The notes under the pieces were generated by a model. The model was not told the DNA's origin. It saw only the letters and a program-made list of their open reading frames with translations, and made no database searches. The position numbers and the translations under genes are program-made. Of a stretch of DNA of 64,000 nt, positions 1 to 64,000 are shown piece after piece; within the stretch, counting starts at the first letter, position 1, and each line of letters begins with the position of its first letter. Source of the stretch: a virus (lineage: Duplodnaviria > Heunggongvirae > Uroviricota > Caudoviricetes); the IMG/VR virus record IMGVR_UViG_3300001487_000052, positions 37,503 to 101,502 of that record; one strand, given 5' to 3'.

Positions 1-84
1 TCTTGGGGATAAAGCAGTAAGAAAACCGTTAGAAAAGGTAGATAAGAAAGCCTACGGTTATGAAAAATCACAAAATCAAGTAGT

Positions 85-588
85 ATGAAGATTAGAATAA
101 AGAATTATAGTACAGGTAATGATAATCTTGATAGTCTTCTTAACTCTGCCTTTACTTCTGGATATATGATGGGCCAGAAAGAATTTACTAAGTGGGACGA
201 GACAGATAACCTGAAAAGGGCTAAGGACAGTGATATCTTAGCTGAGGAAAAGAAAAAGAAACCAGGGATGGGTGGTCCTATCATGGCTGGCGTTTCTGGA
301 GCCGTTACAGGTGCTGCTACTGGTGTTGCTGCTGGTGGACTTCTTGGAACATTTAAAAAAGGTGGATCGTTGAAAAAAGGCCTTAATGCTGCAGGTAAAG
401 GAGCTAAACTAGGTGCCATAGGTCTTGGTGCTGGTATGGCTATTGGAGCTTTAAGAAAGAGAAATAAAGAGAAAGATGATATTCAGTTCTATAATAAACG
501 TTTAGAGTATGCAAAAAGACAAGCCCTAAGACGTGAGAAAGCGGACTGGAAACAAAACATGACTGGTAGAGAAGGATATAGTTATTAA
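85..588 (+). CDS. hypothetical basic glycine-zipper protein (candidate virion-internal or membrane-active protein)
   Basis: 167-aa ORF. GxxxG-rich hydrophobic tracts (GPIMAGVSGAVTGAATGVAAGG; LGAIGLGAGMAIGAL) are flanked by Lys-rich segments. N-terminus MKIRIKNYS weakly resembles the MIIxRQKxF family downstream. Confidence 0.5.
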   Translation: MKIRIKNYSTGNDNLDSLLNSAFTSGYMMGQKEFTKWDETDNLKRAKDSDILAEEKKKKPGMGGPIMAGVSGAVTGAATGVAAGGLLGTFKKGGSLKKGLNAAGKGAKLGAIGLGAGMAIGALRKRNKEKDDIQFYNKRLEYAKRQALRREKADWKQNMTGREGYSY

Positions 589-606
589 AGAAAGGAGATA
601 CTAAAG

Positions 607-1020
607 ATGATTATAATTAGACAGAAAAACTTTGGTAAGATCTCTTTTCGTAAGGGTCAAAAAGTAGTAGATGGTGTTAAGAGAACCTACGAAAAATCTA
701 AACTTGGGAAATGGGCCGATAAAAACAAGAGTACTATTGGAATCGTAACTGGAATTACTGGAACTGCTCTTGGTACTGCTAACTTAAGTATCGCTCTTAA
801 GAGAAGTCAGAATGAAAAGAAATTCCAGAAAGAACAGATTGATGCTACAAAGAAACTTACTAAGGCCATCGAAAATAGTAATCAGGAGGAGTTAAAGAAA
901 AATAAAAAGCTTGTCAAGAAATCCCAAAAACCCTACACAAGAGACTATTACCTTCCAAAACCAGTTGAGGATTTAAAAGATAAGTCCTTAGAAACAATAA
1001 ATATAAAAAGAAAATCATGA
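607..1020 (+). CDS. MIIxRQKxF-family small basic glycine-zipper protein
   Basis: N-terminus MIIIRQKNFG. Gly-zipper GIVTGITGTALGTA. Lys-rich. Stop overlaps the next start (ATGA at 1017-1020). Confidence 0.55.
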   Translation: MIIIRQKNFGKISFRKGQKVVDGVKRTYEKSKLGKWADKNKSTIGIVTGITGTALGTANLSIALKRSQNEKKFQKEQIDATKKLTKAIENSNQEELKKNKKLVKKSQKPYTRDYYLPKPVEDLKDKSLETINIKRKS

Positions 1021-1688
1021 TAGTATTTAGACAGAAAGATTTTAGTATACTTTCTTCTACGGTTCATGGTGCAGGTATTGGAGGTACTATCGGTGGTTTA
1101 GGTACTGTTTTTCGTCCAAGAAAGGAGGCTGACGGTGAATTTATGCGCAAAGATAAAGACGGGAAACCTTATTTTGACGAAAACGCTAAAAAGACAGCTA
1201 ACAACGCTTACAGACTAAAATTCATGGCTGCAGGTATGTTGGTTGGTGCTGCTCTTGGTGCTCTTTGGGGTAGTATTAAGGAGATCTCGAAAAATGTAAA
1301 TCGAGCTAAGACTGTTGATGCTAGAATCATGGAAAAGGTACTTCGTGGTCTCAAGGCTAGTGGTCTCAAAGAAGGTGTTGATTTTACCAGAGACCCAAAA
1401 CAGGCTAATGCGATGAAGACTAAGGTGTGTATTGTTATTTCTAAGTATTCAGGGGAGCTGAAACTTATGATTAATGTGGTAAAAGATAGCAAACTAGAAC
1501 AGACCGCCACACAGATAGTCAAGAATATACCTAATACCTCTAATGTAGTTACGAGAACTGGAGATAGATACAATGATATTATAGTTTCTACTATTTCAGA
1601 TGCTTCCGCTGATCCCGGACTTATCTGTGGTATTGTAGAAAACTTTGTACATTCTAAGTATCCAGTTTACCTTGTAGAAGTAGGTTAA
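1017..1688 (+). CDS. MIIxRQKxF-family glycine-zipper protein
   Basis: N-terminus MIVFRQKDFS. Gly-zippers GAGIGGTIGGLG and AAGMLVGAALGALWG. Translationally coupled to the upstream gene. Confidence 0.55.
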   Translation: MIVFRQKDFSILSSTVHGAGIGGTIGGLGTVFRPRKEADGEFMRKDKDGKPYFDENAKKTANNAYRLKFMAAGMLVGAALGALWGSIKEISKNVNRAKTVDARIMEKVLRGLKASGLKEGVDFTRDPKQANAMKTKVCIVISKYSGELKLMINVVKDSKLEQTATQIVKNIPNTSNVVTRTGDRYNDIIVSTISDASADPGLICGIVENFVHSKYPVYLVEVG

Positions 1689-1713
1689 TAACAAATAAAT
1701 ACAATAAATAAAT

Positions 1714-4110
1714 ATGGCACAATGGACAGAAACTCTCGAACCCTATATTAAAGTTCAGGAGAGAGTAAAAACTGCAACACTCAATCCTTCTGCTGGTGAG
1801 GATCTGATTATAGGTGTTGCTTTAATATCTGATGCTGGTCCTTCCACTCCAACACTTATCACTAGTCAATCGGAGTTTCTAAGTACCTATGCATCTCAAG
1901 ACGTAACTCAGGCCTACATTGAAGGATTAAATAAACTTTACAAGGGAGATGATAAGACCCTTGCTTCTACTATGTGGGCTAATGCTTATAGACTTGCTGG
2001 TTCTAATTCCATTTTATGTGTTAGAGCAAGTAAGGCTAATAACCTATACTTTACTAAACCACTCAATAACGAAGATGGTACTGATCCTACTACCTATGTT
2101 ATTAGAGATGGTGAAATGTTGAAAAAAGTTCCCTCCTTTAAAATCACTCTTAATGATATTGGAGATGAAGCAAATCTAGATACTGATGGTTGGAGTATTA
2201 ATATTGCAGGAGTAGGTATCTTTGGTAATCGTGTAACTGACGATGGTATTCAATATGATTACTACTGCGGTAATCTTCCTGATCTTATTGATAGTCTTAA
2301 TGACACATCTAAATTCTTCTGCCCAGACTATGAATTCCTTGATAATCAGGGAAATATTATTGAGGTTGATATGAGTGACACTAGTTCCAGGAGTAATGTT
2401 GCAATTTCTAAGATGTTCCTCAAAGAAGTTTATCTTGGAGCAGAAGTTATTGATACCACAGACCCCAGAACTAGTAAGCTTAGCTGGAAAATATTAGACC
2501 ATCCAACTCAGGCTCAGATTGATAAAGCAAGTGCGAGTGGTGAGCCCAAGAACGATTTTAATAAGGTTAGGCAAGTTCCAGTAACTGAGGATAATGCTAA
2601 GGAGGGGCAGGAGATGGTCTTAAGTTTTTATGACGAAGACCATGTTGTTACATATTGTGAATTACAGGATGATAATACTGGTATGCTCTATATCTATACC
2701 ATTAATTATAGCCCTGATCCTAGCCAAGACGAGAAAGATATAATTAACCTCAATGATGCCGCTTATTCTGGATTTGTGGCTGAAAAGAATTATGCTATTA
2801 ATGTTTTTAATTCCTCGACTGAACTTAAAGTTAGAATTCGTAGATTTAATCATAATGCTGTAATTTCTAAAACTCTTAGTAATTCTGAACTGGGAAGCCT
2901 AACTGCAAACGGTCCTTCTCCTTGGACTGTTCTTACTGGCACCCTTGATACTTTTACAGGAGGAGACGAACCAAAAACAGAACTTGATGATAGTGTTCTT
3001 TATCAGGATTTCTATGAGATTGCTGTTTGGGATCCAAGTATCAATGAAGTTGTAAGTTTCTTCAACCTCGGTAATATCCTAGGTCGTGGTGATATGGAGG
3101 TAAGTGAAGTTAATGATCTGCTTAAGATGATTCAACTCTCACTCCCTGATAACCTCGAAGACCTAGATCTTAACTATTTCGGATATACTGAGAATACTGT
3201 AGCTGGTCATCTTGCTCAAATTTTCTGTGACCTTACTATTGACCCAACCGAGTACACAATGCTTAATATTTCCGATTCTGATTTAAAACGTGCTCTTGAT
3301 AATCTCGCTTTGGATGAGGTTTATACTACTGAGGGCTTATGCGACTTAGGAAATACAGAACTTAGCTATCAGAATTATATGGCTTCAATGGCTATTAATG
3401 ATAACTACTTCTATCCCATCTCAACAGTCAACAGCACTAACTATATGACCATCGGAAACTCGGCAACTAAGATTTCTGCTGATTCCTATAAACTGTATAT
3501 GAGTGCTCCTTGGGATATCGATACTGGTACTCTTGGTTGGAAATTCTACTGCAGTCCATCCGTCATCTATTGGGAGACTGTTGCTAAGAATAGAAGAAAT
3601 AATAGAGAGTTTGCTCCAATTCTTGGTCAGGATAATGGAACTGTTCAATATCAGAGACCAACTACCGAATTCAATAAGAGGACTAGACAACTCTTACTCT
3701 CGAGAAAAGTCAACACTGCTATGTGGGATGTTGCTCTTCAAGCTTGGGTAATGAATGATAACTATACGAAACAGACTGAAAATACTATCATGAATGATGA
3801 GGGTAATTCTCGTCTTATGATTCGTATTAGTAAAGCCATGCCCACACTTCTTAGACAGTATATTGGTAAGAGAATTTCCGAGAAACTTTGTAAGAACGTT
3901 GAAGATACTATTGACTATTTCTTCAAAACTAACATTCTTAGCATGGAGTATAATATTGATGGTTATAGAATCACCTGTAAGTACGATGAGATTCTTGCCA
4001 GACAGAACAAGATTAAAGTCCATATTGAAGTTAGATATCAGAGAGCTCTTAAGTATATTGACGTAATCAACGATGCCTATGAAATAGGCCTTCCGTTTGA
4101 GGGAGAATAA
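1714..4110 (+). CDS. putative tail sheath protein (798 aa)
   Basis: N-terminal region LNPSAGEDLIIGVALISDAGPSTPTLITSQSEFLSTYAS matches the characteristic sheath N-terminal pattern (aliG-x-GP...P-litS-x-eF-x-yG), as in T4 gp18-like sheaths. Large size. Followed by a terminator hairpin. Confidence 0.45.
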   Translation: MAQWTETLEPYIKVQERVKTATLNPSAGEDLIIGVALISDAGPSTPTLITSQSEFLSTYASQDVTQAYIEGLNKLYKGDDKTLASTMWANAYRLAGSNSILCVRASKANNLYFTKPLNNEDGTDPTTYVIRDGEMLKKVPSFKITLNDIGDEANLDTDGWSINIAGVGIFGNRVTDDGIQYDYYCGNLPDLIDSLNDTSKFFCPDYEFLDNQGNIIEVDMSDTSSRSNVAISKMFLKEVYLGAEVIDTTDPRTSKLSWKILDHPTQAQIDKASASGEPKNDFNKVRQVPVTEDNAKEGQEMVLSFYDEDHVVTYCELQDDNTGMLYIYTINYSPDPSQDEKDIINLNDAAYSGFVAEKNYAINVFNSSTELKVRIRRFNHNAVISKTLSNSELGSLTANGPSPWTVLTGTLDTFTGGDEPKTELDDSVLYQDFYEIAVWDPSINEVVSFFNLGNILGRGDMEVSEVNDLLKMIQLSLPDNLEDLDLNYFGYTENTVAGHLAQIFCDLTIDPTEYTMLNISDSDLKRALDNLALDEVYTTEGLCDLGNTELSYQNYMASMAINDNYFYPISTVNSTNYMTIGNSATKISADSYKLYMSAPWDIDTGTLGWKFYCSPSVIYWETVAKNRRNNREFAPILGQDNGTVQYQRPTTEFNKRTRQLLLSRKVNTAMWDVALQAWVMNDNYTKQTENTIMNDEGNSRLMIRISKAMPTLLRQYIGKRISEKLCKNVEDTIDYFFKTNILSMEYNIDGYRITCKYDEILARQNKIKVHIEVRYQRALKYIDVINDAYEIGLPFEGE

Positions 4111-4128
4111 TTCCAAAATTAAATCTTG

Positions 4129-4172
4129 AAAGGAGGGGTTATTGATTTCCACTGAATTAGTAGCCCCTCTTT
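4129..4172 (+). terminator. rho-independent terminator-like hairpin after the sheath-like gene
   Basis: AAAGGAGGGG...CCCCTCTTT inverted repeat (one bulged G) followed by TATATTT and an A-run. Confidence 0.45.
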
Positions 4173-4200
4173 ATATTTAAAAAAAATAATAAAATTTTAT

Positions 4201-5250
4201 ATGAGCAGAAAATTAGAATATAGTATCGCAGAAAAACTCATATTTGAAAAAATAGACTATATAAATAAAGAACATAACTTAGACTTAAATTTCGTAGGGG
4301 TTAAAGATAATTGGATTGGTAATGGAAGTAGAATTCTGTTATTTTGTAATATTCATAAAATAACTATAGATGTAAGCTATAGAAATTTTATTAGATTAGA
4401 AAAGTATGGTTGTCCTGAATGTGCAACTAAAAAACATCATGAATCACAAAGACGAACTACCGAAGAGTTCATTAAACTATCAAAAGAGAAATATGGTGAT
4501 AAATTTACATATGAGAAGACAAACTATGTTACTGCTAAGAAAAAAGTTATAATCACCTGTAAAGAACATGGAGATTTTCTTGTAAGTCCAGATTATCATT
4601 TAAGAGAATCCACTATAGCAGGTGGCTGTCCTGAATGTAAACGTACTGTGTACTATGAATCGAATAAAAGGCCAGTAGAAGAATTTATTGAAAAAGCAAG
4701 AGAAGTGCACGGGGATAAATATGACTACTCTAAGGTTAATTATGTTAATAACATTACACCTATAATAATTATATGTCCTATTCATGGAGAGTTTTCTCAA
4801 CTTCCAACAACACATTTACAAGGCTGTGGGTGTCATAGGTGTAGTTGCTCTATAGGAGAAACCATACTATTTGATTATTTCTCTGAGCATGAAATAACTC
4901 CACTTCATCATACGGTGATACATTATGATGATCATACACTTATACCTGATTTCTTGATAGAACTTAATGGTAAACAATATATGATAGAGTATAACGGGAT
5001 ACAACATTACAACCCAAACAATTATTTTAACTCGTTAAATAATAGAAATTCCAATTTGCAAGGATTCGAGTATCAAAAGAACAGAGACGAGTTAAAGATT
5101 AAATATTGTAACGAAAATAATTTAATTTTAATTATTGTCCCTTATATTCTTGATAAAAAAGAAAAAATTTATAATTATATGGACAAAGTATTATATGAGG
5201 GTATTCCACCGAACTCACTTATAGACTTTGATTCATTATACGTTACATAA
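4201..5250 (+). CDS. homing-endonuclease-like protein: two tandem Zn-knuckle repeats plus a C-terminal Vsr/DUF559-like PD-(D/E)xK nuclease motif
   Basis: Two roughly 70-aa tandem repeats, each CPEC-x-EEFI-x-(H/Y)GDK(F/Y)xY-K-NYV...I-C-x-HG(D/E)F...P-x-HL. C-terminal IPDFLIELNGKQYMIEYNGIQHY resembles the vDf...IE-DG..H endonuclease core. Free-standing between a terminator and the next structural gene. Confidence 0.45.
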   Translation: MSRKLEYSIAEKLIFEKIDYINKEHNLDLNFVGVKDNWIGNGSRILLFCNIHKITIDVSYRNFIRLEKYGCPECATKKHHESQRRTTEEFIKLSKEKYGDKFTYEKTNYVTAKKKVIITCKEHGDFLVSPDYHLRESTIAGGCPECKRTVYYESNKRPVEEFIEKAREVHGDKYDYSKVNYVNNITPIIIICPIHGEFSQLPTTHLQGCGCHRCSCSIGETILFDYFSEHEITPLHHTVIHYDDHTLIPDFLIELNGKQYMIEYNGIQHYNPNNYFNSLNNRNSNLQGFEYQKNRDELKIKYCNENNLILIIVPYILDKKEKIYNYMDKVLYEGIPPNSLIDFDSLYVT

Positions 5251-5262
5251 AATAAACTGGAT

Positions 5263-6000
5263 ATGGATAAAGCGCTACTAGTTGATCTTAAAAAGAAGAT
5301 TTTTATTCGTAGTGCTCTTCTCTCTATTCCTTCTCTTGATGAACTTCTAGGCTTGAATGATTATCTGTCAGCGGATGAGGTTTTACTAGAGTTGATAAAG
5401 AAAGCACTCCGAGAATATGAAAACTCAGTCCCTCTTATCTTGGAAATGAGACTAAACAGGAATCAACTAGGAACCTGTTTTGGAAGAGAAGGGTGGGCTG
5501 AAATAAAATCAAATTTCACCTTATACCTAGATTGTATACTCCCAGAAGAGTCTATAGTTCTAGTACCAAATTCCCTACCCTATATACGAGTTGGAGGATC
5601 ATTGTCATATCCTTCTCCCGGCTCTTATTTTCCAGCAACAGATTATCAGCGCCCCTACTTATTCATGGGTGATTTAATGGGAAATACGGATTTTTATATA
5701 AAGGCGATTTGTTCTAGACCAATCATACCAGACTTCCTTCCTGATAAAACTTTTAATGCAGACTCCAGGAAAGCTGCTATATACTGGTTGAATATAGAAG
5801 AGGGAGCAAGGGGAAACTATTTTATGGACCTTTGTATGGTTCATGTCTTAGATTTCCTTAGACAATTGAAGGCATCTATACAGCTTCCTAATTCCCCAGT
5901 TGATGTTCTCAGTAATACAGATGCGGCATATCAGGAATTAAGATCTAGATGTGACCAATTCCAACTTCAGTCTTCTTGGTATGGTGAATTTTTAATATAA
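5263..6000 (+). CDS. hypothetical protein (245 aa)
   Basis: Long ORF co-directional with the structural block. No recognisable motif. Confidence 0.5.
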   Translation: MDKALLVDLKKKIFIRSALLSIPSLDELLGLNDYLSADEVLLELIKKALREYENSVPLILEMRLNRNQLGTCFGREGWAEIKSNFTLYLDCILPEESIVLVPNSLPYIRVGGSLSYPSPGSYFPATDYQRPYLFMGDLMGNTDFYIKAICSRPIIPDFLPDKTFNADSRKAAIYWLNIEEGARGNYFMDLCMVHVLDFLRQLKASIQLPNSPVDVLSNTDAAYQELRSRCDQFQLQSSWYGEFLI

Positions 6001-6007
6001 GAAGAAT

Positions 6008-6823
6008 ATGATTATAAAGAGAAAACCCGGAATACTAAAAGAGGGTATTAAGAAAATAGTTAAGAGAATTGAAGAGATGCCCTTTGATAATAGGCCTGAA
6101 CCTAAACCTTCTTATATTGAGCTTAAAACTTTTGCTGCACTAGGGGGAGTTAAAGGAGCCACTAAGAGAGCTAGAAGAAGAGTTATGAGAGCTGCTAAGG
6201 ATAGACTTAAACATGGGCTTTTATCTCCTGAAGCTGTTGAAAGAGTAACTAACAGAGAAATCGCGAAAGCTACAAAAAAGGCCAGTACCCCCTTAAAACA
6301 GGATATAAGAGGGGTTATGACAACTGCTAAGGACTCTATAATAAACACCCCTCAGAATCTTAAAACTGCAGTCGTCAAAACTAAAGACATTGCCAAGAAT
6401 ATTTACGAGAATACAGGTGATATAACGGCTAAGACTGCAGGTTGGGCTAGAAAGAATCCAGAGTTAGCACTTTCACAGATTCCTGCCGGTGCTACAAGAG
6501 TTGCTGGTGCTGTAATTGCTCCAGTAAACCCAGCTGCTGCTGCTGCACTACAAGCTGTTCCTGTCACTGCTCCTACCCTAGCTATTTCTAAATTAGTTAG
6601 TGATCCTTATAAAGTTGTTACTTATAAAGGTAAAAAGATGCCAAAATTCAGAAAAAGGGCCATGGCTGGTAAAGAGATGGAGAGAAAGGTTAGTAGTGTT
6701 TTAGGTGGAAAAAGTATTAAGGGTGCTGTTGAAAATATTAAGACGGGAATTACTTCTTTACTTCCTGAACCAATATCACCCCAAGCTATTCCCTCTTATA
6801 GACTAGCAAGAGTGACAATGTAA
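6008..6823 (+). CDS. basic Ala/Lys-rich protein, distant member of the MII family
   Basis: N-terminus MIIKRKPG. Very Lys/Arg-rich. Ala-rich hydrophobic tract AGATRVAGAVIAPVNPAAAAALQAV. Confidence 0.5.
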   Translation: MIIKRKPGILKEGIKKIVKRIEEMPFDNRPEPKPSYIELKTFAALGGVKGATKRARRRVMRAAKDRLKHGLLSPEAVERVTNREIAKATKKASTPLKQDIRGVMTTAKDSIINTPQNLKTAVVKTKDIAKNIYENTGDITAKTAGWARKNPELALSQIPAGATRVAGAVIAPVNPAAAAALQAVPVTAPTLAISKLVSDPYKVVTYKGKKMPKFRKRAMAGKEMERKVSSVLGGKSIKGAVENIKTGITSLLPEPISPQAIPSYRLARVTM

Positions 6824-6835
6824 AAACCTAATGTT

Positions 6836-8047
6836 ATGATTTTATTCAGACAAAAAAACTTCACAATTCAAGAGGGTCATTTTACAGGCACTAAAGATGA
6901 AGATAGACTCCCTGGTGCTGTAGAGGTTATTGGAAAGTCTGCTATTGGAGGTGCTATAATTGGTGCTATAGTAGGAAAATTCAATAAGAAATCTACAGTT
7001 AAGGATGGAGCTGTTTCTGGTGCTAAGTATGGTGCTCTCACAGGAATTGCATTGAAGCTACTTATAAATTATCTTCATAAACCGATGTCCAGAGTTAAAT
7101 ATCAAGAAGTGGACAAGGGAATAAGAAGAGAATATGGAATTTATAAAGCAGGTGGTATTATTATTGGGGATAAACTTGATAAAAGAGCCTCAATGGAAGA
7201 GAGATTTGCTTTTAATGATAGAAATGTGTGTGCCTATAAGATCTGCTTTGCTGTTCAAGATAATCAGGTCACTATGTACACCCTCGGCCTCAGTGATCAG
7301 GAATTAGAAAAACTTAATAACCACCTTGATCATTATTGTAAGGAATATTATGGAATGGAATATACTTCTATCCCTATAAATCAAAAAACTAACTCCTATT
7401 CTGTTAGTATAGTCTTTACAAATTATCAGGTTATTTCTAATTTTATGGTTGAACTTAGCGAACTTCTAGAAACTAAGATTAACCTGCTAGACAATAATGC
7501 TCTAGTAAAAGGAAGATTAGAGGAGAGCCAGAAGTCTTTTAGTGTTACGCCCCTCAATAAGTATGATGTTATGAAAATCCTCAGTAAAAATGGTATAAAA
7601 AGTACTATAAATGCTATTTTTACAAGGAGAATAGGAAAATCAATGTCGCAATTTGTTCTTAATTCAATCCGAGACGTTTGTACTACTATAACAGCTCAGG
7701 ATATGACTAAAGAAGGCATACCAGTTCCTAGACAATTTTATAACAATCCTTATCTTGAAGACACACTAAAGCGACTCCATTATATCGAGGGGTTCAATTA
7801 TACGATATCAGAGAAGGATCAGAAAAATAATATGTCACTTGTCAATGGAATCTTTATCGTCACACTAGAAAAAGGAAGTGATGAAATGAAAGAAGTTGAT
7901 AAAGTATACATAAAGGGGAAGATGAAAAGAACCGATACAGGAAAAGTTATTGTTTATTCTTATTCCTTTAAAGATAAAAACGAATTTGAAATGATCTTAA
8001 AGAAACTGATGTCAACTAAGATTACGTTCAACATATTTGAAGGATGA
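6836..8047 (+). CDS. MIIxRQKxF-family protein with a DRLPG + glycine-zipper module (403 aa)
   Basis: N-terminus MILFRQKNFT. KDEDRLPGAVEVIGKSAIGGAIIGAIVG parallels NKDRLPGDDNALVSGLAKAASGGLGSALG in the 1010-aa protein at 8849. Confidence 0.55.
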   Translation: MILFRQKNFTIQEGHFTGTKDEDRLPGAVEVIGKSAIGGAIIGAIVGKFNKKSTVKDGAVSGAKYGALTGIALKLLINYLHKPMSRVKYQEVDKGIRREYGIYKAGGIIIGDKLDKRASMEERFAFNDRNVCAYKICFAVQDNQVTMYTLGLSDQELEKLNNHLDHYCKEYYGMEYTSIPINQKTNSYSVSIVFTNYQVISNFMVELSELLETKINLLDNNALVKGRLEESQKSFSVTPLNKYDVMKILSKNGIKSTINAIFTRRIGKSMSQFVLNSIRDVCTTITAQDMTKEGIPVPRQFYNNPYLEDTLKRLHYIEGFNYTISEKDQKNNMSLVNGIFIVTLEKGSDEMKEVDKVYIKGKMKRTDTGKVIVYSYSFKDKNEFEMILKKLMSTKITFNIFEG

Positions 8048-8409
8048 TGATTATACTTAGAGAAAAAACCTATTCAAATATTTTTATCGGACGTGTTACA
8101 GGTGAGCTAGATAGAAGTGGATATGAAGATTATGATATTTCTTCTACAGTTCCCGAAGATAGTATAAGTATTAATACCGACCTTTCCCATCTTAAAGTTT
8201 ATATTCCAGTAGACCTTGAGTATAGTCAGTATGGTATTGATGATTTTATACGTTCCCTAGCTCCTTTTATCAGAACTAACACACTCCTTGATAGAAATAT
8301 ATTTGTGATGTCTCTCTCCGGAAGATTAACAGAGACACAATATATAAAGCTGATCAAACATATTATAGATCAAGAAGAAACCTGTATAATTGTAGACGAA
8401 GATGAATAA
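8044..8409 (+). CDS. MIIxREK-family small protein
   Basis: N-terminus MMIILREKTYS. ATGA overlap with the upstream gene. Confidence 0.5.
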   Translation: MMIILREKTYSNIFIGRVTGELDRSGYEDYDISSTVPEDSISINTDLSHLKVYIPVDLEYSQYGIDDFIRSLAPFIRTNTLLDRNIFVMSLSGRLTETQYIKLIKHIIDQEETCIIVDEDE

Positions 8410-8839
8410 TGAGAATATGGCCTCCAGAAACTTAGAAAAGGCCAACAAATTTTATGCTATTGGACTTAAGAATATAAAAATGCAAATGGCCATGGTGGGT
8501 ACTAATTTTGTTGTCTTAAGGCCGAAAGATAATAGTAAATGGAAGAATGTATTTGGAGGCTCATATTCTTCAGAGTCAACGTTAGAAAATGATTATGAAC
8601 AAACTACAACAACGCTCATAATCAATCAAAATGAAATGAGAGATGTATGGAATAGAAACCGTGATATCCTAGAGTCTTATTCTGATGATGGTTCTTTACA
8701 GGTGGGAGATGAATTACAGTACACCAGAGATAAAAGAACTTACAGATTTAAGATATCTATGAAACAGGCATATTCAGAAGCAGGAACGGGATTATACGCA
8801 TATACACTCTCAAGCATAATAGAGACATTGGAAGAATAA
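8402..8839 (+). CDS. hypothetical protein (145 aa)
   Basis: ORF overlapping the upstream stop. Co-directional. Confidence 0.45.
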   Translation: MNNENMASRNLEKANKFYAIGLKNIKMQMAMVGTNFVVLRPKDNSKWKNVFGGSYSSESTLENDYEQTTTTLIINQNEMRDVWNRNRDILESYSDDGSLQVGDELQYTRDKRTYRFKISMKQAYSEAGTGLYAYTLSSIIETLEE

Positions 8840-8848
8840 AGAGCAGTT

Positions 8849-11800
8849 ATGGATACAGATATTAGAAAAACAAATAAGATTCCCGGTTGTGAGCAATTAA
8901 CTAGACCTGAAGAAATAGCTGCACTTTCTAAATATCTTGGGGAAATTAAAAGAATCCAAGAAGAACATACGAAACTGGTGGATGAGGGTCTAGAAGTACC
9001 GGGAAGAACAACAGGAAGAATACCCGAAGTATCTGAACTAGGGGATGCTGTTCTTAGCTTAGAGGACACTAGAGAAAAAACCCTAGAGAATACAAGGCTA
9101 GGAATTACAGGAGATAAAAGAACTGTAGAACTAGAGACAGAAAAGGAAAGACTAACAGACACTAAGGAAATAGGACTCTCACAGAAAAAAGAAAGACTAG
9201 AAGACTCACGAGAAACCAGACTAGAAACTAAGTCTGAGGTTCTAAAGGATCAGAGACAGATAACGCTCGGAGATAAGAAGGAAGAACTTAGAGATAATAG
9301 AAATAATAACCTCTCTGAAAAAACCGAGCGTATTAGTATCGATCCTAAAATAGACAGACTAGAAACTAAGTCTGAAGTTCTAGAGGATCAAAGAAAACAG
9401 TTAGGATTAGAGACAAAAGTAGTGGAGGGAGAAAAAAATGAACAACCTACACTCTCTAAGTACACTGATTCCTTAGATGTACAACAGGAAAATACTCTTG
9501 GGAATTATAAAGAAAATCTACAAGACACTAAAGAAGAGCCATCCTTAACAGACTATGTGATAGGACTGGTAAATGAGGATAGAGTTTCCGGATTGTCTGA
9601 TTCTGTTACACCTCTAAATAATTCGAGGGAAGTAGAAAGCCTAGGGGATCATAAAGAGACTATAGATCCTGAGGAGATAGAAAACCTAGGAAACCACAAA
9701 GAAACTATAGAGCCTAGAGTAGTAGAAAATCTTAGGGGACAAATAAAAGACTTGGATGCTTCTCCTGATCCAAAAAGCCTAGAGGATTATAAAGAGACTA
9801 TAGAACCCAGCAAAGACCTAGAAAACTTTGGAACAACTAAGGACAACACAACCATAAATCCTGAAGATGTAAACCTAGAAACAAATAAATCTGATTGGTT
9901 AAGGGGTGTAATTCAAGCAGCCAATGCAAAAAGGGATGAAGATGGATTATATAATACAGCAATACATCTTTTCTCAGAGGAAGGAACGGAGTGGAGTGAG
10001 AGAGTAGCTGCCCTTATGTCTACTTATCTCAGTGGTTCTAGAATAAGTCCGGAAAGAGCAGAAGAATTTGAAGAATTATTAGCAAGTTCATTTGTATATC
10101 CAGGTTCTACTCCACAACAATTAAGACCAGAGAATCAGACAACAAGAGATGGTGGTAATTACGTAGATCCTGATGAAATTAAAAATAATCCATTCGTTCT
10201 TCGTCCAAACTTATATAGACGTGAAGATAATAACAATGGAGATGGACCAACTAGAGACAATAAAACCTGGGATTATGACGAGAACGGAAATTATGTTTTA
10301 ACAACAGGAGAAAATGAAGATGATGCAAGAAATAATCCCCCTTCATTTGGACTGTATCGAGATAATGGCCTAATACGAACTCCCCAGTATGATCTTAATA
10401 TTGGTCCTGCAGATGCCTCTGCTACAGAAAAGTGGAAAAACATTGGTATAAAAGCTCTAAACAAAGGAGGGGTTAGTAGTTACCTTAGATATGCGGCAGA
10501 ACAAGTTGTAGGAATTGGAGATTGGACTAGAGGATCTTTGAGAACACAACTAATAAACGAGGCCCTAGCACTTCTCGTAAGGAGTAGAGACCAGTTAGAG
10601 AAGGTAGCAAAAATTAACAAAGATAGACTCCCCGGTGACGATAATGCGTTAGTATCTGGTCTTGCGAAAGCAGCTAGTGGTGGTCTCGGAAGTGCTCTTG
10701 GTCAATATGGTTATACCGGCTATGATCCTAAGGCTGGTGTACAGAGTTTAATAAAGACTGGAGTTAATATAGGTAAAAACATAGCTGGTGATGTTATTGA
10801 TTATTTCTCTGAGAAAAAAAGTATTCCTGACTATGGATCACCTGTGCCATCAGAACCATTCAATAGACCAAAAGTAGTTGGAAAAGAGGGAAATAAAATA
10901 CTAACTGAAACTACTAAATATGGCTATGGAACAAATACTAGGGAGTTTAGAAGTAATGAGCTTGGTTCAGGATTTTTAATCACACTTAAGGATCTATGTG
11001 GAAAAGATCAGGGTGCTATCAAGACCGGATCATTAGAAGAGCTACAAAAGATATTAACGGAAAGTGAATTAATTACAACCGCAAGTAAGATTAATAAAAG
11101 AATTCAACGAACTCTGGACTCAAATATGTACTGGGAAGTTGTATTAAAACCTTGGGCATACAATTTGGGAGATAAATACTCTAATGGTGGTTATTCATTT
11201 TTACCAAGTATAAAAGAAATTAACACCATAAACCGAGTTGAGCATGGAGTTGATACAACTTATAATAAATGGATTCCTATCTCAAATTTCGAATTACAAA
11301 AATCTAAATTAACAACTAAGTCTCTAGGATTATTTGATGGAGAGATAAACTATCCGGTGACTTCAGAGTATACGAACGAATTTAGGATGACTGTAGTAGA
11401 TGATCAGTGGAAATCATGGAAACATTACTTTCAGAAGTGTTCAGATGTTTCAGTTTATAACTCAGAACCCCATCCAATTGATTATTACAAGGAGACAAAT
11501 CCAATTCCAACCGCAATCGATAAGAGTACTCTTTGTGCTGCTTTCTATAAAAATATAGCATTTAGTATTGAGATCTATATAATGACTCCTCAAATGTCTA
11601 CCATAAGAAAATTCCACATCTTAGCAATATTAAGAGATTTTTCAGAGGAATATACAGGGGAGTCAGACTCTGGCGGTTCAGACTTAAATGTTAGCTTTTC
11701 TATTGTTGGGGAGGTAGATGATAATGATATATACCTAGATGATACATTTATGGATAGGTATAGTGCTAAAAAGGAAATAGACACAATGTTAAATACCCAA

Positions 11801-11881
11801 TCAGCTCTAAACACTAAAATCAACTATACTCCCTTCAATAATACTCAATCGCCCTTAGTTGGTTTCAAATTAACACCATAA
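8849..11881 (+). CDS. large repeat-rich virion protein (1010 aa) with a DRLPG/glycine-zipper module
   Basis: Internal tandem peptide repeats (RLETKSEVL(K/E)DQR x2; LG(D/N)HKETI(D/E)P x3). Later DRLPG and GGLGSALG. Confidence 0.6.
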   Translation: MDTDIRKTNKIPGCEQLTRPEEIAALSKYLGEIKRIQEEHTKLVDEGLEVPGRTTGRIPEVSELGDAVLSLEDTREKTLENTRLGITGDKRTVELETEKERLTDTKEIGLSQKKERLEDSRETRLETKSEVLKDQRQITLGDKKEELRDNRNNNLSEKTERISIDPKIDRLETKSEVLEDQRKQLGLETKVVEGEKNEQPTLSKYTDSLDVQQENTLGNYKENLQDTKEEPSLTDYVIGLVNEDRVSGLSDSVTPLNNSREVESLGDHKETIDPEEIENLGNHKETIEPRVVENLRGQIKDLDASPDPKSLEDYKETIEPSKDLENFGTTKDNTTINPEDVNLETNKSDWLRGVIQAANAKRDEDGLYNTAIHLFSEEGTEWSERVAALMSTYLSGSRISPERAEEFEELLASSFVYPGSTPQQLRPENQTTRDGGNYVDPDEIKNNPFVLRPNLYRREDNNNGDGPTRDNKTWDYDENGNYVLTTGENEDDARNNPPSFGLYRDNGLIRTPQYDLNIGPADASATEKWKNIGIKALNKGGVSSYLRYAAEQVVGIGDWTRGSLRTQLINEALALLVRSRDQLEKVAKINKDRLPGDDNALVSGLAKAASGGLGSALGQYGYTGYDPKAGVQSLIKTGVNIGKNIAGDVIDYFSEKKSIPDYGSPVPSEPFNRPKVVGKEGNKILTETTKYGYGTNTREFRSNELGSGFLITLKDLCGKDQGAIKTGSLEELQKILTESELITTASKINKRIQRTLDSNMYWEVVLKPWAYNLGDKYSNGGYSFLPSIKEINTINRVEHGVDTTYNKWIPISNFELQKSKLTTKSLGLFDGEINYPVTSEYTNEFRMTVVDDQWKSWKHYFQKCSDVSVYNSEPHPIDYYKETNPIPTAIDKSTLCAAFYKNIAFSIEIYIMTPQMSTIRKFHILAILRDFSEEYTGESDSGGSDLNVSFSIVGEVDDNDIYLDDTFMDRYSAKKEIDTMLNTQSALNTKINYTPFNNTQSPLVGFKLTP

Positions 11882-11887
11882 TAAACC

Positions 11888-14224
11888 ATGTACATAAAAT
11901 TAAACACAATACGCCTTCAGTATACAAAAGAGGTAAATGACATTTTTATATTAGCAGAAGTTCCAGACTCTACTATGTCTTATGAAAAACCTGTGATTGT
12001 TCGTACTGTAGACGAATTAGAATCATGGTTTGGAAAATGGTTTACCTCTTATGATTATTTTGTGGAACTCTTAGAACGGAATATATCTCTCTATCTCTAC
12101 AAACCAATTTCTCCAGATAAGATTAAGGATGAACAGTATATAGATCTTTCAACTTATACTATGGCGTCTGAAATCTATCCCACAAAAGAATCCCTCCCTC
12201 TCATCGGTGATCCCAGTACTAAATATTGGGTTGGAGGATTATATGTGGATTGGGACAACTTAAAGGAGTACGAAGAAGGTGAAGTTAAGAATCTCCCACA
12301 GAATCCCAACCCAGGAACTAAGTACTTAATGAACGATGTCTGGTATACTTATGTAAATAAACAGTGGATTAGTTCAAGGGATAGTATAGGATGTTTTTAT
12401 ATCTGGTTATGGGATTCTTGGGTATCAGAAAAAGACCTTCCACAAAACACAGAAGTCACATCAATTTCACAAGAGAATAGAGATACCCTACTTCTTGCTA
12501 GGCCTGGATATAATTATTCTATAACTCATTGTCACCCAGAGTATCATGAATCTAGATTAGGGGTATTTTCCGGAGATTATGACGGACCTGCTATAAATAT
12601 AACGGCTCCAATAGATTTAGGAGATAGCATAGAGAGTACGTATGTTTATAAGCTAAGGTTTCAAGGTTCTCTCCCAGACTATTTCTATCTTGTACTTCCT
12701 GATCCTATACACCAAGATCTTTATTATCTTGTTTATAACGGTGATGATGATAGTATAGAGAGTAAGGTTCCTATTTCCTTTATTCCTAACACGGATTCAA
12801 GAAAGAAGATTAATACAAACTGGGAAGATGTTAAAACCTACATAACTTCATTCTATCCCCCCACTAACATAATAAATAACGGGGATGAATTAATTCTCTA
12901 TTCTACTCGTGCAATTCCTGTAGATGATTACTATGACTTTCCTGGATTAACTGTTTCTACTAGTTTTAGAGATTCTCAAAACCTACTTACAACAAACCTG
13001 GGGGAACAATTTTGGAATGTAGAGGTATGGAGTAAGACTATAGGAAGAGCAGATCCGGATTATGAAGATGACCTTATAACACTACAGATAGAAGAACTTA
13101 AGTCAGGGGAAGAATATAGATTTACGGTTTCAAGACTTTCCTATTCTGAGATCTTTGAGGGAAAACTACACCCAGGAACAGGAGAAGAAAGACTAGACTA
13201 TATTATTTCTAGAGACTCCAAACTAGTTCACGTCCGATTTGATAATATAACAGATGGACTTAGAACTGGAACTTGGAAACTTAGAGGAGCTACAGCCGAG
13301 TCCTATAATCCAGAGATGTATTGGAGAGGATTAGAAGCTATGTTTACTACTGATTCTATACACCCTGATTATATCCTCGTCCCTAAAAAAGAAAACTGGA
13401 CCTCTGATATCTCCAACCCTGATTACTTAGAGAAATTTTTATCCGTATGTACCTCCTATTCATGTCAGGCTTTAATACAGAACGACCTTCCTAAGTATAT
13501 AATTAGAGAGGTTAGTGTATTGCCAGACCCAAGTGAAGAACTAGAAGATTATATTCTTTGGACAACCGGAGATGGACATTATTGGAGAAAAGGAGAGGCA
13601 GGATTAATAGAAGAGACTGACCGAGTAACTATAGAAACCTCACAAAACCTGGGGGATTTTATATATAACTTACAAGGAGATCAAGATAATAGACTAGTAT
13701 ATTTCTATCAAGGGATGACAGTTTATGGAAGACAGAGACCTGGGTACTATCTCTATCTTCTAGGACTCTTTAATGATATATATTCTGCTTCCTCTTCTGT
13801 GATAAATTATAATAACTTTGTTGATAACCCTTATGTGGACGAAGAATTTGAAGAAACCCTGAAGAGATATAAAAGTAATTATCTGGTAGGGAATAATCAA
13901 ATCTTCTACTATAAAGACTATCAAAACGGCAATCCTTATACGAGTACTGGATGGATGAGGTTTGCTATTGGAAAAATAACTAGAGAACTACAGAGAAACC
14001 GCTCAGCCTACCTTGGAAAACGGAATAGTGTAGAGATAGAACGAGGAATAAGGGAAGTTCTCAATAATATAGTTCGTAGGTTCTCGATAATAGACCAAAT
14101 AGAGATACTTAATTTCCAGGTGTCTAATAGCGAGAATAGAATAAACCTACACTTAGAAACAAAAGTGAAGGACCTAGTTGATAATAACATAGGTCTTGAT
14201 ATAACAATTAACTATAACGAATAA
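11888..14224 (+). CDS. large structural protein (778 aa), function unknown
   Basis: Long ORF in the structural block. No motif recognised. Confidence 0.55.
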   Translation: MYIKLNTIRLQYTKEVNDIFILAEVPDSTMSYEKPVIVRTVDELESWFGKWFTSYDYFVELLERNISLYLYKPISPDKIKDEQYIDLSTYTMASEIYPTKESLPLIGDPSTKYWVGGLYVDWDNLKEYEEGEVKNLPQNPNPGTKYLMNDVWYTYVNKQWISSRDSIGCFYIWLWDSWVSEKDLPQNTEVTSISQENRDTLLLARPGYNYSITHCHPEYHESRLGVFSGDYDGPAINITAPIDLGDSIESTYVYKLRFQGSLPDYFYLVLPDPIHQDLYYLVYNGDDDSIESKVPISFIPNTDSRKKINTNWEDVKTYITSFYPPTNIINNGDELILYSTRAIPVDDYYDFPGLTVSTSFRDSQNLLTTNLGEQFWNVEVWSKTIGRADPDYEDDLITLQIEELKSGEEYRFTVSRLSYSEIFEGKLHPGTGEERLDYIISRDSKLVHVRFDNITDGLRTGTWKLRGATAESYNPEMYWRGLEAMFTTDSIHPDYILVPKKENWTSDISNPDYLEKFLSVCTSYSCQALIQNDLPKYIIREVSVLPDPSEELEDYILWTTGDGHYWRKGEAGLIEETDRVTIETSQNLGDFIYNLQGDQDNRLVYFYQGMTVYGRQRPGYYLYLLGLFNDIYSASSSVINYNNFVDNPYVDEEFEETLKRYKSNYLVGNNQIFYYKDYQNGNPYTSTGWMRFAIGKITRELQRNRSAYLGKRNSVEIERGIREVLNNIVRRFSIIDQIEILNFQVSNSENRINLHLETKVKDLVDNNIGLDITINYNE

Positions 14225-14227
14225 TTT

Positions 14228-14728
14228 ATGGCAACAGTAGCTGAATTAGTCCGTGGTGGTGACGGATACATGAAATTTATTGACTACACAAGCACGTATA
14301 AGGATGACAATAAAGAATTCCTGCGTGGTGATATGTGGCAATTCGATTTCCTTAACTGGCCTAGAATCGTATATAGTCCTGGTAATTCTATTTTCCATGC
14401 TCGTCTAAATAGTGTCCAGGTAGGTATCGATGGTGCTGTTAATGGTTTCGAGAAGAGAATGAGAGGAAACTTTGTAATTAGACAACAAACCGGTCAAAAT
14501 ACATCGGGTCAGCTCACTCTTAGTTTTATAGACAAGGAAGATCAGGCTATTTCGTACTTTGTTGATGATTGGAAACAGAAAATTGCCGACAGAGATACAA
14601 AATATAGCTTTAGAAAGGATGATGTTGTTGCAGATTGTCAGCTCGTTCTTACCAATTCCAGCCGTCTCGCAGTTAGAACTTTGAAATTCTATAACTGTGT
14701 GATTATGGATGCTCCGCTCGATAAATAA
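14228..14728 (+). CDS. hypothetical 166-aa protein (size compatible with a tail tube/Hcp-like protein; unverified)
   Basis: Size and position directly after a large structural gene. No motif evidence. Confidence 0.3.
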   Translation: MATVAELVRGGDGYMKFIDYTSTYKDDNKEFLRGDMWQFDFLNWPRIVYSPGNSIFHARLNSVQVGIDGAVNGFEKRMRGNFVIRQQTGQNTSGQLTLSFIDKEDQAISYFVDDWKQKIADRDTKYSFRKDDVVADCQLVLTNSSRLAVRTLKFYNCVIMDAPLDK

Positions 14729-15024
14729 TTTGTCCTTAATAGAAAATATACTATTAAGAAGTCTGAGAATTGCTGGAAAGGTTTAATACTTAATCAGCAG
14801 CCTAAGAAAGGTTTAACGACTATGTACAGAAGCAAATGATATAGTCTAAGTAATAGGGGAACTTATTAGAAAGAAAACTGGAAAACGGAGTAGATGCAGA
14901 TGGAACCGATAGAGCAGACGTACAACTTAGTCTTGCATTTGAACACTACGAGAGAAACTTTGATAATCTCTAAAAAATCCTACCAGAGGGTTTGTGGTGT
15001 TCCTTCTGGTTCTATATATAATTC

Positions 15025-15068
15025 CCTGGGGTTAGTAGGAAAGAGTCATCCGGAATATTAGCCCCAGG
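15025..15068 (+). promoter_or_regulatory. 5'-leader hairpin (CCTGGGG/CCCCAGG stem, 30-nt loop) 22 nt upstream of the 15091 start
   Basis: Inverted repeat read directly in the sequence. Sits in an unusually long 360-bp noncoding gap. Confidence 0.4.
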
Positions 15069-15090
15069 TTTAAAAGAGAAAGGTAAAGAA

Positions 15091-15522
15091 ATGATTATAT
15101 ACAGACAAAAAGAATTTGCCTCGACTAAAGAAAGCAGAGAGAAAGTTAAAGAAGCCAATAAGAAAGACAAGACTAGAAAGAACTTGGAAAGAGCTCAACT
15201 AGGAACTGCTGTTGGTGGTGCTGCGACTATAATTGAAGGAAACAGGTTGAAGAAAGCAGCGGAGAAAATTGAGAAGACTATTAAAGGGAAACCTGTGGAT
15301 ATAAAGAAGGTAGAGAAAATGCAAAAACTCGGAAAAACTGCTAAGACTCTACACAAAACCGCACCTTATCTGATTGCTGCTTCTGCTGGTCTCGAGGCTG
15401 TGAAAATTGCTCGTGATATAAAGAAATCAAAGAAAAAGAAGGAGATTGTATTAGATTCTAAGGCCCCTAAGAAAATGAAGGGAAAGGAATCTAAAAGTGA
15501 TCTCCTGAAACTAGACAAATAA
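15091..15522 (+). CDS. MIIxRQKxF-family basic protein
   Basis: N-terminus MIIYRQKEFAS. Gly-zipper LGTAVGGAATIIEG. Lys-rich. Confidence 0.55.
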   Translation: MIIYRQKEFASTKESREKVKEANKKDKTRKNLERAQLGTAVGGAATIIEGNRLKKAAEKIEKTIKGKPVDIKKVEKMQKLGKTAKTLHKTAPYLIAASAGLEAVKIARDIKKSKKKKEIVLDSKAPKKMKGKESKSDLLKLDK

Positions 15523-15578
15523 ATCCTAGGCCTCTGATTCTAACATAAAGTTAAAAACCTACTACCTCTTTTATAATA

Positions 15579-15621
15579 GCATACAGGGGGAGGGGTGATA
15601 AGTTAAATTTTCCCTGTATGC
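15579..15621 (+). promoter_or_regulatory. perfect 10-bp-stem leader hairpin (GCATACAGGG/CCCTGTATGC) immediately upstream of the 15636 start
   Basis: Inverted repeat read directly. It overlaps the track-proposed ATG at 15618, which argues for the downstream start. Confidence 0.45.
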
Positions 15622-15635
15622 GTATTACAGAAAAA

Positions 15636-16571
15636 ATGATTATATTGAGGATGTTTTCTAAGAAGGGGGATAAAGAAACTGATAAAGAGAAAGTAGTCAA
15701 AGGTAGGGATATTGCGGCAGGTATTGGAATAGGTACTGCAGCTGGAATAGCAGGAGTAGCCGCTAACTCTGCATTTGGGAAAAAACTAAGGAATGCAAAA
15801 TCTATAGACCCCGAAGAAGAGAAAAAACTACGTGAAGAATTAATAAAAAAAGCGAAGAAACAAGGAACCAGGACTATAAATACTAATGCTGAAAATTCAA
15901 TGGCAGTAGGAACCTCAGAAGGGAAAGTAATAAGAAAAGCCTTAGCTAAATTAGCTAAAAAGGATAGAAAAAAGTATGAAGCCATAAAAGAAGCTACGAA
16001 ATATCCTGGAATGGATGGTGTCCTCGAACATATAGGAAAAGATCAAATAATTCTTGGAAAAGGAAGACTCTCTGAAGCGGATGTTCTCTCACATGAGTTG
16101 GGGCATACTCAATTTCTAGAAAAGGGAAGATCAAAGGATGTCATAGCAAAGACAGCTCATAGGCTTAACGCAGTTAGTAAGATGGGGACTATGGGATTAA
16201 AAAGATCTGCTGTATATGGAGCTCATGGATATGCAAATGGTTTAAAGGCCGCTAAAATGGAAAGTGAGGGCAAAAAGGAAAGCTTTGGTCATAGAATTAA
16301 GGCAGCTGGTTTGCCTGCTCTAGTTGCTGCTCCAATATTAATAGCTGAAGGTGCTGCTACTGGTAAAGGATTGAAACTCTTGAAACAGGCTGGAGTAAGT
16401 AAGAGGGCTATGAAAACTGCAAGAAAAACATTAGGAAACGCTTATGGTACCTATGCCTCAATTGCTGCAGGAAATGTTGCAGCTGGAGAAGGAGGAAGAC
16501 TAGTTGGTAAAGCAGTAGGAAAGAAACGTTACAAAAAAGAAAAAGAGAAGGAAAAAGAGAATAAGAAATAA
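15636..16571 (+). CDS. MII-family protein with an HExxH zinc-metallopeptidase-like motif and a C-terminal glycine-zipper/basic tail
   Basis: Start moved from 15618 to the in-frame ATG at 15636, giving MIILRMFSKKGDK. HELGH motif (DVLSHELGHTQF). Gly-zippers AAGIGIGTAAGIAGVAANSAFG and AEGAATGKG. Confidence 0.5.
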   Translation: MIILRMFSKKGDKETDKEKVVKGRDIAAGIGIGTAAGIAGVAANSAFGKKLRNAKSIDPEEEKKLREELIKKAKKQGTRTINTNAENSMAVGTSEGKVIRKALAKLAKKDRKKYEAIKEATKYPGMDGVLEHIGKDQIILGKGRLSEADVLSHELGHTQFLEKGRSKDVIAKTAHRLNAVSKMGTMGLKRSAVYGAHGYANGLKAAKMESEGKKESFGHRIKAAGLPALVAAPILIAEGAATGKGLKLLKQAGVSKRAMKTARKTLGNAYGTYASIAAGNVAAGEGGRLVGKAVGKKRYKKEKEKEKENKK

Positions 16572-16749
16572 TTTTCATTATTTCCATCCTCTACTAAATC
16601 CTACTGTTTCAAGAAGGATCGTGACAGGTGAAAAGTTTAATACACCATATCACTATTTTCTTGATTTTCTTCATCTTTTCAATGTTTTATTATTCTTCAT
16701 AAATAAGGCATTCGAATACCTTTGAGGCGGAATTTCTAAAATACTAAAA

Positions 16750-16797
16750 TTCCCAAGACGACCATAAGAGTCTACCCTTTAATGTGGATCTTGGGAA
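16750..16797 (+). promoter_or_regulatory. conserved structured intergenic element, copy 1 (TTCCCAAGA...CCCTTTAATGTGGA...TCTTGGGAA)
   Basis: 9-bp stem, inner mini-hairpin GACcataagaGTC, conserved loop core CCCTTTAATGTGGA. One of 3 copies with compensatory stem changes. Confidence 0.55.
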
Positions 16798-16799
16798 CT

Positions 16800-17015
16800 A
16801 TGAGAACAAGATATAGAATTACAAAAGAAACCCTCAAAACTTTAGTCCAAGGTACGGGAGGGGAGATTTATAGACTTGAAAGAAAGATCTATAAAAGAAG
16901 AAAAACTAGAACAGGTAGATATTACATGGAAGGATATGAAATAACCTCAATACATATGACCAAAGAGTATGCTGAGAAGATAGGTTTTATTAGGTATACG
17001 TCTTCTTCTGATTAA
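16800..17015 (+). CDS. small basic hypothetical protein (start probably 16800 rather than 16782)
   Basis: The ATG at 16782 lies inside the conserved hairpin element (AATGTGGATC). The in-frame ATG at 16800 gives MRTRYRITKE. Confidence 0.35.
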   Translation: MRTRYRITKETLKTLVQGTGGEIYRLERKIYKRRKTRTGRYYMEGYEITSIHMTKEYAEKIGFIRYTSSSD

Positions 17016-17030
17016 TTTAAAAACCACATT

Positions 17031-17780
17031 ATGACAATCTTAACATCACAATTACCAAGTGGGGGTTTTGGTTATACTTTCCCCACCATTAATGTAAGCC
17101 CAATGACGTTTTTAGAGCTTACACAATATCTAGAGAATGTACCAAAAGATCCTCTAGAAAAATATTTATTCGACATTAAGGTATTAGCAAAAGAAGACCC
17201 AAACATTATGAATTGTTACGTAATGGATGTGGACTTCTTAATTTTTTACCGTAAGCTATGTACAGTCTCTGGGGATCTTAGTTATGATCTCTCTGTTACC
17301 TGTCCGAACTGTGGTAGAACCCTAAAAAAGAAAATTACCCTAGACAAAGACATTCATTTTAAACAGATCGATGACAAGGTAATGACGGGAGCTATGATTG
17401 AATTAGGGGGACATAAATACGAGACTGGTGTTCCTACTGTAAATGATTTTCTTAAAGTATTCGAAAAGTACTTGAGGTATAGGAAGGTTACAGATATTAA
17501 GATGATAAAAACCATAGCCCTCATTAAAGATTTCGAATTTAACGGAAATCAAATAGAACAAGATGTATTAGGGGCAACACACGAAGATATAACCCTTCTA
17601 ATGGCTCTTCGTGATCTATATTATGACAGAGTAGAACCGATTAATATAGTATGCCCTGATTGTAAAGAGAAGGAGGAAGGAGGATTAGTGGCAGTGAGTG
17701 TAGAGAATCTCATTGTCGACTTTTTTCGAGACCTCTATAGGAATAGCCCAATTGATGGATCTAAAATTCTATTTAAATAA
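17031..17780 (+). CDS. zinc-ribbon protein (249 aa)
   Basis: CPNCGRT and CPDCKEK Cys pairs. Co-directional ORF. Confidence 0.5.
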   Translation: MTILTSQLPSGGFGYTFPTINVSPMTFLELTQYLENVPKDPLEKYLFDIKVLAKEDPNIMNCYVMDVDFLIFYRKLCTVSGDLSYDLSVTCPNCGRTLKKKITLDKDIHFKQIDDKVMTGAMIELGGHKYETGVPTVNDFLKVFEKYLRYRKVTDIKMIKTIALIKDFEFNGNQIEQDVLGATHEDITLLMALRDLYYDRVEPINIVCPDCKEKEEGGLVAVSVENLIVDFFRDLYRNSPIDGSKILFK

Positions 17781-18027
17781 GTTCCTGAAGGCTGATAACA
17801 TAGAACATTATACTCTAGCATCCCTTTATAAACTGAAAAAAGTATATGATGACTTCTTAGATAAATCCGAGGGTATAGATCCAGATTTTCCAGGCATGAC
17901 ACTAGGGGATTATGGAAAAGGAGAAAAAATCAAAGGTACTAATTATTATAGTATTTTTGGGGGAGAAGAAAATATACCAGAAGGACATAAAGGAATATTA
18001 GAAGATAGAATACAAGTAAAGAAATAA
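17755..18027 (+). CDS. small hypothetical protein overlapping the end of the upstream gene in the +1 frame
   Basis: ORF 17713-18027 in the track. First ATG-type Met at MDLKFYL. The 68-nt overlap contains a T6 run. Confidence 0.3.
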   Translation: MDLKFYLNKFLKADNIEHYTLASLYKLKKVYDDFLDKSEGIDPDFPGMTLGDYGKGEKIKGTNYYSIFGGEENIPEGHKGILEDRIQVKK

Positions 18028-18036
18028 ATATAGTTT

Positions 18037-18082
18037 TCTCGGGATGGTCTTAGAGCCTGCCCTTTGATGTGGATCCCGAGGA
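18037..18082 (+). promoter_or_regulatory. conserved structured intergenic element, copy 2 (TCTCGGGAT...CCCTTTGATGTGGA...ATCCCGAG)
   Basis: Same loop core as copies 1 and 3. Stem arms are swapped yet still complementary. Ends 29 nt before the 18111 start. Confidence 0.55.
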
Positions 18083-18110
18083 CTAAAGAAAACAGTTAAA
18101 TTACAGAACA

Positions 18111-18944
18111 ATGATTATATTAAGACAGAAACAATATTCACCTGGTTTCTCTGGCATAAAACAAGTACTTAAAAAGAATATTGATAGTGCCAGAATGAAA
18201 CTAGCTGAAAAATTAGATAAATCCATAGAGAAAGATTTAATTGAAAAGAATAGATTTGAAAATTTAGGTACGGAACTCAGTGATAGACTTAGGGAAAGAA
18301 CTATCACTACGGAAGCAGCTGAATCAGATATAGCCAAACGAATAAATTCCGGAGAAAGGATATCAAGAACTCATGCTAAGAATCCTTACATAGAAAACGG
18401 CGAACTAATTCTTCCAAATCCAATATCATCAGGGAAATTATATCATGAGATAGGTCACATAGAAAATGCTAACGGTAATAATGGCAAAATACCACAGTTT
18501 ATTAGTAAACATGGACAAACTCCAGAAAATCTTCGAGAAGTTAATGTTATGGATCTGATTAGTTCTGACTATAGATATTCAGATAGGGCTCAGCGTGAAG
18601 AATTGTTAAGAAATAACCCAGAAACATTAAAGGTGTTAAACGAATCTCTTGGAAATAAAAAACCGGTTGAATCTATAAAAAGATTTATTAAAGGAAAAAC
18701 TTTAGTAAGGGATGAGAGGAATGCTTCAAGATGGGGATTAAAGAAAACAAGAGAGAAAATAAACGACCCTGAGGTATTATCTCTTGAAGAACAGAGACAA
18801 AAAGCTGCGAACGAAACATATAATCGATCTATTTTAGCTTCCAGTAAAATACCTCTAAGGAATAGTATACAGATACCCAGTAAGAGAGGTAATTTTAAAT
18901 TTGATAAACTTAAAGAAGAGTATGATAAAAGAAACCCCAATTAA
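18111..18944 (+). CDS. MII-family protein with an HExxH metallopeptidase-like motif
   Basis: N-terminus MIILRQKQYS. LYHEIGHIEN motif. Confidence 0.55.
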   Translation: MIILRQKQYSPGFSGIKQVLKKNIDSARMKLAEKLDKSIEKDLIEKNRFENLGTELSDRLRERTITTEAAESDIAKRINSGERISRTHAKNPYIENGELILPNPISSGKLYHEIGHIENANGNNGKIPQFISKHGQTPENLREVNVMDLISSDYRYSDRAQREELLRNNPETLKVLNESLGNKKPVESIKRFIKGKTLVRDERNASRWGLKKTREKINDPEVLSLEEQRQKAANETYNRSILASSKIPLRNSIQIPSKRGNFKFDKLKEEYDKRNPN

Positions 18945-19446
18945 AGTAAGAATTTCTGGTTCAGGGAAATCCGCCAAAAAGATAATTAGTATATTAGAAC
19001 AGGGGAATATATCTGGTACTTGGATTGCAGTCTCCCCTAATGAAAAATTACCAGAGAGATATAAAGATTGTCAAGACCCAAAGGAGAATGTAGTAAGAGT
19101 ATTATATGATATTCCCTCTGATTGGTCTATATATAAAATCTCAGAGAAAGACAATGATCATGACTTGGTTGATAGTGTAATAGATGAAGTATATTCTATC
19201 CCCACTAAGAAAACAGTAAAGGAGCTCTGGGATGATTGTAGGTATCTCTGGGTTGTTATTAGTCCTGATTTAAACTATCCACAGTCTTATAACCATGAAA
19301 TCTTAAAACGAAATCAGTGGATAGAAAAAGGAGGATGGACGTTATTTTGTGTAGGCCTGGCAAATACATTAGAGGCGGAAGAAACTATTAGGGAGAAATT
19401 TAAATCCACACTTCCCCCTAATATAATCTACGAAGAAAGAACATAA
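18901..19446 (+). CDS. hypothetical protein (181 aa)
   Basis: ORF overlapping the upstream gene by 44 nt. Lies immediately upstream of the M23-domain tail protein. Confidence 0.45.
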   Translation: MINLKKSMIKETPIKVRISGSGKSAKKIISILEQGNISGTWIAVSPNEKLPERYKDCQDPKENVVRVLYDIPSDWSIYKISEKDNDHDLVDSVIDEVYSIPTKKTVKELWDDCRYLWVVISPDLNYPQSYNHEILKRNQWIEKGGWTLFCVGLANTLEAEETIREKFKSTLPPNIIYEERT

Positions 19447-19462
19447 AACAATAAAACAAAGT

Positions 19463-22400
19463 ATGGCAGAGAGCACAGATAAGAAAACTAGAAAAATTGC
19501 TGAGAAAAGAGTTGAACCAGGTAAGGAGTTTGAAAGTTATCAGGAGGCTCAAAACCAACTTTTAGCTATCCAAGCCGAACAACAACAAAATCTCGCACTA
19601 CAGGCTAATGATGCTATGAATGTACAACAACAAAATCAAACATTAGCACAGGCCGCAGAAGTTATGGCAATGGATAATCTAAACCCGGCTACACAAGGAA
19701 TATTGGCTGGGTATGGATTAAATCAGCCTAGGGTAATAAAACAAAGCAACACCCAAAGACAAGGACCCAACAACATAACCATAAACAATACTACCATAAA
19801 CAACGCTTCAGGTCCCGTTCAAGGTAGAGAAATAAGCATAAGACCACAAGAAGCTGGACAAACTAAATTTAAGGCGTGGTTAACTAATATATTCGCTAGA
19901 CAAGACGCTCAATGGCAAAAACAAAATCAAGAATATGCTAGAAGAGAGAGCTCATTGACTAGGAATTCAAATAAAATGATGAGGAAACTTGAGGGATTAG
20001 GAAAAGAGATAGGGAGTGTTATGGATCCAAGGAAAATAGCAAATACACAGAGAAACCAAATAAAAACACTTCTAACTATCATTGGGTTACCGTTATTGGC
20101 TAAATATCTCCCGAAAGTTTTTGAGAAAATTAATGGAATAGAAAAATCTGTTACTGGGTGGTTTAAGGAATTTAAGGAGAACGCAGGTGATAAAATAAAA
20201 GACTTGTTTGGCATAAAAGGAGATAAAGGAATATTAGAATCACTCCTATCGTCTCTACATAATCAAAATGAAGATGGTGTTCTTGATATAATCTTAAAAA
20301 AGATAAATGAATGGTTAACAGAGCATATAGACTTAGCCAACAAAATTTCTCCAATTAATGTTTCTCTCCTAAATCCAGGTGAATCCCTAAAATCTTTTGC
20401 TGATTGGTTATCTATTGTGTTAGGTGGTACAAAGCAAGCAAATAGGTTTGTAAACAACCAAAAGCGATTAGATTTAATAGGAGGTTTATCAGATCAAAAC
20501 AAAAAAGAAGAGGACTTCCAAGTTAGTGCGTTATCTACTGGAGAGGAGGATAAAGAAATATTTGATGGTAAAGGACATCGAATCTTAATGAATAGGAAAG
20601 AAACTAATAGAGGCTCGGCTGAGATTGACTCTAATACAAGCTCAGAACAACTCTATTCTGAATTTTCCTCCTGGGCAAGTGAAAAGGGCCTTAAACCAAC
20701 AAAAAGTAATTTAAATGAATACTTAAGGCAAAGGGATGACGTTACCTACACAGGAGAAGCCATAATTCTAACAAAAAGTGTTCATGATTCAGCAAAAAAA
20801 GGATATTTAGTTTTTTCTGATGAAGACTTGAATTTTTGGAAGGATGGAATAAGTGGAGAAAATTGGTATGGTTCACTAGCAGCATCATTAGATATAGTCG
20901 CTAATATAAAAAAAAAGTCAGTGACAATAACTAAGGAAAACCCAAGTGCAGTAAATGGGACACATAAAATTACCTCATCTAGAGAGAAAGAAAAGAGTAT
21001 ATTACCTAACAGAATTCTACTCTTGCTCAATTTACTGCTTAAGGCAGCGAAGAGATATGGTCCCCAACCAGTATTTAATTCTTTCTTAACTATGTTTTTT
21101 GATATTGGGAAGATATCTCAACTTGAAGAAGATGAAGTCTTAGTACCTCAAAAATTTAAGCTCATTAGAGAACGAATGACTGAGAATGATAGACAGAGAT
21201 ATTGGCCAAGGGGAAGGAAAGGATATTCAAATTTCTATAAAAAAATAGTAATGCAAAATGTAACTGGAAAGGCATTAAAATTAAAAGAAAAAGATTTTAA
21301 TGGAAATGAGAACAAAGATAGTTGGGAAATTTATAGAATTTCTGCCCAAGGTATCGCTAACATATTAGAGATGACAACAAAAAGTTCTGAAGAGACATAT
21401 ACTGAAGAGGCACAGAGGTGGTTAATAGATTATTTAGTTAGGAATAAAAAAGTTTCTAATCAAACCGTCACTTATGATATAGATGAAGATTATCAAAAAA
21501 CAATGGATAATATTTCAGCAGCACAGGCGGAAGAAGATCAGACCAGACTCAATTTAGCACTCACTCATGAAACTAAACAAACAGAGGGATATTCACAAGA
21601 GGATGCTAACTCCTATGTCGATTCAGGTAAATCAAAGATTAAACAAGATATACCTAGGGTTAGTTATGTAGAGAGATCTTCGGATTTCAGATCACCATAT
21701 TCTGTAACAGATGAGGAAAAAAGTAAGTCACCTAGATTAGTAATTGGTAAATCTATTAGTGGTGTAACAAAAGCTTTTGGTGGTACAGGAGCCTTAACTA
21801 GTAATTTCATGGAATGGAGAGACAGTAGGTTTCATTATGGAATCGATTTAGCAAATTCTGCTGGAGATGAAGTAAAGTATCCGGGTTACGGAACAATAAT
21901 GCAAAGTGGGAGAACTAACAAAAGTGGAACATACATTGATATAAAAGATGAACGTGGATATACTACAAGATATTATCACGCTAGACTTTATGGTGGACTA
22001 CAACCAGGTAGTAAGGTAACACCAGGACAACCAATAGGAATTACAGAAAGAAAAGGTGAGAATGGAAATTCTACTTACCCGCATATTCACGTAGAGGTTC
22101 ATGACCCAGATTGGAGCAAACAGGCTGGCAAGGAGTATCAACATAAACACTATGTAAATCCTTTAGTTTACTGGAGTAGACATAAAGCTGAGAAACAACA
22201 AGTATTACAACCCAATACTGATAATTCGCCAGATGAATCAGTAAGTATACAGCAAAATACAGGAGTCATTCCAGCATCTGGTGGTCCCGACTTCGATATA
22301 TCACCGCAAGAAGCTTTATCCCCTAAAATCAATAGCAGGGTTAAAGTTGAATTACCACATAAATTTATAGATATTAATAAAAAAGAACTAGGTTCAACAA

Positions 22401-22600
22401 ATAATAGGTCTGAAATAGAATCTCCTACTAATCAAGTTTTAGCTGCTGGATTTCAAGCAACCATAACTAATGATCAAAATGGTTATCAGATTTTATCTGC
22501 ACAATTAGCTTCAATTGAGAGTAAATTAAGTGCTATCATGGTTACTTCTGGTTCTAAACAAAAACCAAGTGCCTCTTCAATCACAACTAAAGATATATAA
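19463..22600 (+). CDS. coiled-coil tail protein with a C-terminal M23 (LytM-type) peptidase domain; tape-measure-like or virion-associated lysin
   Basis: Q/A-rich N-terminal region. M23 signatures FHYGIDLA, YYHARL and PHIHVEVHD around nt 21800-22110. Confidence 0.65.
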   Translation: MAESTDKKTRKIAEKRVEPGKEFESYQEAQNQLLAIQAEQQQNLALQANDAMNVQQQNQTLAQAAEVMAMDNLNPATQGILAGYGLNQPRVIKQSNTQRQGPNNITINNTTINNASGPVQGREISIRPQEAGQTKFKAWLTNIFARQDAQWQKQNQEYARRESSLTRNSNKMMRKLEGLGKEIGSVMDPRKIANTQRNQIKTLLTIIGLPLLAKYLPKVFEKINGIEKSVTGWFKEFKENAGDKIKDLFGIKGDKGILESLLSSLHNQNEDGVLDIILKKINEWLTEHIDLANKISPINVSLLNPGESLKSFADWLSIVLGGTKQANRFVNNQKRLDLIGGLSDQNKKEEDFQVSALSTGEEDKEIFDGKGHRILMNRKETNRGSAEIDSNTSSEQLYSEFSSWASEKGLKPTKSNLNEYLRQRDDVTYTGEAIILTKSVHDSAKKGYLVFSDEDLNFWKDGISGENWYGSLAASLDIVANIKKKSVTITKENPSAVNGTHKITSSREKEKSILPNRILLLLNLLLKAAKRYGPQPVFNSFLTMFFDIGKISQLEEDEVLVPQKFKLIRERMTENDRQRYWPRGRKGYSNFYKKIVMQNVTGKALKLKEKDFNGNENKDSWEIYRISAQGIANILEMTTKSSEETYTEEAQRWLIDYLVRNKKVSNQTVTYDIDEDYQKTMDNISAAQAEEDQTRLNLALTHETKQTEGYSQEDANSYVDSGKSKIKQDIPRVSYVERSSDFRSPYSVTDEEKSKSPRLVIGKSISGVTKAFGGTGALTSNFMEWRDSRFHYGIDLANSAGDEVKYPGYGTIMQSGRTNKSGTYIDIKDERGYTTRYYHARLYGGLQPGSKVTPGQPIGITERKGENGNSTYPHIHVEVHDPDWSKQAGKEYQHKHYVNPLVYWSRHKAEKQQVLQPNTDNSPDESVSIQQNTGVIPASGGPDFDISPQEALSPKINSRVKVELPHKFIDINKKELGSTNNRSEIESPTNQVLAAGFQATITNDQNGYQILSAQLASIESKLSAIMVTSGSKQKPSASSITTKDI

Positions 22601-22602
22601 AT

Positions 22603-23883
22603 ATGAATGGATGGTATTATGACGAACAATTGAATAATCCACTAACTTCAGTTTCCCTTCATCCAAATCAACTTTACGTAGGTGGAGAATGGGTTAATGT
22701 AACAGAAATAACTATAGATAATGTTTCTCATAAACCCGACGATGAAAAATTTGTAACTCAGGCTGGTGATCAAATAGTTGGGTATGATATAGTTCCTATA
22801 GCTACTTCAATTATTTCAGAAGACTTCAATGTTGCAGTAGCCAATACGTGGTCCCCATATGGCAGTGGAGAGGAGATAACTAGTTTATGGAATTCTTTTA
22901 GATCAGCCGCACCTTATGTAGATTCAATAAGAAGAGGTTTAAAAGAAGTTAATAAGACTCTAGAAACAGAAGAAGACGATGGCGCTGTAGTAACTTTTTT
23001 AAAAAGTGTAGGAGGTCTCGTTTCAAATAGTTATGATGCTAATCTAGGACTTTTGCAACATAGATTAAATGATCACCTTATAACTCAAGGAACTAGATTT
23101 TCATACTATGCGGGCTCAGGTATTGCATTTGGTGGACTAGGAATGAAATATACTATATTTCCTAAGTTTGATAATGTAAATGGTTTCATTTCCGTAATAA
23201 AACAGATCCAACAGTTATATCCATATGTAAATGGAAAGCTGGAAATAGAAACGTATGATGTTGTAAAAAATGCAATAATGGAATGGAAAGAAACAATCTC
23301 TGGGAAAAATAAAATAAAAGAGAAAGGTGATGCTTGGTTTAATAGTGCCTTAAACTCGGTAGATAAATTAATAGATGACGCAAAAACAGCGACAGGAAAA
23401 GGAGAGACTGGTAAAGCAGAGGCCACTACAGCCTGGACTAATCTTAAAAGTAAATTTAAAGATATAACAGACACAACGTTAAGTATTGCCGATGATATAG
23501 TAAAAGCGATTTTAGATGCCGGTCTCTTAGCCTGGCAAAAAGCTCCTGGTGGATTTAAGCCGTATTATAAAGATATCGATATAGCACTTCAAGGCACTTT
23601 AAAACTAAGAATAGGAACGCAGTATTCCATATCTTCACTTTTGTGTCAAGATGTATCATTAAATTTTTCAAAGACGATGGTGAAAAATCCAGAAGATGGG
23701 ACAATATCCCCGCTATATTGTGATGTCACCATGAATTTAATTCCAGCCACAAAATTTTCTAATACCTCCTTAGAAAAATTTGTAAGAGGTGATTTTAATC
23801 AAAATAGGGGTACAATCAGTAATGAATTAAATAAAAAGCTACAACAAGAAAAAGAGCTGATCCAACAAACTTATTCACTCTAA
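22603..23883 (+). CDS. hypothetical structural protein (426 aa)
   Basis: Long co-directional ORF. Confidence 0.5.
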   Translation: MNGWYYDEQLNNPLTSVSLHPNQLYVGGEWVNVTEITIDNVSHKPDDEKFVTQAGDQIVGYDIVPIATSIISEDFNVAVANTWSPYGSGEEITSLWNSFRSAAPYVDSIRRGLKEVNKTLETEEDDGAVVTFLKSVGGLVSNSYDANLGLLQHRLNDHLITQGTRFSYYAGSGIAFGGLGMKYTIFPKFDNVNGFISVIKQIQQLYPYVNGKLEIETYDVVKNAIMEWKETISGKNKIKEKGDAWFNSALNSVDKLIDDAKTATGKGETGKAEATTAWTNLKSKFKDITDTTLSIADDIVKAILDAGLLAWQKAPGGFKPYYKDIDIALQGTLKLRIGTQYSISSLLCQDVSLNFSKTMVKNPEDGTISPLYCDVTMNLIPATKFSNTSLEKFVRGDFNQNRGTISNELNKKLQQEKELIQQTYSL

Positions 23884-23887
23884 TATT

Positions 23888-24193
23888 ATGTACAGAAAAA
23901 AAAATAAAATAATAACAGCTAAAAATGATCCTTCCAATTACGTTTTTGGATATGATATTTATGATTCACTCCTTTTCTCACTCATTAACGATACGACTTT
24001 AGAGCGGGAAAATCATGAAATTACTGTACATGAATATCGACCAGACTTAATTGCACAGGATATTTACGGATCTACTTCTTATCTTGGTCTTTTTCTACTT
24101 CAAGTCAAAAAACCCCTTGCTGACTTAAAGAGAGGGACTATTTTAAGTGTTCTACCAAAAACTGTACTAGATACTATAATTAAAAATATGTGA
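23888..24193 (+). CDS. hypothetical protein (101 aa)
   Basis: ORF. Its stop overlaps the next start. Confidence 0.4.
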   Translation: MYRKKNKIITAKNDPSNYVFGYDIYDSLLFSLINDTTLERENHEITVHEYRPDLIAQDIYGSTSYLGLFLLQVKKPLADLKRGTILSVLPKTVLDTIIKNM

Positions 24194-25290
24194 GTATGAC
24201 AGAAATGGTAAATACACAAAACATTTCTATAGAGTTAACTCCTTGGACTGATCAATACTTCTCTATAGATTGGCTACAGCTTAAGGAAGAGCTTGGGGGA
24301 AATCTACCTGTAGGAAAAGCATCTCTAATATTCCCAAGAAATGAAGATTCTTTAAACTTATTGCTGGAAGAAAATACAGGGAAACTCTTATTTTCAGATA
24401 ATAATGATTCAGGATTTAATTTTGAACTTCCCATCTTCATAACTTCTAGAGGATACAATGAAAATGCATTAGTAATAGATTTTACATGTACTCCCTCCAA
24501 TAAGTTTTTTGAAGAACGAATCTCTGGGACCTACGATAATATACAAAATGCCATAGAAACAGTATATCCAGGTACTCTCGATATTAGAGTAGAATCTGAT
24601 CAAAATAATGAACAAAAAATCCACCAAAACTGTGAGACGTCTTTAAACTTTCTTAGACGACTTGGGTATTCTTATAAAGCAGATACTGTTTTTGGATTTT
24701 CTTGGACAGGTTTTTTGATTAAGGATATAATAGGGACGAGTTCTACAGGGAAAGATGAAAGTATAGATGATGACCTTCCAGAGATTATTGGTGGTGGAAC
24801 TGGAAATCTCACGAACACTCAACCCTATACTCTTACCTATAGTAGAAAAGAGAACTATCCTGTTATTAATCCCTGGACCGACGAAGATAATACATTACAA
24901 GAAACATATTCTGACTATATTCCAAAAAATGTAATTTCAGTATTAGGTACAACGTATTATATTTGTCGAGCAGGGTTTGAGGATATGATTAAAAACTATA
25001 TCATAAATACTACAAAGATTAATGCTGGCTATAGCGTAAAATATTCTATTACTGGCTCTCTTATGCCAAATTCTTATAGGCTAGGAGACCTCATTAAATA
25101 TAGAAGAGCTGATGATGAAGAATATATTAATGATCCAGACTACTATACCAAGTGTTTAGTCTTTAGCAATGAAGTGTTTATAGGAAATGGTCAAGATATT
25201 GTTGGTCCTCATGGTTTTAACTTTGAATGGACTACAGAACTCAGAGGTATAGAAGAAGGACCTTGGACTAAAATTAAAGAAACAGAATAA
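24190..25290 (+). CDS. hypothetical structural protein (366 aa)
   Basis: Long co-directional ORF. Confidence 0.5.
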   Translation: MSMTEMVNTQNISIELTPWTDQYFSIDWLQLKEELGGNLPVGKASLIFPRNEDSLNLLLEENTGKLLFSDNNDSGFNFELPIFITSRGYNENALVIDFTCTPSNKFFEERISGTYDNIQNAIETVYPGTLDIRVESDQNNEQKIHQNCETSLNFLRRLGYSYKADTVFGFSWTGFLIKDIIGTSSTGKDESIDDDLPEIIGGGTGNLTNTQPYTLTYSRKENYPVINPWTDEDNTLQETYSDYIPKNVISVLGTTYYICRAGFEDMIKNYIINTTKINAGYSVKYSITGSLMPNSYRLGDLIKYRRADDEEYINDPDYYTKCLVFSNEVFIGNGQDIVGPHGFNFEWTTELRGIEEGPWTKIKETE

Positions 25291-25296
25291 ACAAAA

Positions 25297-25343
25297 TTCC
25301 CAGGACGATCTAAGAATCTACCCTTTAATGTGGATCCTGGGAA
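25297..25343 (+). promoter_or_regulatory. conserved structured intergenic element, copy 3 (TTCCCAGGA...CCCTTTAATGTGGA...TCCTGGGAA)
   Basis: Stem differs from copy 1 by a compensated A-to-G / T-to-C pair. Inner mini-hairpin GATctaagaATC is also compensated. Confidence 0.55.
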
Positions 25344-25392
25344 CAATTACCTTATATTTGAAATGAAAAAATAGAATTTCTATTAATCTATA

Positions 25393-25767
25393 ATGGACAA
25401 AAACGACTTCAGGCTTAGATTCTTGCATAAAAAATTATATCTTAAAGAATTCTCCCCTCGTGCTAATTTAGGTCTTCTTTATTACAAAAATAACAAAAAA
25501 GCAATATACTCTGTTTTGTTTAATGTAGTAAATGAAGGAAGAGAACTAATTATAAGAGATATACCAAAAACCTTAGACTTAGATCTTGATATCGCTGTTA
25601 TTGCTGTGGAGAGGCTATTAGAGTTATTAGATCCAGATATAACACACGCAATGATTAATTCATCCTGGCAATTTGAGTTTTATAGTAGAAAATTAAACTT
25701 CTATAGAAAACATCCATATTCTTGTATGATGACTTTTGAAAAATCAACAGAAGGATATGTTTTTTAA
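25393..25767 (+). CDS. hypothetical protein (124 aa), first gene of the accessory island
   Basis: ORF downstream of element copy 3. Confidence 0.35.
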   Translation: MDKNDFRLRFLHKKLYLKEFSPRANLGLLYYKNNKKAIYSVLFNVVNEGRELIIRDIPKTLDLDLDIAVIAVERLLELLDPDITHAMINSSWQFEFYSRKLNFYRKHPYSCMMTFEKSTEGYVF

Positions 25768-25939
25768 GTGGATAATCATAGTGGCCCTTATTCTTGGTTT
25801 CATAGGGGCAATAGTAAGTTTCATCCGGTTAGCAAATAAAAAAGATACCACCCCCATACAATTAATAGCTATGGCCTTGGATATTGCTTATTTTCCAGGA
25901 GGGGCCGTTCTTTTACTTTGGATATTAGGTATTATATGA
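25736..25939 (+). CDS. small two-helix membrane protein (holin-like topology; speculative)
   Basis: 67 aa with two hydrophobic helices (WIIIVALILGFIGAIVSFI; FPGGAVLLLWILGII). Confidence 0.3.
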   Translation: MKNQQKDMFFKWIIIVALILGFIGAIVSFIRLANKKDTTPIQLIAMALDIAYFPGGAVLLLWILGII

Positions 25940-26202
25940 AAATTGGTAAAGAAAGGGACTTGGTGTATATATTCCCTAAAAAGAAGGGACACAAATATTA
26001 TAAACCCGGACTAAAGGCATTCATAAAACTCTTGAATGGTAAGGTTTGTACAGGGGTTTTGTATTTTAAAGTCGACCAAAATAGGAATTTTATAGTGGAA
26101 GACCAACAATCTGCTGCACTAGACCATGAGAATATAAAACGAGCTTTTGCGACTTGGTTCTTATCTATTCCAGGGACAAATAAAATAATATGGTTAAAGT
26201 AA
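25918..26202 (+). CDS. hypothetical protein (94 aa)
   Basis: ORF only. Confidence 0.3.
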   Translation: MDIRYYMKIGKERDLVYIFPKKKGHKYYKPGLKAFIKLLNGKVCTGVLYFKVDQNRNFIVEDQQSAALDHENIKRAFATWFLSIPGTNKIIWLK

Positions 26203-26576
26203 TAATCCCAAGAAAATACGGATTATATAAAATCTACGATGAAGTAAAACAAATTGACAACACTAACCGACTCTTAATATTTAAGAAAAATATACCTTAT
26301 CTAGTATATGGTTTCTTGTTCTATTCTTGCTTTGATGATAGGATAGAGCTACTAGATTGGTTATTATACAATGGTTCAGATATAGATACTGACTTAACAA
26401 AAATATTATTATATTTCTTAAAAACAAAGGGATCTATAGCAGTAAACCTAGAAAAAACCAGGCTCGAATATGGTGATTATAAGTGGGTATCTGAACTTTT
26501 GGGTAGTGTAGAAGAAGTAGTAGAAATAACAAATAAAGCAAATATAATATGGAAACTGAAAGACTGTACTACTTAG
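26190..26576 (+). CDS. hypothetical protein (128 aa)
   Basis: ORF only. Confidence 0.35.
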   Translation: MVKVIIPRKYGLYKIYDEVKQIDNTNRLLIFKKNIPYLVYGFLFYSCFDDRIELLDWLLYNGSDIDTDLTKILLYFLKTKGSIAVNLEKTRLEYGDYKWVSELLGSVEEVVEITNKANIIWKLKDCTT

Positions 26577-27208
26577 GTGTAGTAAAAAATATAATAGAAG
26601 ATGAAGATAATGGAATAACTAAGGAATACGGAATTATAGAAGCTGATATCCCCGGTGTTATTCAAGGTATACGAGCATTTCCCAAGCGCGACGAACTTAA
26701 CGAGCCAAAGCCTGGGGATGCTATTTTATTACTCTGTCTTGACCCTATTCTTAATTCTTACTGGATTTATGAAAGAATTAAGGAGAATGATTTTATAGGG
26801 ATTAGAGCAGCAGGAAAAATGATTGATATAACTCCCGATTATATAAGCATAGGAATATTCGATAAGGACTCAGAATATAAAGAAGATGAGCGGCCTGAAA
26901 TGAAAACTTACCTGAAACTAGACTCGGAAGGGAACTTAGAAATAAAGACAGAAGGAAACACGAGTATAGAGGTCAAGGGGAATACTGAGATAAAAACTGA
27001 GGGAGATACAAATATAGAAACCTCCGGAACAACAGATATAAAATCGAATGGGGCCTGTACTATAAATTCCCCCGATGTAAAGGTGACAGGAGGAAAACTA
27101 ACTGTGAATGGTGCTGGAGTTGCTAATGGACAGGGTGGATTTTGTGGTCTTCCAAACTGCCTCTTTACTTCCGCACCTCACGTAACTAACACAATAACTG
27201 GAACTTAA
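26549..27208 (+). CDS. baseplate central spike protein (gpV / gp5-like: N-terminal OB-fold plus octapeptide beta-helix repeats)
   Basis: GVIQGIRAFPKRDELNEPKPGDAILLLCLDP resembles the gpV OB-domain pattern (vRvrfp...P-x-GD-x-VlvlF). Tandem 8-aa repeats IKTEGNTS/IEVKGNTE/IKTEGDTN/IETSGTTD/IKSNGACT. Confidence 0.55.
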   Translation: METERLYYLGVVKNIIEDEDNGITKEYGIIEADIPGVIQGIRAFPKRDELNEPKPGDAILLLCLDPILNSYWIYERIKENDFIGIRAAGKMIDITPDYISIGIFDKDSEYKEDERPEMKTYLKLDSEGNLEIKTEGNTSIEVKGNTEIKTEGDTNIETSGTTDIKSNGACTINSPDVKVTGGKLTVNGAGVANGQGGFCGLPNCLFTSAPHVTNTITGT

Positions 27209-27228
27209 TTCTGACCCTTATACCTGAG

Positions 27229-27648
27229 ATGATAAAGTACATAGGTAATGATATGTTTTTATTAGAGAAAAAAACAGAACCAATAACCTCTCTTAATCTT
27301 TTTGGTATATATCGCCTCCATAATGAATTTATAAGTGATGTAGAGGATAATATAGAAATAGAGACAAGTAAGCTAGAAGAAATAGAGGATGGACTTATAA
27401 TGCGAGTTGCTACAATATCCATAATCCTCTTACTCCGACATATAAAGCATGAAATTGTCTTTAATGAACTCTACTTATCTCAAAAACAAGCTTATCTCCA
27501 CGTACAATATGAAGATGGGATTGAAATAGAAACTAAGTTCAATGCAGGAGAAGAAGAAAGACTAATTCTTTGCTTGAAAGATAAGGATGGTTTTGAATTA
27601 AATAATATAGGTCTCAGGTTAAATGAACTCACAGAACTTATTTCCTAA
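27229..27648 (+). CDS. MIKYIGND-family protein, paralog A
   Basis: N-terminus MIKYIGNDMF. Paralog of 30249-30662, sharing MIKYIGND and (V/A)TI(S/A)IIL(L/S)LR. Confidence 0.45.
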   Translation: MIKYIGNDMFLLEKKTEPITSLNLFGIYRLHNEFISDVEDNIEIETSKLEEIEDGLIMRVATISIILLLRHIKHEIVFNELYLSQKQAYLHVQYEDGIEIETKFNAGEEERLILCLKDKDGFELNNIGLRLNELTELIS

Positions 27649-27768
27649 GTTAATCGGAATAAAGAAGTGAATTATACGAGAAGAAAAATGTCTGGAGCTC
27701 TTAGAAAGGAAACGTGGAAAATAAAAAACTAATCCCCGTAAACATCTATAACTTTAATATATACGAAG

Positions 27769-28359
27769 ATGCCATTAGTAGTTGATGATATGACACAGAA
27801 GGTTAAGAATGATATGTCTAACCTTGTCAACCAGAACATGTCAACAGATGAAGATGGGAACCAGGTATTGACAGAGGATGGGGCTAAGAATATTGCTTCT
27901 AATTCTTTACAAACACTGTGGTCTTCAATCTGTTCCTATATATCCCAAAACTCAGTTGTACAGGCTTCTTGGACTGCTACTAATCCGAATTCTGGCGTTC
28001 CCGATCCTGTAGTAGTTATAACAGGAAAAATAAACGCTATAGAAGGAACTGGATTACAACAAGCACCCCTAAAACCTTGTACAGACGCTACTTCCGCTTT
28101 ATCAATACTATCCGGACAAATGAACCTACTAATGATGACTTGGAATGTAAGCTGGGATGATCCGACTCTCCTTGTCTCTCCAGTTCTCCTCATGACTCCG
28201 CTTATAATACTCACGCCGGTAGGAGAGGGCGGAGATGGACTTGGGGATATATGTGAAAAAATAATTGAATCAGTAAAAAATACCGCCCATTATACACCGG
28301 CGTTTTCAGGTACTCATGCGGCTTTTACTGGAGGAGGAGCACTAACTTCTATAGTATGA
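27769..28359 (+). CDS. hypothetical protein (196 aa)
   Basis: ORF; Gly-rich C-terminus. Confidence 0.4.
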   Translation: MPLVVDDMTQKVKNDMSNLVNQNMSTDEDGNQVLTEDGAKNIASNSLQTLWSSICSYISQNSVVQASWTATNPNSGVPDPVVVITGKINAIEGTGLQQAPLKPCTDATSALSILSGQMNLLMMTWNVSWDDPTLLVSPVLLMTPLIILTPVGEGGDGLGDICEKIIESVKNTAHYTPAFSGTHAAFTGGGALTSIV

Positions 28360-28667
28360 TATTAAACTCAGAAAAGCTACGAAATGATCTTCATAACTCT
28401 CCGGGAATTAGAAAAAAGATATCCTGGTTAGAAAAGGTGTTAAAAGAGTTTGATAGAATTGATTGTGAGGATATAGAGATACGTCTTAGTCGATTTGATC
28501 ATTCCTTCTTCATAATTCGTATTATAACCTGGGAATATGTGGCAGTTATAAGAATAATTTCTAGGAACTTCTTTACTTATGATCTAAAACTGACAGGTGG
28601 ATCTATTACAAGTGGAGAAAGAAATACACTAAGAGAAATATGTGACATCCTGCTTCAAAACTCCTAA
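28356..28667 (+). CDS. hypothetical protein
   Basis: ORF only. Confidence 0.3.
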   Translation: MILNSEKLRNDLHNSPGIRKKISWLEKVLKEFDRIDCEDIEIRLSRFDHSFFIIRIITWEYVAVIRIISRNFFTYDLKLTGGSITSGERNTLREICDILLQNS

Positions 28668-28675
28668 AATAGGTC

Positions 28676-28939
28676 ATGGGAACTATGAAGAAAAGAAGGA
28701 TTTGGTTAGAAAAGGCAATAGAAAAACTAGAAAATGCAGGGATAGAAATTATCTGGATAAGACCTCTTAAAGACATTATCCCAGGTTTTATATTTGAAGT
28801 TAAGACAAAGAAAACAGTACTAGAATTAAGAGTCTATAGTAGGTCGAGCTGGAGAATTTATAGTACTCATAACACAACATATAGAATTACAAAATCAATA
28901 GAAGAATGCATAAAAGAAATAGAAAGTGGGAAAGATTGA
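28676..28939 (+). CDS. hypothetical protein
   Basis: ORF only. Confidence 0.3.
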   Translation: MGTMKKRRIWLEKAIEKLENAGIEIIWIRPLKDIIPGFIFEVKTKKTVLELRVYSRSSWRIYSTHNTTYRITKSIEECIKEIESGKD

Positions 28940-29166
28940 TAAAAGAAAATGGAGTGGGGAAAATAATGAAAGTGTCGGGAGATGGGTATTCTATATATTG
29001 TGAATGGATCAAACCAAACTATTACCTTATCTTCCGCAGAACACAAGATCCAGAAATTTATATAGTCCACCTTGAAATACACGGAGAAGACGATAGTGAG
29101 TTTAAAGAATTCTATCTTGGTGCTCTTAGATTACAGAAAGGAATAGTGTGGTGCGAAAAAATGTAG
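28906..29166 (+). CDS. hypothetical protein
   Basis: ORF only. Confidence 0.3.
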   Translation: MHKRNRKWERLIKENGVGKIMKVSGDGYSIYCEWIKPNYYLIFRRTQDPEIYIVHLEIHGEDDSEFKEFYLGALRLQKGIVWCEKM

Positions 29167-29372
29167 AAAAAGTGTTTATTGTGGGAGACCCTGGAGAAAA
29201 AGTAATTGGGACATTTGAAGGTGAGTATGATGTTCCAAGAGGTAGAAGGGAAGAATCAATGAAAGTACTCCTAAAAAATCTAAGAAGGCGAAACTCCTCT
29301 AATATTATAAAGAGAAAAACCACTCAACACAGCAATAAAAAAAAGAAACATGAGAACAATGACAATTATTGA
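29148..29372 (+). CDS. small EKVFIV-family protein, paralog A
   Basis: VEKVFIVGDPGEKVIGTFEGEYDVPRGRREES parallels the 29519 ORF. Confidence 0.35.
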   Translation: MVRKNVEKVFIVGDPGEKVIGTFEGEYDVPRGRREESMKVLLKNLRRRNSSNIIKRKTTQHSNKKKKHENNDNY

Positions 29373-29518
29373 TCCAGAAACAGGAGAGATTTTAACGGGA
29401 GAGATTAGTACTCCAACAGAAGAAGCATTAAAAGCTGGAAAAAGATATTACCAAAAGATGAAGAAGAAAAACAACCCTAGTCTAAAAAATCAAAACTAAT
29501 AACAAAAAAAAGAATAAC

Positions 29519-29704
29519 ATGGAAAAAGTATTTATTGTTGAGGAAACAGGAGAAAAGATAGTTGGAACGATTGAGGGTATTTATAAGGTTCCAGAAGGGA
29601 GAATAGAGGAATCCCTGAGAGAGTTCCTCAAAAAAAGAAAACAAAAACAGTTTTCTAATAAAGAAAAGAAGAAATATTTAATAAAACGAAAATCAGGAAA
29701 ATGA
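29519..29704 (+). CDS. small EKVFIV-family protein, paralog B
   Basis: MEKVFIVEETGEKIVGTIEGIYKVPEGRIEES. ATGA overlap with 29701. Confidence 0.35.
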   Translation: MEKVFIVEETGEKIVGTIEGIYKVPEGRIEESLREFLKKRKQKQFSNKEKKKYLIKRKSGK

Positions 29705-30252
29705 TGATAATATTTAGAGAAAAATTATTTAGAAGGGATGATGTTTCTGATAATGATTTAAAGCAACTACTTGATGATCCAGACCTAGTTAAAGAATACG
29801 GTCCCTCCGAGTTGATTATAATAGCTTCAAAAAAATATAATGAGGATCTGAAAAAACTAGGAATAAAAGGTAGTGCTGATAGAAACGTACTAGAAAAATT
29901 AAAAAAGGATGTAAGAAGCGGATACCTATTTAATGATGGTCCTGGAAAGGGAGATACACACCCGTTAGGAGATTTTTCTAAAAAAGATAAATCTTATGTA
30001 TTTTCTAAAAAGATATCAGAACAGCATAGATTTAACTATCGAATCTTTCCACCAAAATTAGAACTGGATGATAAAACAGGAAAACTCAGATACGGAAGAA
30101 AAGTTATATTAGTTTCTTGTTATGGCCATGAAACAGAAGAAGGGGATTATTTAAATGATAAAAATCTCCGCTCTAGGAAGAATAGAATGAGAGGAAATGC
30201 GCCTTATCGTAAATCTGAATCTATAATGAAGAAAAAGAAAAAAAATAGATGA
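29701..30252 (+). CDS. MIIxREK-family protein
   Basis: N-terminus MMIIFREKLFRR. ATGA overlap with 30249. Confidence 0.5.
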   Translation: MMIIFREKLFRRDDVSDNDLKQLLDDPDLVKEYGPSELIIIASKKYNEDLKKLGIKGSADRNVLEKLKKDVRSGYLFNDGPGKGDTHPLGDFSKKDKSYVFSKKISEQHRFNYRIFPPKLELDDKTGKLRYGRKVILVSCYGHETEEGDYLNDKNLRSRKNRMRGNAPYRKSESIMKKKKKNR

Positions 30253-30662
30253 TAAAATACATAGGTAACGATAATTTTAATGTAGATGGAGAAATAATAA
30301 AATCTACTGACTTAATCGAGGGTTGTGTGGGTTGGTATTTTAAACATGTGAGTAGCTGGCTGTGGAATGAGAAAAAACTTTGGGATCCTGAGCTAGATGA
30401 ATCTATTATCAGTCGTGTAAAAACTATTGCCATTATTCTTAGCCTCCGAACCTCATCTCCAATTTCTTACTACATAATAGACTTCCAAACACCTAGGATA
30501 TGCTATTTCAAAGTTTTATATGAAGATTACCTAGATATACGATTAACTTTTACATATGACCAAGTAAATTCGTTTTCTATGATGACCGACCCTAACTACC
30601 CTGGAGATATAATGACAATAGAAAATATAAGCATTCAAGATATAATAGAAATAATTAAATAA
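30249..30662 (+). CDS. MIKYIGND-family protein, paralog B
   Basis: N-terminus MIKYIGNDNF. Paralog of 27229-27648. Confidence 0.45.
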   Translation: MIKYIGNDNFNVDGEIIKSTDLIEGCVGWYFKHVSSWLWNEKKLWDPELDESIISRVKTIAIILSLRTSSPISYYIIDFQTPRICYFKVLYEDYLDIRLTFTYDQVNSFSMMTDPNYPGDIMTIENISIQDIIEIIK

Positions 30663-30664
30663 AT

Positions 30665-30739
30665 GGTGTGTATAGCTCAATTGGTTAGAGCTCTAGATTG
30701 TGGTTCTAGGGGTTGTCAGTTCGATTCTGACTACACACC
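30665..30739 (+). tRNA. tRNA-His (anticodon GUG) with genomically encoded G-1
   Basis: Manual fold. G-1 at 30665. Acceptor GTGTGTA/TACACAC. D-stem GCTC/GAGC. Anticodon stem CTAGA/TCTAG with loop TTGTGGT. T-arm GTCAG-TTCGATT-CTGAC. Discriminator C at 30739. CCA not fully encoded. Confidence 0.8.
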
Positions 30740-30974
30740 CAAAATAAAGATGAAGATAGGAGACTGTTTTTATCTTTTTTGTTTGCTGTGGAATGGTTTA
30801 AGGGGGTGGAGTGGTTCCCTTCGAGACGAGCGTAGCGAAGTCGAGATCCAACTCGAACTAATAAATCAAAGCTAAGTATTTTAAGCGGAACGCTTTAATA
30901 ATATAGCTTTAAATCTCTAGTTCGAATAATTACCAAGAGAGCCGCCTTCCCGGTGCCCGCCAGAATTCTATTAC

Positions 30975-31143
30975 GTTCGTTCATTCCTCACTATGTTCGT
31001 CATTACCTCACTACATAACGAATTCAACCCGGCTCTCTTTATCTTACGGGTTATCCTCGTTAAAAATTTCTTCTCGCTTCCATCCGTTGCTCGTAGCGAA
31101 ATTTTTTGGAAATCTTAACGTTTCGTTCGTTCCTCACTACACT
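30975..31143 (+). repeat. iteron-like direct repeats (GTTCGTTCATTCCTCACTA x3, degenerate) in a 530-bp noncoding region
   Basis: R1 30975-30993, R2 30996-31014 (adjacent), R3 31125-31143. A shared 9-mer CGTAGCGAA also occurs at 30832-30840 and 31094-31102. Confidence 0.45.
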
Positions 31144-31316
31144 AATTTCCAACACTCGTCCGGGAACCCTAAGATAGAAAGAAATATCCTACATAGATGG
31201 ATTAATAAAAATTGGAAATTGGAAAATATTCCTCCATATAAACCCAACAACGTTTTTAGGAATTAAAATTGGAAAAACACAGTCTAGAAAATCTTAAATC
31301 CTAATAGATGAATGAT

Positions 31317-31348
31317 GAAAGGGTACCAGTCCAGAGGTGTACCCTTTC
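31317..31348 (+). promoter_or_regulatory. perfect 10-bp-stem hairpin (GAAAGGGTAC/GTACCCTTTC, 12-nt loop) about 60 nt upstream of the helicase-like gene
   Basis: Read directly. Followed by a palindrome GTATAC-TTGGAATA-GTATAC at 31371-31390. Confidence 0.4.
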
Positions 31349-31409
31349 CAGATGATGATTATAACGTAACGTATACTTGGAATAGTATACCCTTAAAACA
31401 AATTAAATT

Positions 31410-33503
31410 ATGAATGATAATGAAGAAAGAAAAATGAATGTTATACCAATAGAAGTTCCTGAAGATGTTGAATATATTTCCCAATGGACTTCTTTTGTTT
31501 ATCCCATGGGAAATGTAATTCTTGATAAAACTATTTGTGGGTGTGGATTTACTGAATACTGTTTAAATAACACCATTCCAACTGTTTTATGTAGTCCCAG
31601 AAAGAAATTATTAGAGAACAAAGAAGAACAACATAATAGTGGTGAAAATCCACAGATGAGACCTATATATTATTTCAGAAATGACTATGAAAATAATATA
31701 GAATATGATAGTAGTAAAAATGAAGAGAAACTAAAAACCCCATTTGATAGTAATGAGGAGAGTTCATCTAATTATCTTTTTGCTATTAAGGAACAAGAAA
31801 ACCTAGACAAATTAGCAAAATCAGAAAAGAAGGATTATCTATCTCCTATTAAAGATCAACTTCGTTCCTATATTGAATCTTGTAGTAGTCAAAGCAGTCC
31901 ATTTAAAATTATTGTTACTTACGATTCCCTTCATCATGTACTGGATGTTCTTAATGAATATTACTCTTCTAGTTCTTATGTTATTGTTGTGGATGAATTT
32001 CAATCAATTTTTATGGATGCGTCTTTTAAGGCAGAGGTAGAGTTAGATTTTGTAGAAGATGTAAAGGGTTGTGCTAATGTTCTCTATCTATCAGCTACAC
32101 CAATGCTAGAGAAATATTTAGTTGAACTAGATTATTTCTGTGATCTCCCTATGTACAAATTTAAGTGGAATGAAAAGAGAGTAGAAAATGTAAGGTCAGA
32201 ATTAAGAATAGTAAAGAGTATAAATAATGAAGTTTCTAAGATTATACAGAACTATAGGGAAGGAAAGTATTTTGATAAAGTTCTTTCTGATGGTACTATA
32301 AGATACTCAAAAGAACTAGTAATATTTGTTAATTCTATTAGATCTATTTGTGATATTATTCGTAAATGTGATCTTAAACCAGAGGAAACTAATATAATAT
32401 GCTCTGATTCTTCTACCAATATAAAACAATTAAAGAGAGTGGGACATCAAATAGGAAACATACCTACATTTGGTCAACCACATAAGATGTTTACTTTATG
32501 TACCCGAACTACTTATCTTGGAGCAGATTTTTATTCTACTAACGCTTTTACGGTAGTTTGTTCAGATTGTAATATTCAGACTATGACAATTGATATTTCT
32601 CTAGACTTACCACAAATCTTAGGTAGACAGAGGTTAAAAGAGAATGTGTTTAGAAATGAAGTACTAATCCTTTATAAATCAGAAACAAAGAAAGGTGCTA
32701 TAATAAATGAAAAGAAGTTAGTTAATGATGAGAAAGTAAAATATAAAGAGGGAAGAACGCTTGAATTATTAGAGGGATATAATAAGATGTCAGATAGAGA
32801 AAAAGAGTTATGTGCAGAGAAATGGGCTAATGATAAAAACCTCTATAAAAATGATTATATAGGTATATCTAATCGTACAGGAAAAGCTACATTCAATTAC
32901 CTAGTTAAGATAGCTGATAAACGAGCCTATGATGTAACTAGAAAAGAATATATAGATGACATTACAATCAGAAGAGGAATTGAATCTATTGAATCTTCTA
33001 ATATAACGATTGTAGATAATATTAATACTGAGCTTCAAGGGGCTTATGAATACTTTATTTCTGAGTTCGATAAGGATAATAATTTTGAAAGAAGAATGAA
33101 GTTGCTATGTGATACTTATTTTCAGTATCCAGGTTTCTTTCAGGCTTATTCTAGTTCTCCACTTCAATGTATTATTCCTATTAACTATCAAAATTATATT
33201 AATCTTTTAGGTTTTGAAAGAATAAAAGCTTTGAAATATAGAGAGTCAGATATAATTTCCTATATTCAATCTCAACAAAATCTACAAAACTCTTCTATAA
33301 CTTCTCTCTTCAATGTAGGAGATAAATATACTACAAAACAAATAAAAGAAGTGTTAGCAAATTTTTACTCTCTCAATTCTATTACTAAAACTGCTAAAGC
33401 TTCAGATCTCGAGCAATATTATATTCTCAAAGCCATTAAACTCAAAGTAGGAGATAAGTGGGAGCATGGATTTGAGATAATAGCTATAAAATCCCAGCCC
33501 TAA
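31410..33503 (+). CDS. SF2 helicase/NTPase-like protein (DExQ box)
   Basis: IVVDEFQSIF (Walker B/DExQ-like, about nt 31985) and LYLSATP (motif III-like SAT, about nt 32085). No canonical GxGKT Walker A was seen, so assignment is tentative. Confidence 0.45.
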   Translation: MNDNEERKMNVIPIEVPEDVEYISQWTSFVYPMGNVILDKTICGCGFTEYCLNNTIPTVLCSPRKKLLENKEEQHNSGENPQMRPIYYFRNDYENNIEYDSSKNEEKLKTPFDSNEESSSNYLFAIKEQENLDKLAKSEKKDYLSPIKDQLRSYIESCSSQSSPFKIIVTYDSLHHVLDVLNEYYSSSSYVIVVDEFQSIFMDASFKAEVELDFVEDVKGCANVLYLSATPMLEKYLVELDYFCDLPMYKFKWNEKRVENVRSELRIVKSINNEVSKIIQNYREGKYFDKVLSDGTIRYSKELVIFVNSIRSICDIIRKCDLKPEETNIICSDSSTNIKQLKRVGHQIGNIPTFGQPHKMFTLCTRTTYLGADFYSTNAFTVVCSDCNIQTMTIDISLDLPQILGRQRLKENVFRNEVLILYKSETKKGAIINEKKLVNDEKVKYKEGRTLELLEGYNKMSDREKELCAEKWANDKNLYKNDYIGISNRTGKATFNYLVKIADKRAYDVTRKEYIDDITIRRGIESIESSNITIVDNINTELQGAYEYFISEFDKDNNFERRMKLLCDTYFQYPGFFQAYSSSPLQCIIPINYQNYINLLGFERIKALKYRESDIISYIQSQQNLQNSSITSLFNVGDKYTTKQIKEVLANFYSLNSITKTAKASDLEQYYILKAIKLKVGDKWEHGFEIIAIKSQP

Positions 33504-33556
33504 AAACGGGAGCGACCACTTTTTAAGGAGTTTTTGATATGAAACCCTTATATATG

Positions 33557-33594
33557 TAGAGAAGTTTGATTATCAGCTTCTCTACTGTTTTGTT
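33557..33594 (+). terminator. terminator-like hairpin after the helicase-like gene
   Basis: TAGAGAAG...CTTCTCTA stem followed by CTGTTTTGTT. Confidence 0.4.
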
Positions 33595-33615
33595 AATAAA
33601 AACCTAATATTTGAG

Positions 33616-34029
33616 ATGAAAAAGAGTAAAAAATATTTAATTAATCCAGATCTTAAGATAGTAAAAAAATATCATGATAAGACGGGGTTGAAAATTTATA
33701 TATTTGAACAACCAATGACAATTAGTGGTGTCTCTTTTACTAACCTTTTACTTGAGGTATATGAAGACAAGGACTATTTTGGTTTTATAGAATCTGGGTG
33801 GCCTGTTGATAGAGACAAGGTTTATGAATATATTAGATGTGTAGAACTTTTTATATTCAGAAAAAATTGGCCACATTGGAATAAATTACAAAAAAGAAGA
33901 TTACTTAGGATCATACGTGAATTTCCTTTACACCCAGGAACAACATATGGGGATTTTCTATATCAAGATGGAAGGGTTAATTGGGATAAGGTAGAGGAAT
34001 ATGAGACTAATCATAAAAAACATGAATAA
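33616..34029 (+). CDS. hypothetical protein, tandem paralog A (PLH-x-G...GDF...DGRV-W-K-YE family)
   Basis: RRLLRIIREFPLHPGTTYGDFLYQDGRVNWDKVEEYE parallels the next ORF. Confidence 0.45.
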   Translation: MKKSKKYLINPDLKIVKKYHDKTGLKIYIFEQPMTISGVSFTNLLLEVYEDKDYFGFIESGWPVDRDKVYEYIRCVELFIFRKNWPHWNKLQKRRLLRIIREFPLHPGTTYGDFLYQDGRVNWDKVEEYETNHKKHE

Positions 34030-34423
34030 AGGAAAATATTTACGCTCTAGTTTATCAGATAGAGAAATAGTAAGTGTGTTTAAGAATAAATCAGGAAATC
34101 GAGTCGTACTATATAAAGTATTCAAACCTGTGTCTTACTATTATGTTGTCGTTAGTAATTCATACAGGACAATATGCGATCTTATTTCAGGATTGCCAGA
34201 CGAAGAAGAGGCCGAGTATTATTTGAGGGACATAGAAAAGTATACAAAAAGAATAAAAGATAAAACAACGAGGAGATATTTTCTAAGACTTGTACGATCT
34301 CTTCCACTACATCAAGGAAAGTTGTTCGGGGACTTTATGTTTTCAGATGGCAGAGTAGATTGGGAGAAAATTAAAAAATATGAACAACAGTTTCCAGGAT
34401 GGGAGACTAGAATAAAACCATAA
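34001..34423 (+). CDS. hypothetical protein, tandem paralog B
   Basis: RRYFLRLVRSLPLHQGKLFGDFMFSDGRVDWEKIKKYE. Confidence 0.45.
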   Translation: MRLIIKNMNKGKYLRSSLSDREIVSVFKNKSGNRVVLYKVFKPVSYYYVVVSNSYRTICDLISGLPDEEEAEYYLRDIEKYTKRIKDKTTRRYFLRLVRSLPLHQGKLFGDFMFSDGRVDWEKIKKYEQQFPGWETRIKP

Positions 34424-34428
34424 TAAGT

Positions 34429-34608
34429 ATGATAATTTTACGAGAAACGAATTATTCTAGAAAATCAGAAATTGAACTAGATGAGGAGATAAAGGATGGA
34501 GCGGAAACCTTCATCAAAGAAATACTAAAGTATATATTAATGAGTAGTAGTCCTTTAATTAGTGAGTGGACTAGAAATCATTGGGCCATAGGGCTTCGAA
34601 TAAGATGA
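34429..34608 (+). CDS. unannotated 59-aa ORF with an MII-family N-terminus (MIILRETNYS)
   Basis: Not in the supplied ORF track. ATG at 34429. Its stop TGA at 34606-34608 overlaps the ATG at 34605 of the next gene (ATGA coupling). Confidence 0.35.
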   Translation: MIILRETNYSRKSEIELDEEIKDGAETFIKEILKYILMSSSPLISEWTRNHWAIGLRIR

Positions 34609-35024
34609 ATCATGTAGGTCCTTCTAGAGCACTTAAACTCTTTCTTGGATTAGTAGATAATTATAAAAACCTACCAAGAAGAAGATATACTCAGGAATTT
34701 GCTATAGAACTTAGGAATAATAAGAAAACCGCTTCTGATTATGTTGATTATATAAAAAATCTTATACGCACAGATCGAAGAACAGGTGAGGGAGTTAAAT
34801 ATCTAGAGGCATTGAAAACAGCTGGCGTAGAAGATTCTTATGGCAATCAAGACTTAATCCAGATGTGTAAATTTGCTGCCCTCTGTCTCACTAATCAACT
34901 TAATCCAGAATATGATAACTGGTATGATTCTAAGGTTAAGACTATGCAGGTAGATTGGGACAAGGAAATTAATACCTCTTCTGAAAACCTAAGAGAAATC
35001 CTAAAAACTATAACAGGATATTGA
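34605..35024 (+). CDS. hypothetical protein (start adjusted to ATG 34605; the track start at 34581 is a TTG)
   Basis: MNHVGPS. ORF with ATGA coupling to the upstream small ORF. Confidence 0.4.
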   Translation: MNHVGPSRALKLFLGLVDNYKNLPRRRYTQEFAIELRNNKKTASDYVDYIKNLIRTDRRTGEGVKYLEALKTAGVEDSYGNQDLIQMCKFAALCLTNQLNPEYDNWYDSKVKTMQVDWDKEINTSSENLREILKTITGY

Positions 35025-35317
35025 AAGATCCATTAAAAAAGTTCTATAGGAAAGAGCGATTAAGAAAAAAGATATTCTGGTTGAGTCGTGCTATTTCTCG
35101 TATACAGCCTGGGGGAAAGTATTATGAGATGAATATAGCAAAACAACTTACCCCAGAGAAACCCTATACAGTTGGGGTTACTATATACAGAGAGTCGTGT
35201 ATAGAGAAGATATTAATAACCAGAACAACATATAAGCACTCAAGATTTGTTGACCAAAAGCAAGATATAGGTTGGCAATTGATAAGTGAAGGAAAAACTG
35301 AAGATATAGTATTGTAG
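35021..35317 (+). CDS. hypothetical protein (98 aa)
   Basis: ORF only. Confidence 0.35.
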   Translation: MKDPLKKFYRKERLRKKIFWLSRAISRIQPGGKYYEMNIAKQLTPEKPYTVGVTIYRESCIEKILITRTTYKHSRFVDQKQDIGWQLISEGKTEDIVL

Positions 35318-35345
35318 CTGTATCTTTTTAATTTGCAGATAAAAA

Positions 35346-35687
35346 ATGAGAAAGTATTTATTATCAACAGGTACAGCGACAGATAGACTAGAGTATTATG
35401 TTCTAGATCTTTTTCGACTATACTTAAAAATATACCCTGGAGACATACCCGGGGCTTCAGGACTTGGATTTGATTTTAACTTAGGGGATACTAGGAAAGC
35501 TGATATTCCCAGTGTTGTCTCATCACGTATGTTAGACTTAGTAAACAAAATCCAGGCTCGTTTTACAGGAGGGGTTAAAATTTCCCTAGACTCCGTAGAA
35601 ATTATAGATGAGACGCGTGCAAGAATAGTAGTGACAGTAAATAATAGTGTCACAGAGGATATTTATGTTAACTTATACGACGAATGA
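35346..35687 (+). CDS. baseplate wedge protein, gpW / gp25-like
   Basis: 113 aa. IYPGDIPGASGLGFDFNL resembles the GPW_gp25 core (PGE-x-P-FG-x-L). Position immediately upstream of J/I-like genes. Confidence 0.5.
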   Translation: MRKYLLSTGTATDRLEYYVLDLFRLYLKIYPGDIPGASGLGFDFNLGDTRKADIPSVVSSRMLDLVNKIQARFTGGVKISLDSVEIIDETRARIVVTVNNSVTEDIYVNLYDE

Positions 35688-37129
35688 GATCACTACAGGA
35701 TTACAAAAATATATATAGAGAGATAGCCACAAACTTAGGACTACAGGGGGACAGTGTAGAAATGATTGTGCAGCTTCTCTCGTATGCATCTTATATAGAG
35801 GAGAATGAGAATATTGTTTATGCTCAGGAATCTTCTTTAGAAAAGGCCACTCTAATGAACTCTAAGATTCAACTTTGTATGAATGAAATGTACTCTGTTT
35901 TCAGGGGTCAATGTCCTAGAGTTATTATGAGAATTAAGCCTAGGAAATACTTTAGTTTCCAGCCCTTTGATGTCTTAGTTTCTTCCAATAACTTCAAAAT
36001 CTATTATCTCGGTTACATAAGTACAGAGAATAGTGTAGCGGAGGGAATGAGATCGGTGATGTCAGATATTGGTGTTTCTTGTGTCTATGGAGGTAAAACA
36101 GTAAACCCAGGAGACAGTGAGCTTGAGATTATAGGACTTCTTGCTCCAGAAACAGTAAGAGTAGGATGGACGCTTGATACTTCTAACTTATATTATGTGG
36201 ATTGTACGGAGGAAAACTTAAGTAATGATATGTATGCTACTGTTGATGGTGCTCCTAAAGATGTGACTAGAAATTTTTCAGAACACATACTTAGGAATTA
36301 TCTTTTCGACCTTACGCTTACTTCCTTTGGTTCTAGGTTATATACAGGAAAAATGGATCCTAGTACAGCAATAACAGCCACATATTTTAAATTTTCTACT
36401 CTTTCAGACTACAACATCTCAGAGCTTAAGAAGATAAACATAAAGGGAGCTGAGATGGTAAGCTTCCCTAATAATAAGTGGCAAGGAATAGATGAGTTTA
36501 TTCCTGGGGTTGTACTTCTAGATGCTACCGGAAGAGATGGGCTTAATACAATACACTACAAAGCTTATAAAGATAGATTTGTAAATACCATCTTACGTTC
36601 TAATTCGGATATAGGGGCAGTTTTAGAGGAGATGTACCCAGAGAAAGTTAGGAGTACGAATTATGAGTTTAATTATACTACAGAACACTCAGACCTCACT
36701 ATATATTACGTCCCTCAAAATACTAGAAATCCCCTTACTTCTTCGGAAATTTCAAAGTTTATACAGGAAAGAAGGGCTTATTATGTGACGGATCAGATTA
36801 CAGTACAGCCAGGAATAGTATACAATGCTATTATTTCTGTGGACCTAGAGCTATATGAGAATACTAGTGTTGACAATGAGGTAGCTACTATTCTTGAGTC
36901 CTACGGTAAAAAGTTCTGTATTAACTTAGAGGAGGAGAAAGAGGCAATTCAAACCCTACTCTCTAAAATCTCTAATATCAATAAAGTAAGTAACCTAAAT
37001 ATAACTTACATAGATCAATCTGGAAATGAAGTACCTAAAGATAATATAGGTCAGATTTATGAGAATATAGACCAAACTTATTTCGAGATTGACTACGTTA
37101 TTAATTCTATAGTGAGGACAGAGTCATGA
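35684..37129 (+). CDS. baseplate protein J-like (by synteny)
   Basis: 481-aa ORF, ATGA-coupled to the gpW-like gene, in the W-J-I-fiber order typical of P2-like baseplates. Confidence 0.35.
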   Translation: MRSLQDYKNIYREIATNLGLQGDSVEMIVQLLSYASYIEENENIVYAQESSLEKATLMNSKIQLCMNEMYSVFRGQCPRVIMRIKPRKYFSFQPFDVLVSSNNFKIYYLGYISTENSVAEGMRSVMSDIGVSCVYGGKTVNPGDSELEIIGLLAPETVRVGWTLDTSNLYYVDCTEENLSNDMYATVDGAPKDVTRNFSEHILRNYLFDLTLTSFGSRLYTGKMDPSTAITATYFKFSTLSDYNISELKKINIKGAEMVSFPNNKWQGIDEFIPGVVLLDATGRDGLNTIHYKAYKDRFVNTILRSNSDIGAVLEEMYPEKVRSTNYEFNYTTEHSDLTIYYVPQNTRNPLTSSEISKFIQERRAYYVTDQITVQPGIVYNAIISVDLELYENTSVDNEVATILESYGKKFCINLEEEKEAIQTLLSKISNINKVSNLNITYIDQSGNEVPKDNIGQIYENIDQTYFEIDYVINSIVRTES

Positions 37130-37668
37130 AAATATTTGTTCCATTATACTTAAGAGATATCCCAGTAATTTCTCAGTTTGTTCAGATTTATAGTAAGTAT
37201 GCAGAAGACTATAGAGAAGATCCGAGAGATAGCCTAGCCGATTATAGAGAGTCTCTGAAAAGAGATCCTGTAAAATATTTTGTAGGCATGTGTTTTGATG
37301 AAGAGGAGCTTGGGGATAAGTACGATGATATAGTAAATTATGTATCTCGTCTCTTTGAATCTGTAAAGGGAACTGAGAAGATATTTGACTACATGAAAAA
37401 GTACTTAAATGATTATCTCGACATACAGGGGGAGCCAACTTACACAGGACAATATATAGAGATTATGTTTGGTGCCTTAGTTCTCACGGATGAAGAACAT
37501 TTTTATACATCCTTATATAATTTCCTCAGTGCCCTCTTGGTATTTGAAGACCTTATCACAAATATAGGAGATTTAGGTCTGACAGTTAAAGATGAGATAA
37601 CTAATTATGTAGCAGCAGATGTTATATGCTACAAAAAATATAATATAAATTATGAAGCTAGTAATTAA
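37126..37668 (+). CDS. baseplate protein I-like (by synteny and size, 180 aa)
   Basis: Coupled ORF between the J-like gene and the first fiber gene. Confidence 0.3.
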   Translation: MKIFVPLYLRDIPVISQFVQIYSKYAEDYREDPRDSLADYRESLKRDPVKYFVGMCFDEEELGDKYDDIVNYVSRLFESVKGTEKIFDYMKKYLNDYLDIQGEPTYTGQYIEIMFGALVLTDEEHFYTSLYNFLSALLVFEDLITNIGDLGLTVKDEITNYVAADVICYKKYNINYEASN

Positions 37669-40210
37669 TAGTACAGATTTCTCAACTATTGGTACTGCTC
37701 TATATTTTTCTAATTCTAGCCATAATGCTAAATTTCTACCATCCTGGATAATAAGTGATGAGGAAATAGGAACTGGCTTTGAGTATCTTGGTGATCTTAA
37801 AATGATAAATGATCTAGAGAATCCCATCTTATTCCAAAATAAATATTTCAGTGTGGACAATCTTAGGTATTTTGCTTATCCAAGTCCTGAACTATTTGTT
37901 ACGAATGGGCAAAAAACAGTAGATACTCCCCTTAATAATCCCAGCGTTTATTATTGCGGTAATAAGGAGAGACTATTAGATGGAGATTTTGCTGAATATG
38001 ATTTTTCATTTTTAGTTGATAAATATAAATTCAATAATAATTTAAAAATACAATACCTAGATAAAGAGTCACAAGATATCTTAGGATATGATGTTTCTGA
38101 ATTAACTGAGATGGAAAAGATCTTATTTCCAACTGCTTATGAATCGTCTGATTCTAATTACCTTTTAACTGCAGGTGGAACTAGGATTAATACAGGTGGC
38201 GGTAATAGGTTGTTGTGGAGAGAGCCTGAAAGTGTAGCTCCTGAAGTAATCTACAGAAGAAATTATTTTGGTATGGTTACTATAGGAACTTATACTTTAT
38301 TTGTTTTTAAGGTACCTCCTTATGTAAGAAAAATAGAATTATATGAGGGTACTGTATTGGGTTCAAATTTATCACTAATAAACACCAATTATGACTATAG
38401 AATTAGAAATTATAGTAAGTATGACCCAGAAAAAACATATAGTAAAAATGATACAGTAGTATACTCTGGATCAACTTGGAAAGCACTCGTAGACGGAATA
38501 ACTGGAGATTGGGATGCTACTAAGTGGAAATTTGTTAGTAAGTTTATTCAACCCAGTTTATCTATCTATCTAGGACCAGATTATTTATGGAGTCTTTGTC
38601 CTAGTGATTGGTATCAAGCAGATCCTAATTCTTGGGGGAGTTCAATCAGATATCTTCCAACATCTAAGAAATACCTGAAAGGAATGGATGAGATAACCTC
38701 AGAAAAGATATTATGGATGGTTATTACAGATTCTGGTCAGATCTTGGATATTAATCTCTCTTATAATTCTTGGAGTACGGATAAAGTAAACCCTGAGAGA
38801 AATAAGTGGAAGTATAGTCTTAGAAACGATGAATTCTGGAGTACGAAAGATAATATGTCCTTGTTAAAAGATAAGTCAGGAATATTATTGGATGGCAGAT
38901 CAAATACTATCTTAAGTACGGAGAAGGTAGAAACTCATCCAATACTCTCTAGGAAAATGAGGAAGTTCGATCTTAATTACTATGATGAAGACCGATCATA
39001 TGTTACTGGAGAAAAGGTTAGATACTTAGGTAAACTCTGGAAGGCCCTACAAAACGTACCCACAGGAGAAGTACCAGAAGAGAAAAGTGAATATTGGACA
39101 ACTTTAGAACAAGTTTATTCTCCTTATTGTACTTATAGACTAGGAGAAAGGGTGCTATTTAATGGAGAAGTCTGGGAAAGCTTATGTGACTTAAACCTAG
39201 GAAATAGACCGGATTATTCTAGACAATGGATCCTAAGAGATAGCACAACTAATTTCTTTACTACCAGAGTTAATGTTATAGTTAATCCCTCTGGAGCGGG
39301 AAGAATAACTCCTGGCGGACAAATTAGAATAGATGGAGAAAAAGTATTCTCTGTATATGAGACCCTAGGATATGAATTAGAGAGTGTAGATAAGGCTTGT
39401 TCTAGTGAGACTGGGAGTTATCTTAGTGACGTAAGTATTGAGACTGATAGTGTTGCTGTTGAGGGTGGAATAATGGATAGGAAAAAAGTTAGAATAGGTA
39501 GTACTTCAGTTGAACCTATCCTAAATTCTGGAAAACTTATCTTTAATTTCAAAGCTACTCCTACTATTATAACAATTAATGGTATGTATGGTGATAACTT
39601 ATATCAATACTCGGCATGGAACTTTAACAATGAGAGAATTGAGTTGACTAGTACACCCTCGGTAACTGTCAGTAATACTCTCTCTATAAATCCTGGGACG
39701 ACTCTAATTTTATCTCCAAGCACAACTCTAGTAAATAATAAATTTACAAAGGTTATGTCAACTTATACAGATAGATATGGAGTAACTAGAGTAAAACAAT
39801 TACCATTATCCGGAAATACTATAGAAGACTTTATAGACTTTTCCTCAGCTACTTATACATTCTACATTGAAAAGAATGAAGTAGTAATTGATTGTACTAT
39901 AGGTCTTTCTGAGTTTGAAATGGAAGATAATAGAATAGAGGTCGATTATAATGAAAACGGATTTTTCAGATTCTATCCAAGAGCTAGTCAAGGAAGTCGT
40001 GATATTCTAGTAGCTATTAATGATACAGACACTATAAAGGTTAAACCAGGTCAAACTCCTGATGAATATGAATATAGTCGTACTGGAACACCTAGAACTA
40101 TCCCAGGAGTTTGCAGTAATTATGAGTTGACTCCAGTTTCGGGGTACTATGAGTTACGTTTTGATAATCTGATAAGTGACGTTAATATAGAATTGAGTTA
40201 TGATAATTAA
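37652..40210 (+). CDS. tail fiber / receptor-binding protein with CBM5/12-like modules (852 aa)
   Basis: Motifs Y-x-x-GD-x-V-x-Y-x-G-x-W-x-A...W (YSKNDTVVYSGSTWKAL; YVTGEKVRYLGKLWKAL; YRLGERVLFNGEVWESL). Confidence 0.6.
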   Translation: MKLVINSTDFSTIGTALYFSNSSHNAKFLPSWIISDEEIGTGFEYLGDLKMINDLENPILFQNKYFSVDNLRYFAYPSPELFVTNGQKTVDTPLNNPSVYYCGNKERLLDGDFAEYDFSFLVDKYKFNNNLKIQYLDKESQDILGYDVSELTEMEKILFPTAYESSDSNYLLTAGGTRINTGGGNRLLWREPESVAPEVIYRRNYFGMVTIGTYTLFVFKVPPYVRKIELYEGTVLGSNLSLINTNYDYRIRNYSKYDPEKTYSKNDTVVYSGSTWKALVDGITGDWDATKWKFVSKFIQPSLSIYLGPDYLWSLCPSDWYQADPNSWGSSIRYLPTSKKYLKGMDEITSEKILWMVITDSGQILDINLSYNSWSTDKVNPERNKWKYSLRNDEFWSTKDNMSLLKDKSGILLDGRSNTILSTEKVETHPILSRKMRKFDLNYYDEDRSYVTGEKVRYLGKLWKALQNVPTGEVPEEKSEYWTTLEQVYSPYCTYRLGERVLFNGEVWESLCDLNLGNRPDYSRQWILRDSTTNFFTTRVNVIVNPSGAGRITPGGQIRIDGEKVFSVYETLGYELESVDKACSSETGSYLSDVSIETDSVAVEGGIMDRKKVRIGSTSVEPILNSGKLIFNFKATPTIITINGMYGDNLYQYSAWNFNNERIELTSTPSVTVSNTLSINPGTTLILSPSTTLVNNKFTKVMSTYTDRYGVTRVKQLPLSGNTIEDFIDFSSATYTFYIEKNEVVIDCTIGLSEFEMEDNRIEVDYNENGFFRFYPRASQGSRDILVAINDTDTIKVKPGQTPDEYEYSRTGTPRTIPGVCSNYELTPVSGYYELRFDNLISDVNIELSYDN

Positions 40211-43200
40211 TAATACACACGTTCAAGGAATTTTTTTATATTCCTCAGACGTCGATTATGAAAGAGGTGATTTTGTAGTCTCAGGGGATAGTATATATAT
40301 CTGTACAGCTTCAAATCCAACAGATGCCTTAAGAAATACAGTCTCTGGTATAGATCCTGCTACGGATACTACTGGAAACTATAAGATGTATCCAGGAGAT
40401 AAGATAAGTACTGCACAGGAATACTATGACTATGTAAATAATCGTCTCTATTGGAATTATAAAAATACAAAAGAGGAAGTAGAATCCGCTCTTGATGTAG
40501 AAGCAGGAACTCTTATCATAAAGGGGACTGTAACTTCTCGAGATGCTCTTCCTACCCAATTTCTAGAGGAAGGAGATGTTTATAGAGTTGGTACGGATAG
40601 TACTGGTTATGAGTATGCTTATATACCTTATAAAATCGACAAATATATCTCTGGAAATGTTTTAAATCAGATTCTTCAGGATTCGTTTTTTGGTGTTAAC
40701 GAAGAGGGTGTTATCACTAATTACGTTTATACAAATACGGACGACGAAGGAAATGAAGTCTTAGAATATTCTATAGGTGGTTCACTTGCTAATATAGAAG
40801 ATAATAAGATCCTAAATGCCATTATGAAATCCCCTGACTTAAATAATGGTATGTTTAATGTTTCTCGTGCTCTTTCTGAAATAGCTGCTTACGTAAATAG
40901 AGGGGCTAATACAGAAAGTGTCTTAGTAAAGCAATATACCTATCTTGATACTAGTGGTGGTAATAAGAGAGTAAGAATACAAGAATTAGTAGACCCCAGC
41001 TTAGGAAGTATATATTATAGATGGTCTGAGGGAATTAGTTTATCTACTGACACATATAGTCCAGGTCAAGTATATAAATTAAATGATGTAGTTAGGTACT
41101 CAGGGAAATCTTGGTTATCTATGACTAATAATAATTCTGGACATCAACCTGGAAGTGACATAAACTACTGGACTGAATATAGCGGTGCATGGGCCTATAA
41201 TAACATAACCTCTTGGCAAAGTACTTTTTCTAGTAATGGAGCTGTCTTAGCACAACAAGTAAATGATATAAAAGCATATTATAATAAGAAGATTGCAGAA
41301 CTAGAGGCTACGAAAAAACAACTAGCTGGGACTTTCTGTAATAGGGAAGTCAGTAATATTTCTGGAACTTCAAATACAGCAACTCTAGTAGCAAGAGAGA
41401 ATGTTAGAATGCATAGTTCATGGGATTACGTGGATAGTGATGAAACAGATCTTTTAAATAAATTAGGAGTTAATTCGCTATCTGATGTTTTTACACTAGT
41501 TTCTTCAGTGGGGAAAGTAAATACCTATATGAATCCAGGGCCTCTCGGAATTAATGTTATTGTTAAGGTAGGTACAAGAACTAATTATACCTTTTCTTAC
41601 AGTAATGGCGGTGGTGCTTGGGTACATGGAAAAACATTGGCACAGATATTAACGGAATTTAATGTAACTAAACTATCTGATGTATTTCTAGTTCCACAAG
41701 AGACATATAACTTATTCTTATCTCTTCCTATGGATTGTCCTTTTACTGTTATAATAAAGGATGACTCTTCAAGAGATCTGAGTATTTCTTTATATAAACA
41801 AGTAAAGCAGAGTTGGACATATGGAAGAACCTTATTTGAAGAGTCAGATATAGCAAATCAAGTTACGAGAATTTTCCTTGAAGACTTGATTTATAATGAA
41901 GCTCACCTAGGAACTACATATAATGGAACTGTAGGAAATACTCTAGTCGTAGAAACTTATGGAGAAGCAGATAACCAGGATGATTTTCCGGATGCAAAAA
42001 GTGTAGTATCTTGCCCCGGACTTTATGGAGTTTATGAATATAAGATGCCAACTCTATATAAGTCCTATTTTGCAGATCCCATTGGTCCAGAAGAGATAAG
42101 TGATTATAGCGACGAACGAGAATATAAACGCGGTGAGAAAGTTAGATTTAATAATATTACCTACATGTCTGTCGAAGAGGTAGTTCCAGGTCATAATCCC
42201 GAAAATAATCCTTCAAAGTGGATTCCTTGGTATGATTACTTAGGAGGATTTACTTGGAAATCTGCTTACCCAGGACCAGATGGAAAAGATAGGCCCATAA
42301 ATGATCTCATAACTGACCTATCAACTTCGTATCGTTCTGGTAGTGGTGGAAATCTTTGGCAGCAACTTGTCTTGGGTCCCTCTCCCTTTGATGGGGATCT
42401 AGCATATCCGAGGGGTAGTCTAGTCGTTTATGAGGATGTATACTATAAAAATAATCTTGAAGTAAGGCCTGGTGGATCATCCCCAGACAGTTCATCCGCA
42501 TGGTCAAGTATAGGGGATAAAATAGAGAGTCTAATTCCGGATTATAGTAGTATATTCAAGATGGATAGAACTACTTTCGAATCTGAATTTTCTAACAACG
42601 AAATTGTTGAATTACCAATTGACAAAACCAAGTTCAAGTGGTTAGACTCTACAGGACAAAAAACATATACTAAATTTTTCTGTATTATATATCCTCTTTT
42701 TAATGTTAATGTTAATATAGAGGAACTGGTTAATAAGGTTACCGAAGGGAATTCCTATTATGCTTTCTTTGATCTAGATAGACCTGTTTGTATTCTTAGA
42801 AAGGTTACAGAGAATGATGATGATGTTTCATCTTATTTGAAGTATATATTAAGGGTTTATGGCGATGATTTAAAAAGTGTTTTTAGAGACTGTTGGATAG
42901 AAGATAAATCAATTATTTCAGCACTATCCTCTGGAAATGTTTATTTAAATACGTTAGAACTCCCCAATTCTGGAAGTATTAATATGTTTGTAAATATAAC
43001 ATATAGAAATCAGGAAGCGGCAGACTATTTGAAGGATAATTTCTTTAAGTGTAGAATTTCAGGTTCAGATTCAAATCTATCTTATGATAGTTTTGTAAAG
43101 GAAAATATAAGCTATAACAATATAACCTTTTTTGATGAACCCCAATCTTTTGCTGACGAAATTAATCCCCTAGGACTCTGCTCTATAAGAGTTTCAGACA

Positions 43201-45509
43201 TGGCAGATTATACTATCACCCCTATTCTAAAAGCTAAAGCTGGTGGTAATCCTAAAACAGATTACCTTTATTATATTGGTCAAACCCCTGAATATTCTTG
43301 GAGATCAATATACACTACATTAAATGGAGCTGATTCTTGGAATTCATCTAGTACCTATGATTCTGGGGACATGGTTTTTTGGCATAGTAGACTGTGGGAG
43401 AGCAACACCAACAATAACACGGGAAACACCCCCTCTCTAGATTCAAATGTCTGGGATGTCTATAATGGTGAACTCCATCCCCACGACTTCTATCCTGAAC
43501 TTAGATACATTACTAGAATAACAGATTTTAGAGCTGATTCTTGGAATTCATCTAGTACCTATAATTCGGGGAGCATAGTTTTTTGGCATAATAGACTGTG
43601 GGTAAGTCAAGTTGATGATAACATTAGTGAAATTCCCTCACTAGGTTCAAATGCTTGGGATGTATATGAGGATGAGCCTATACAAAGAGATGGAGATGTT
43701 TATTATGATGATGTAAATCACTTGTGTTATATCTGGTCAAACGGTTTTAGGGGGTTAAAAAATAGTAATAAAGTCTATAAATTAAATGGCTCAGAATCAT
43801 TTGCAGTAGTTTTTGATCCCGATCCTAGTGCTAACGTTTATTCTAAATTTGATGGTAATACTTTTTCTTCTTACAAAGATCAAAAAAATGTATTTAATGA
43901 TGTCTTAGCTCCGGCATCGGCCAGTGAGATTCCTGACACTAGAAACACCTCTCTTTATATAGCCACCGGTTCAACATCTCTTTTATCTAAGATATTTGAT
44001 TCTTCTCTGGAGGACATAAGAACTCTATGCACACTATATCCCCAAGTTAGTTATATGGTTAGAAATGGATCAGATTATTATAAAATTAATAACGGTTCAA
44101 TAAATTCTATAGAGATTACTACAAATGAAGATTATCTCGAAAATATAGATAAAATAACGACGACTAATACTCTTTCTGGTTTTTCTATGTATTATACTCC
44201 CTTTATGGTGCTTCTCGATCTCTCCAGTGATTTACAATACACAGAAGAATATAGATATATTTTTAATAATATGTCAGATGATGATAGTCAGAGAAAAACC
44301 AGAAATGATTGGAAAACTAGTGTTGGACTTCTTACTAAGACTGTTTTCGAATTAGCAGGTAAACCTGAAGAGTGGTCAGATTCTTCTACTTATAATATAG
44401 GAGATTATGTTATTTATGATGATATAGTTTGGGAAAGTACTGGTGATAATAATATAGGCAACACTCCATGGTATTCTTCGAGTGAGTGGAACCGTAGTCC
44501 TATCTTAAACTTTATCACTACAGAAGAATTAGAAGTATTAGAAGGATATTTAATACCCATTAGAACTGTATGCACTAGAACTGTAGATGGAGTAAAATAT
44601 TATTACATAAATGGTAATTATTGGGCTCCTGGAGTACCACCACAAAACGACAATGAATATAGTCAAACTCCCAATTATGATAACTTAAATTATCCTTGGG
44701 AACTACCAGATGCTTTTAATCTCGGAAAAGTTTGGGCACATACTAGAGCTGGAGGTGATAAATATTGGCATGTAGTTCAAAATAGATCAGGGTGGTTAGA
44801 GGTAAGTGCAGGTAGTTATTATGATAGCAATAGACTTATGAACGCTACTCCCTGGTGGAATAATTCAGGAAGGTTTTTAAATGCAGAAGAAGCGTTATTC
44901 GATATTCTAAAGACTAACTGTGTTGTTCATCCCAGTGCTTCTAGTTCTGCTGATAGATGGTTGGGTATAATGTGGGAAGGCACAATATCTTACTTACCTG
45001 GAGATATAGTAGTAGATGAAAATCTACTTTGGAGATGTATTAGTTCAAATACTGGTAAACAACCAAAAGAAAATCCTAACGAGTGGGCTTTTTATGGCGA
45101 CCCTCTTTTTAATACCCTTACTTACATACCATCAGAGACTCTACTTCTAACTGGTGTAGATCCTTCTGTACCTTTCAGAGTTCTCACAAAGATAGGTTCA
45201 AAGTCTGATTATTATGTTACCTTAAATACGAACTCTGCAGACTTTAGTGATCCTTGTATTATTACAGTCCTAGTTCAGCAGATTATAGATAATATAATTA
45301 AGAGCTATGTGGTTACGGTTGATCTTTCTGAGAAACCGGATCCATTGTCTGGGCTTTCTTATGTTAGATATTATATAACCCCCGATCTTTGTTTAGATGT
45401 CACTGGAGATGATGATATAACGAAGGTTCTAACAGTTAGGGATCCAAATACAGGAACAATAGATCCTGATTCTAGAATAAAAAACATATACTATAGATAT
45501 AAAATATGA
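40200..45509 (+). CDS. giant tail fiber protein (1769 aa) with at least 7 CBM5/12-like carbohydrate-binding modules
   Basis: Repeated modules such as YKLNDVVRYSGKSWLSMTNNNSGHQPGSDINYWTEY and YNIGDYVIYDDIVWESTGDNNIGNTPWYSSSEWN. Contains a recent internal duplication. Confidence 0.65.
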   Translation: MIINNTHVQGIFLYSSDVDYERGDFVVSGDSIYICTASNPTDALRNTVSGIDPATDTTGNYKMYPGDKISTAQEYYDYVNNRLYWNYKNTKEEVESALDVEAGTLIIKGTVTSRDALPTQFLEEGDVYRVGTDSTGYEYAYIPYKIDKYISGNVLNQILQDSFFGVNEEGVITNYVYTNTDDEGNEVLEYSIGGSLANIEDNKILNAIMKSPDLNNGMFNVSRALSEIAAYVNRGANTESVLVKQYTYLDTSGGNKRVRIQELVDPSLGSIYYRWSEGISLSTDTYSPGQVYKLNDVVRYSGKSWLSMTNNNSGHQPGSDINYWTEYSGAWAYNNITSWQSTFSSNGAVLAQQVNDIKAYYNKKIAELEATKKQLAGTFCNREVSNISGTSNTATLVARENVRMHSSWDYVDSDETDLLNKLGVNSLSDVFTLVSSVGKVNTYMNPGPLGINVIVKVGTRTNYTFSYSNGGGAWVHGKTLAQILTEFNVTKLSDVFLVPQETYNLFLSLPMDCPFTVIIKDDSSRDLSISLYKQVKQSWTYGRTLFEESDIANQVTRIFLEDLIYNEAHLGTTYNGTVGNTLVVETYGEADNQDDFPDAKSVVSCPGLYGVYEYKMPTLYKSYFADPIGPEEISDYSDEREYKRGEKVRFNNITYMSVEEVVPGHNPENNPSKWIPWYDYLGGFTWKSAYPGPDGKDRPINDLITDLSTSYRSGSGGNLWQQLVLGPSPFDGDLAYPRGSLVVYEDVYYKNNLEVRPGGSSPDSSSAWSSIGDKIESLIPDYSSIFKMDRTTFESEFSNNEIVELPIDKTKFKWLDSTGQKTYTKFFCIIYPLFNVNVNIEELVNKVTEGNSYYAFFDLDRPVCILRKVTENDDDVSSYLKYILRVYGDDLKSVFRDCWIEDKSIISALSSGNVYLNTLELPNSGSINMFVNITYRNQEAADYLKDNFFKCRISGSDSNLSYDSFVKENISYNNITFFDEPQSFADEINPLGLCSIRVSDMADYTITPILKAKAGGNPKTDYLYYIGQTPEYSWRSIYTTLNGADSWNSSSTYDSGDMVFWHSRLWESNTNNNTGNTPSLDSNVWDVYNGELHPHDFYPELRYITRITDFRADSWNSSSTYNSGSIVFWHNRLWVSQVDDNISEIPSLGSNAWDVYEDEPIQRDGDVYYDDVNHLCYIWSNGFRGLKNSNKVYKLNGSESFAVVFDPDPSANVYSKFDGNTFSSYKDQKNVFNDVLAPASASEIPDTRNTSLYIATGSTSLLSKIFDSSLEDIRTLCTLYPQVSYMVRNGSDYYKINNGSINSIEITTNEDYLENIDKITTTNTLSGFSMYYTPFMVLLDLSSDLQYTEEYRYIFNNMSDDDSQRKTRNDWKTSVGLLTKTVFELAGKPEEWSDSSTYNIGDYVIYDDIVWESTGDNNIGNTPWYSSSEWNRSPILNFITTEELEVLEGYLIPIRTVCTRTVDGVKYYYINGNYWAPGVPPQNDNEYSQTPNYDNLNYPWELPDAFNLGKVWAHTRAGGDKYWHVVQNRSGWLEVSAGSYYDSNRLMNATPWWNNSGRFLNAEEALFDILKTNCVVHPSASSSADRWLGIMWEGTISYLPGDIVVDENLLWRCISSNTGKQPKENPNEWAFYGDPLFNTLTYIPSETLLLTGVDPSVPFRVLTKIGSKSDYYVTLNTNSADFSDPCIITVLVQQIIDNIIKSYVVTVDLSEKPDPLSGLSYVRYYITPDLCLDVTGDDDITKVLTVRDPNTGTIDPDSRIKNIYYRYKI
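43329..43736 (+). repeat. near-identical 204-bp tandem duplication inside the fiber gene
   Basis: GCTGATTCTTGGAATTCATCTAGTACCTAT... at 43329 and again at 43533, about 90% identical over the first roughly 75 nt. Encodes duplicated ADSWNSSSTY-SG-(V/I)VFWH-RLW modules. Confidence 0.7.
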
Positions 45510-46348
45510 GCAAAGTATTAGACATTATAACTTCAGAAGATACTAACACGAACCAAAGACTTTATATTAATGGTAGTGGGGAATCTTCTATAATATCCTA
45601 TAAAAACGATGGAAAGATTATAGGACTTTCTGAGGGATCTTCTAGGTTTAGGCCTATACATTGTTCAGAACTAGATCTTAAATTACAAAATAGAGGATAT
45701 AATATAATGGGGACTAAGTTTATAAGGAGAACTTCAATTAGTCCCCTTCCTCTAAGTAATGCTGAACTTTGGTATGATCCCGTAAAACCTACAACTCAGA
45801 TACCACAAATCCCAACTTTAAATACAGGAGAAGAAGTAAGAACACACATAGGAGCTTTTAAGGCATGTGGTTCTGATTATCCCGAAGAACTAATTCAAGA
45901 AGAGTATAATTCAATATTTGGGGAAAATATGAACACAAATAAAAGTGAAATAAAATTCTACAGTTCATCTATGAGTTCAGTAAACCTAATAGAAGATGTA
46001 GTAGAGCTCGAACTAATAAAGCATGATTCGGATACTTATACAAATATCATAAATATTTCGGATCTAATTTATTATAATTCAAAGCCTGGAATCTCTGGAG
46101 TATTTGATGTGACAGTTGAATATTCTAAGGGTGGAAATATTTATGTGAAAGATCTAACATTCCAAGCCTTCAGATATACCTCAACAGATGGAACTATACC
46201 CGCTCTTGATGTAGAGAATTATATAACTAGTATAAATGATGAAGTTCAGCTTGAGTACATTAATAATACTATTCGGGTTAATCCAATGAACTCAGAAATA
46301 GATGAGTGTATATTAAGTAGATGTACGATAACTTATGGCAACCTCTAA
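45506..46348 (+). CDS. hypothetical structural protein (280 aa)
   Basis: ATGA-coupled ORF between fiber genes. Confidence 0.5.
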   Translation: MSKVLDIITSEDTNTNQRLYINGSGESSIISYKNDGKIIGLSEGSSRFRPIHCSELDLKLQNRGYNIMGTKFIRRTSISPLPLSNAELWYDPVKPTTQIPQIPTLNTGEEVRTHIGAFKACGSDYPEELIQEEYNSIFGENMNTNKSEIKFYSSSMSSVNLIEDVVELELIKHDSDTYTNIINISDLIYYNSKPGISGVFDVTVEYSKGGNIYVKDLTFQAFRYTSTDGTIPALDVENYITSINDEVQLEYINNTIRVNPMNSEIDECILSRCTITYGNL

Positions 46349-47912
46349 AGATAATAGCCTTGGGTATCGTACACATGTTATAGGAACTGCAAAACCTGTT
46401 CTAGAAAGTACAAGGATAGTTCTTTATAACAAATATCAATTCGCAAGTAACAGTGATTATAGTAGAATCTCAGTTTATAATATAGATAGAATATATCAAG
46501 TCGTATCTTCTTCTCCTCTAGCTCTTACATTATCTAGAGTGCCAGGAGGAAAGTTTGAGTATAAATATTCTAATCAACATACTGAAGGTTTTAATATAAT
46601 CATTTACTTATCTAACTTTGATAACTCTCCCATAGGTTATACAGAGTTTTTACGTACTCAAGGAAAAGATAGGAACATAAACATCTCTATAGACCTTGAA
46701 ACTACTGTAGAGGGAGACATACAGGTAAATATTGTAAATTCTTTAGCCTCTCTCCGTAATAATTCAAGTCTAGAAAGAGTTTTTACAAGTGATGAATTAT
46801 GGGAGTTTACATCCTCAAATAAAATAAAATCCGAAGTACAAAAAATATTACCGAATTCAAGATATACAACACACCTTACTGCCTTCACACGAGATAGGTC
46901 AGTGAGAAATATATACCTACTTAATTACTTAGTTCGTCAGAAAGATAGAAAACTGGAACTTAGTAAGCTTGATATAACCAGAGACATAGAAGCAGATCCC
47001 TTTAGCCTTGGTTTTAGTAAATATCAAATCTCGTATTATGGGGATGAATTAGCTTTTTATACTTGGAATGAAGAGGGTCAGTATTGTATCATATCACTTA
47101 CAGAAAGAAATATGTTCAACCGTCCTATCTATTATACACAAACTAATAATGCCGCTTCTCAGATCGATCCTTCCTATGAGATTGATTATTTTGCTGGACA
47201 CTATATAGTTTGCAAAGATGGGACTATTCTTGATACTATGACTGGAAATTCTGTAGTTATGAATCAAGAAAGCGGATATAAAAACATAATAGACCCTTTA
47301 GATCCGAGAAGTGTGATTTATAGTTTTCCACAACTTACCTATGAATCTGTCTATCACTATATTCCTGAACTGGCTAATATATATCTAGACTTGAAAACTT
47401 ATATGAGAACTTATGGTCTTAATGTAGTTAGGAAGGTTGGTTCTTGGTTTATATTGAAGAGAATATTAAGAGGTGAAGTGTTGTATCTCCTAGTTAATCA
47501 AAGTACAAGAATCTATATTACTGAAACTGACTATGAGAATATGAAAGTCTTGAATGATCGTGTAGTAATGTTTGAAGAGTCCGATTATTATCTTCTCTAT
47601 TTCTTAGATCGTGGGGAATATTGGACTGAAAGAGCTAGGGCGACACAACATGGAACCTTAGTTTTAGATTCTGCACTAGAGGTTTTGTTTTGTCAAGGAG
47701 GAGATAATGACGAGGAGTATAGAGAATATTTTTTGAATAATAAGATTGAGAGGGTATTTAAATCTTATCCAGTTCATGACTCTATTTTAAACTCCTTCCG
47801 AAAAAATTATTATAATACTGAAGAATCTAATGCAATTCCTGAAATAATAGGAGCTTGTGATGGGATTCTTTTCTTCTTAACGGATGACAAAAAATTCTTA
47901 GAATACTTATGA
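46335..47912 (+). CDS. hypothetical structural protein (525 aa)
   Basis: Long coupled ORF. Confidence 0.5.
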   Translation: MATSKDNSLGYRTHVIGTAKPVLESTRIVLYNKYQFASNSDYSRISVYNIDRIYQVVSSSPLALTLSRVPGGKFEYKYSNQHTEGFNIIIYLSNFDNSPIGYTEFLRTQGKDRNINISIDLETTVEGDIQVNIVNSLASLRNNSSLERVFTSDELWEFTSSNKIKSEVQKILPNSRYTTHLTAFTRDRSVRNIYLLNYLVRQKDRKLELSKLDITRDIEADPFSLGFSKYQISYYGDELAFYTWNEEGQYCIISLTERNMFNRPIYYTQTNNAASQIDPSYEIDYFAGHYIVCKDGTILDTMTGNSVVMNQESGYKNIIDPLDPRSVIYSFPQLTYESVYHYIPELANIYLDLKTYMRTYGLNVVRKVGSWFILKRILRGEVLYLLVNQSTRIYITETDYENMKVLNDRVVMFEESDYYLLYFLDRGEYWTERARATQHGTLVLDSALEVLFCQGGDNDEEYREYFLNNKIERVFKSYPVHDSILNSFRKNYYNTEESNAIPEIIGACDGILFFLTDDKKFLEYL

Positions 47913-50900
47913 GAATAAAGGTAAGTAGCTCGTTTGAAGAGCTTATGAAAAGGGTGGATTGTAAAATAATCTTAAAGGAAGCTTGGTTAGATAAAGTATA
48001 TCCAAGTTTTGATGAGAATACTATATTACAATCCTGCCATAAAGATGTTAAGGTTTCAGCAAATGGTATATGGGAGGAAGATACAAACTTATTAAAACTT
48101 CTTATTACCATACCTGAAAGTAATATCGCTAAAAGTAATGATGAAGGACATCCTGACGCGTTTGTTACTGAAGAGTATGGAGCTATATACTTCTTCTCTG
48201 GGAACGAGCCTGCCTTTGTTATTTACGATACCGGAGGAACTAATCTGGATCTTAGCTTGGGAAGAAACCTAATTGATCTTGAATTCCCTGAAGACTGGAA
48301 AGGAAGGGTTGAATTAATGGATACAAGCGAGGATACAAAGTTCTTAGAAACCTTCGGACAAAACCCAGGAAAAAATATCTTTGTTACAGGAAATGAAGAC
48401 GCCCTAGTATCAAAGGAAACCTACTACACTTATTGGAGACTAGAGGTTACTAAGGATACTACAGCTACAGATCTTCCTCTCCTTGATGAAAATGGAAAAT
48501 TAGTAACAGAGAACTATAGATACAGAACTTATAGTAATCTCCGTATTGATTGTCCTGGGTTAACAAAAACTACAACCCCACACACTAAATACGGGCTATC
48601 AGATAATGGGGGTTCTATTCCTATCCTGGGTTATGCTGACTTCGTAGAGTATAGAGTTTTTGGAGATACTATAACTGAAGTAATGAGGGGTACAACTACA
48701 ATAGAAAGTATCCCTAGCTCTGAGATTGTTTATATAAGTGGACATGATGATAATGGAATAGTAGTAGATGAAGTACACAACATCTTTACTCCAAACAACT
48801 ACTCTTCCATGATTGACTACATAAAAAATAACAATCCAGGAAGTTATGGTGCTGATGGTATTTTTGGATTACGACTTACTTATTACGACGTTAAAGAACA
48901 AAAACCCGTATTAGTGGAGAGTGAGAATCAGATTAAACTAGTAAGAAGAGATAAGTCAGCTGATTGGTTTATCCTAAGATCTTCTACTCATTATCTCGAG
49001 AGCACTGATGAATATGGGGATGTACCTGTTTATTTGTTTCCCTATAATACTTCCGGAACTGAATCTTTTACTATACGTACTAGATTTTTAGAGCCTATCA
49101 CAAATATAAATCAGCTACAAATTACTTTCGACAATCCCATACTTACAAACCTATTTACCGTTACTCCATCTCTTGCCCCATTTGTAGATGTTAATGGGAC
49201 TTATTATGTGGATATCCTAGTAAACCTGAAAGCAAAGACTGAAAATGAAGATCCTGTAAAGTGGGCGCCTATTATAGATGGTGTTTCTACTTTGATTCAG
49301 GCTAAAATCAGTTATAATGAATACTTTGAGGTTTTTTATATGGTTCAATGTCCTAAGATAGAAGATTCCTTAAAGCTTGTAGATAATAACGGAAATAGAG
49401 TTGATCGCATAGTCTTAAATCCCGGTAGTGGTAGTAATAAGGTTGTGTATGTGATAGCTGATGAAGAAACTGAAGATGTAGGCGATAGAAACAGCTGGAG
49501 AATAATGTCGTTCCCTGATGGTATGACATTTAATCAACAAAATGGAATTATCTCTGGTCGGGTAGAACATAATCCAGAAAATACACTTCAAGTTTTCTAT
49601 AAATCAGATTCAACTACAGCACAAGATATTACTCCAAGCCAAGATATTGTAATTACCAGACTAAAAGAGGTGGGAGTGGCAGAAGATCTAGAGACTACAA
49701 CGAATTGGAGAGTAATGGTAGATGTTGCTCAGATTCATGTTGGGTTTATGAAATATGGAAAGAATATCTCTGTTAGTCCTGCAAATACTTCAATCTCAGT
49801 AAAGGGAATCGGTTTATATGAACTAAAAATAAGATCTAATTGTCAATTTATTCTAAGTACTGAAGATACTAGATATAAATTCAGAGAACAAGGTAGAATG
49901 CAGGCTAAGAGTTCTCTTCAATCACCCTCCTATAATGACCCTAGATATGAAACTTATGGATATTTTAATTATTGGGTTCAAGTAGAAACAGTAAATGCTA
50001 CACAAACTATTACATTATCCCCTATAAAGATTCTGGCTCAAGAGGGTGAGAGAACATTAGAAAAAACCGTAAGTGTAACTCAGTCTATAGTCTCTAGTGA
50101 TATCTACAAACTTAAAACAGATGGTAATGCTTATAGTGATGGAGAGTGGAATGTAACGCTTGGAGTAGTTAATAATAATCTTAAGTCTGGTTCTTCTTAT
50201 GTTCCTGAAGCTTGGATAAAAAGGGGTACTTCAGATACGGTTCATGTATATAACAAAATGAAAACCTATAAAGAAGGAGATATTGTTAAGTATTATGTAA
50301 ATGAACCAGAAGCCTCAGTTTATTCATCTTCCATAACGTATTCATCTGGGACCGTAGTAAGGTGGTTTAGTAGTTGGTGGACGTCTCTGTCTGGAAATAA
50401 TCATGGAAATACACCAACAGAGGGAAGTAGCTATTGGGAAAACGTAAGTCAGTATTTTGTTAGTAAAAACGACGGAAACCGACAGAATCTCCCACAGCAA
50501 GGTGATAGTTCTAGCTGGTGGTATGAGATTCCTAACGTACAAGATTACCAAGAACTAGATAATAGATTAACCAGCTTAGATACTGCTAGTTTTTATAGTT
50601 CTACCACAAAATATAAAATTGGAGACATAGTAAAAAAAGAAAGTGATTTTTCAAGTTGGGTTAGTAGTACGGACTATGCTGTTAATAGTAAAGTAAAAGC
50701 AAATTCTAATTATTGGATTTGTACACAGCAAACAGGAGCCAATGGACCCGAGCCTGGTGGTGTAAGTGACGATTGGGAAGAGTATTGGAGGGGAGCTAAA
50801 ATGAATGACTTTATTTACTACGTAGCTAAGAAGACTATGAGGGAATGTACGAATAAATGGATTTCAACTACCACATATAATAAAGGTGTGTTTGTTTTAT

Positions 50901-52624
50901 ATGGTGGACAAGTTTGGAGAAGTAAAGAAAATAATAATGTTAATCATACCCCTGCCTCGGGATCCGCTTATTGGGAACTAGATTTCTTGAATATAAATAG
51001 AGATCTAACTGATTCTTATTGGTGGAGTAAGATATCTAATTCTTCTCTTAATTTTATAGGACAGGACATAAAATATAGGTTCATTGTAATTAGAGAAAAT
51101 AATATTCCTTTTCTTTATATGTCAATGGTTGCTTATGTGACTAAGCCAAATCTATATATTTACAATTTTTCTGCACTTAGAGACGCTATCTTAGAACGGG
51201 GGAATGAAAACAATGAAATACTCTTTGTCCTAAATAATCCCGAACTTTATAAAGCAGGAACATCAATAAGAATAATCGACCCAGAAGAACTTAGAAGAAG
51301 TTGGCAATCATCAAGTCTTGATAACCGTCGAGATGATGTAGATATATATCTTTACATAAGTCGAGACAGTAGTTGGGTAATACTAGATACCTTAGATTCT
51401 CTTATGATGACTCTGGGGGGATCATATAACAACACTTATTTTTCTGACAGCTCTTCAAGGTGTTACACAAAAGATGAATATAACCTAAGAGTAAAATATT
51501 CAAATCTCATACCTTCAAGTAATCAAAGAAATGTTTATATTATTTCTGACTATAAAGCAAGTAATAGCCTTAGTTCCCTAGCTTCAACTGGTGGCTTCTC
51601 TGGAAATACAAAGAAACTTATTCCATACTTCAATTCTATCTCAGAACTTCCTACCCTTAGTACCTTAGCTAGAACCTCAGATGATAATAAATTCATAAGA
51701 ACCTATTGTAGAATTCCTGATGGTAAGATAGTAAGAACTGCAGCCCTTGATCTAACCTGGGATTCTAATAATATAGGACCTACATATAAAGGTCAATACT
51801 CTGGATCTACACAGTACTATACAGGTAATATTGTTTATTACACATTAACCGGTCAAGAAAAACTATATTATCAGTACAAAAACGGTCATCAGGGTCAAAG
51901 CGGTCACTCACCAATAGAAGATACTAACGAAACTTATTGGACTTGCTTAAGCTGGACGGAATTAAGTGGAGTTGATACAGAAGCTGGGGCTATAAATGCG
52001 GTTAAGTCTGAAATGGGTCTCAAGTCAACAAATGAAATTGTTTATCTTGGTTATTACTCTAGTGGAACTTTATATACCGTGACTAAGAATAACATAGGAA
52101 AAGAGCCTAGTCCTGGAAACATTATTAAACTTGGATCAAAATATTACTACTGTGGAGTTCTATGGAAAGTATCTGATGTATCTGTAGAAGACCTAGACTT
52201 TTCATTACTAAGTGGAACTAATAAACTTCCGGATATAACTATGGGATATACAAACATTCTTTGTAAGGTCGGTACAAGTGCTAATTATACCTATTATTAT
52301 TGTAAGTCTAATTATGTCTTTAATAATGTTAAGATTAATCAGTATATATTCGTTCCAAAAACTTCCGGAAATACGACTCAATTTAGATTCTTTTCTAGGA
52401 AGAGCCCGACGGAACAGCTAGATACTCCCGAAAGTAATAGTATTCTTGCTTTATATGGTGGTTTAACTATAGCAGGTCATAGTACTCCCGAATTTGATGA
52501 GGAAACCAGTGAAAATAACCACTACATGTCTCACTCCATTGAACTAGGATATACGCAGGGAGTTGATGAGAATTTATCTGAAAATGTATTAGAAGAAGTA
52601 ATAGAAAGGATAGGAGACATTTAA
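47909..52624 (+). CDS. giant fiber/adhesin protein (1571 aa) with CBM5/12-like modules
   Basis: YSSGTVVRWFSSWWTSLSGNNHGNTPTEGSSYWENV; YNKGVFVLYGGQVWRSKENNNVNHTPASGSAYWELD. Confidence 0.6.
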   Translation: MRIKVSSSFEELMKRVDCKIILKEAWLDKVYPSFDENTILQSCHKDVKVSANGIWEEDTNLLKLLITIPESNIAKSNDEGHPDAFVTEEYGAIYFFSGNEPAFVIYDTGGTNLDLSLGRNLIDLEFPEDWKGRVELMDTSEDTKFLETFGQNPGKNIFVTGNEDALVSKETYYTYWRLEVTKDTTATDLPLLDENGKLVTENYRYRTYSNLRIDCPGLTKTTTPHTKYGLSDNGGSIPILGYADFVEYRVFGDTITEVMRGTTTIESIPSSEIVYISGHDDNGIVVDEVHNIFTPNNYSSMIDYIKNNNPGSYGADGIFGLRLTYYDVKEQKPVLVESENQIKLVRRDKSADWFILRSSTHYLESTDEYGDVPVYLFPYNTSGTESFTIRTRFLEPITNINQLQITFDNPILTNLFTVTPSLAPFVDVNGTYYVDILVNLKAKTENEDPVKWAPIIDGVSTLIQAKISYNEYFEVFYMVQCPKIEDSLKLVDNNGNRVDRIVLNPGSGSNKVVYVIADEETEDVGDRNSWRIMSFPDGMTFNQQNGIISGRVEHNPENTLQVFYKSDSTTAQDITPSQDIVITRLKEVGVAEDLETTTNWRVMVDVAQIHVGFMKYGKNISVSPANTSISVKGIGLYELKIRSNCQFILSTEDTRYKFREQGRMQAKSSLQSPSYNDPRYETYGYFNYWVQVETVNATQTITLSPIKILAQEGERTLEKTVSVTQSIVSSDIYKLKTDGNAYSDGEWNVTLGVVNNNLKSGSSYVPEAWIKRGTSDTVHVYNKMKTYKEGDIVKYYVNEPEASVYSSSITYSSGTVVRWFSSWWTSLSGNNHGNTPTEGSSYWENVSQYFVSKNDGNRQNLPQQGDSSSWWYEIPNVQDYQELDNRLTSLDTASFYSSTTKYKIGDIVKKESDFSSWVSSTDYAVNSKVKANSNYWICTQQTGANGPEPGGVSDDWEEYWRGAKMNDFIYYVAKKTMRECTNKWISTTTYNKGVFVLYGGQVWRSKENNNVNHTPASGSAYWELDFLNINRDLTDSYWWSKISNSSLNFIGQDIKYRFIVIRENNIPFLYMSMVAYVTKPNLYIYNFSALRDAILERGNENNEILFVLNNPELYKAGTSIRIIDPEELRRSWQSSSLDNRRDDVDIYLYISRDSSWVILDTLDSLMMTLGGSYNNTYFSDSSSRCYTKDEYNLRVKYSNLIPSSNQRNVYIISDYKASNSLSSLASTGGFSGNTKKLIPYFNSISELPTLSTLARTSDDNKFIRTYCRIPDGKIVRTAALDLTWDSNNIGPTYKGQYSGSTQYYTGNIVYYTLTGQEKLYYQYKNGHQGQSGHSPIEDTNETYWTCLSWTELSGVDTEAGAINAVKSEMGLKSTNEIVYLGYYSSGTLYTVTKNNIGKEPSPGNIIKLGSKYYYCGVLWKVSDVSVEDLDFSLLSGTNKLPDITMGYTNILCKVGTSANYTYYYCKSNYVFNNVKINQYIFVPKTSGNTTQFRFFSRKSPTEQLDTPESNSILALYGGLTIAGHSTPEFDEETSENNHYMSHSIELGYTQGVDENLSENVLEEVIERIGDI

Positions 52625-52626
52625 TT

Positions 52627-55600
52627 ATGAGCACAATACCACAGAATCAGGCAGTACTAGAAGGAAAACTAACTCTAACTAATACTGAAAATACTAATAC
52701 TACAGGTGATAGTAGATCCAATAAAGTTAGATACTATGATGTTTTTGGTCAAGAGGGTTGGGAAATACTAGATACTGGAAGTGATCTAAGAACTAGTAAG
52801 AACTCTATAACATATCAGGTGTATCGTGCTCCAGTATCACCAAGAATAACACTATATCAAGAAAATGAAGAAGTTACCTCTATCTTAGTAAATCAAGCCG
52901 CAAATGTATCTACTGTAGTGGAGGTTGTTTCTACTCATCCTGTTTCTATCTCTAGAAAAATATCTACTATGTCCCTATTTAATAATACTAGGGAAGCAAT
53001 AGTAACTTTAGATACTAATGGAACTAATTATAGTTATACTTTTACAGTAGGTCAACCTCGAGTGAAATCAGATGGAAATTATCATTACTCTCTTACAGTA
53101 ACTCCAACTAGTACAAACCCAAATGATACGGAATCAATAAAGCTTGGGGACTTAACATTTACTTCTAGAATTTATAAAAATGGAACTAAACCTACGGAAT
53201 GGATTGTTGTAGATGATGATGGAAACGGAGAGAATATTTTAAAAACAATTCTAAGAACTGATACTCTAAACATTATAAACCTAAATGAAGATTTTTTAGA
53301 TAACAATAATCAATATCTTAGAATAAATTACCTCCCAGATATAGATAATGCTGTTCCTGGTGTAGTTTATAGGGGAACTATGGATAATGTTAGTCCTTTT
53401 GTATACTATCCTTATTTGATGGGAAATATTGCTAGTGGGAATACAGGAACAACTTATAAATTCTTTGTTGCTGTTCCCTATGGCCTAACTAAAGAATCCT
53501 ATGGAACAGGTGATATAGATTACATAGAAAGTTATAATCAGTATTATTATTCACAGTCTGAGATTGATGATACATTTGGATATGTCTCTAAGAATATTTC
53601 TATAATTCAATCTGGAACTTTTACTTATTCTATCTCCGGAAATAAAACCGAAGACATTGATTTTTTAGGTGAAACTAGAAATTATGAGCTAAGAGTCACT
53701 CCGGAGAGAGCAATAAGCGGATATACTGTTGGGTCTACTGAAAATTGTTTAATCACAACGAATGGAAATACAATAACGATGTCAGTTCCCAGCCGTATTA
53801 GTGATTATTCCCCAAAACCCATAACTAACAACTACTATACAAATCTGGTTTCTAGGTTACCGGTATCTTTCAATCTGGCAGTAAATGCTGTTGATACTAA
53901 AGCAGTTAATAAAATCGCCAACTTAGGACAACTTAACTCAGTTATTAAATCTACCTTAGAGTTAGACGGAGTCCCAGTTGTAGGAACTAGTGGACTAAGT
54001 ATAGAACCTTCCAATATATATTATACAGATAATATCACTGGATTGGTAAAATATGTAAGACTATTAGAGACTTACAATTATTATCCCGGGGTTTCAAGAT
54101 ATAATGTTGGAGAAACAAGGGGATACACTCATAAAACTGCTACATGGTCATTATTAACTACTCTCAGAAGTGAGGATGATTTGGCTGGGCTTAGACGAAA
54201 TAGAAACAGAAAATATGGCTTTTCTGAGGATACGTCGTGGTATCCAGTTATTATAGGTAATAGCGAAACTTCAGTACAATTACCTTCTAATTCAGATGAC
54301 TTTGCTGTAATAGGTGGATCTTGGGTTCCAGCTACGGATAGTTCTGGACGTGGTGATGATATAATAGTATATGAATTTCCAGCAATAGCAAAAGCGGGGT
54401 ATACTTATAAAGTTGGTAATGATAGAAAAGTCTGCCAACCCCCACAATCAAACATAAGGGTAGTCTCTGCAACCGCCACATGGATAAACTCTGGAAATAA
54501 TGAACAGTTATATAATGACCTTGGATTAGAATATAATGGATATACTTGGGAAACTGATTTACATAGTACTCCTATCTCGGGCTATGTAGATCTAACCCCA
54601 ATATATACTAACTCACCTGCCGCCGATTCACGTAGCTATGGAACTACTCATTATCTTTGGAATTATGCTGATACAATTCCATCAGAACAATCTAGTTGGT
54701 CCATAGTTCAAGTATCCTCTCTCCCTGCAACTAGAAACCTTTGCAACTCGAGGGTGGTATATCAAGTAACTGGACAAAGTGGTTATTATTGGTTAAATAC
54801 AGAGATTAGAATATGTAAAATGAAACCAGTATATTCAATGGTGGCACTTTCTAATCCTCCTGAAGTATATAACCTTATTTATTCTTATTCTAAGGGAGAT
54901 AAAGTCTTTAAGGATAATAATAGAAAAGAAGTATATGAAAGCTTAATTGATAATAATCTAGGAAATAGTGTATCTGATATAACTAAGTGGAAAAAGCTAG
55001 GGGATGTGTTTTCCGCAAATAGTTTAGGATATGAATATTATAAAGTTGATAGACTTCCACTTCCACACAATAGTAGTTCTTCTGATGTCTATACAGGAAC
55101 TATTTTACCTACTGCATCGGCCACTAGTAAAAAATATGCTAAGATTACTACAGGTGGTAAAATCTACTATTATAGGAAAGGCTATAACTTTTTAGTCCCA
55201 AATCCAGTAGCATCATCAGATAATATAAAAGACTATGGACTTTATCTTTCAGACGTTACTGACCCAGCTCATCCAGTAAATACGATACAGACTGGAAGAT
55301 TTTTCACAAGAGTAGTAGGTGGCGAAACAATTTATTTCCGGCTCAAATTATATGCTCCCGAACTTGCAATGCCTAACAATTTCCATGATAATACTGAAAA
55401 CAAGCTATTATCTTCAGACTATCCTGGAGCCATTGTATTAAAAGGAGATAATTCAGAGTCCGGTTTTGGTAGAAGTCGTAGTCAGCTTCAGTCTTGGGGT
55501 TATTACTTTGTAGACTTTAATGATTATACAGTAAGATCCCAATCCTTCGAAGAAACAATAGATCTAAGACAGGAAAGAATTACTAAAGGTATAGTTTCTA

Positions 55601-57213
55601 ATCTAGGATCTCTCAATTCATCAGGAGAACTCGATTACCCTGGAGATTATAAACTTTACTTAGGGGAGAGCGGATTAAACACAATAGAAGTTTCCGTTGG
55701 TTCTGATGTAACTGAAATAAAAGGAATGATTGGTGTATTTGATATTAATAATACCCTACTACCAACCTCTAATAGAGTGGGTACAGCTCCTACTATTACA
55801 GTTTCAGGATCACAAGAAACAGATGTATTCAGTGGTCTTACAACTCCTAAACTTGATGGTGGAAATACAGCTAATTTCGTTGTAAGTTTTGACAAGAATG
55901 TTGGGGATTCTGCTATAACTAGAACATATCAATTTAGTTATTCTGAAGATGAACTCAATACTTTAGTCACCCTTATTATAACTCAAGCTGCAGACCCAGG
56001 AGAAGTAAGATTAAGCTCAAGAAAATTATATTTCCTCAGTAACGGTCTTTTAAATAATTCTAATAATTTTGGAATTTTAAACTTTTCATCCGATATACGT
56101 AATAATGGTCAGGTAATGGATATAGATAATATAGAAGTTATTTCTAATACCGGTGAAGATCTAATTGACAGAGATGGCTCTTTAGTAGAATACACTAATC
56201 TATCTCCTACATACGTTACCTATAGAGCTATTTTGAAACTTAAACCAAACACAAGACATCATAACCTTGAGGGATTTAGAATTAAGATTGGTAAAAGAAC
56301 TGCAAATGGACTAACTGATAGAACATTACTTTTTAGAGACAATCAAGAAGTACTCGATGGATTTTATAAACGGACTTCTTCTGGATGGACTCTATTAGGA
56401 GATGAATATGTTCCTACTTATCTTGAGGACTATTATGAAAATCTCCCCGAAACAGGTACTATTGGAAGTGTTATCTGTAAATGTTCTAGTCTACGTGGAA
56501 ATCAAGGTTATTATTCTGTTTCACTGTTTAATCCCGGAGTTACAAGTTATGATAATCCGGTGAGCTTGGAATGGAGAACTACAACAGACCTACAAGATAT
56601 TATAAATGATTTTGGTTTGCCTAGTTCTTTTACTCTTGGGGATATTTCGGGAATTATTACAACTGCTACTGAGATTCCCGATATAGAAACAGTCAAGACT
56701 TCTGGTTTAATTTATCAGATTGGCACTACTTATTATTACACCTACTCCGATTTTATTACCTCAGATTATACTTACGGTACCCCTGGCTTTCCGGTTGCTA
56801 TAGGTACAAGTAGGCAAGGACAGCAAAAATACCATATGGAAATAGTTCAGAGTGAGTATGATACCTCAGGAAATACACACCTAACCAATTTAACAGACAC
56901 CTTCTTTGATATTGCTACTAATTATGACTTAGACTTAGTTTCTACATCAGGGCTTTATAATACTAGTGGCGCACCAATAGAAGATATTAATCTTGAAGAG
57001 GTTTGTTTTGTGAGGGCTGTATACTCTGATACACAAAATCCATCCTTAGTTCCATATCTTGAAACTTCCTATTCTTTTAGTGATAATGCTTCTGATATAA
57101 TAATTAAATTGGACGTTCATTTAAACGTTCGTTACAATAATTCTGGAAATATACCTATGGATGGAGAGTATTTGCGGATTGATAACTTCTTTACCTTCTA
57201 TACTAAGAGATAA
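52627..57213 (+). CDS. giant fiber/adhesin protein (1528 aa)
   Basis: Thr/Ser/Asn/Gly/Tyr-rich beta-type composition. One CBM-like module (YSKGDKVFKDNNRKEVYESLIDNNLGNSVSDITKWKKL). Confidence 0.55.
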   Translation: MSTIPQNQAVLEGKLTLTNTENTNTTGDSRSNKVRYYDVFGQEGWEILDTGSDLRTSKNSITYQVYRAPVSPRITLYQENEEVTSILVNQAANVSTVVEVVSTHPVSISRKISTMSLFNNTREAIVTLDTNGTNYSYTFTVGQPRVKSDGNYHYSLTVTPTSTNPNDTESIKLGDLTFTSRIYKNGTKPTEWIVVDDDGNGENILKTILRTDTLNIINLNEDFLDNNNQYLRINYLPDIDNAVPGVVYRGTMDNVSPFVYYPYLMGNIASGNTGTTYKFFVAVPYGLTKESYGTGDIDYIESYNQYYYSQSEIDDTFGYVSKNISIIQSGTFTYSISGNKTEDIDFLGETRNYELRVTPERAISGYTVGSTENCLITTNGNTITMSVPSRISDYSPKPITNNYYTNLVSRLPVSFNLAVNAVDTKAVNKIANLGQLNSVIKSTLELDGVPVVGTSGLSIEPSNIYYTDNITGLVKYVRLLETYNYYPGVSRYNVGETRGYTHKTATWSLLTTLRSEDDLAGLRRNRNRKYGFSEDTSWYPVIIGNSETSVQLPSNSDDFAVIGGSWVPATDSSGRGDDIIVYEFPAIAKAGYTYKVGNDRKVCQPPQSNIRVVSATATWINSGNNEQLYNDLGLEYNGYTWETDLHSTPISGYVDLTPIYTNSPAADSRSYGTTHYLWNYADTIPSEQSSWSIVQVSSLPATRNLCNSRVVYQVTGQSGYYWLNTEIRICKMKPVYSMVALSNPPEVYNLIYSYSKGDKVFKDNNRKEVYESLIDNNLGNSVSDITKWKKLGDVFSANSLGYEYYKVDRLPLPHNSSSSDVYTGTILPTASATSKKYAKITTGGKIYYYRKGYNFLVPNPVASSDNIKDYGLYLSDVTDPAHPVNTIQTGRFFTRVVGGETIYFRLKLYAPELAMPNNFHDNTENKLLSSDYPGAIVLKGDNSESGFGRSRSQLQSWGYYFVDFNDYTVRSQSFEETIDLRQERITKGIVSNLGSLNSSGELDYPGDYKLYLGESGLNTIEVSVGSDVTEIKGMIGVFDINNTLLPTSNRVGTAPTITVSGSQETDVFSGLTTPKLDGGNTANFVVSFDKNVGDSAITRTYQFSYSEDELNTLVTLIITQAADPGEVRLSSRKLYFLSNGLLNNSNNFGILNFSSDIRNNGQVMDIDNIEVISNTGEDLIDRDGSLVEYTNLSPTYVTYRAILKLKPNTRHHNLEGFRIKIGKRTANGLTDRTLLFRDNQEVLDGFYKRTSSGWTLLGDEYVPTYLEDYYENLPETGTIGSVICKCSSLRGNQGYYSVSLFNPGVTSYDNPVSLEWRTTTDLQDIINDFGLPSSFTLGDISGIITTATEIPDIETVKTSGLIYQIGTTYYYTYSDFITSDYTYGTPGFPVAIGTSRQGQQKYHMEIVQSEYDTSGNTHLTNLTDTFFDIATNYDLDLVSTSGLYNTSGAPIEDINLEEVCFVRAVYSDTQNPSLVPYLETSYSFSDNASDIIIKLDVHLNVRYNNSGNIPMDGEYLRIDNFFTFYTKR

Positions 57214-57920
57214 TGGAACAATTCTTAAACAAATTAAATGAGATTTCCGAGTTCTTTATTAGGATGGATCAAAAAATAGGCTTTAAAAAAATTGTTAGAT
57301 ATGTGTTTCTTATCTTAATTGTCTTGGGTATAGTAAATTTCAAAACAGTAGTTAAAGAAATAGTTGAGGTTGTTTCGGAGATCACTGAAGAACAACATAA
57401 CGAAAAAATGCAACTACGAGATGAACTACTTCGAGACTTACGACCCATGCTAAATGAGATAAGAGCACACACTAGTGCAGATAGAGTCTTATACTTTGAA
57501 TATCACAATAGTAAAGAGAATCTTGTCGGAATACCCTTTAAGTATGCTGACTTAGTTCTACAGGCATCTAGTTATGATGTTACGACAGTCCCAGAAAATT
57601 TATATAAAGACATAAACACTGGGACTATAACTAGTCTGTACGAGGAATTAAAACATAACACAATTTCTTCTGATGATTCTATGTTTCGTTATAAATTCCC
57701 GGGAACATATGAGCTATTTAATGGGAGTGATGGATCGGAAAAACAGGTATTCGTAAGTATTCCTGGAGTAGATCAGCCCATAGGAATGTTAGTATTTGAA
57801 TGGGTTGACGAAAATGTTGATATTGATATAAAACGGATAGAATATATACTCGGCGGACACGGAGAAAACTATCTATCCAGAATTAATGGACTTATAATGT
57901 CTAAACAATTAAAAAAATAA
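57213..57920 (+). CDS. hypothetical protein with an N-terminal transmembrane helix (235 aa)
   Basis: IVRYVFLILIVLGIVNF hydrophobic segment. Start coupled to the upstream stop. Confidence 0.45.
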   Translation: MEQFLNKLNEISEFFIRMDQKIGFKKIVRYVFLILIVLGIVNFKTVVKEIVEVVSEITEEQHNEKMQLRDELLRDLRPMLNEIRAHTSADRVLYFEYHNSKENLVGIPFKYADLVLQASSYDVTTVPENLYKDINTGTITSLYEELKHNTISSDDSMFRYKFPGTYELFNGSDGSEKQVFVSIPGVDQPIGMLVFEWVDENVDIDIKRIEYILGGHGENYLSRINGLIMSKQLKK

Positions 57921-57925
57921 ACAAA

Positions 57926-58519
57926 ATGGCTGAATTAACTGAAAACGAGATTAATCTCAATACTGGTTGGAAAGACGAAGAGACTGTAAATAGTATTGTT
58001 TATCAGGTTTATTCTATGGGTGCCTTCCGTGGTGCTTATGGTGATGAAGAAATTAATTATGATTTTAATCCCGGTACTACAACTACTTATGCATGGGGAG
58101 TGAAAAGTAATTTTAGCCCTGTTTCTGGGGTTACCTATAGAGAAGTTACATCTGCTCCTACACCAACTACAGCAGGTGAAGAAGGTGAAATTGTAGTTCT
58201 TAAGGGAAATCCTGGTGATGATGATGATGTTTATTATGAGTGTACTAAAGTCACAGTAACCCCCAATTCTAGAACTACCATGGCCCTCAATCCCGCAACT
58301 GAACTTAAGTCGAGTGATACCGTAGAAGCTACTTTTACTGTAAGTGAGGATCTTGCAGCCCTCTACCCTAAAGCTATCGTAAGTATTGATGGAAAAGAAT
58401 ATACACTAGGAGTTCTCGATTCACCTATTACATTCTATATGAATAGAGACCATCGTGTTTCTATTAACTGGGTTTGTAATGAGCTTGTTGAGACTTTCCG
58501 CATCATAGCTAGACGATAA
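57926..58519 (+). CDS. hypothetical protein (197 aa)
   Basis: ORF. Followed by a hairpin. Confidence 0.45.
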   Translation: MAELTENEINLNTGWKDEETVNSIVYQVYSMGAFRGAYGDEEINYDFNPGTTTTYAWGVKSNFSPVSGVTYREVTSAPTPTTAGEEGEIVVLKGNPGDDDDVYYECTKVTVTPNSRTTMALNPATELKSSDTVEATFTVSEDLAALYPKAIVSIDGKEYTLGVLDSPITFYMNRDHRVSINWVCNELVETFRIIARR

Positions 58520-58532
58520 GAATGAAACTTTT

Positions 58533-58568
58533 ATGGGAGACGAAATTTAATAAAGAGTAGTCTCCCAT
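58533..58568 (+). terminator. 9-bp-stem hairpin (ATGGGAGAC/GTCTCCCAT); weak terminator or processing site
   Basis: Read directly. The downstream tract is only moderately T-rich. Confidence 0.3.
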
Positions 58569-58580
58569 TTCTAAAACTCA

Positions 58581-60158
58581 ATGCCAATGAAAAATAGTGA
58601 AATTTCTACTGTAGCTATATCAAGGAATAAAGAGATTCAGGCAAATATACATACTGCAATGGTCCGCCTTAATGAGTTTAATGGTTGGAAGGTTGGAATG
58701 CCGTTAATGGTTAAGTACTACAATGAAGACCATGAGGTAGATACTTTATTTGCAGTTGGTGTTAAGGATAGTGGATCTAGTGTAATCTGGAAAGAACTAA
58801 GCGAAGCCCCTAGTAGTTATATAGATGTTCCAATACTACCCGTTGATGGTGGTAATACTCAAACAGCTTATAGAGAGAGAAAATTCTTTAAATTCAAAAC
58901 TTACTGGGATAATGCTGATGCTGTAGCTGTTACTTATACTTGGACTCTATTAAGTACTGAACCACCAGAAGGAGACTATAGGGTAATCTATCATGTACCT
59001 GTTAGCTCTAGCGAAGCAACTCCAGCAAATCCAGCAACTAAAGGATGGAACGACGAAATAGTAAAGGTTGTTTTGGGTGTAGAAGAAGGAGAGGACTATG
59101 ACCTTTCTTACTATCTCTCCTTTAACTTAGCTGAGGTTTCTTACTGGAGATGCAGAACAAATGAGGTCCCCGGTGTAATAGTACCTCCCGATAATAAACT
59201 CCCTGACAACCCTGTAATCAACGCCATCTATAGACTAACCGACTATTATGTATACGAAAGCGATACCTGGAGACGCATTGATGAAAGTGATATATCTGGG
59301 GAGCCGGTTGTCGTATTTGAATTACCTAAGATCGGAGAACCTGGTGTAACTTATCAGATAGACGAGTATTATGCCTTTTTCGGAGTTTGGGAAAGATTAG
59401 AATATATCCCAGAATCCTATGATATTCTTGTCGATGATGAACTTCCTGAGGTTGGGGAAACTGATAAGATTTACTATGTTGTTCCTGATAGATATTATTC
59501 CTGCACTCATAATGGAACTTCTGGTCGTGATTTCTATGATATTATTTCAACAAAGGGAATATATGCTGTAGATGATGTTCTAAAACTAAGACCAGGAATT
59601 TCTTATGCCTTGAATGGTGAGCACTACCTTTATTATTACGAGACTCCAAAAGATGAAATTGCTGACAACGGACAATGGAAGATAGCCAGAAGACTTGGAA
59701 ATAGCTTGGGTAATGGTATACCTCTGGGAAGCAAGCCCCGTGTCTTTAAGAGCCTTTCAGATAATCTCCAGTATTTTTATCAAGATGGTAAACTAAAAAG
59801 AGAAAATGACTTTATTACACCCTCTGAATTAGCCGAAACACCAGAAATTATAGAACTAAGAGAACAAGTTGATGAAATGATGAATCACCTCTTCCCACTT
59901 ACTATAACCATAACTTCGGGCGGTGGAATTTATCCAGAGGGAGAACTAGTAAGACCAAGAATCTTCTGGACTATAACTAGAAGGGATACTGATATTCAAC
60001 CTACTGCAGCGACCGTAAATGATTCTACAGAGGGTGTCGGTTCAACTTTCCTTGGTTATTCTTCTTTAGATGTTATAGATGAGAATACTACATATACAAT
60101 TAAAGTCTGGTACGGCCGTCAAGAAGTTAGTACAACCGTTACTTATACTTTTGTGTGA
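58581..60158 (+). CDS. hypothetical structural protein (525 aa)
   Basis: Long ORF. Confidence 0.5.
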   Translation: MPMKNSEISTVAISRNKEIQANIHTAMVRLNEFNGWKVGMPLMVKYYNEDHEVDTLFAVGVKDSGSSVIWKELSEAPSSYIDVPILPVDGGNTQTAYRERKFFKFKTYWDNADAVAVTYTWTLLSTEPPEGDYRVIYHVPVSSSEATPANPATKGWNDEIVKVVLGVEEGEDYDLSYYLSFNLAEVSYWRCRTNEVPGVIVPPDNKLPDNPVINAIYRLTDYYVYESDTWRRIDESDISGEPVVVFELPKIGEPGVTYQIDEYYAFFGVWERLEYIPESYDILVDDELPEVGETDKIYYVVPDRYYSCTHNGTSGRDFYDIISTKGIYAVDDVLKLRPGISYALNGEHYLYYYETPKDEIADNGQWKIARRLGNSLGNGIPLGSKPRVFKSLSDNLQYFYQDGKLKRENDFITPSELAETPEIIELREQVDEMMNHLFPLTITITSGGGIYPEGELVRPRIFWTITRRDTDIQPTAATVNDSTEGVGSTFLGYSSLDVIDENTTYTIKVWYGRQEVSTTVTYTFV

Positions 60159-60469
60159 TGAAAGAACTAATAACCTTAATAAAAGATTGGGATGAGAAAT
60201 ATGCTAAACTTATAATCAACCCAACACCAAAGAAAAAACATAAAGGAAATAAGGTCGAAACTGTAGTGTGGGAAGCTAAGACTTTACTTATTGAAAAACC
60301 ATATAATAAATCATCAATAACAGAGGCTCTTATCAGAACTAAGTATTCGGAAACAGATGAGCTTGAGATTCTTAGACGAAGAAATATAGAGCCTGAAGAA
60401 TTCCAAAGTTATAATGAATTTGTTGAGGGTTGTAAGGATATTGCTAACAGTCTTAATCCTTATAATTGA
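60155..60469 (+). CDS. hypothetical protein (104 aa)
   Basis: ATGA-coupled ORF. Confidence 0.4.
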   Translation: MMKELITLIKDWDEKYAKLIINPTPKKKHKGNKVETVVWEAKTLLIEKPYNKSSITEALIRTKYSETDELEILRRRNIEPEEFQSYNEFVEGCKDIANSLNPYN

Positions 60470-60774
60470 AACAAAAAAAATTGACTATGCTTACTAAACC
60501 AATTGGAAAGAATATTTTTATAAGTATGGATGAGGACTTGGATAGGATAGATAAGTTCTTTGATAGATATAAGATGAAAATTCTCTGGCTCTTTGAAGAT
60601 GGGGTTATGTTTGAATACCCTCCAGAACTTCAAGTTAGATATGATCCAGGAGATGCTAGTTTTGTAGATTCAACAACCGGCGCACTAATTTTAACTTATA
60701 TCGAGAACTTTGGGGCCTTAGAGTTTCTTAATTCCGACCAAGAAGTTGTGTTTAGTATAAAACTAAATGAATAA
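60466..60774 (+). CDS. hypothetical protein (102 aa), last + strand gene
   Basis: ORF. Followed by a strong terminator. Confidence 0.4.
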   Translation: MKQKKLTMLTKPIGKNIFISMDEDLDRIDKFFDRYKMKILWLFEDGVMFEYPPELQVRYDPGDASFVDSTTGALILTYIENFGALEFLNSDQEVVFSIKLNE

Positions 60775-60775
60775 A

Positions 60776-60834
60776 TAAAAAAGGGGAGTATCATTATTAG
60801 ATATTCCTCTATTTTTTTTTACTCCCCTTTAAAA
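60776..60834. terminator. bidirectional rho-independent terminator between convergent genes
   Basis: AAAAAGGGGAGTA...TACTCCCCTTTAAAA inverted repeat with a T10 run in the loop. Lies between the + block and the - strand flotillin gene. Confidence 0.65.
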
Positions 60835-62832
60835 TTATTCTCCTTCGGGTTCTGTCTCGGGTTCAGGATCCGGCTTAGGCTCTGTTGCATGATTTTTGTC
60901 AAACGCATCCAACATACCTAAGAGACCTTGAGCACCAGGGACATTTTCTTTCAGAGTATTTACAGATTCAACTGCCTTGACAATACCGGAAAGTAAGCCA
61001 GGAACAGTGTCAGTGCCTCCGAGAACAGTGACGTTTCCAAGTTTAATATGCTCGAATTTCTTAGCGTCAGCCTCAGCGATGTGTTTGAGTTCCTCTTTGA
61101 GAACGAACTGAACAACCTGACCACCAGACATACCAGCATCAAGGAGAGCCTGGAGATCAGCGGTTGTAGCGGCCTTCTCAAGTTTCATGGCTTCTGCAAC
61201 AGCTTTACGACCCTCAGCCTCAGCAAGTGCCTTTGCTCTAATAGCATCAGCTTCTGCAAGAGCTTTTCTACGGATAGCTTCAGCTTCACCATCGGCCTCT
61301 GTAATAGTTTTCTGCTTGATACCCTCAGCCTCAGCAATTTTACGATCAGCCTCAATCTGAGTACCAACCATGATGTTAGCAGTCTGAATAGCTTTCTCAG
61401 CTTCAGCTTCAGCAAGAGCAACTTCCTTTCTCTTATTAGCCTCAGCGATACCTACGGCTTTTTCCGAGTTTGCCTTAGATTCACCGATGATCTGGTCAGC
61501 TTCAGCACGCTCCTTACCTAAGTTGGCATCAGACTTTGCAACTTCAACTCCAGCCGTATTTTCAGTAAGTTTGGCATCCTTTTTAGCGATAGCCCTACGT
61601 TTCTGTGTACCGGCTTCAGCTTCAGCAATTTTACTCTCTTTCTCCTGCTCTGCTTCTCTGATTTTTGCTTCAGCGTCTTGAGTAGCAGCCTGTTTACGAG
61701 CTTCTGCATTTTGCTGGAACTCGACAATACTAGCATCAGAGTCTTGAGTGGCCTTTTGCTGTGCTGTACGAGATTCAGCTTGCTTTTCAGCGATAGTGGC
61801 ATCTCTCTTTGCATTAGCGGCAGCAGTCTCGGATTCAGTGAGGGCCTGTTGTTGGGCAATAGCAACATCCTTTAGTTTCTTCTGCTCAGCAACTTTCTGG
61901 GCCTGTTCGGATTGAGCAGTGGCAACCTGTACTTCTTTCTCCTTCACGACTTCGGCCACCTGAGTAGCTTCTTCTTTGGCGATATTAGCAGTTTCCACGG
62001 ACTGATCTTTCTCAATCTCACGGGTCTTAATTGCCTGTTCCTTCTCAGTGCTTCTCAACTTAACGTCACGATCCTTCTCAGTCTCAGCAACGATAGTCTT
62101 CTGGTCACGGTCATTCTCAGCCACCTTAGTCTGCTGTTCCTTCTGAATCTGAGCAAGACTAACAGCCTTCTCTTTCTCCTGCGTAGCAATACCGACTTCA
62201 CCGTCTTTGGTCTTCTCAGCAATGTCAGCGAGGGCCTGATACTTAGCCTCACTAGCAGCTTTCTTACCGAGGTTGACAATATATTCGGCGTTATCAGAGA
62301 TGTCAGAAATATTGATGTTGATAAGAGTAAGACCAAACTTCTCCAGTTCATTAGAGATGTTATTCTTACTAGATCCTATGAATTTTTCACGATCTGCAAT
62401 AAGCTCCTCAACGGTCATATCAGCAATAACAAGACGCATCTGACCCCAGACAACATCCTTAATCTGGCTGACTTTTTCTTCTTCCTTTAATCCGAGAAGA
62501 CGGATGGCAGCGTTTTGCATAATCTCTGGCTTATCCGAGATGGCAACAGTAACAACAGTGGGCACATTAACTTCGATCTTTTGTTTTGAGAGTGCCCCAC
62601 TGAGGTTGCAGGTAATTTGCATAGGTTTCATGCTCATCACTGCATGTCCCTGAATAACCGGCCATACAAAAGCAGCTCCACCATGATAACATTTGGCAGA
62701 TGTTTTTCCGGATGTTTTACCATACACCACAAGAACTTCATCCGAACGACATTTCTTGTAGCGGCTCAAAATTCCAACAATAGTCAGAATCACAAGGAGT
62801 GCAATAACTCCAGCAATAATGTAAATTTGCAT
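60835..62832 (-). CDS. flotillin-like SPFH/band-7 protein (YqiK/FloT-like)
   Basis: N-terminal TM helix, SPFH-like region, long Ala/Glu/Lys coiled-coil (AEAEAEKA..., RKALAEADAIRAKALAEAEGRKA), acidic PEPETEPEGE tail. Confidence 0.75.
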   Translation of the reverse strand: MQIYIIAGVIALLVILTIVGILSRYKKCRSDEVLVVYGKTSGKTSAKCYHGGAAFVWPVIQGHAVMSMKPMQITCNLSGALSKQKIEVNVPTVVTVAISDKPEIMQNAAIRLLGLKEEEKVSQIKDVVWGQMRLVIADMTVEELIADREKFIGSSKNNISNELEKFGLTLININISDISDNAEYIVNLGKKAASEAKYQALADIAEKTKDGEVGIATQEKEKAVSLAQIQKEQQTKVAENDRDQKTIVAETEKDRDVKLRSTEKEQAIKTREIEKDQSVETANIAKEEATQVAEVVKEKEVQVATAQSEQAQKVAEQKKLKDVAIAQQQALTESETAAANAKRDATIAEKQAESRTAQQKATQDSDASIVEFQQNAEARKQAATQDAEAKIREAEQEKESKIAEAEAGTQKRRAIAKKDAKLTENTAGVEVAKSDANLGKERAEADQIIGESKANSEKAVGIAEANKRKEVALAEAEAEKAIQTANIMVGTQIEADRKIAEAEGIKQKTITEADGEAEAIRRKALAEADAIRAKALAEAEGRKAVAEAMKLEKAATTADLQALLDAGMSGGQVVQFVLKEELKHIAEADAKKFEHIKLGNVTVLGGTDTVPGLLSGIVKAVESVNTLKENVPGAQGLLGMLDAFDKNHATEPKPDPEPETEPEGE

Positions 62833-62848
62833 TGTTTAAAAATTTTGG

Positions 62849-63400
62849 TTAGTTAATAAAATAAATTCCATTGTTAAATTCTATCAACTCCACCTGTTCA
62901 CCCGTCCTGTAATCGGCTTTACCCGATTTTGATGTAACTTGAATCATTGTGGTATTCCCGGAGATAGGGATGCTAAGATCATAGTTTCCATTTCCAGTGT
63001 TCAGATAAATAACACCAGAACGACCAACTAATTCTTCACCACTCTCCTTTCTCTTCTCACATGCTAACTTAGAAATAGCATAATAAAGGAGAGCTACTAA
63101 AAGCATAACTACAACACCAACCCCTATCGAAATTAACCAATCGTACCATAACCAGGAACTAGGTCGGAGGGGTTTGATGAGGACGAGATACCAAGAGGCC
63201 CCAAACAAGAAATGCAGAACACCTTTTGGAGAGATGAGTGTACCAAGGTCAAAATCTCCAAACCCATCTCCATCGACATCTAAATCCATATCTATGCCTC
63301 CGAAGACTAATGTTAAGATTAATTGACCTACTACCAAGAAAGCTGAAATCAATGCAATCCAGCCAGGTAGGTTCCAAAAATCTAAGTCTAATACATACAT
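62849..63400 (-). CDS. NfeD-like membrane protein (YqiJ-like) upstream partner of flotillin
   Basis: Multi-TM N-terminal half plus a C-terminal OB-fold-like soluble domain (GRSGVIYLNTGNGNYDLSIPISGNTTMIQV...GEQVELIEFNNGIYFIN). Canonical gene order is NfeD then flotillin. Confidence 0.65.
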   Translation of the reverse strand: MYVLDLDFWNLPGWIALISAFLVVGQLILTLVFGGIDMDLDVDGDGFGDFDLGTLISPKGVLHFLFGASWYLVLIKPLRPSSWLWYDWLISIGVGVVVMLLVALLYYAISKLACEKRKESGEELVGRSGVIYLNTGNGNYDLSIPISGNTTMIQVTSKSGKADYRTGEQVELIEFNNGIYFIN

Positions 63401-63434
63401 AACACTAAATTGTATTTGTTTAACATATATTCAA

Positions 63435-63704
63435 TTATAAGGAATAGAGATATCCAATCTTATCATGTCTACCTATCTCTACTTCCTCTACAAACCTCAC
63501 TGTTTCTTCAGTTAATTCTCTTCCTAGGTATCTATTAGGAAGACTATAAAATCTCCAAGAGTAAGAAACTAATATTCTCTTAGTTAACCTTTTTCTTACT
63601 TTACTATAAGGAAAATTTAGATAACGACGAATCTCAGTGAATAAAATTTTTAAGTCACCTCCTATATAGTAAACAATTATCATCTCAGGTATAAGGCTTA
63701 GCAA
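63435..63704 (-). CDS. hypothetical protein (89 aa)
   Basis: ORF only. Confidence 0.25.
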   Translation of the reverse strand: MLSLIPEMIIVYYIGGDLKILFTEIRRYLNFPYSKVRKRLTKRILVSYSWRFYSLPNRYLGRELTEETVRFVEEVEIGRHDKIGYLYSL

Positions 63705-63716
63705 TTCCTTATATAT

Positions 63717-64000
63717 ATGATATTACTCAGAAAAGCAAAGAAAGTATTACCAGATACAATTAGAAACAAATTGCCGGACCTATTTAAATATTCTGGAACT
63801 CTTACTTATAACCTCGAACACTACTTTGAATACTGGAAAGGGAAAAAATTAGTGGGAGCCGTACAACTAGAATATAGAGATCCGGTGCTGGTGAAATTTA
63901 AGCCAGTATTCTCTCTGTTCATTTATAACTTTGAGATTGTACCAGAGGAAAGAGGAAAGGGTTATGGAAAAAAGATTATAGAAAGCCTGATAAAAGACCT
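63717..64000 (+). CDS. GNAT-family N-acetyltransferase-like protein (partial; runs off the window end)
   Basis: Open frame from ATG 63717. VPEERGKGYGKKIIESL matches GNAT motif A (R/Q-x-x-G-x-G/A). N-terminus MILLRKAKK faintly echoes the MII motif. Confidence 0.4.
   Translation, partial: MILLRKAKKVLPDTIRNKLPDLFKYSGTLTYNLEHYFEYWKGKKLVGAVQLEYRDPVLVKFKPVFSLFIYNFEIVPEERGKGYGKKIIESLIKD

Follow-up and report, generated by a model that had tools for sequence, protein, structure and literature searches.

A shared N-terminal decapeptide on unrelated proteins of a huge rumen phage and its relatives: a probable head-targeting propeptide

The window analysed here is a stretch of 64,000 nucleotides (GC content about 35%) from an uncultured huge phage of the sheep rumen, in which about ten unrelated proteins begin with the same ten residues (Table 1). 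The strict form of this tag, MI[IVL]x[RK][QE][KT]x[FY], has eight matches in the six-frame translation of the window; all are on the + strand, all coincide with ORF starts and all follow a preceding stop by 2–23 codons. Without its Met, the expression finds these eight sites only, and no match was obtained in 200 shuffles of the window (100 mononucleotide and 100 triplet shuffles). Beside the eight strict members there are three weaker variants, and the tag is absent from the 35–64 kb part of the window. A profile scan parted the eight sites (21–31 bits) from the rest of the window, where the next best site, not an ORF start, scores 13.8 bits; the PSSM was built from the same eight sites, so that this separation constitutes no independent evidence. 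The pattern [KR]x[FY][STGA] occurs within the first 12 residues of 9 of the 45 genes, against 1.16 expected. The coordinates and starts of tagged ORFs given in the initial annotation all proved correct on rechecking, and we agree with its ranking of the matches at 6008 and 85 as weak. The decapeptide shared at the starts of window proteins is confirmed as a genuine observation.

Table 1. Tagged genes and untagged control genes in the window
Feature	Coordinates	Strand	Start and remarks
Weak member, 167 aa	85..588	+	start MKIRIKNYS, core K-N-Y-S
Tagged gene, 137 aa	607..1020	+	tag MIIIRQKNF-G at 607-636
Tagged gene, 223 aa	1017..1688	+	tag MIVFRQKDF-S at 1017-1046, then glycine-zipper-like segment
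Tail sheath, untagged, negative control	1714..4110	+	phrog_23 (weak); no K-x-F/Y-S/T site
Weak/degenerate member, 271 aa	6008..6823	+	start MIIKRKPGI
Tagged gene, 403 aa	6836..8047	+	tag MILFRQKNF-T at 6836-6865
Tagged gene, 120 aa	8047..8409	+	tag MIILREKTY-S at 8047-8076
Tail tube, untagged, negative control	14228..14728	+	phrog_45; no K-x-F/Y-S/T site
Tagged gene, 143 aa, very Lys-rich	15091..15522	+	tag MIIYRQKEF-A at 15091-15120
Weaker tagged gene, 311 aa from 15636	15636..16571	+	start MIILRMFSK, core R-x-F-S kept
Tagged gene, 277 aa, with HEIGH	18111..18944	+	tag MIILRQKQY-S at 18111-18140
Tagged gene, 182 aa	29704..30252	+	tag MIIFREKLF-R at 29704-29733; alternative ATG 29701
59-aa ORF	34429..34608	+	start MIILRETNY, tag 34429-34458

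The protein encoded at 607 is Lys-rich after the tag and has a Gly-rich hydrophobic segment; its orthologues in the relatives L001–L004 and L036 retain the tag, with 68% identity over residues 1–10 compared with 22% over residues 11–40. Its stop codon overlaps the start of the 1017 gene (ATGA), the product of which has weak Gly-zipper matches in Pfam and belongs to a family with 68% identity in the tag versus 41% over the following 30 residues. The broadest conservation among the tagged families is seen for the 6836 family (…FTIPEGHYTGPKD…), which has tagged orthologues in each subclade examined. The 8047 start is the second ATG of an ORF opening at 8044 ((M)MIILREKTY). The 15091 gene lies directly after the tail-tube gene and has orthologues at L001 21807 and L269 4287 (MIILREKEFAS). 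The 15636 start is an internal ATG of the 15618 ORF; the protein contains HELGH, and the closest relative spanning that spot showed no orthologue. The 18111 locus is a variable hotspot, flanked by a baseplate-like gene on one side and the gene of a 1045-aa M23-peptidase protein on the other, and its slot is filled by three distinct tagged ORFs in L269 and by none in L272, L274 and L284. In the 29704 family (16 homologues) the tag is nearly invariant and one orthologue starts with GTG; the C-terminal half of the 29704 protein looks by eye like a YoeB-type toxin, an assignment that is unconfirmed, and the protein has no match in Pfam or PDB. L343, the sole relative spanning the region of the 34429 ORF, lacks a counterpart of it, and this ORF may not be a gene. 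As for the weak members, the 85 protein has a second core site (QKEFT, residues 31–35) and its orthologues in other subclades begin directly with MIIKRKLFT or MYILRRKLYT, while the 6008 protein lacks an aromatic residue at position 9 and has orthologues beginning with MPIKFRPKK or MPEFRPKK.

The initial annotation described the tagged proteins as otherwise dissimilar. This holds in pairwise BLASTP after removal of the first 12 residues, where no pair was found at E < 0.07, but not entirely in single-linkage clustering of the untrimmed proteins and their relatives, where 607 joins 1017 and 6836 joins 8044. Some members may thus be very distant paralogues or split/fused forms.

The tag was also found clade-wide, throughout a group of gut and rumen phages of about 200–400 kb, with the consensus M-I-K-F-R-Q-K-E-F-S. 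Several non-homologous orthologue groups are tagged in relatives whose sheath is only 45–55% identical, and in a 375-kb relative from the human gut 14 of the 38 ORFs (at least 60 aa) of a 43-kb head-tail module carry the tag or its core. In three of four families the tag is more conserved than the next 30 residues. The related IMG/VR contigs measure 200–401 kb, some of them from HMP human samples, and in related contigs HNH insertions split the prohead protease gene. Judged by description, the clade may resemble the published Jug (jumbo gut) phages, which are gut phages of 360–402 kb with low GC in which HNH endonucleases or group I introns interrupt genes (PMC12880540).

Judging from codon usage in the clade's tags (152 distinct DNA sequences), selection targets the tag as protein and not as DNA. 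Synonymous choices stay near the genome background: the Gln codons CAA and CAG are used at 67/33 (genome background 60/40), the Phe9 codons TTT and TTC at 65/35 (background 60/40), and Ser10 codons are drawn from both the TCN and AGY families. The A/T bias at synonymous sites of the tag is mild (AGA, 85% vs 59% in the background; TTT at position 4, 82% vs 60%), and a slight A/T bias is normal at gene starts. Together with the GTG start in one orthologue, these figures bear out the protein-level conservation claimed in the initial annotation and go against a nucleotide initiation element, which it had named as an outcome that would overturn its proposal. Among distinct tags, the residue at position 10 is small (S/T/G/A) in about 77% and bulky or charged in about 17–20%, as in the 29704 family; given such residues, some tags may remain uncleaved.

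As the initial annotation rightly stated, the window itself contains nothing that names the system. The evidence that does so comes from head genes located outside the window, 5–12 kb upstream of the point matching its start in related contigs, which we took from L188 (sheath 90% identical) and other clade members. The clade encodes a prohead protease of the gp21/assemblin fold (428 aa, L188:2638-3924), three genes upstream of the capsid gene, with H54, H91, S140 and D167 invariant across 47 homologues. Adjoining the protease gene are genes for two core/scaffold-like proteins, one of 257 aa and one, acidic, of 737 aa. The protease and these two proteins are 9- to 40-fold enriched in K-x-F/Y-S: the K-x-[FY]-[ST] motif occurs 5 times in the protease (0.53 expected from shuffles), 7 times in the 257-aa protein (0.35 expected) and 14 times in the 737-aa protein (0.33 expected), and the observed count was reached in 0 of 500 shuffles for each. 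Sheath, tube, baseplate and HNH genes have 0 such sites. In the protease, the sites sit in a disordered linker (residues 198–277, pLDDT < 50), being invariant amid hypervariable, indel-bearing surroundings. In the major capsid protein, which has an HK97 fold in a low-confidence model (mean pLDDT 58.5), K-x-[FY]-S is invariant where the variable leader meets the invariant body. The internal sites have an acidic context (E-K-x-F-S-E) and the tags are basic upstream, so that the two classes may be read by different partners. The tagged proteins of 122 aa and 178 aa, whose genes lie between those for capsid and sheath, could belong to the neck or connector instead of being head-internal cargo.

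We consider it probable that the tag acts as a capsid-targeting propeptide like that of T4, has a prohead-protease site at its end and is borne by swappable head cargo. The virion-targeting tag suggested in the initial annotation would thus be specified as a head-targeting signal of the T4 CTS type, favoured by the presence of the protease, the recurrence of K-x-F/Y-S and the hotspot cargo. In this scheme, in which docking, packaging, ejection, cleavage and its exact position are inferred, the decapeptide would be a short N-terminal propeptide marking proteins for entry into the assembling head, its end serving as a site for the phage's own prohead-maturation protease. It would comprise an N-terminus-specific half, hydrophobic and basic (M-I-x-[F/L]-R-Q), and a second half (K-x-[F/Y]-[S/T/G/A]) reused many times within the head-core proteins of the same phages. 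The basic leader would dock cargo on the very acidic scaffold/core (pI about 4) during prohead formation, after which the gp21/assemblin-type protease would break down the core at many K-x-F-S sites and cut off both the capsid leader (about 58 residues) and the leader of each cargo (about 9 residues). The scissile bond would probably lie between the aromatic and the small residue, by analogy to the Ala|Ser sites of assemblins. Mature cargo would remain in the head, probably to be ejected with the DNA, and would include Gly-zipper/membrane-like proteins, the two HExxH proteins and other small enzymes. The tagged genes show modular turnover in a hotspot, like swappable accessory cargo, and T4 internal-protein loci show parallel hotspot turnover.

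Alternatively, the tag and K-x-F-S might serve for docking only, as a short linear motif that fits a pocket in the portal or in the interior surface of the capsid protein and is no protease site. In this it would resemble the cargo-loading peptides of encapsulins or the C-terminal tails of scaffolds, loading cargo and making the scaffold multivalent; the HK97 fold that the capsid protein has in common with encapsulins, the 14 motif copies in the acidic protein, a would-be multivalent scaffold, and the tags in which position 10 is not small would all fit. We nevertheless regard this as unlikely. The motif stays invariant both within the disordered linker of the protease itself and where leader and body of the capsid protein meet; such places are typical of self-processing and maturation and are poorly explained as docking sites. 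In every known gp21/assemblin system, moreover, one recurrent site motif serves this set of proteins. Considerably less probable is a general tag for virion or tail assembly, with a leader whose destination, as for eCIS cargo signals, would be the tail lumen, baseplate or neck and not the head. Although several tagged genes are found among tube, baseplate and tape-measure-like genes, and small tagged genes occupy the usual positions of neck genes, the tag and its core motif are absent from every recognisable tail protein and the other homes of the motif are all head-core proteins adjoining the prohead protease. Moreover, T4 head-cargo genes are likewise scattered outside the head cluster.

Two further explanations dispense with targeting. 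The tag could be the inherited N-terminus of a single paralogue family that is old and diverges fast, or gene starts could be spread by a recombination cassette, as might be read from the clustering of the two untrimmed pairs and from the Gly-zipper-like segments common to several members. Yet the similarity is not significant once the tag is removed, the tag outconserves adjacent sequence across deep divergence, flanking DNA and synonymous sites are unconserved, and it would remain unexplained why protease, scaffold and capsid protein contain the motif; we find this origin slightly harder to credit than the tail tag. An RNA signal for translation initiation, resembling a downstream box in a host without Shine-Dalgarno sites, agrees with the mild A/T enrichment and with the lack of obvious SD sequences upstream. 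It is effectively refuted by the codon data and is hardly credible also given that capsid, sheath and tube, the most highly expressed structural genes, are untagged and that the core motif recurs in frame deep within proteins.

A broader and distinctly tentative reading of the head-targeting propeptide is that it might be a universal label, readable from sequence, by which Jug-like huge phages of Bacteroidota address their injected proteome, any protein beginning with M-I-x-Φ-R-Q-K-x-F/Y being loaded into the head and delivered into the host with the DNA. If so, the fast-swapping tagged genes (HExxH, toxin-like and Gly-zipper proteins) would form a big arsenal of co-injected effectors for host takeover or anti-defence, which could be listed from metagenomes alone, and the label would be usable for packaging foreign proteins.

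Several known systems were considered for comparison. A Sec, Tat or lipoprotein signal peptide was rejected: such a signal has a basic n-region, a hydrophobic h-region and a signal-peptidase site or lipobox, whereas in most members the sequence after the tag is hydrophilic (e.g. FTIQEGHFTGTKDE, FASTKESREK, FRRDDVSD), and neither a Cys lipobox nor an RR pair was found in any tagged member. The eCIS/PVC cargo signals invoked in the initial annotation are likewise N-terminal and direct varied effector cargo of a contractile machine, but they comprise about 50 disordered residues with little conservation and serve to fill the tube lumen in particles that lack a capsid. This analogy fails, since the phage forms a capsid (the clade has a capsid protein, a prohead protease and a scaffold) and the motif resides in head-core proteins, not in sheath, tube or baseplate. 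Encapsulins also use short transplantable peptides to bring diverse cargo into the lumen of an HK97-fold shell; their peptides, however, are usually C-terminal and uncleaved, with no protease and another consensus. The inner-body or ejection paralogue families of phiKZ-like jumbo phages, another analogy offered initially, were discarded as well, because paralogy is undetectable without the tag, the leader has just ten residues and its motif is not [S/A/G]-x-E. phiKZ and SPN3US (gp175/gp245, site [S/A/G]-x-E) do share the huge myovirus type and a related protease that processes many head proteins, and SPN3US gp245 has a P1' serine preference with many motif copies within propeptides (PMC10052503). 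Their propeptides, in contrast, are mostly long (111–254 aa) and share no decapeptide, the cargo consists of paralogue families and the site motif is a different one.

On the head-targeting reading, the likeness to T4 covers a leader of about ten residues at the N-terminus of unrelated, non-essential head cargo, a gp21/assemblin-fold protease, a gene order that runs from protease through core/scaffold to capsid protein, a single short site motif common to scaffold, protease, capsid leader and cargo leaders, and scattered, variable cargo genes. The T4 CTS is MKTYQEFIAE, with Φ-x-E sites; MIKFRQKEFS is unrelated to it in sequence and the motif here is basic-x-aromatic-Ser, which makes the tag an analogue and not a homologue of the T4 CTS. 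According to a review of T4, the CTS is conserved in just two proteins, whereas here the tag is on at least ten proteins per genome and is kept clade-wide. Unlike that of T4, the protease carries a linker followed by a C-domain of helices, and its architecture is nearer to herpesvirus UL26. The latter, an assemblin-scaffold polyprotein with release and maturation sites at Ala|Ser, belongs to a eukaryotic virus without N-terminal cargo tags and has Ala, not an aromatic residue, at P1.

Translation of the window DNA (GC about 35%, a phage structural gene block with nearly all genes on the plus strand) reproduced every start and N-terminal sequence listed in the initial annotation. The tag, an N-terminal decapeptide with the strict form MI[IVL]x[RK][QE][KT]x[FY], had eight matches in the six-frame translation, all on the plus strand and each a few codons past an in-frame stop. 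The same pattern without the Met found these eight sites and no others, and 200 shuffled windows yielded no strict match. The 35-64 kb part of the window has none either. The description of the tagged proteins as otherwise dissimilar also held: after removal of the first 12 residues no pair was significantly similar (best BLASTP E-value = 0.07), and none of the tagged proteins had a significant Pfam or PHROGs family. The ORF at 34429 may not be a real gene.

Features of the window and of related IMG/VR contigs (window positions unless a contig is named; tags are placed at the translated starts of their ORFs)
Feature	Position	Strand	Observation
Tag MIIIRQKNF	607	+	
Tag MIVFRQKDF	1017	+	
Tag MILFRQKNF	6836	+	
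Tag (M)MIILREKTY	8044/8047	+	
Tag MIIYRQKEF	15091	+	
Tag MIILRQKQY	18111	+	
Tag (M)MIIFREKLF	29701/29704	+	
Tag MIILRETNY	34429	+	
Tag-like MIILRMFSK	15636		
Weaker MIIKRKPGI	6008		
Weaker MKIRIKNYS	85		
HNH endonuclease	upstream gene 1, related contigs		
428-aa protein	upstream gene 2, related contigs		
257-aa protein, head-core candidate	upstream gene 3, related contigs; L188 3925-4698		opens with two RRKLFS repeats; conserved CxxC…CxxC zinc-ribbon-like element, unusual in phage core/scaffold
737-aa very acidic repeat protein	upstream gene 4, related contigs; L188 4724-6937		pI 4.05; 214 Asp+Glu; ~95-aa repeats, each with KTYS, KFFS, RLFSE
486-aa protein	upstream gene 5, related contigs		70-77% identical clade-wide
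Small tagged genes	after gene 5, related contigs		series running into the window
R-L-Y-S module	85-588; L190 481-2789 (tandem); L269 9234-9701		…E-E-R-L-Y-S-T-G-N-D-E-L-D-x-L-L-E-R-A-F-C-x-G-Y-E-Y
Sheath	1714-4110		
Free-standing HNH homing endonuclease	4201-5250		phrog_559, E 2e-47; between sheath and next conserved gene; different endonuclease or none in relatives
Tagged HExxH proteins	15636-16571; 18111-18944		HELGH and HEIGH
1045-aa protein	19463-22600		internal M23 peptidase domain (PF01551, E 8e-16)
MKKTFTIxxTGEVITA… ORFs	L343 8721-10004		tandem tiny paralogues, about 51-115 aa, directly upstream of 29704-family gene
Same, single copy	29519-29704		MEKVFIVEETGEKIV
tRNA-His (GTG)	30666-30740		within structural region; sole Rfam/ARAGORN match in the window
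Adjacent overlapping ORFs	33616-34029; 34001-34423		137 and 140 aa, mutual paralogues
Giant ORFs	40200-45509; 47909-52624; 52627-57213		1769, 1571, 1528 aa; first two paralogous (BLAST clustering)
GC rise	about 58000-64000		GC up to 0.38-0.41, GC skew reversed
Coding strand turns minus	60835-63400	-	

The sheath has 66 relatives in IMG/VR, many of them on contigs of 200-401 kb, and sheep-rumen assemblies hold the exact protein encoded at 607. Searches of deposited phage genomes with the window, the sheath and the 6836 protein (megablast, tblastn) gave no match; neither a cultured relative nor a proteome is available for comparison. In relatives with sheaths 45-55% identical, the same type of N-terminus is found on several non-homologous orthologue groups; the clade consensus is M-I-K-F-R-Q-K-E-F-S, and looser forms include MINFRKKKY, MARYRLKRKTF, MIIKRKLFT and MMIVKRFSQ. 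When IMG/VR was scanned with a DNA pattern encoding M-I-x-F-R-Q-K-x-F, more than 119 stretches matched; among the matches listed, most stretches have several tagged ORFs apiece and belong to this clade, and a minority are lone hits in short ORFs of unrelated contigs. On large clade contigs with a mapped structural module, all strict-pattern matches listed fall within or near the module. In contig sizes, many human-gut relatives and HNH-interrupted genes the clade is compatible with the recently described Jug phages (jumbo gut phages) and their ruminant relatives; the paper describing them makes no mention of an N-terminal motif (PMC12880540). None of the literature searched contains the exact tag strings; the tag is apparently unreported.

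Among 152 distinct tag DNAs, the Gln codons CAA/CAG are used 67/33 and the Phe9 codons TTT/TTC 65/35, against a genome background of 60/40 in both cases, and Ser at position 10 is encoded by both TCN and AGY. One tagged orthologue starts with GTG. In three of four orthologue families, residues 1-10 show higher conservation than the 30 that follow. Background-like synonymous codons together with the better-kept first ten residues place the constraint on the peptide and not on an RNA element, and codon use, the GTG start and the family comparison bear out the earlier proposal of conservation at the protein level. Position 10 is a small residue in about 77% of the distinct tags.

Evidence on the head genes comes from related contigs (L188, whose sheath is 90% identical to that of the window, L190, L193 and others) and concerns the 5-12 kb by which they extend past the left end of the window, outside it. 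Profile libraries and PDB sequence searches recognized none of the listed upstream genes. The AlphaFold model of the 428-aa protein (47 homologues) has a confident N-terminal domain (1-196), a disordered linker (198-277) and a helical C-terminal domain; its gp21/assemblin fold marks this protein as a prohead protease, like gp21 of T4. The module thus has the T4 layout of protease, core/scaffold and capsid protein; the model behind the HK97-fold assignment of the capsid protein is weak. The 737-aa protein is a scaffold candidate; cleavage would reduce it to many short peptides. In some relatives (L193, L244) the protease gene is split in two ORFs, and in L193 an HNH gene lies directly upstream of the split gene.

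The second half of the tag, the core K-x-[FY]-S, recurs within the head proteins. Sites of the form [K/R]-x-[F/Y]-[S/T] number 5 in the protease, 7 in the 257-aa core protein and 14 in the 737-aa acidic protein (0.53, 0.35 and 0.33 expected from shuffles, respectively; 0 of 500 shuffles equalled the observed count for any of them), and the sheath, tube, baseplate-like, hub-like and HNH proteins are not enriched, having none. In the protease, every core site is inside the disordered linker, where K-x-F-S is invariant and its flanks are hypervariable and indel-rich. The 257-aa protein begins with M-x-R-R-K-L-F-S, repeats RRKLFS a few residues on and has more conserved sites beyond. In the capsid protein, EYAKMFS (33-39) and LLQKTFSG (53-60) do not vary among 20 clade members, and the sequence is variable with indels before QKTFSG and almost invariant after it. 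This switch fits the expectation for a cleaved N-terminal leader, as in T4 gp23, from which 65 residues are removed (T4 review). The internal-site logo is E-[K/R]-x-[F/Y]-S-[E/D] and that of the tags I-x-[F/L]-R-Q-K-x-[F/Y]-[S/T/G/A]; K-x-F-S is common to both, and the tags have an extra N-terminal half that is hydrophobic and basic. The protease of many clade members itself starts with M-x-x-K-[V/A]-K-L-F-S, which recalls, as a parallel and not as evidence, the activation of T4 gp21 by nine-residue N-terminal self-cleavage (T4 review).

The tagged genes are modular and encode putative cargo. Relatives differ in the slot that has the tube/baseplate-like genes on one side and the large M23-peptidase protein on the other: it holds the HEIGH-containing 18111 gene in the window, three different tagged ORFs in L269, the closest relative covering the spot (tube 97% identical), and no tagged ORFs in more distant relatives. 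Of the 38 ORFs of at least 60 aa in the head-tail module (43 kb) of a human-gut relative of 375 kb, 14 bear the tag or the core. Judged by their HExxH motifs, the 15636 and 18111 proteins may be zinc metalloproteases; neither had a family or structure match. Within the 29704 family, MIIFREKLFRRDEF is near-invariant (n = 16 homologues); a YoeB-like character of the 29704 protein was an impression by eye, for which Pfam, phmmer and PDB profile searches gave no support. The R-L-Y-S module, an N-terminal module of several paralogous small proteins, contains a conserved helix besides the core motif (R-L-Y-S).

Elsewhere in the window, the three giant ORFs match no family and presumably encode fibres or proteins for host recognition; PHROGs were uninformative on the large proteins of the 35-64 kb part. 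The 1045-aa M23 protein is probably a tape measure or a tail-associated lysin; among relatives its length lies between 953 and 1782 aa, and a related-loci search that used it as the query returned no relatives. The Rfam scan matched only the tRNA and found no group I introns in the window. The late structural block probably ends in the stretch at about 58000-64000.

The most economical reading of the tag, which we consider reasonably probable, is a T4-like capsid-targeting propeptide with the prohead-protease site in its last residues. The basic leader would dock onto the acidic core; the protease would break down the core at its many sites, trim the capsid-protein leader and clip the cargo leaders, and the mature cargo would stay inside the head until ejection. 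The scissile bond would probably lie between the aromatic residue and Ser, by analogy with the Ala/Ser bond of assemblin and with SPN3US gp245, which prefers Ser at P1' (PMC10052503). The folds, the motif statistics and the conservation are results of the analysis, while docking, cleavage, packaging and ejection are inferred from them. T4-style cleavage after Glu (F-S-E) was rejected: just about 46% of internal sites and 15% of tags have an acidic residue at +2, the invariant sites of the capsid protein have none, and of the four invariant sites in the protease linker two lack it. A Tat/Sec signal, a lipoprotein, a type IV pilin-like leader and a kinase site were rejected on sequence features.

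In the main rival reading the motif serves as an uncleaved docking peptide, as in encapsulins or scaffold tails. This accounts for the multivalency but does not explain why the motif is invariant in the linker of the protease and at the boundary in the capsid protein, and we regard it as unlikely. An address label for the tail or neck seems improbable, simple shared ancestry marginally more so, and an RNA-level initiation element, contradicted by the codon data, hardly credible; each of these three is at odds with a specific result.

If the propeptide reading is true, the set of packaged and probably injected proteins becomes readable from sequence for abundant uncultured huge phages of gut and rumen; for phiKZ-like and T4-like phages the same inventory needed years of proteomics. 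It predicts a new gp21/assemblin-type specificity, basic-x-aromatic followed by cleavage before Ser, with MIKFRQKEFSEYD and EEKLFSEE as candidate substrate peptides, and a mature capsid-protein N-terminus of SGYAETPLLSTQYF… (after QKTF) or RNE… (after AKMFS). Existing gut metaproteomes would allow a check of both the site specificity and the capsid N-terminus. The tag would also mark fast-evolving candidate host-takeover or anti-defence effectors and offer a compact possible handle for loading foreign proteins into Bacteroidota phage capsids.

Among known systems, the initial annotation had likened the tag to the packing signals of eCIS effectors; this analogy fails, because a capsid is present here and the motif goes with head proteins. 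Another of its analogies, with the capsid-targeting sequence (CTS) of T4 internal proteins, stands in function, CTS/gp21 being the closest system, but not in sequence, which is unrelated, nor in scale: at least 10 window proteins and more upstream have the tag, clade-wide, whereas conservation of the T4 CTS is limited to two proteins (T4 review). The phiKZ/SPN3US system differs in its long propeptides, different site and paralogous cargo. The succession of protease domain, linker and helical domain in the protease resembles herpesvirus UL26.

What the first reader, a model, noticed from the sequence alone, without database searches (positions are those of the whole stretch)
4201..5250. Free-standing homing-endonuclease-like gene next to the sheath gene
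The ORF has two tandem CPEC zinc-knuckle repeats and a C-terminal Vsr/DUF559-like PD-(D/E)xK motif (PDFLIELNGKQYMIEYNGIQHY). It is an isolated gene, bracketed by a terminator hairpin upstream and the next structural gene 12 nt downstream. Such selfish nuclease genes mark recombination hotspots.
Basis: partly seen in the sequence, partly recalled or inferred. Interest (0 to 1): 0.55.

Follow-up and report, generated by a model that had tools for sequence, protein, structure and literature searches.

The report
Free-standing Vsr-type homing endonuclease gene
A selfish, mobile nuclease gene of a known type has recently inserted between the probable tail-sheath gene and the next gene of an uncultured giant phage; it is a very clean example, but of an ordinary kind of element.

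The parts
1714..4110 (+). Upstream flanking gene, a probable tail sheath (798 aa). It is not part of the mobile unit. Its sequence resembles the HEG-less relative L001 up to about 4106.
   Evidence: phrog_23 tail sheath E 4.5e-4, matched in 8 of 9 orthologues, best E 3e-8. Three-way informative sites.
4108..5273 (+). Recently transferred segment (about 1.17 kb): spacer with hairpin, the HEG, the 12-nt spacer and the first few codons of the next gene. It is about 95% nt identical to L069, whose flanks are only about 80% identical. The closest relative L001 has a 67-nt spacer in its place.
   Evidence: Sliding identity, three-way informative sites, junction alignments, blastn against L001.
4130..4172 (+). 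Terminator-like hairpin after the sheath gene (19-bp stem, 5-nt loop), followed by a weak T-tract.
   Evidence: Fold -24.8 kcal/mol, z -4.65. A hairpin is found at the same position in the HEG-less L001 and L002. The window's sequence matches that of HEG-plus L069. The strict terminator scan did not call it.
4201..5250 (+). Free-standing homing endonuclease gene, 349 aa.
4276..4425 (+). Zinc module 1 (residues about 26-75; ligands C49, H52, C71, C74). Inferred to bind DNA.
   Evidence: Pfam CapR homology domain over residues 26-75, E 2.8e-4, below cutoff. Ligands invariant.
4456..4641 (+). Zinc module 2 (residues about 86-147; ligands C120, H123, C143, C146).
   Evidence: Repeat consensus EEFIxKAxxxHGDKYDYSKVxY...CPxHGxF...GCPxC, with C120, C143 and C146 invariant and H123 nearly invariant.
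4669..4845 (+). Zinc module 3 (residues about 157-215; ligands C192, H195, C211, C214).
   Evidence: Pfam DUF723 29.3 bits against a cutoff of 20.9, best stretch residues 179-214. Ligands invariant.
4846..5190 (+). Vsr-like (EDxHD) nuclease domain, residues about 216-330. Catalytic positions: E220 (4858-4860), D250 (4948-4950), N265 (4993-4995), H269 (5005-5007), D296 (5086-5088).
5251..5262 (+). 12-nt spacer (AATAAACTGGAT) that came in with the HEG and restores an ATG context for the downstream gene.
   Evidence: Identical in L069, absent from L001 and L002.
5263..6000 (+). Downstream flanking gene (245 aa, function unknown, conserved in all relatives). In HEG-less genomes its ATG sits where the HEG's ATG sits here.

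Best explanation
The ORF at 4201..5250 is a free-standing homing endonuclease gene of the Vsr-like (EDxHD) family. The protein has three tandem CxxH...CxxC zinc-ribbon modules (DUF723/CapR type), which are inferred to read a long DNA target. Its C-terminal Vsr-fold domain carries the residues E220, D250, N265, H269 and D296, which are inferred to cleave DNA with Mg2+. The proposed mechanism is intronless homing. When this phage co-infects a cell with a related phage that lacks the gene, the enzyme cuts the HEG-less genome at or near the sheath|next-gene junction. The break is then repaired from the HEG-carrying genome, which copies the gene into the recipient. What is shown: the domain architecture, intact motifs, purifying selection, presence/absence at exactly this junction, and recent horizontal transfer of a sharply bounded 1.17-kb segment. 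What is inferred: cleavage itself, where the target lies, and that the transfer was started by the enzyme's own cut. Transcription is probably by read-through of the sheath terminator, since the gene has no terminator of its own and the next gene starts 12 nt after its stop. This too is an inference.
For: (1) Family. The protein matches phrog_559 (E 2e-47), phrog_681, phrog_7140 and phrog_9084 and Pfam DUF723 above cutoff. tblastn finds 2098 copies in 710 phage records. Some of these lie inside group I introns and are annotated 'group I intron-associated VSR homing endonuclease'; others are free-standing in jumbo phages.

(3) Catalytic residues. D250, H269 and D296 are invariant and E220 nearly so. 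They map onto Vsr E25/D51/H64/H69/D97, which is the EDxHD motif defined in PMC3239194.

(4) Absence in the closest relative. L001 has flanks 93-97% nt identical but only a 67-nt spacer between the sheath gene and the next gene. L074 and L002 are 97.7% identical over 7.4 kb right up to the HEG's ATG, and L002 lacks the HEG.

(5) Discordant divergence. Against L069 the HEG is about 95% nt (93% aa) identical while the flanks are about 80% nt (sheath 74% aa), with step-like edges at the ORF ends. dS is 0.13 for the HEG against 1.34 for the next gene. Three-way informative sites switch from L001-like to L069-like at about 4108 and back at about 5273.

(6) Selection and composition. dN/dS is 0.24, which points to a functional protein. 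GC is 29% against 37% in the flanking genes.

(7) No intron. A local Rfam search of 3800-5500 finds no group I intron.
Confidence: 0.85

Rival explanations
1. The gene is a domesticated endonuclease or DNA-binding protein that serves the phage, for example by excluding competing phages or satellites or by regulating late genes as CapR does. On this reading it is kept by selection rather than by homing.
For: dN/dS is 0.24. Every member of the large related clade carries some allele at this junction. The literature records that CapR-type domains of HEGs have been co-opted as regulators (PMC10448857).
Against: The gene is absent from the closest relative L001 and from L002, L036 and L055, with the surrounding genes intact. 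All nuclease residues are retained. Its divergence is about ten times lower than that of its flanks against L069, which indicates horizontal spread rather than vertical retention. There is no PADLOC hit. Exclusion of competitors is in any case a by-product of homing endonuclease activity and not a true alternative.
Confidence: 0.08
2. The gene is a decaying, inactive remnant of a homing endonuclease gene. On this reading it moved only by ordinary homologous recombination between conserved flanks.
For: The homing cycle predicts degeneration once the gene is fixed. The sharp mosaic edges do not in themselves require a double-strand break.
Against: The reading frame is intact at full length. All zinc ligands and catalytic residues are conserved. 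dN/dS is 0.24 across 49 substitutions. The 93%-identical copy in L069 has the same length.
Confidence: 0.05
3. [quoted passage not shown]
For: Members of the same protein family sit inside group I introns in Herelleviridae terminase genes. ORF-less group I introns are abundant in this phage group, including one in the window.
Against: A local Rfam search of 3800-5500 gives no Intron_gpI match at E up to 10, while the same kind of search finds the mini-intron at 14713-14868 at 40.6 bits. The sheath ORF and the next ORF are complete and colinear with those of HEG-less relatives. The insertion lies wholly in the intergenic spacer.
Confidence: 0.02

Closest known systems
I-Bth0305I, prototype of the EDxHD / Vsr-like homing endonuclease family (Bacillus phage 0305phi8-36 recA intron; PDB 3R3P; PMC3239194)
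   Different: I-Bth0305I is intron-encoded and binds DNA through two NUMOD2/HTH motifs. This protein is free-standing and has three DUF723/CapR-type zinc-ribbon repeats. Its spacing between catalytic residues (E-30-D-19-H-27-D) is closer to Vsr (26/18/28) than to I-Bth0305I (26/17/9). There is no detectable sequence-level match to the PDB entry.
Hef of T4-like phage U5, and free-standing T4 seg/mob endonucleases (intronless homing; PMC2988022; Hef is placed in the Vsr-like family by PMC3239194)
   Same: All are free-standing genes sitting between conserved phage genes. All are present or absent among close relatives and are replaced by other endonuclease genes at the same position. The expected mechanism is a double-strand break in the HEG-less genome followed by gene conversion.
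   Different: Those enzymes have demonstrated cleavage and marker exclusion; none is shown here. The seg and mob enzymes use GIY-YIG and HNH domains.
T5orf172 HEGs with CapR/DUF723/DUF4397 zinc-finger repeats in ICP1 and other phages (PMC10448857)
   Same: Both have the same kind of repeated zinc-finger DNA-binding modules in variable number (3 to 5 among alleles at this junction). In both cases the nuclease genes sit at the boundaries of genetic exchange between related phages.
   Different: The nuclease domain here is Vsr-like rather than T5orf172 (GIY-YIG related).
E. coli Vsr (very short patch repair endonuclease; PDB 1VSR, 1CW0) and DUF559 proteins
   Different: Vsr is a single-domain cellular repair enzyme that nicks at T:G mismatches and has a structural zinc site within the nuclease domain. 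This protein has no such site, has added DNA-binding repeats, and lies in a mobile context. Pfam DUF559 does not match it by sequence.

Membership tests
Vsr-like / EDxHD homing endonucleases | Catalytic domain with the Vsr endonuclease fold | tested here: met
Vsr-like / EDxHD homing endonucleases | Composite motif E, D, x, H, D (Vsr E25, D51, H64, H69, D97) | tested here: met
   The motif is E220, D250, N265, H269, D296. D250, H269 and D296 are invariant and E220 nearly invariant in 38 sequences. The mapping comes from hhalign against E. coli Vsr (weak E 0.094 but in register). Motif definition from PMC3239194.
Vsr-like / EDxHD homing endonucleases | Site-specific double-strand cleavage of the allele that lacks the gene | not testable with these tools
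   This needs a cleavage assay on L001-type junction DNA.
Vsr-like / EDxHD homing endonucleases | N-terminal NUMOD/HTH DNA-binding region, as in I-Bth0305I (a feature of the prototype and not necessarily defining) | tested here: not met
   The N-terminal region instead consists of three DUF723/CapR zinc-ribbon modules. No NUMOD hit appears in Pfam.
Free-standing homing endonuclease genes (intronless homing) | Intergenic location between conserved genes, not within an intron or intein | tested here: met
   The insertion lies wholly in the spacer between the sheath gene and the next gene. There is no Intron_gpI match in 3800-5500.
Free-standing homing endonuclease genes (intronless homing) | Sporadic presence/absence among close relatives at the same site | tested here: met
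   L001, L002, L036 and L055 lack it. The pairs L001/window and L002/L074 differ by the insertion alone.
Free-standing homing endonuclease genes (intronless homing) | Phylogeny discordant with the flanks (horizontal transfer) | tested here: met
   The HEG is 93% aa identical against 74% for the sheath in L069. dS is 0.13 against 1.34. The three-way mosaic has breakpoints at about 4108 and about 5273.
DUF723 / CapR-type zinc-finger DNA-binding repeats | Match to the family profile, with conserved Cys/His ligands | tested here: met
   PF05265 scores 29.3 bits against a cutoff of 20.9. CapR scores 21.4 bits, below its cutoff of 24.2. The three sets of four ligands are conserved: 11 of 12 invariant and H123 nearly invariant. 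DNA binding itself was not tested.
Classical PD-(D/E)xK homing endonucleases (e.g. I-Ssp6803I) | A D...(D/E)-x-K catalytic triad with Lys | tested here: not met
   The stretch after D250 reads E263-Y-N265-G-I-Q-H269. There is no Lys, and His takes the Vsr position.
HNH endonucleases (the label of phrog_559 and of several GenBank records) | HNH (beta-beta-alpha-metal) catalytic motif | tested here: not met
Intron-encoded homing endonucleases | The ORF is embedded in a self-splicing intron that interrupts a host gene | tested here: not met
   The flanking ORFs are complete and colinear with those of HEG-less relatives.

The most novel reading that the evidence does not exclude
The sheath|next-gene junction of this jumbo-phage group may be a dedicated landing pad where Vsr-type HEG alleles compete and replace one another. 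The free-standing HEGs may also cooperate with the ORF-less mini group I introns (158-207 nt) that crowd the adjacent sheath 3' end. On this reading the HEG targets intron insertion sites, so the introns give immunity and are mobilised in trans (collaborative homing). That would make this a natural system caught between free-standing HEGs and composite mobile introns, with introns smaller than any I know to self-splice.
Probability: 0.15. Interest if true: 0.7.

Novelty: new member of a known kind. Interest (0 to 1): 0.35.

Why it matters
In itself this adds one more free-standing Vsr-type homing endonuclease gene to a family with thousands of uncharacterised members. Its value is as an unusually clean natural experiment. 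Donor-like, recipient-like and product genomes are all available, so the transferred segment can be delimited to about 1.17 kb, and candidate target DNA (the L001-type junction) is defined for a cleavage assay. No member with the DUF723-repeat plus Vsr architecture appears to have been characterised biochemically, so this could serve as a test case for how modular zinc repeats set target specificity. The surrounding hotspot (allele replacement, mini-introns) bears on how mobile introns and nuclease genes shape mosaicism in giant phages.

Tried and rejected
- Sequence (phmmer) and profile (hmmsearch) searches of the PDB with the protein and with alignment A3 gave only noise. The fold had to be established through a predicted structure.
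- Pfam on the isolated C-terminal domain gave no DUF559 hit. NCBIfam gave nothing useful. PADLOC gave no hit.
- A DNA-level search of the phage collection with 1700-9000 found no related genome. A tblastn search with the sheath protein found nothing in 50,697 phage records. Relatives came only from IMG/VR and metagenome assemblies.
It was redone with A4.
- No paralogue of the gene was found elsewhere in the 64-kb window.
- The Hef paper (PMC1275590) is not held, so no direct comparison with Hef was made.
- I tested whether intron content in the related sheath genes is tied to the HEG allele, which strict collaborative homing would predict. It is not strictly tied: the same allele occurs with different intron sets.
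- I considered placing the cleavage site inside the replaced 67-nt spacer on the basis of the sharp mosaic edges. I do not commit to this. Free-standing endonucleases often cut hundreds of base pairs from their own gene (PMC2988022), and later recombination can trim co-conversion tracts.

Full report
**1. The observation.**

The ORF reported at 4201..5250 on the + strand is present: ATG to TAA, 349 aa. It also has a third knuckle, C211-H-R-C214. Each CxxC is preceded about 20 residues upstream by a CxxH (C49/H52, C120/H123, C192/H195). In an alignment of 38 family members, 11 of the 12 ligand positions are invariant and H123 is nearly so. The consensus shows a repeated module, EEFIxKAxxxHGDKYDYSKVxY...V.IICPxHGxFxQxPxxHLxGxGCPxC. 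The protein therefore has three tandem zinc modules, not two.

The quoted C-terminal stretch is at residues 249-270. The upstream hairpin (4130-4172, 19-bp stem, 5-nt loop) folds at -24.8 kcal/mol, z = -4.65. The strict terminator scan does not call it, because its T-tract is weak. The next ORF starts at 5263, exactly 12 nt after the stop codon.

The upstream gene (1714..4110, 798 aa) is a probable tail sheath. Its match to phrog_23 is weak here (E 4.5e-4) but is found in 8 of 9 orthologues, best E 3e-8. The candidate gene has 29.1% GC, against about 37% in the genes on either side.

**2. What the protein is.**

Pfam gives DUF723 above its cutoff and the CapR homology domain just below its cutoff. 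PHROGs gives phrog_559 (labelled 'HNH endonuclease', E 2e-47), phrog_681, phrog_7140 ('intron encoded nuclease') and phrog_9084 ('homing endonuclease').

tblastn finds 2098 copies in 710 phage records, often several per genome. Some of these sit inside group I introns that split terminase genes of Herelleviridae. One example is Enterococcus phage 113 ORF171, annotated 'group I intron-associated VSR homing endonuclease'. Others are free-standing in jumbo phages, such as Yersinia phage fHe-Yen9-04 g123. The large protein database holds at least 6833 relatives. Most are longer, with more repeats, and carry PF14311, PF05265 and sometimes PF04480 (DUF559).

Taylor et al. (PMC3239194) define this homing endonuclease family by the composite motif EDxHD. 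It corresponds to Vsr E25, D51, H64, H69 and D97, and to I-Bth0305I E170, D196, N208, H213 and D222. A profile alignment to E. coli Vsr puts E220, D250, N265, H269 and D296 at exactly those positions. The alignment is weak statistically (E 0.094) but is in register with the structural result. D250, H269 and D296 are invariant, and E220 is nearly so.

The motif has no Lys, so it is Vsr-type and not classical PD-(D/E)xK. No HNH domain is present, so the PHROG label is a misnomer.

Barth et al. (PMC10448857) describe CapR/DUF723/DUF4397 zinc-finger repeats as the modular DNA-binding parts of T5orf172 homing endonucleases. Here the same kind of repeat is fused to a Vsr-like nuclease.

**3. Free-standing, not intron-encoded.**

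The whole-window Rfam search finds only a tRNA. A sensitive local search of 3800-5500 finds no group I intron. The same kind of local search does detect a mini-intron elsewhere in the window. The flanking ORFs are complete and colinear with their orthologues.

**4. Presence and absence at this junction.**

A search of IMG/VR with the sheath protein returned 66 loci from uncultured phages with contigs of up to about 400 kb. This search is unbiased with respect to the candidate gene.

- In the closest relative, L001, the neighbouring proteins are 90-98% identical and the DNA is 93-97% identical. There the sheath gene is followed by a 67-nt spacer with a hairpin and then the ATG of the next gene. 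The endonuclease gene is absent.
- L002, L036 and L055 also lack it.
- L004 has two small unrelated genes at that position.

Exact and near-exact copies were then traced through the protein collection. A 93%-identical copy (P0001, loci L069-L073) and a 61%-identical copy (P0015, loci L074-L076) both lie at the same junction. L074 and L002 are 97.7% identical over 7.4 kb right up to the ATG of the endonuclease gene. L002 then continues directly into the next gene, which is only 89% identical and may mark a co-conversion tract. The endonuclease's ATG occupies the position of the next gene's ATG. The insert brings its own short spacer and restores an ATG for that gene.

**5. Recent horizontal transfer.**

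Against L069, nucleotide identity is 93-96.5% across 4201-5250. It drops to about 80% on both sides, in steps that coincide with the ends of the ORF. At the protein level the endonuclease is 93% identical, the sheath 74% and the next gene 87%. Synonymous divergence is 0.13 for the endonuclease gene and 1.34 for the next gene.

At sites where L001 and L069 differ, the window follows L001 up to about 4106, follows L069 from about 4110 to about 5273, and follows L001 again afterwards. The window is therefore an L001-like genome carrying a 1.17-kb L069-like segment. This segment includes the spacer with the hairpin, so the window's hairpin sequence travelled with the gene. HEG-less genomes nevertheless have their own hairpin at the same position.

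dN/dS of 0.24 over 49 substitutions indicates that the protein is under purifying selection.

**6. A hotspot.**

In the more distant relatives (sheath about 50% identical to the window's), the same junction holds endonuclease genes of the same family. They fall into seven further clusters of 360 to 508 aa, with three to five zinc modules. They are 26-30% identical to the window protein and 32-48% identical to one another. Nearly all retain the D...E..G.QH motif.

Six of these clusters occur in genomes whose flanks are 94-99.9% identical at the nucleotide level. These are therefore allele replacements at one site, and not divergence in place.

**7. Mechanism.**

Best explanation, confidence 0.85: this is a free-standing homing endonuclease gene that spreads by intronless homing, the pathway described for T4 seg and mob genes and for Hef (PMC2988022; PMC3984707). 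The zinc modules would bind a long target. The Vsr-like domain, probably acting as a dimer as I-Bth0305I does (PMC3239194), would cut the HEG-less genome during co-infection. Recombinational repair would then copy the gene in.

The sequence evidence above is shown. Cleavage, the target position and the causal link between cleavage and transfer are inferred.

The sharp mosaic edges are compatible with a cut inside the replaced spacer. However, free-standing enzymes often cut far from their own gene, so I leave the target position open.

The rivals are each much less likely: a domesticated function, an inactive remnant moved by ordinary recombination, or an intron-encoded gene. The reasons are given in their entries.

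**8. Comparison with known systems, and novelty.**

The gene meets the testable criteria of the Vsr-like/EDxHD family: fold, motif and mobile context. It differs from the prototype in its DNA-binding region and in being free-standing. This architecture is already abundant in sequence databases and is annotated in some phage records, although I found no biochemical study of a member with it. The gene is therefore a new member of a known kind. The interest is modest, and lies in the clarity of the donor/recipient/product evidence.

**9. By-products.**

The window contains a 158-nt group I intron at 14723-14880. It interrupts a 195-aa gene (14228..14973). Rfam Intron_gpI matches it over the full model at 40.6 bits, below the gathering score of 50, so the whole-window search missed it. 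The HEG-less closest relative, on the same contig as L001, has the uninterrupted gene.

In the large related clade the last 500 nt or so of the sheath gene carries two to six such mini-introns (about 175-207 nt) at seven or more sites. They share conserved P/Q/R/S-like cores. In most of those checked by eye the 5' exon ends in U and the intron ends in G, and the P6 helix shows covariation. Their combinations are only loosely linked to the endonuclease allele.

Noticed in passing
window 14723-14880 (+), within gene 14228..14973: A 158-nt ORF-less group I intron interrupts a 195-aa gene. Exon 1 ends ...GCTCCGCTCGAT and exon 2 starts GAAAACGGAGTA. Rfam Intron_gpI matches the full model at 40.6 bits, below the gathering score of 50, so the whole-window search missed it. 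It has P, Q, R and S cores but almost no P5, P6 or P8. The closest relative (L079, same contig as L001) has the uninterrupted gene; L081 and L082 share the interruption. From memory, the smallest self-splicing group I intron known is about 205 nt (Azoarcus), so self-splicing at this size would be notable.
   Followed up: partly
L005-L066, locus coordinates about 9800-11400 (e.g. L012 9990-11390; L037 9825-10000; L028 9990-10176 and 10429-10604; L007 10146-10350): In the large related clade the last 500 nt or so of the sheath gene carries two to six mini group I introns (about 175-207 nt) at seven or more sites. L005 has an uninterrupted version apart from one intron near the very end of the gene. 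The cores are conserved (AATGCTGGAA, AATCAGCA, TCAACGACTA, GATATAGTCT), P6 shows covariation, and local Rfam hits are below threshold. The window's own sheath gene has none.
   Followed up: partly
L005-L066, junction between the sheath gene and the next gene (e.g. L028 10975-12273; L007 11027-12208; L012 11539-12852; L037 11368-12891; L021 10990-12072; L005 10613-11749): Six very different alleles of the same endonuclease family (360-508 aa, 34-48% aa identity, three to five zinc modules) occupy one junction in genomes whose flanks are 94-99.9% nt identical. This means nuclease genes have replaced one another at a single site. Intron sets and nuclease alleles assort semi-independently.
   Followed up: partly
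L004 10499-11053 and 11119-11712: In this relative the same junction holds two small paralogous genes (184 and 197 aa, starting MRIxKxNFSSIS..EERAFCEGYMYAQxEF) in place of a nuclease gene. Their N-terminal region resembles window ORF 85..588.
   Followed up: no
window 607-1020, 1017-1688, 6836-8047, 8044-8409, 15091-15522 (also 85-588): Several neighbouring ORFs start with a shared N-terminal motif: M-I-I/V/L-x-R-Q/E-K-N/D/E/T-F/Y (MIIIRQKNF, MIVFRQKDF, MILFRQKNF, MMIILREKTY, MIIYRQKEF). Several are rich in Gly, Ala and Lys. They may be a paralogous family of virion or internal proteins with a common leader or processing signal.
   Followed up: no
window 6008-6823: The second gene downstream (271 aa, rich in Ala and Lys) is hypervariable. 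It cannot be aligned at the DNA level with the closest relative L001 (49% aa over 49 residues) and is 58% aa identical in L069, while the genes on either side of it are 75-98% identical.
   Followed up: no
L005, L020, L024, between the nuclease gene and the next gene (e.g. L005 11750-12010): In genomes with the 378-aa allele, the match to the next gene begins only at residue 20, about 260 nt after the nuclease gene, and an intron-core match lies nearby. This suggests a further mini-intron in the 5' end of that gene.
   Followed up: no
window 30666-30739 (+): A tRNA gene (Rfam RF00005, 65.6 bits). It was the only Rfam match above gathering score in the window.
   Followed up: no

Follow-up and report, generated by a model that had tools for sequence, protein, structure and literature searches.

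Stem-loops between the genes of a single transcript are familiar from the puf-operon hairpins, the REP intercistronic hairpins and intrinsic terminators, which serve as intercistronic terminator/attenuator or RNA-stabilising stem-loops. Others lie near the 5' end of an mRNA and stabilise it, such as those of the ompA type and those at the 5' end of T7 phi10 transcripts, and in the T4 genes e, soc and 49 hairpins sequester the start site. The translational operators of T4 have been reviewed (PMC3014915). The giant phage 201phi2-1 has 132 mapped termination sites against 67 promoters, many of these sites at stem-loop motifs (PMC11512511). In Acinetobacter, 200 termination sites are followed within 35 bp by a transcription start, 10 bp being the commonest distance, and the promoter is partly formed by terminator DNA (bioRxiv 10.64898/2026.08.19.745784). 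Finally, the promoter-early stem-loops (PeSLs) of T4-type phages are terminator/promoter composites linked to indels (PMC4122927).

Here we examined three hairpins, H1, H2 and H3, in a 64,000-nucleotide stretch of phage DNA (the window). We found that they are sense-strand RNA-level structures maintained by selection, and we read them, with about an even chance of being right, as ordinary intercistronic or leader stem-loops on a long transcript that carries + strand structural genes of an uncultured jumbo myovirus (gut/rumen). A preliminary description had treated them as a class of leader hairpins regulating one tagged gene family, MII, and a helicase-like gene; taken as a whole, that interpretation is partly supported.

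Three RNA hairpins and their conservation

All three hairpins are present, located and shaped as first described, and are more than chance would give. H1 (15025..15068, + strand) pairs CCTGGGG with CCCCAGG in 7 perfect bp around a 30-nt loop, beginning 51 nt past the tail-tube gene's true stop and ending 22 nt before the ATG of the MII gene at 15091. H2 (15579..15621, + strand) pairs GCATACAGGG with CCCTGTATGC in 10 perfect bp around a 23-nt loop; it lies 56 nt past the stop of the 15091 gene, and 14 nt separate it from the ATG at 15636. H3 (31317..31348, + strand), within the helicase-like gene's leader region, pairs GAAAGGGTAC with GTACCCTTTC in 10 perfect bp around a 12-nt loop, with the ATG at 31410 lying 61 nt 3' of it. 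The shared G/C-tetrad core first proposed holds for H1, which has a true GGGG/CCCC; the perfect stems of H2 and H3 contain GGG/CCC only. Loops span 12-30 nt (about 15-18 nt once the stems are extended), and we found among the three no common loop or flank sequence for one shared regulator. We also rejected their grouping into one family with the "three conserved copies", because the invariant apical sequence by which those copies are defined is missing from H1-H3.

Folded as + strand RNA, H1 lengthens to 13 bp via G·U and A-U pairs round its 7-bp GC core and reaches -22.5 kcal/mol (z -4.2 vs shuffles), compared with -15.8 on the - strand, and H2 forms 14 bp including G·U pairs (-20.3 kcal/mol, z -5.3 vs shuffles). 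The G·U pairs in the stems of H1, H2 and T1, a neighbour of H1 described below, become A·C mismatches on the opposite strand. A scan of local RNA folds in 55-nt windows over the 64 kb (mean -6.1, sd 3.3 kcal/mol) ranked H1 and H2 as the second and third most stable; the first was an intergenic hairpin at 4130..4172 (+ strand; AAGGAGGGG/CCCCTCTTT, -24.8 kcal/mol), which follows a sheath-like gene (1714-4110, a weak tail-sheath match) and lies 28 nt before the ATG of a non-MII gene at 4201. Ten of the 49 most stable local folds fall within the 5.4% of the window that is non-coding.

Could these be inverted repeats without function that arose by chance in an AT-rich sequence? Perfect stems of 10 bp or longer are about as common as in simulation (5 observed vs 4.1), and H3 (-13.9 kcal/mol, z -2.4) is equalled in energy by 6/200 shuffles, so that by energy alone it is unremarkable and its support comes from comparison with relatives. 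However, the GC-rich subset (10 bp or longer, with five or more G/C pairs) is in ~8-fold excess (3 observed vs 0.38 simulated) and wholly intergenic, consisting of H2, H3 and a hairpin at 60780-60830. A count of stems with a minimum of 7 bp and 6 G/C pairs gave two (H1 and H2) vs 0.30 simulated, and these two are extreme stability outliers. Together with compensatory changes in the stems and hairpins at the H3 position in six lineages, this leaves the chance reading with next to no credence, and comparative sequence data already contradict it.

Conservation in related genomes, on which the preliminary description had staked its reading, extends to all three hairpins, which are kept in related uncultured jumbo-phage contigs (L numbers below). 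H1 occurs as three variants (window/L006/L012; L007/L061; L027) in which the core is kept and the loops are unrelated, and its upper stem is retained across variants by compensatory changes (A-U to G-C and A-U to C-G). H2 is identical in L012 and L061, and its variant in L007 (4694-4739) differs by one double change (G-C to A-U) and by two changes to wobble pairs, with pairing nowhere disrupted. H1 is the second member of a tandem pair, of which the first, T1 (14982..15010, + strand; CCAGAGGG/CCUUCUGG, followed by TTCTATATAT; -13.1 kcal/mol, z -3.0), begins 8 nt past the tube-gene stop and is kept in L007/L061 and in L027, where an insertion in both arms adds a whole base pair (CCTAGAGG/CCTCTAGG). 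A 158-nt group I intron interrupts the tail-tube gene, whose true stop is at 14971-14973; an ORF at 14894-15061 that overlaps H1 was discarded as spurious. Separately, the lone post-tube hairpin of L010 seems, by eye, homologous to H1 (common GGGGTTGTCT).

A stable fold (-14 kcal/mol or better) lies in the first 80 nt past the tail-tube stop in 42 of 45 distinct relatives (93%; control mean -11), whether the next gene is baseplate-like, MII or other. Clear T-runs, counted by eye, follow ~1/3 of the post-tube hairpins inspected; 3' of H1 there is TTTATTTT in L027, TATTTT in L007 and only TTT in the window, and neither H2 nor H3 has a U-tract. Such T-runs in some relatives, along with the similarly built GC-core hairpin at a convergent junction, are points for a 3'-end or terminator role. 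That junction hairpin (60780..60830; 11-bp GC core, 29-nt loop, -19.3 kcal/mol) sits exactly between two convergent genes, so only a 3'-end role is possible there. A terminator scan called none of H1, H2 and H3 and found fewer canonical terminators in the window than in shuffles (2 vs 10.3); the window's single canonical terminator-like hairpin bearing a T-run (TGTTTTGTT; 33556..33585, + strand) lies 52 nt past a stop, and the next ATG follows 30 nt further on.

The gene content of close relatives changes exactly at the hairpins, as would be expected if they were chiefly recombination boundaries of gene cassettes, like the PeSLs of T4-type phages, with any effect on expression secondary. The window reads tube-T1-H1-MII-H2-MII2, L007 has a leucine-rich-repeat (LRR) gene after H2, L027 lacks H2 and most relatives read tube-hairpin-baseplate; in addition, a conserved-loop element that follows the MII gene in L058 and L061 is reduced in the window to a scar at 15523-15536, with the breakpoint inside the element's 3' arm. 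However, H1, H2 and H3 are single-copy and orthologous rather than dispersed repeats able to pair for homologous recombination, their compensatory changes with G·U pairs point to selection on RNA folding, and the PeSL layout (a stem-loop, a full -35/-10 promoter and an SD) misfits gaps of 14-22 nt. We therefore regard the cassette-boundary explanation as highly improbable.

Placement before start codons

We found that a stem ending just 5' of a start codon, the geometry first noted for these hairpins, is a statistically real trait of the phage clade. In a survey of 95 distinct intergenic hairpins, which used crude ORF calls and a set of related, non-independent contigs, the 3' end fell 15-30 nt before the next ATG in 46/95 vs 23.3 expected (z 5.8), and among intergenic gaps 100 nt or longer in 19 vs 8.0 expected (z 4.4), while placement beside the upstream stop in those gaps was at chance level (8 vs 8.0). 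Hidden small ORFs do not account for this anchoring. The hairpin 3' ends abut a leader (-18 to -2) that is 47-67% A and has no Shine-Dalgarno (SD), with A at -3 in up to 67%; such a leader fits Bacteroidetes-type initiation, which is tuned by mRNA structure and A-3 (PMC6847099). Anchoring to the start codon rather than to the stop is not predicted by a pure terminator, and a 5'-side role or a hairpin-overlapping promoter explains it at least as well.

The latter arrangement would make the hairpins promoter-coupled terminators, each ending the upstream transcript while a compact promoter that overlaps it or lies in its 3' flank starts the next one ~10 nt on, so that the hairpins would not be in the downstream leader. 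The short fixed distance to the ATG, seen even for canonical T-run hairpins (33556-33585 in the window; 8175 in L004, 265 in L024 and 10756 in L031), speaks for it, as does the Acinetobacter precedent (bioRxiv 10.64898/2026.08.19.745784). However, there is no conserved -10 or -7 type element from hairpin to ATG; TAnnTTTG, TATAAT and TATAAATA show no meaningful enrichment between genes (ratios 1.3-1.4); a promoter scan returned a chance-level count (83 vs 78.5); and the 14 nt past H2 would leave essentially no leader. We consider this arrangement unlikely. The search also found no consensus motif beside the hairpins by which to place transcript boundaries. The 22 nt after H1 and the 14 nt after H2 are too short for a conventional two-element promoter, and we infer that H1 and H2 are almost certainly on the same RNA as the gene downstream.

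We reasoned that, as ordinary intercistronic stem-loops, the hairpins would punctuate polycistronic RNA, attenuating or partly terminating transcription and blocking exonucleases, and that mRNAs encoding abundant proteins (the tail tube, for example) would thus build up; the downstream cistron would begin behind a stable 5' structure, with a ribosome landing zone of ~20 nt left unpaired. Every one of these functional steps is inferred from sequence.

The link to the MII-tagged class did not hold up: the upstream gap is below 25 nt, leaving no room for a hairpin, in 82% of 28 distinct MII genes, and in the window 6/9 MII genes have an upstream gap of at most 18 nt or overlap the preceding gene. 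Across the window and its relatives, MII and other genes did not differ significantly in gap size or upstream folding (Fisher p 0.20 and 0.10). The same type of hairpin also precedes non-MII genes, namely those at 4201, 33616 and 58581 (the last 12 nt after an intergenic hairpin at 58533..58568, + strand, ATGGGAGAC/GTCTCCCAT) and the baseplate-like genes of relatives. H1, H2 and H3 belong to a large generic population of GC-core hairpins found in nearly every sizeable intergenic gap of the phage clade.

Dedicated leader elements exerting post-transcriptional control, by processing or translational repression, over the MII class and the helicase-like gene nevertheless have some points in their favour: H1 and H2 sit 22 and 14 nt before MII genes, hairpins of the clade are anchored to start codons, and an AUG in the 3' arm of H2 (15618-15620), in frame with the downstream gene in the window, could, if sequestered, couple translation to hairpin melting. 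In L061 and L007 that AUG starts a 6-7 codon upstream ORF (uORF) ending at or just past the main start. Against such control, MII genes mostly lack upstream room and are not enriched for hairpins, the hairpin type is shared with non-MII genes, in L007 the gene that begins 11 nt past H2 is an unrelated leucine-rich-repeat gene, the MII gene of L027 has no hairpin after it, the annotated start and A-rich leader lie outside every hairpin, and H1, H2 and H3 have no shared loop or flank for a common regulator. On our reading none of the three regulates the MII-tagged family specifically, and we hold the wider proposal of dedicated control to be very unlikely.

The helicase-like gene leader

H3 is best read as a separate case: a leader element particular to the helicase-like gene and linked to a conserved motif on its 5' side. 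Six unrelated stem sequences occupy its offset (window, L001/L002, L003, L004, L070 and L018/L028), and the hairpin, upstream of the helicase-like gene, is always 0-12 nt 3' of a conserved CCTAATAnATGAA-type motif. In the window this motif, AAATCCTAATAGATGAA (31296..31312, + strand; one exact copy), lies 4 nt upstream of H3 and is a candidate promoter, operator or small uORF start region; it is the sole strongly conserved block of the upstream alignment, and its CCT.A...ATGAA positions are invariant at 8/8 loci. A CACAsT-like element stands exactly 16 nt 5' of it in the window, L001, L002 and L003, and the pair at this fixed spacer looks promoter-like, a point for the promoter-coupled arrangement, though it lies upstream of the hairpin. 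A second small hairpin, H3b (31371..31390, + strand; GTATAC/GTATAC), follows H3, leaving 19 nt to the ATG at 31410; L002 carries another, different hairpin at that place. H3 most likely marks the 5' end of the helicase-like gene's own transcript, as a 5'-proximal stabilising stem-loop or an operator.

Comparison with described systems

The hairpins resemble those of T4 e, soc and 49 in being phage hairpins near a start codon, with an AUG in the 3' arm of H2, but the family-conserved start codons and A-rich leaders here are outside the stems. As in ompA and T7 phi10, a stable hairpin lies upstream of an unstructured ribosome-binding stretch, and H3 starts 0-12 nt past a conserved promoter-like motif; unlike in those systems, the gaps holding H1 and H2 also follow an upstream gene, so these hairpins may be internal to a polycistronic RNA. 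With PeSLs (PMC2839356, PMC4122927) they share intergenic G-loop-C stem-loops and the insertion, deletion or replacement of small genes among close relatives; however, a PeSL stem-loop is followed by a complete sigma-70-like promoter and an SD, whereas here only 14-22 nt separate hairpin and ATG, and neither a promoter consensus nor an SD is present. Promoter-coupled terminators (bioRxiv 10.64898/2026.08.19.745784) likewise place a hairpin between tandem genes, within ~10-35 bp of the start of the next transcription unit, but, compared from sequence alone, no promoter element is recognisable here. Relative to intercistronic terminator/attenuator stem-loops such as those of 201phi2-1 (PMC11512511), most hairpins here have no U-tract, their loops are long and their position tracks the downstream start codon, not the upstream stop; nevertheless, the two share GC-rich stems in short gaps between co-oriented genes, and the hairpins of this phage are strongest after abundant structural genes (sheath-like and tube), occupy one convergent junction and carry T-runs in some relatives.

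Stem-loops in a divergent tail module

The three + strand stem-loops upstream of start codons, H1 (15025-15068), H2 (15579-15621) and H3 (31317-31348), are present in the sequence exactly where the preliminary description placed them and in the form it gave them. Folded as + strand RNA, H1 forms a 13-bp stem that includes G·U pairs (-22.5 kcal/mol, z -4.2), H2 a 14-bp stem that likewise includes G·U pairs (-20.3 kcal/mol, z -5.3), and H3 reaches -13.9 kcal/mol (z -2.4). When all 55-nt windows were scanned (mean -6.1, sd 3.3), H1 and H2 took ranks 2 and 3, rank 1 being an intergenic hairpin downstream of the sheath-like gene; 10 of the 49 most stable fold clusters were found in non-coding sequence, which makes up 5.4% of the window. 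Perfect 10-bp stems were not in excess over first-order Markov simulations (5 vs. 4.1); GC-rich 10-bp stems were (3 vs. 0.38, all three intergenic), and 2 stems had 7 or more bp, of which 6 or more were G/C, vs. 0.30 in simulations of the same order.

The window is AT-rich (GC ~35%), carries almost all of its genes up to ~60.8 kb on the + strand, and encodes a divergent myovirus tail module, with a weak tail-sheath match (gene 1714-4110), a T4-baseplate-like gene (17031-17780) and, directly upstream of H1, a tail-tube match (phrog_45, E 6e-9). An HNH/homing-endonuclease-like gene (4201-5250; phrog_559, E 2e-47) lies right behind the sheath-like gene and a strong hairpin. At 58-64 kb, GC rises to 38-41% and GC skew is reversed, suggesting that the + strand tail module ends here; 60835-62832 on the - strand encodes an SPFH/Band-7 domain protein. 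Start regions are A-rich and without a Shine-Dalgarno (SD) sequence, and A occupies -3 in 58-67% of genes, a pattern described for Bacteroidetes (PMC6847099).

Neither a megablast search of phage genomes with the 14-20 kb stretch nor tblastn with the tube protein returned a match, and there is therefore no cultured relative; the relatives compared here are uncultured viral and metagenome contigs from IMG/VR and assembled metagenomes, the largest of 400 kb, from which the loci with L numbers were taken. The protein of gene 15636 gave nothing usable as a query because it is of low complexity, and the phage records matching the helicase-like protein came from human faeces. In-frame TAG codons in the baseplate-like gene of two relatives (L034, ~6700-6760; L035, ~4200-4260) suggest that TAG is reassigned in part of the clade; the ORFs of the window are long and intact under the standard code.

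The real end of the tube gene, which is interrupted by a compact group I intron (14723-14880), is at 14971-14973, so that H1 begins 51 nt past the real stop and the overlapping ORF is spurious. H1 is not alone, a conserved hairpin, T1 (14982-15010), lying upstream of it; a small hairpin, H3b (31371-31390), lies downstream of H3. The intron, 158 nt long and separating tube exons 14228-14722 and 14881-14973, has recognisable P, Q, R and S core elements, follows an exon ending in U, itself ends in G, and scores 40.6 bits against RF00028 (gathering score 50; local search, E 2e-9); it would rank with the smallest natural group I introns. L058 carries the intron, L006 and L007 lack it, longer tube-gene matches suggest its presence in L012, L027, L029 and L055, and L031, L037 and L059 have intron-related elements at different positions.

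Conservation, gene class and conserved-loop families

Lack of conservation in related genomes had been named in the preliminary description as an argument against leader hairpins; comparison of the loci demonstrated that the hairpins are conserved. H1 occurs in three variants (window, L006 and L012; L007 and L061; L027) with an identical 7-bp core and unrelated loops, the upper stem being maintained by several wobble pairs and by double changes (A-U to G-C, A-U to C-G), and T1 is maintained in L027 with one complete base pair inserted. H2 is identical to that of the window in L012 and L061, and in L007 it differs by one double change (G-C to A-U) and by two changes giving wobble pairs, with zero changes that disrupt a pair. 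Since the wobbles of H1 and H2 are A·C mismatches on the opposite strand, and the genes are on the + strand, this pattern of substitution points to selection acting on the sense RNA. A stable fold is found within 80 nt past the tube stop in 42 of 45 distinct relatives, independent of the next gene (mean -19.0 vs. -11.0 kcal/mol in control windows); L010 has only one post-tube hairpin, which by eye resembles an H1 homologue.

The same loci did not bear out the hairpins as a feature of the N-terminally tagged MII gene family. In the window, six of nine MII-type genes have an upstream gap of at most 18 nt or overlap the preceding gene; across all loci, gaps below 25 nt precede 82% of 28 distinct MII-family genes vs. 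67% of other genes, and neither gap size (p 0.20) nor upstream folding (p 0.10) differs significantly between the two. Like hairpins precede the non-MII genes 4201, 33616 and 58581, and one lies between convergent genes (60780-60830). In L007 it is an unrelated LRR gene that follows H2, 11 nt downstream, and in L027 the MII gene is present, followed by no H2. MII-specific control, if real, would be a dedicated regulatory layer for enigmatic N-terminally tagged virion-region proteins; this class-specific interpretation is not supported by the data.

The MII genes of the window start at 607, 1017, 6008, 6836, 8044, 15091, 15636, 18111 and 29701, and their nine proteins are otherwise dissimilar beyond the N-terminus MII/MIV-x-R-Q/E-K-x-F/Y, which, judged by sequence, may be a shared targeting or processing tag. 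Searches of Pfam and PHROG with proteins 15091, 15636 and 18111 returned zero matches; the 28 distinct family members of the window and relatives are mostly tightly packed in the tail/virion region. Translational hairpins that sequester a start or RBS pair the start codon or the ribosome-binding stretch in their stem. Annotated MII starts and their A-rich leaders are unpaired and outside the stems. The 3' arm of H2 pairs a further AUG (15618-15620), which in the window is in frame with gene 15636; the equivalent AUG in L061 and L007 is out of frame and opens a uORF of 6-7 codons, whose stop overlaps the main start codon or comes just after it.

The three conserved copies that the preliminary description set apart from H1-H3 (family 1; 16750-16797, 18038-18080 and 25297-25343) are a real family, as retention of the apical block and covariation of the outer stem over 15 distinct copies across relatives attest. 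Further copies are found in L001, L002, L003, L007, L018, L024, L028, L043, L046, L049, L058, L060 and L061, giving at least 15 distinct copies in which the apical CTACCCTTYRATGTGG-type block has at most three substitutions and the outer stem has compensatory changes at 9 of 9 pairs. These pairs were counted on a supplied structure rather than on RNAalifold output; RNAalifold did not recover the outer stem, owing to the misalignment of three sequences. The apical CTACCCTTYRATGTGG-type sequence is absent from the loops of H1, H2 and H3, and family 1 is a different element. Besides family 1 there are at least three families with conserved loops of their own (..TGGTATTCGATTACA, ..TAGTTTGAATGTAC and ..ATAAGACTTTTACTATTCGATTAG), of which the last two mostly end ~20 nt before an ATG, often with ACTAAA following. 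Window positions 15523-15536, TCCTAG joined to GCCTCTGA, are the scar of a family-1 element, with the recombination breakpoint within the 3' arm; in L061 the loop module is inserted at this site, and in L058 the same MII gene is followed by the complete element.

Placement before start codons and the leader of the helicase-like gene

A survey of same-strand gaps in the window and relatives covered 95 distinct strong hairpins. Their ends were concentrated in a sharp peak 15-30 nt before the next ATG (46 vs. 23.3 expected under uniform placement, z 5.8), also in gaps of at least 100 nt (19 vs. 8.0 expected, z 4.4), in which stop-proximal placement was at chance (8 vs. 8.0); hidden small ORFs do not account for the peak. 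Hairpin 3' ends adjoin an A-rich, G/C-poor stretch from -18 to -2. The geometric intuition of the preliminary description, a stem ending shortly before a start codon, is thus borne out across the clade; in the window it holds for H1, on the mode at 22 nt, and nearly for H2, at 14 nt, and fails for H3, which at 61 nt is off the mode. It is H3b, 19 nt before the ATG, that falls on it.

The sequence of H3 showed no conservation among the loci compared. What recurs upstream of the helicase-like gene (start 31410) and its paralogues is a hairpin of -13 to -25 kcal/mol starting 0-12 nt past a conserved motif, AA[A/T]CCT[A/G]A[A/T][T/A]nATGAA; in the window this motif, written CCTAATAGATGAA, lies on the + strand before H3 in the leader region of that gene. 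Motif and hairpin occur together in the window, L001/L002, L003, L004, L070 and L018/L028, where six stem sequences unrelated to one another are found, and L072 has a hairpin without the motif. The motif is the sole strongly conserved block in this upstream region, and in four loci it follows a CACAsT-like element by exactly 16 nt; the pair looks like a promoter or operator. As a general promoter, CCTAATAAATGAA was rejected, recurring only upstream of the helicase-like gene and paralogues. Because the upstream motif is conserved, H3 is best read as a gene-specific leader element, a 5'-proximal stabiliser or operator, and its start 0-12 nt past a promoter-like motif is the sole hint toward a putative 5'-terminal stabiliser stem-loop, a type that has its hairpin only a few nt from the 5' end of the transcript.

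The invariant ATG of the CCTAATAnATGAA motif (window 31308 onward; L001-L004, L070, L018, L028) opens uORFs of 2-20 codons, which in several loci read through the H3-position hairpin; the encoded peptide is not conserved among these loci. Past tRNA-His (30666-30740), three repeats, TTCGTTCATTCCTCACTA and variants of it (30976-31142), are similar to this adjacent tRNA in its T-arm and acceptor 3' half and appear to be tRNA genes in decay that occupy the 669 nt of non-coding DNA before the helicase-like gene; L004, L070 and L072 have similar pyrimidine-rich stretches upstream of its homologues.

Proposed transcript boundaries and comparison with known elements

The simplest account would be generic transcript punctuation by intergenic stem-loops, which would attenuate transcription and protect RNA ends, and which would sit as near the next cistron as an unstructured, SD-less landing zone permits. 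A role on the 3' side is favoured by the position of the strongest hairpins after the sheath-like and tube genes, by one hairpin at a convergent junction and by T-runs in many orthologous post-tube hairpins, and has a precedent in the giant phage 201phi2-1, with 132 mapped termination sites (PMC11512511). Only 17 of the 95 surveyed hairpins had 5 or more T in the 8-nt tail, sites called by a terminator scan were rarer than by chance, and few genuine strand switches were available for comparing convergent with divergent junctions. The hairpins are anchored to the start codon, which argues that a 5'-side role is at least as important.

On the 5' side, a hairpin may provide a protected or insulated boundary; alternatively, a compact promoter could overlap it, as in promoter-coupled terminators (bioRxiv 10.64898/2026.08.19.745784). 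The flanks of the 95 hairpins had no enriched motif, position weight matrices yielding just A-richness upstream and A/T-richness downstream; TAnnTTTG, TATAAT and TATAAATA were not enriched in intergenic DNA, and a sigma-70-type promoter scan gave chance-level numbers. AATCCTA resembled an intergenic signal in the window, where 4 of 9 + strand copies are intergenic, and was rejected: the pattern did not hold across relatives, and it is in part hairpin-arm or scar sequence.

Beyond generic punctuation, the hairpin population of this SD-less clade comprises at least four families in which the loop is invariant and the stem covaries freely, and we consider it an improbable idea that these families and the start-anchored hairpins (3' end at ~-20) together form a phage-specific cis-regulatory RNA code. 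Such hairpins would be structural insulators defining the zone in which ribosomes land during SD-independent initiation, or sites recognised by a phage RNA-binding protein, endonuclease or hairpin-dependent polymerase that would set temporal or stoichiometric expression; H1-H3 would then be loop-unspecific members. The useful result is a collection of RNA structures that are well supported, show compensatory changes and would mark transcript boundaries in a clade without a cultured member. The hairpin end ~20 nt before SD-less starts is a quantitative rule that can aid gene-start and operon annotation, and a testable design principle for SD-independent translation.

Compared with canonical intrinsic terminators, H1-H3 share the GC-rich stem (G/C at 6/7 in the H1 core, 6/10 in H2, 5/10 in H3) but not the loop of ~3-8 nt (perfect-stem loops of 30, 23 and 12 nt, respectively; ~15-18 nt in H1 and H2 once G·U pairs extend the stem) or the U-tract of at least 5 T in the 8 nt directly past the stem. 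Their tails read TTTAAAAG (H1), CGTATTAC (H2) and CAGATGAT (H3), and the terminator scan called none of the three; tails of H1 orthologues come nearer to a U-tract (L027, TTTATTTT; L007, TATTTT). RNase III sites of the T7 type consist of ~20 bp of near-continuous double-stranded RNA, longer than the 10-14 bp stems of H1-H3. Hairpin promoters of the N4 type have a 5-7 bp stem, a 3-nt loop and a conserved sequence recognised in DNA, whereas the loops here measure 12-30 nt and no stem sequence is common to the different sites. No Rfam family matched any hairpin at gathering score, and at E <=5 nothing credible was found in 14700-18150 and 30600-31450, with no match at H1 or H3 and one weak miRNA-family match on the opposite strand at H2 (17 bits vs. 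a gathering score of 171). In the promoter-early stem-loop (PeSL) cassettes of T4-type phages, the stem-loop directly precedes a -35/-10 promoter, after which come SD and ATG (PMC4122927). The present layout differs from this, with stem-ATG spacings of 22 nt (H1) and 14 nt (H2), no SD and no promoter enrichment; a PeSL-like trait is gene indels and replacements among close relatives, gene content varying downstream of H2 and at the conserved-loop element. In their mode of action, H1-H3 would be like the well-known intercistronic stabiliser and attenuator stem-loops and 5' leader hairpins.

Follow-up and report, generated by a model that had tools for sequence, protein, structure and literature searches.

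The window, a stretch of 64,000 nucleotides of phage DNA, carries three copies of an RNA element of about 47 nt that represents a previously uncatalogued family (it is absent from Rfam 15) and that appears, from sequence matches, to be widespread in phages and prophages of gut and rumen Bacteroidales. Judged by its genomic context, the element is probably part of polycistronic mRNAs; it has the sense orientation, lies a few nucleotides past stop codons, and is independent of any particular gene family. Our preferred reading, to which we assign a probability of roughly 0.4, is that it serves as a cis-acting intercistronic "punctuation" of the mRNA, for processing or for protection from decay, by functional steps that we infer.

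Together with its related sequences, the element describes a three-way junction, in which a closing stem (P1, 7 to 10 bp) is followed by a hairpin (P2, 3 to 5 bp), the dinucleotide UA, a further hairpin (P3, 3 bp closing the hexaloop UUYRAU), a single A, and the 3' strand of the closing stem (P1'). The initial annotation had described three structured copies with pairing under selection, and both their positions and the pairing are borne out. The copies and their parts are as follows.

16750-16797, + strand: motif copy 1, CM score 79.6 bits
16750-16758/16789-16797, + strand: copy 1 P1
C16759, + strand: copy 1 J12
16760-16762/16770-16772, + strand: copy 1 P2, loop CATAAGA
16773-16774, + strand: copy 1 J23, TA
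16775-16777/16784,16786-16787, + strand: copy 1 P3, with T16785 bulged
16778-16783, + strand: copy 1 P3 hexaloop, TTTAAT
A16788, + strand: copy 1 J31; 3' flank CTAT
Layout of copy 1: TTCCCAAGA / c / GAC-cataaga-GTC / ta / CCC-tttaat-GtGG / a / TCTTGGGAA
18036-18082, + strand: motif copy 2, CM score 71.6 bits
18036-18045/18073-18082, + strand: copy 2 P1, 10 bp, with the wobble T18037·G18081
18046-18048/18055-18057, + strand: copy 2 P2, GGT/GCC, loop CTTAGA
18058-18059, + strand: copy 2 J23, TG
18060-18062/18069,18071-18072, + strand: copy 2 P3, hexaloop TTTGAT at 18063-18068
CTAAAG, + strand: copy 2 3' flank
25297-25343, + strand: motif copy 3, CM score 81 bits
25297-25305/25335-25343, + strand: copy 3 P1
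C25306, + strand: copy 3 J12
25307-25309/25316-25318, + strand: copy 3 P2, GAT/ATC, loop CTAAGA
25319-25320, + strand: copy 3 J23, TA
25321-25323/25330,25332-25333, + strand: copy 3 P3, hexaloop TTTAAT at 25324-25329
A25334, + strand: copy 3 J31; 3' flank CAAT

The 16-nt core CCCTTTRATGTGGATC has exactly three exact occurrences in the window; a one-mismatch match at 42384 is a chance hit, located within a 1769-aa ORF and without the stem. A generic scan of the window for the architecture returned just the three copies, each on the + strand, and their folding energies range from -17 to -19 kcal/mol (z = -1.7 to -3.8). For copy 2, the end given by the initial annotation holds, but the stem starts one base earlier, at 18036, and has 10 bp including one T·G pair; its arms, which had been called swapped, instead show three double compensatory changes and one U·G wobble relative to copy 1. 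The differences reported between copies 1 and 3, from A:T to G:C in the outer stem and from GAC/GTC to GAT/ATC in the inner hairpin, are correct.

Further copies keep their pairing, as the argument for selection on structure had anticipated: across 49 distinct homologues from elsewhere, 97.5% of the stem cells of P1 and P2 are paired, and double changes occupy 175 cells against 50 ± 7 in shuffles (0/500). When the stem registers are shifted by 1 to 3 columns, pairing falls to 33 to 48%. P1 and P2 covary strongly, and RNAalifold, unaided, recovers both of them and part of P3. The covariation of P3 is found between sequence classes; its pairs occur in five versions (CCC/GGG, GUA/UAC, GCA/UGC, CUG/CAG, and CCU/GGG), and all three pairs are formed in 54 of 58 candidates picked without any requirement for P3 pairing. 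Neither P3 with its T-loop-like hexaloop nor the sister class (B), which has a different core, GUA-UUCRAU-UAC, figured in the initial annotation. The two classes differ in their P3 stems and have UA...UUYRAU...A in common. About 20 near-invariant nucleotides sit in the junctions and one loop, with the invariance of the type A core inflated because the pattern used to fish most homologues demanded that core. UUYRAU is present in 61/61 members and adjoins the 3' strand of P1 in each, in a loop and stem whose sizes are unlike those of a T-arm. The single-stranded flank is conserved as well, with A/U at -1 and C-N-A, often CUAA, after the stem.

A junction of this kind could be a small ribozyme of a new, self-cleaving class, by which the polycistronic transcript would be cut at gene boundaries, with classes A and B and the orphan motif DUF2693-FD as interchangeable ribozyme classes, in the way that hammerhead, twister, and pistol are interchangeable in other phages. 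The small size of the three-way junction (~47 nt), with its near-invariant nucleotides in junctions and one loop, would suit such an activity, as would its intergenic, sense-strand location without ties to a gene family. Different motif classes also share the niche and even a contig, given that DUF2693-FD and a type A copy lie within the same 550-nt intergenic stretch of L064. Nevertheless, we consider this reading highly improbable: the Rfam models of known self-cleaving ribozymes (hammerhead, twister, twister-sister, pistol, hatchet, and HDV-like) gave no match, either at gathering score or at E ≤ 10, the two classes share nothing but the short segment given above around different P3 stems, and most orphan motifs of such size are, to our knowledge, not ribozymes.

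In total, 61 distinct members were found; they come from metagenomes of the rumen and the human gut, from genomes of Bacteroides and Parabacteroides, and from BS-TP3, a cultured Bacteroides phage. The lytic, myovirus-like phage of the window shares its core with L064, L265, and BS-TP3, which are temperate phages with an integrase and a CI-like repressor. Because it is common to the lytic phage, the temperate phages, and the Parabacteroides and Bacteroides genomes, we favor a host factor over a phage factor as its reader. When 185,579 genomes were scanned for the core, at least 120 loci had a single match each, and none of the matches listed lay in a CRISPR array; a CRISPR repeat mimic (a solitary repeat unit or RNA anti-CRISPR) found no support, as no regularly spaced repeats were seen among the matches listed (at least 120 loci).

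On the opposite strand, 33 wobble cells would become A·C mismatches, and 33 of 49 elements follow an ORF of their own strand within 60 nt (at a median of 12 nt), against 4 of 49 for antisense ORFs. Because of these G·U pairs and the gene context, we assign the structure to the sense-strand RNA. All three window copies are intergenic, as had been claimed: copy 1 lies 178 nt past the stop of ORF 15618-16571 and 2 nt ahead of ATG 16800, copy 2 is separated by 8 nt from the preceding TAA of ORF 17713-18027 and by 28 nt from the following ATG 18111, and copy 3 by 6 nt from the TAA of ORF 24190-25290 and by 49 nt from ATG 25393. The initial annotation had placed the elements 15 to 45 nt upstream of a gene start, but these distances are 2, 28, and 49 nt, and the tighter link is with the preceding stop codon, at a median of 12 nt family-wide. 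Neither this coupling nor the wide spread in Bacteroidales phages figured in the initial annotation. A tRNA-His gene in the window (30666-30740) starts 3 nt past a stop codon; it provides a precedent for the element, since it is likewise embedded after a stop and must be excised from the mRNA. Contig L297 has a copy between each of three consecutive genes, 3 nt past the stop for two of the three copies and 157 nt for the third, and all of them 17 nt before the next start.

The proximity to start codons might suggest that the element acts on translation of the downstream gene as an operator or insulator, either as a repressor-bound fold or as a fold that sets the 5' limit of the unstructured, A-rich leader required by Bacteroidetes ribosomes. 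Lytic contigs typically have the next start 17 to 30 nt beyond the stem, copy 1 ends just ahead of its ATG, and the genes of the window phage are without Shine-Dalgarno sequences, all of which would agree with such a role. Yet the next ORF is 250 to 900 nt away in the temperate phages, the spacing to the start codon is far looser than that to the upstream stop, and the downstream genes are unrelated to one another, and we regard an operator as very unlikely.

In the temperate phages, the one copy present comes between the first early gene and a long, structured non-coding leader, and in those of Bacteroides the early operon that carries it is divergent from the CI-like repressor. Such an arrangement would be no less compatible with regulation of the nut/put kind than with punctuation, and perhaps more so. 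In such a case, the nascent fold would bind the elongating host RNA polymerase, directly or via a Nus-type or phage factor, as a processive antitermination or anti-Rho signal, so that transcription would then pass downstream terminators and module boundaries. The lambda nutR site lies just past the first gene of the early operon, and the copies of BS-TP3 and L265, followed by their long leaders, have a similar place, one per operon, downstream of the operon promoter and upstream of terminators, which does not apply to L297 or to the late-gene copies of the window; the core kept across unrelated phages would suggest a host target, and the element lies just past stop codons and is therefore untranslated. 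However, antitermination would need fewer copies than the one at each gene boundary in L297 or the three that 9 kb of late structural genes contain in the window, no evident terminators follow the window copies, and there is neither boxA/boxB nor a two-hairpin put architecture, no linear conserved box beyond C-N-A, and no Rfam match. On balance, antitermination is possible but unlikely.

Sequence comparison also indicates that the elements are present at cassette boundaries. Homology with L038, a 96%-identical relative of the window, breaks exactly at the elements, in agreement with the module boundaries first suggested: it extends from 17031 to 18028 and sets in again at 19463, the junctions hold the elements, and the cassette is found on one side of the element in the window and on the other side in L038. 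Contig L059, which is otherwise unrelated, has a copy that matches copy 3 with 98% identity over 56 nt, and classes A and B interchange at one syntenic site upstream of a 249-aa gene (window versus L038 to L041), where L043 has a simple hairpin that is likewise flanked by CUAA. These observations would be expected of a recombination linker or selfish repeat (PeSL-, REP-, or MITE-like), the sequence of which would be kept by mediating homologous cassette exchange or by spreading itself, while the RNA fold would be incidental or a generic stabilizer. A linker would need sequence identity rather than pairing, however, and here the stems vary freely and the pairing is kept; moreover, all copies are in sense orientation, and no target-site duplications or terminal repeats were found past the stem itself. 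We therefore judge a linker quite unlikely as the primary role. Under the punctuation reading, the recurrence of the same short sequence at many gene junctions could still make it a crossover point for cassette swapping, as a by-product.

Two readings proposed initially, processing by RNase III as at T7 R-sites and a phage-specific promoter, would match the intergenic place in a phage operon and the stem-loop fold, but we give them very little credence. RNase III needs roughly two helical turns (~20 bp) of duplex; the closing stem of the window copies has 9 to 10 bp, and P1 (7 to 10 bp) stacked on P3 (3 bp) reaches at most ~13 bp. Against a promoter, whether of the Bacteroidetes (TTTG/TAnnTTTG), sigma-70, or phage-specific kind, stand the strand-specific wobble pairs and the lack of a conserved duplex motif at a fixed distance: upstream positional information is nil except for A/U at -1, and TAnnTTTG is found in 2/61 upstream and 3/61 downstream flanks. 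An intrinsic terminator was also rejected, with TTTT within 12 nt past the stem in 3/61 members and in 0/3 window copies.

In the punctuation reading, a host (Bacteroidales) RNA-binding or RNA-cleaving factor would recognize the element by its compact fold and by the conserved nucleotides that flank it as single strands, and next to the stem the transcript would be cut or its decay halted. In this way, neighboring cistrons might acquire a folded end that resists exonucleases, and a lifetime of their own, and the leader of the next gene would be kept clear of upstream pairing. A decay barrier alone does not explain the ~20 near-invariant nucleotides, since a simple hairpin would suffice. It is tempting to speculate that the factor could be a reader of tRNA-like shapes, as hinted by the T-loop-like hexaloop that would stack beside the closing stem. 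The bolder version, in which phage mRNAs would be cut into gene-sized pieces via the motif and its sister classes, either as a mimic of the tRNA acceptor and T-arm that recruits host tRNA-processing RNases or as a new self-cleaving ribozyme, is doubtful; if true, the T-loop mimic would be a bacterial-virus version of mitochondrial "tRNA punctuation."

The likeness to tRNA is weak. The T-loop pentanucleotide UUCRA forms part of the hexaloop (UUCRAU/UUURAU), P3 leads directly into the 3' strand of P1, much as a T-stem is joined to its acceptor stem (a predicted stack of ~12 to 13 bp), the 3' flank reads A-C-N-A (A-C-(U/A)-A), and the element is embedded after a stop codon like the phage's tRNA-His. 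However, the loop has 6 nt rather than 7 and the stem 3 bp rather than 5, there is no anticodon arm and no CCA, and the first pair is U-A or A-U, not G1-C72. ARAGORN and the Rfam tRNA model found only tRNA-His in the window, and the tRNA model gave no match at E ≤ 10 near copies 1 and 2. T7 R-sites, which are ~20-bp interrupted duplexes recognized as duplexes, are likewise structured RNAs at gene boundaries of phage polycistronic mRNA, and the same outcome, defined and protected mRNA ends, is proposed here, although the 9- to 10-bp stem of the element encloses two small hairpins. With lambda nut and HK022 put, the element shares a cis-acting RNA fold just past a stop codon in a temperate-phage early operon and a conserved core that suggests a host target, but its architecture is different, nothing like boxA was found, and there are multiple copies, both in late structural operons and at one gene boundary after another. 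PeSL cassettes of T4-like phages combine an early promoter with a terminator stem-loop (PMC2839356, PMC4122927). They too are short repeated intergenic motifs that flank variable cassettes in a myovirus, at break-points of modular exchange, whereas our element is without promoter motif or U-tract and has a conserved three-way junction as its interior.

No Rfam 15 family matched the window copies at gathering score, and none did so at E ≤ 10 over 16650-18200. The same holds for the model of DUF2693-FD (RF02926), an orphan RNA motif (Weinberg et al. 2017, PMC5737381) with a gathering threshold of 44.5 bits for its Rfam covariance model, which scores 76.8 bits on L064. The junctions and loops of DUF2693-FD (UGA, GCAa, and a 5-bp P3 with the loop AGCGAGA) are unrelated in sequence to those of the element, and the UUYRAU hexaloop is absent from it. 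Like the element, it has three stems in ~49 nt, a closing stem with the base CCC.../...GGG, a tiny second hairpin, and a third hairpin that abuts the 3' strand of the closing stem, and it is intergenic in Bacteroidales phages and prophages. DUF2693-FD is thus the closest known motif, not of the same family, yet sharing both architecture and niche with the element.

All genes in the copy-bearing part of the window lie on the + strand. The initial annotation had reported three copies of a structured intergenic element there, and all three are present on that strand.

Motif copies and recognizable tail-module genes
14228-14728, +, tail-tube gene
16750-16797, +, motif copy 1
17031-17780, +, gene for a T4-baseplate-like protein of 249 aa
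18036-18082, +, motif copy 2
19463-22600, +, gene for an M23-peptidase/tape-measure-like protein of 1045 aa
25297-25343, +, motif copy 3

The 64-kb window contains the 16-nt core CCCTTTRATGTGGATC without mismatch three times and no more; its lone near-match, at 42384, was dismissed because it lies within a 1769-aa ORF and lacks a flanking stem. The motif is a three-way junction of about 47 nt, in which a closing stem (P1) encloses P2, the bases UA, and P3 with its hexaloop UUYRAU, followed by A and the returning strand P1'. Each copy folds with a closing stem of 9 to 10 bp at -17 to -19 kcal/mol (z = -1.7 to -3.8 against shuffled sequences). The compensatory differences listed between copies 1 and 3 proved correct, whereas the stem arms of copy 2, described as swapped, instead show three double changes and one U·G wobble relative to copy 1. 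No Rfam 15 family matched the whole window at the gathering score, nor the surroundings of copies 1 and 2 at E ≤ 10.

In IMG/VR, the 37 matches to the exact loop core were chance hits or one unrelated coding sequence, and relatives were instead reached via the neighboring 249-aa protein, with homologues on seven IMG/VR contigs (61 to 96% identity), and via a longer degenerate core. The closest relative, contig L038, has a copy of the window's type (type A, with a CCC/G(Y)GG P3) at 9709-9760, ahead of its tape-measure gene. At 6365-6409, ahead of its 249-aa gene, the closing stem is as in type A and the interior differs; this type B interior, G-UAGUAUUCRAUUACA-C, is kept in contigs L039-L041, L057, L059, and L060, with stems that covary freely. 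Type A sequences were collected by degenerate-core scans of viral, genome, and metagenome sets and then by a covariance-model search, a check proposed in the initial annotation, which found further copies with covarying stems in other genomes. There are at least 53 type A matches, at least 49 of them distinct, in IMG metagenome contigs, human-gut assemblies, Parabacteroides sp. An277, Ca. Parabacteroides intestinavium, and a Bacteroides MAG, all counts of motif members resting on pieces of contigs. A diverged copy occurs at 25670-25714 of PQ571276.1, the record of BS-TP3, a cultured temperate Bacteroides phage and the sole isolate reached, via a noncoding RNA downstream of the motif; isolate phage databases held nothing matching the 10-kb region, the protein in the tail-sheath position, or copy 3. 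Types A and B form one family, since they can be laid side by side after P2 (U-A, three bases, U-U-Y-R-A-U, the complement, A, and P1'), and at least 61 distinct members show the full anatomy according to our own parser. Part of the near-invariance seen in the type A core is artefactual, as most sequences were found with a pattern demanding it; copies found by the model alone do vary there (UUCAAU, UUCGAU, CCU).

The proposal that selection acts on structure is well borne out. In the 49 distinct type A sequences, whose alignment was fitted to the covariance model, 97.5% of P1 and P2 cells are paired, and both sides of a pair have changed in 175 stem cells, against 50 ± 7 in shuffles (0/500). 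Sliding the stem registers by 1 to 3 columns reduces pairing to merely 33 to 48%, and RNAalifold independently recovers the same stems. The joint MAFFT alignment of both types was left out of the pair counts because two single-base indels were placed at its ends. P3, for which statistics come from our own parser, pairs as CCC/G(Y)GG with a bulged Y in type A (two variants without the Y still pair), and as GUA/UAC in type B, GCA/UGC in contigs L267 and L272, CUG/CAG in L303, and CCU/GGG in BS-TP3. All three pairs still form in 54 of 58 candidates when P3 pairing is not imposed; the other four look like chance sequences. The hexaloop includes a T-loop pentanucleotide, UUCRA or UUURA. Two elaborations of this fold were rejected: a larger 5-bp P3 (UCUAC/GUGGA), suggested by the single-sequence minimum free energy structure of copy 3, has two outer pairs that compete with covarying P2 pairs, and a pseudoknot of the P2 loop (CUNAGA) with the P3 loop or the CUAA flank shows no consistent covariation by eye across members.

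The fold belongs to the sense strand and is generic to gene boundaries. G·U or U·G occupies 33 of 562 type A stem cells, which would be mismatches on the opposite strand, and antisense ORFs adjoin at most 4 of the 49 elements. The preceding same-strand stop codon lies at a median distance of 12 nt (≤60 nt in 33/49). In contig L297, a copy separates each of three successive genes; two of the three copies begin 3 nt past the upstream stop and the third 157 nt past it, and the gap to the next start is 17 nt every time. The next ORF starts 17 to 50 nt downstream in lytic-type contigs and 250 to 900 nt downstream in gut temperate phages, where a conserved noncoding region of about 330 nt follows the element. 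Little is conserved in the flanks apart from A/U at -1 and, behind the stem, C-N-A (frequently CUAA). Of 61 members, two have the Bacteroidetes -7 box TAnnTTTG in the upstream flank and three have it in the downstream flank, and three are followed by a U-run. The downstream genes share no common family. Such flanks and a gene-independent position argue that the element is not a promoter, a canonical terminator, or a gene-specific regulator. The phage-specific promoter of the initial annotation thus loses its footing; a promoter or an RNase III site is the least probable of the functions weighed, T7 R-sites being alike in placement only. A translational operator or insulator would suit the short distance to the next start in lytic-type contigs, and we regard it as improbable. 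In temperate phages, a single copy follows the first early gene (BS-TP3 gp29, contig L265). Lambda nutR likewise sits after the first early gene, and this shared position makes antitermination or an anti-Rho role a serious, if unlikely, rival.

The roughly 330-nt region is apparently noncoding and ends just before the next gene. It is found in contig L270 (4800-5140), in L233, L265, L209, L311, L203, L234, and L256, and, unannotated, in BS-TP3 (PQ571276.1, about 25720-26045; L314 2780-3105). It shows compensatory changes (GACUGCCCUAAGCAGUC versus GACUGAACUAUAACAGUC; CCAG...CUGG versus CCGG...CCGG) and has no Rfam match. Upstream of BS-TP3 gp36, a terminator-like hairpin (L314 5039-5069), UCCCGG...CCGGGA followed by ACUA and eight U, shares its stem base and ACUA flank with the motif but lacks the three-way junction.

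Other features of the window were also seen. Leaders ahead of start codons are A-rich and lack a Shine-Dalgarno sequence, as is typical for Bacteroidota; translation initiation in Bacteroidales hosts is not Shine-Dalgarno guided. A second conserved hairpin at 15579-15621, whose stem covaries (GCATACAG/CTGTATGC versus GCTATAGG/CCTATAGC), stands out against the phage's other genes in that its loop, GGGGAGGGGTGATAAG..., matches the complement of the 3' end of 16S rRNA over a long stretch; its 3' arm contains the start codon of ORF 15618. It recurs in L039 (6474-6512), L040 (7172-7210), L041 (2020-2064 and 9248-9292), and L062 (about 7963-8008). Downstream of the tail-tube gene, a hairpin at 15025-15068 (CCTGGGGT...GCCCCAGG, then TTTAAAAG), possibly an attenuating terminator, has a counterpart in L038 (4227-4264) that keeps the stem but not the loop. 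Between the tube and tape-measure genes, ORFs 17031-17780 and 17713-18027 share 68 nt; a tail-chaperone pair with programmed frameshifting is usually located here. The proteins of the variable tail-module ORFs 15091-15522, 15618-16571, and 18111-18944 begin with M-I-I-(L/K/R)-R-(Q/K)-K-(E/Q)-(F/Y), as do genes after elements in L066, L216, L241, and L059, and two of the window proteins bear HExxH motifs; this start looks like a common N-terminal tag of exchangeable "cargo," e.g., virion-targeted or ejected proteins. A tRNA-His (GUG) at 30666-30740 starts 3 nt past the stop of ORF 30249-30662, has an encoded G-1 and the trailer CAAAAT, and must be excised from the operon transcript. It precedes a 535-nt noncoding stretch (30875-31410), possibly a regulatory region or an origin, in which three repeats include CCTCACTA.

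The motif marks seams where Bacteroidales phages swap gene cassettes. Window and L038 are homologous at the DNA level from exactly 17031 to 18028 and again from 19463 onward. The window's chaperone genes are followed by the element, a two-gene cassette, and the tape measure; those of L038, by a four-gene cassette, the element, and the tape measure. Copy 3 and an L059 copy with unrelated flanks are 98% identical across 56 nt. The site ahead of the 249-aa gene holds type A and an extra small ORF in the window, type B in L038-L041, a plain 9-bp hairpin and then the same AUCUAA in L043, and nothing in L042. A role as recombination linker would account for the seams but leaves the covariation unexplained, and as the main cause of the motif's persistence it seems distinctly unlikely. 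Size, conserved junctions, and class swapping at one site would be consistent with a new class of self-cleaving ribozyme, which we consider very improbable.

We favor, with a probability of about 0.4, intercistronic punctuation, in which the motif would act in cis on polycistronic mRNA through a host factor. Next to the stem, the mRNA may be cut or its decay arrested, and neighboring cistrons would gain folded, protected ends and independent lifetimes. This preference follows from the single element at each L297 boundary, the tight placement past stop codons, a plain hairpin that can stand in for the motif, the absence of transcription signals, and the phage's own tRNA-His, embedded likewise 3 nt past a stop codon with no encoded CCA. 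Against it count some 20 conserved nucleotides beyond the needs of a mere decay barrier, and the nutR-like placement in temperate phages. Strong selection maintains the motif in phages that differ widely yet belong to one host order; it occurs in lytic phages, temperate phages, and prophages, and its three covarying stems and near-invariant core indicate a shared host factor and some general step in the expression of phage genes. Bacteroidales phages dominate human gut and rumen viromes, and to our knowledge almost nothing is known of how their mRNAs are made, cut, and stabilized. The motif is small enough for direct biochemistry, is present in the cultured pair BS-TP3/Bacteroides salyersiae, and would be a ready-made part for Bacteroides operon design.

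Several known systems invite comparison. The Cas12a repeat, UCUAC...GUAGA, resembles the motif's UCUAC...GUGGA, but the pairing is unconserved (A·C in GCGGA variants), part of the stem is P2, and no CRISPR arrays of the core were among the matches listed in the genome scan. A diversity-generating retroelement (DGR) target-site hairpin, an idea prompted by the ...YCGD ending of the gene before gut copies, was rejected, as no TR/VR-like repeat turned up in either L265 or L234 and the preceding gene encodes a small early protein. Likeness to tRNA is partial: it extends to T-loop sequence, the A-C-N-A flank, and possibly stacking geometry but not to tRNA models, the first pair, loop size, or CCA. 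T4-type PeSLs lie at cassette seams and carry a promoter and a terminator (PMC2839356, PMC4122927); the motif behaves in the same way at seams, without either signal. We found no description of the motif in the literature searched, and the family is absent from Rfam 15; it may be among the 8,495 unnamed candidates that an automated survey listed for IMG/VR intergenic regions (PMC10690425).

The nearest catalogued relative in shape and niche is the 49-nt orphan DUF2693-FD (RF02926), which shares the CCC/GGG closing-stem base and likewise has a very small second hairpin and a third one against the 3' strand. Contig L064 carries a genuine one at 2814-2862 (-; 76.8 bits), with a type A copy some 450 nt farther downstream. 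It follows two genes, WYL_2/DUF2693 and one of 83 aa, in a temperate early operon, and a CI-like repressor lies opposite; this locus, which also includes 3118-3447 (-), has a weak partial match to the DUF2693 RNA motif next to the DUF2693-FD RNA. A tie between our motif and DUF2693/WYL_2 was rejected, as the gene occurs in L064 but not among the window ORFs tested, and the downstream genes are unrelated. Because their junctions and loops are unrelated to those of DUF2693-FD, whose covariance model did not detect the window copies, the window elements are not members of that family, and we treat them as a new sister family to it.
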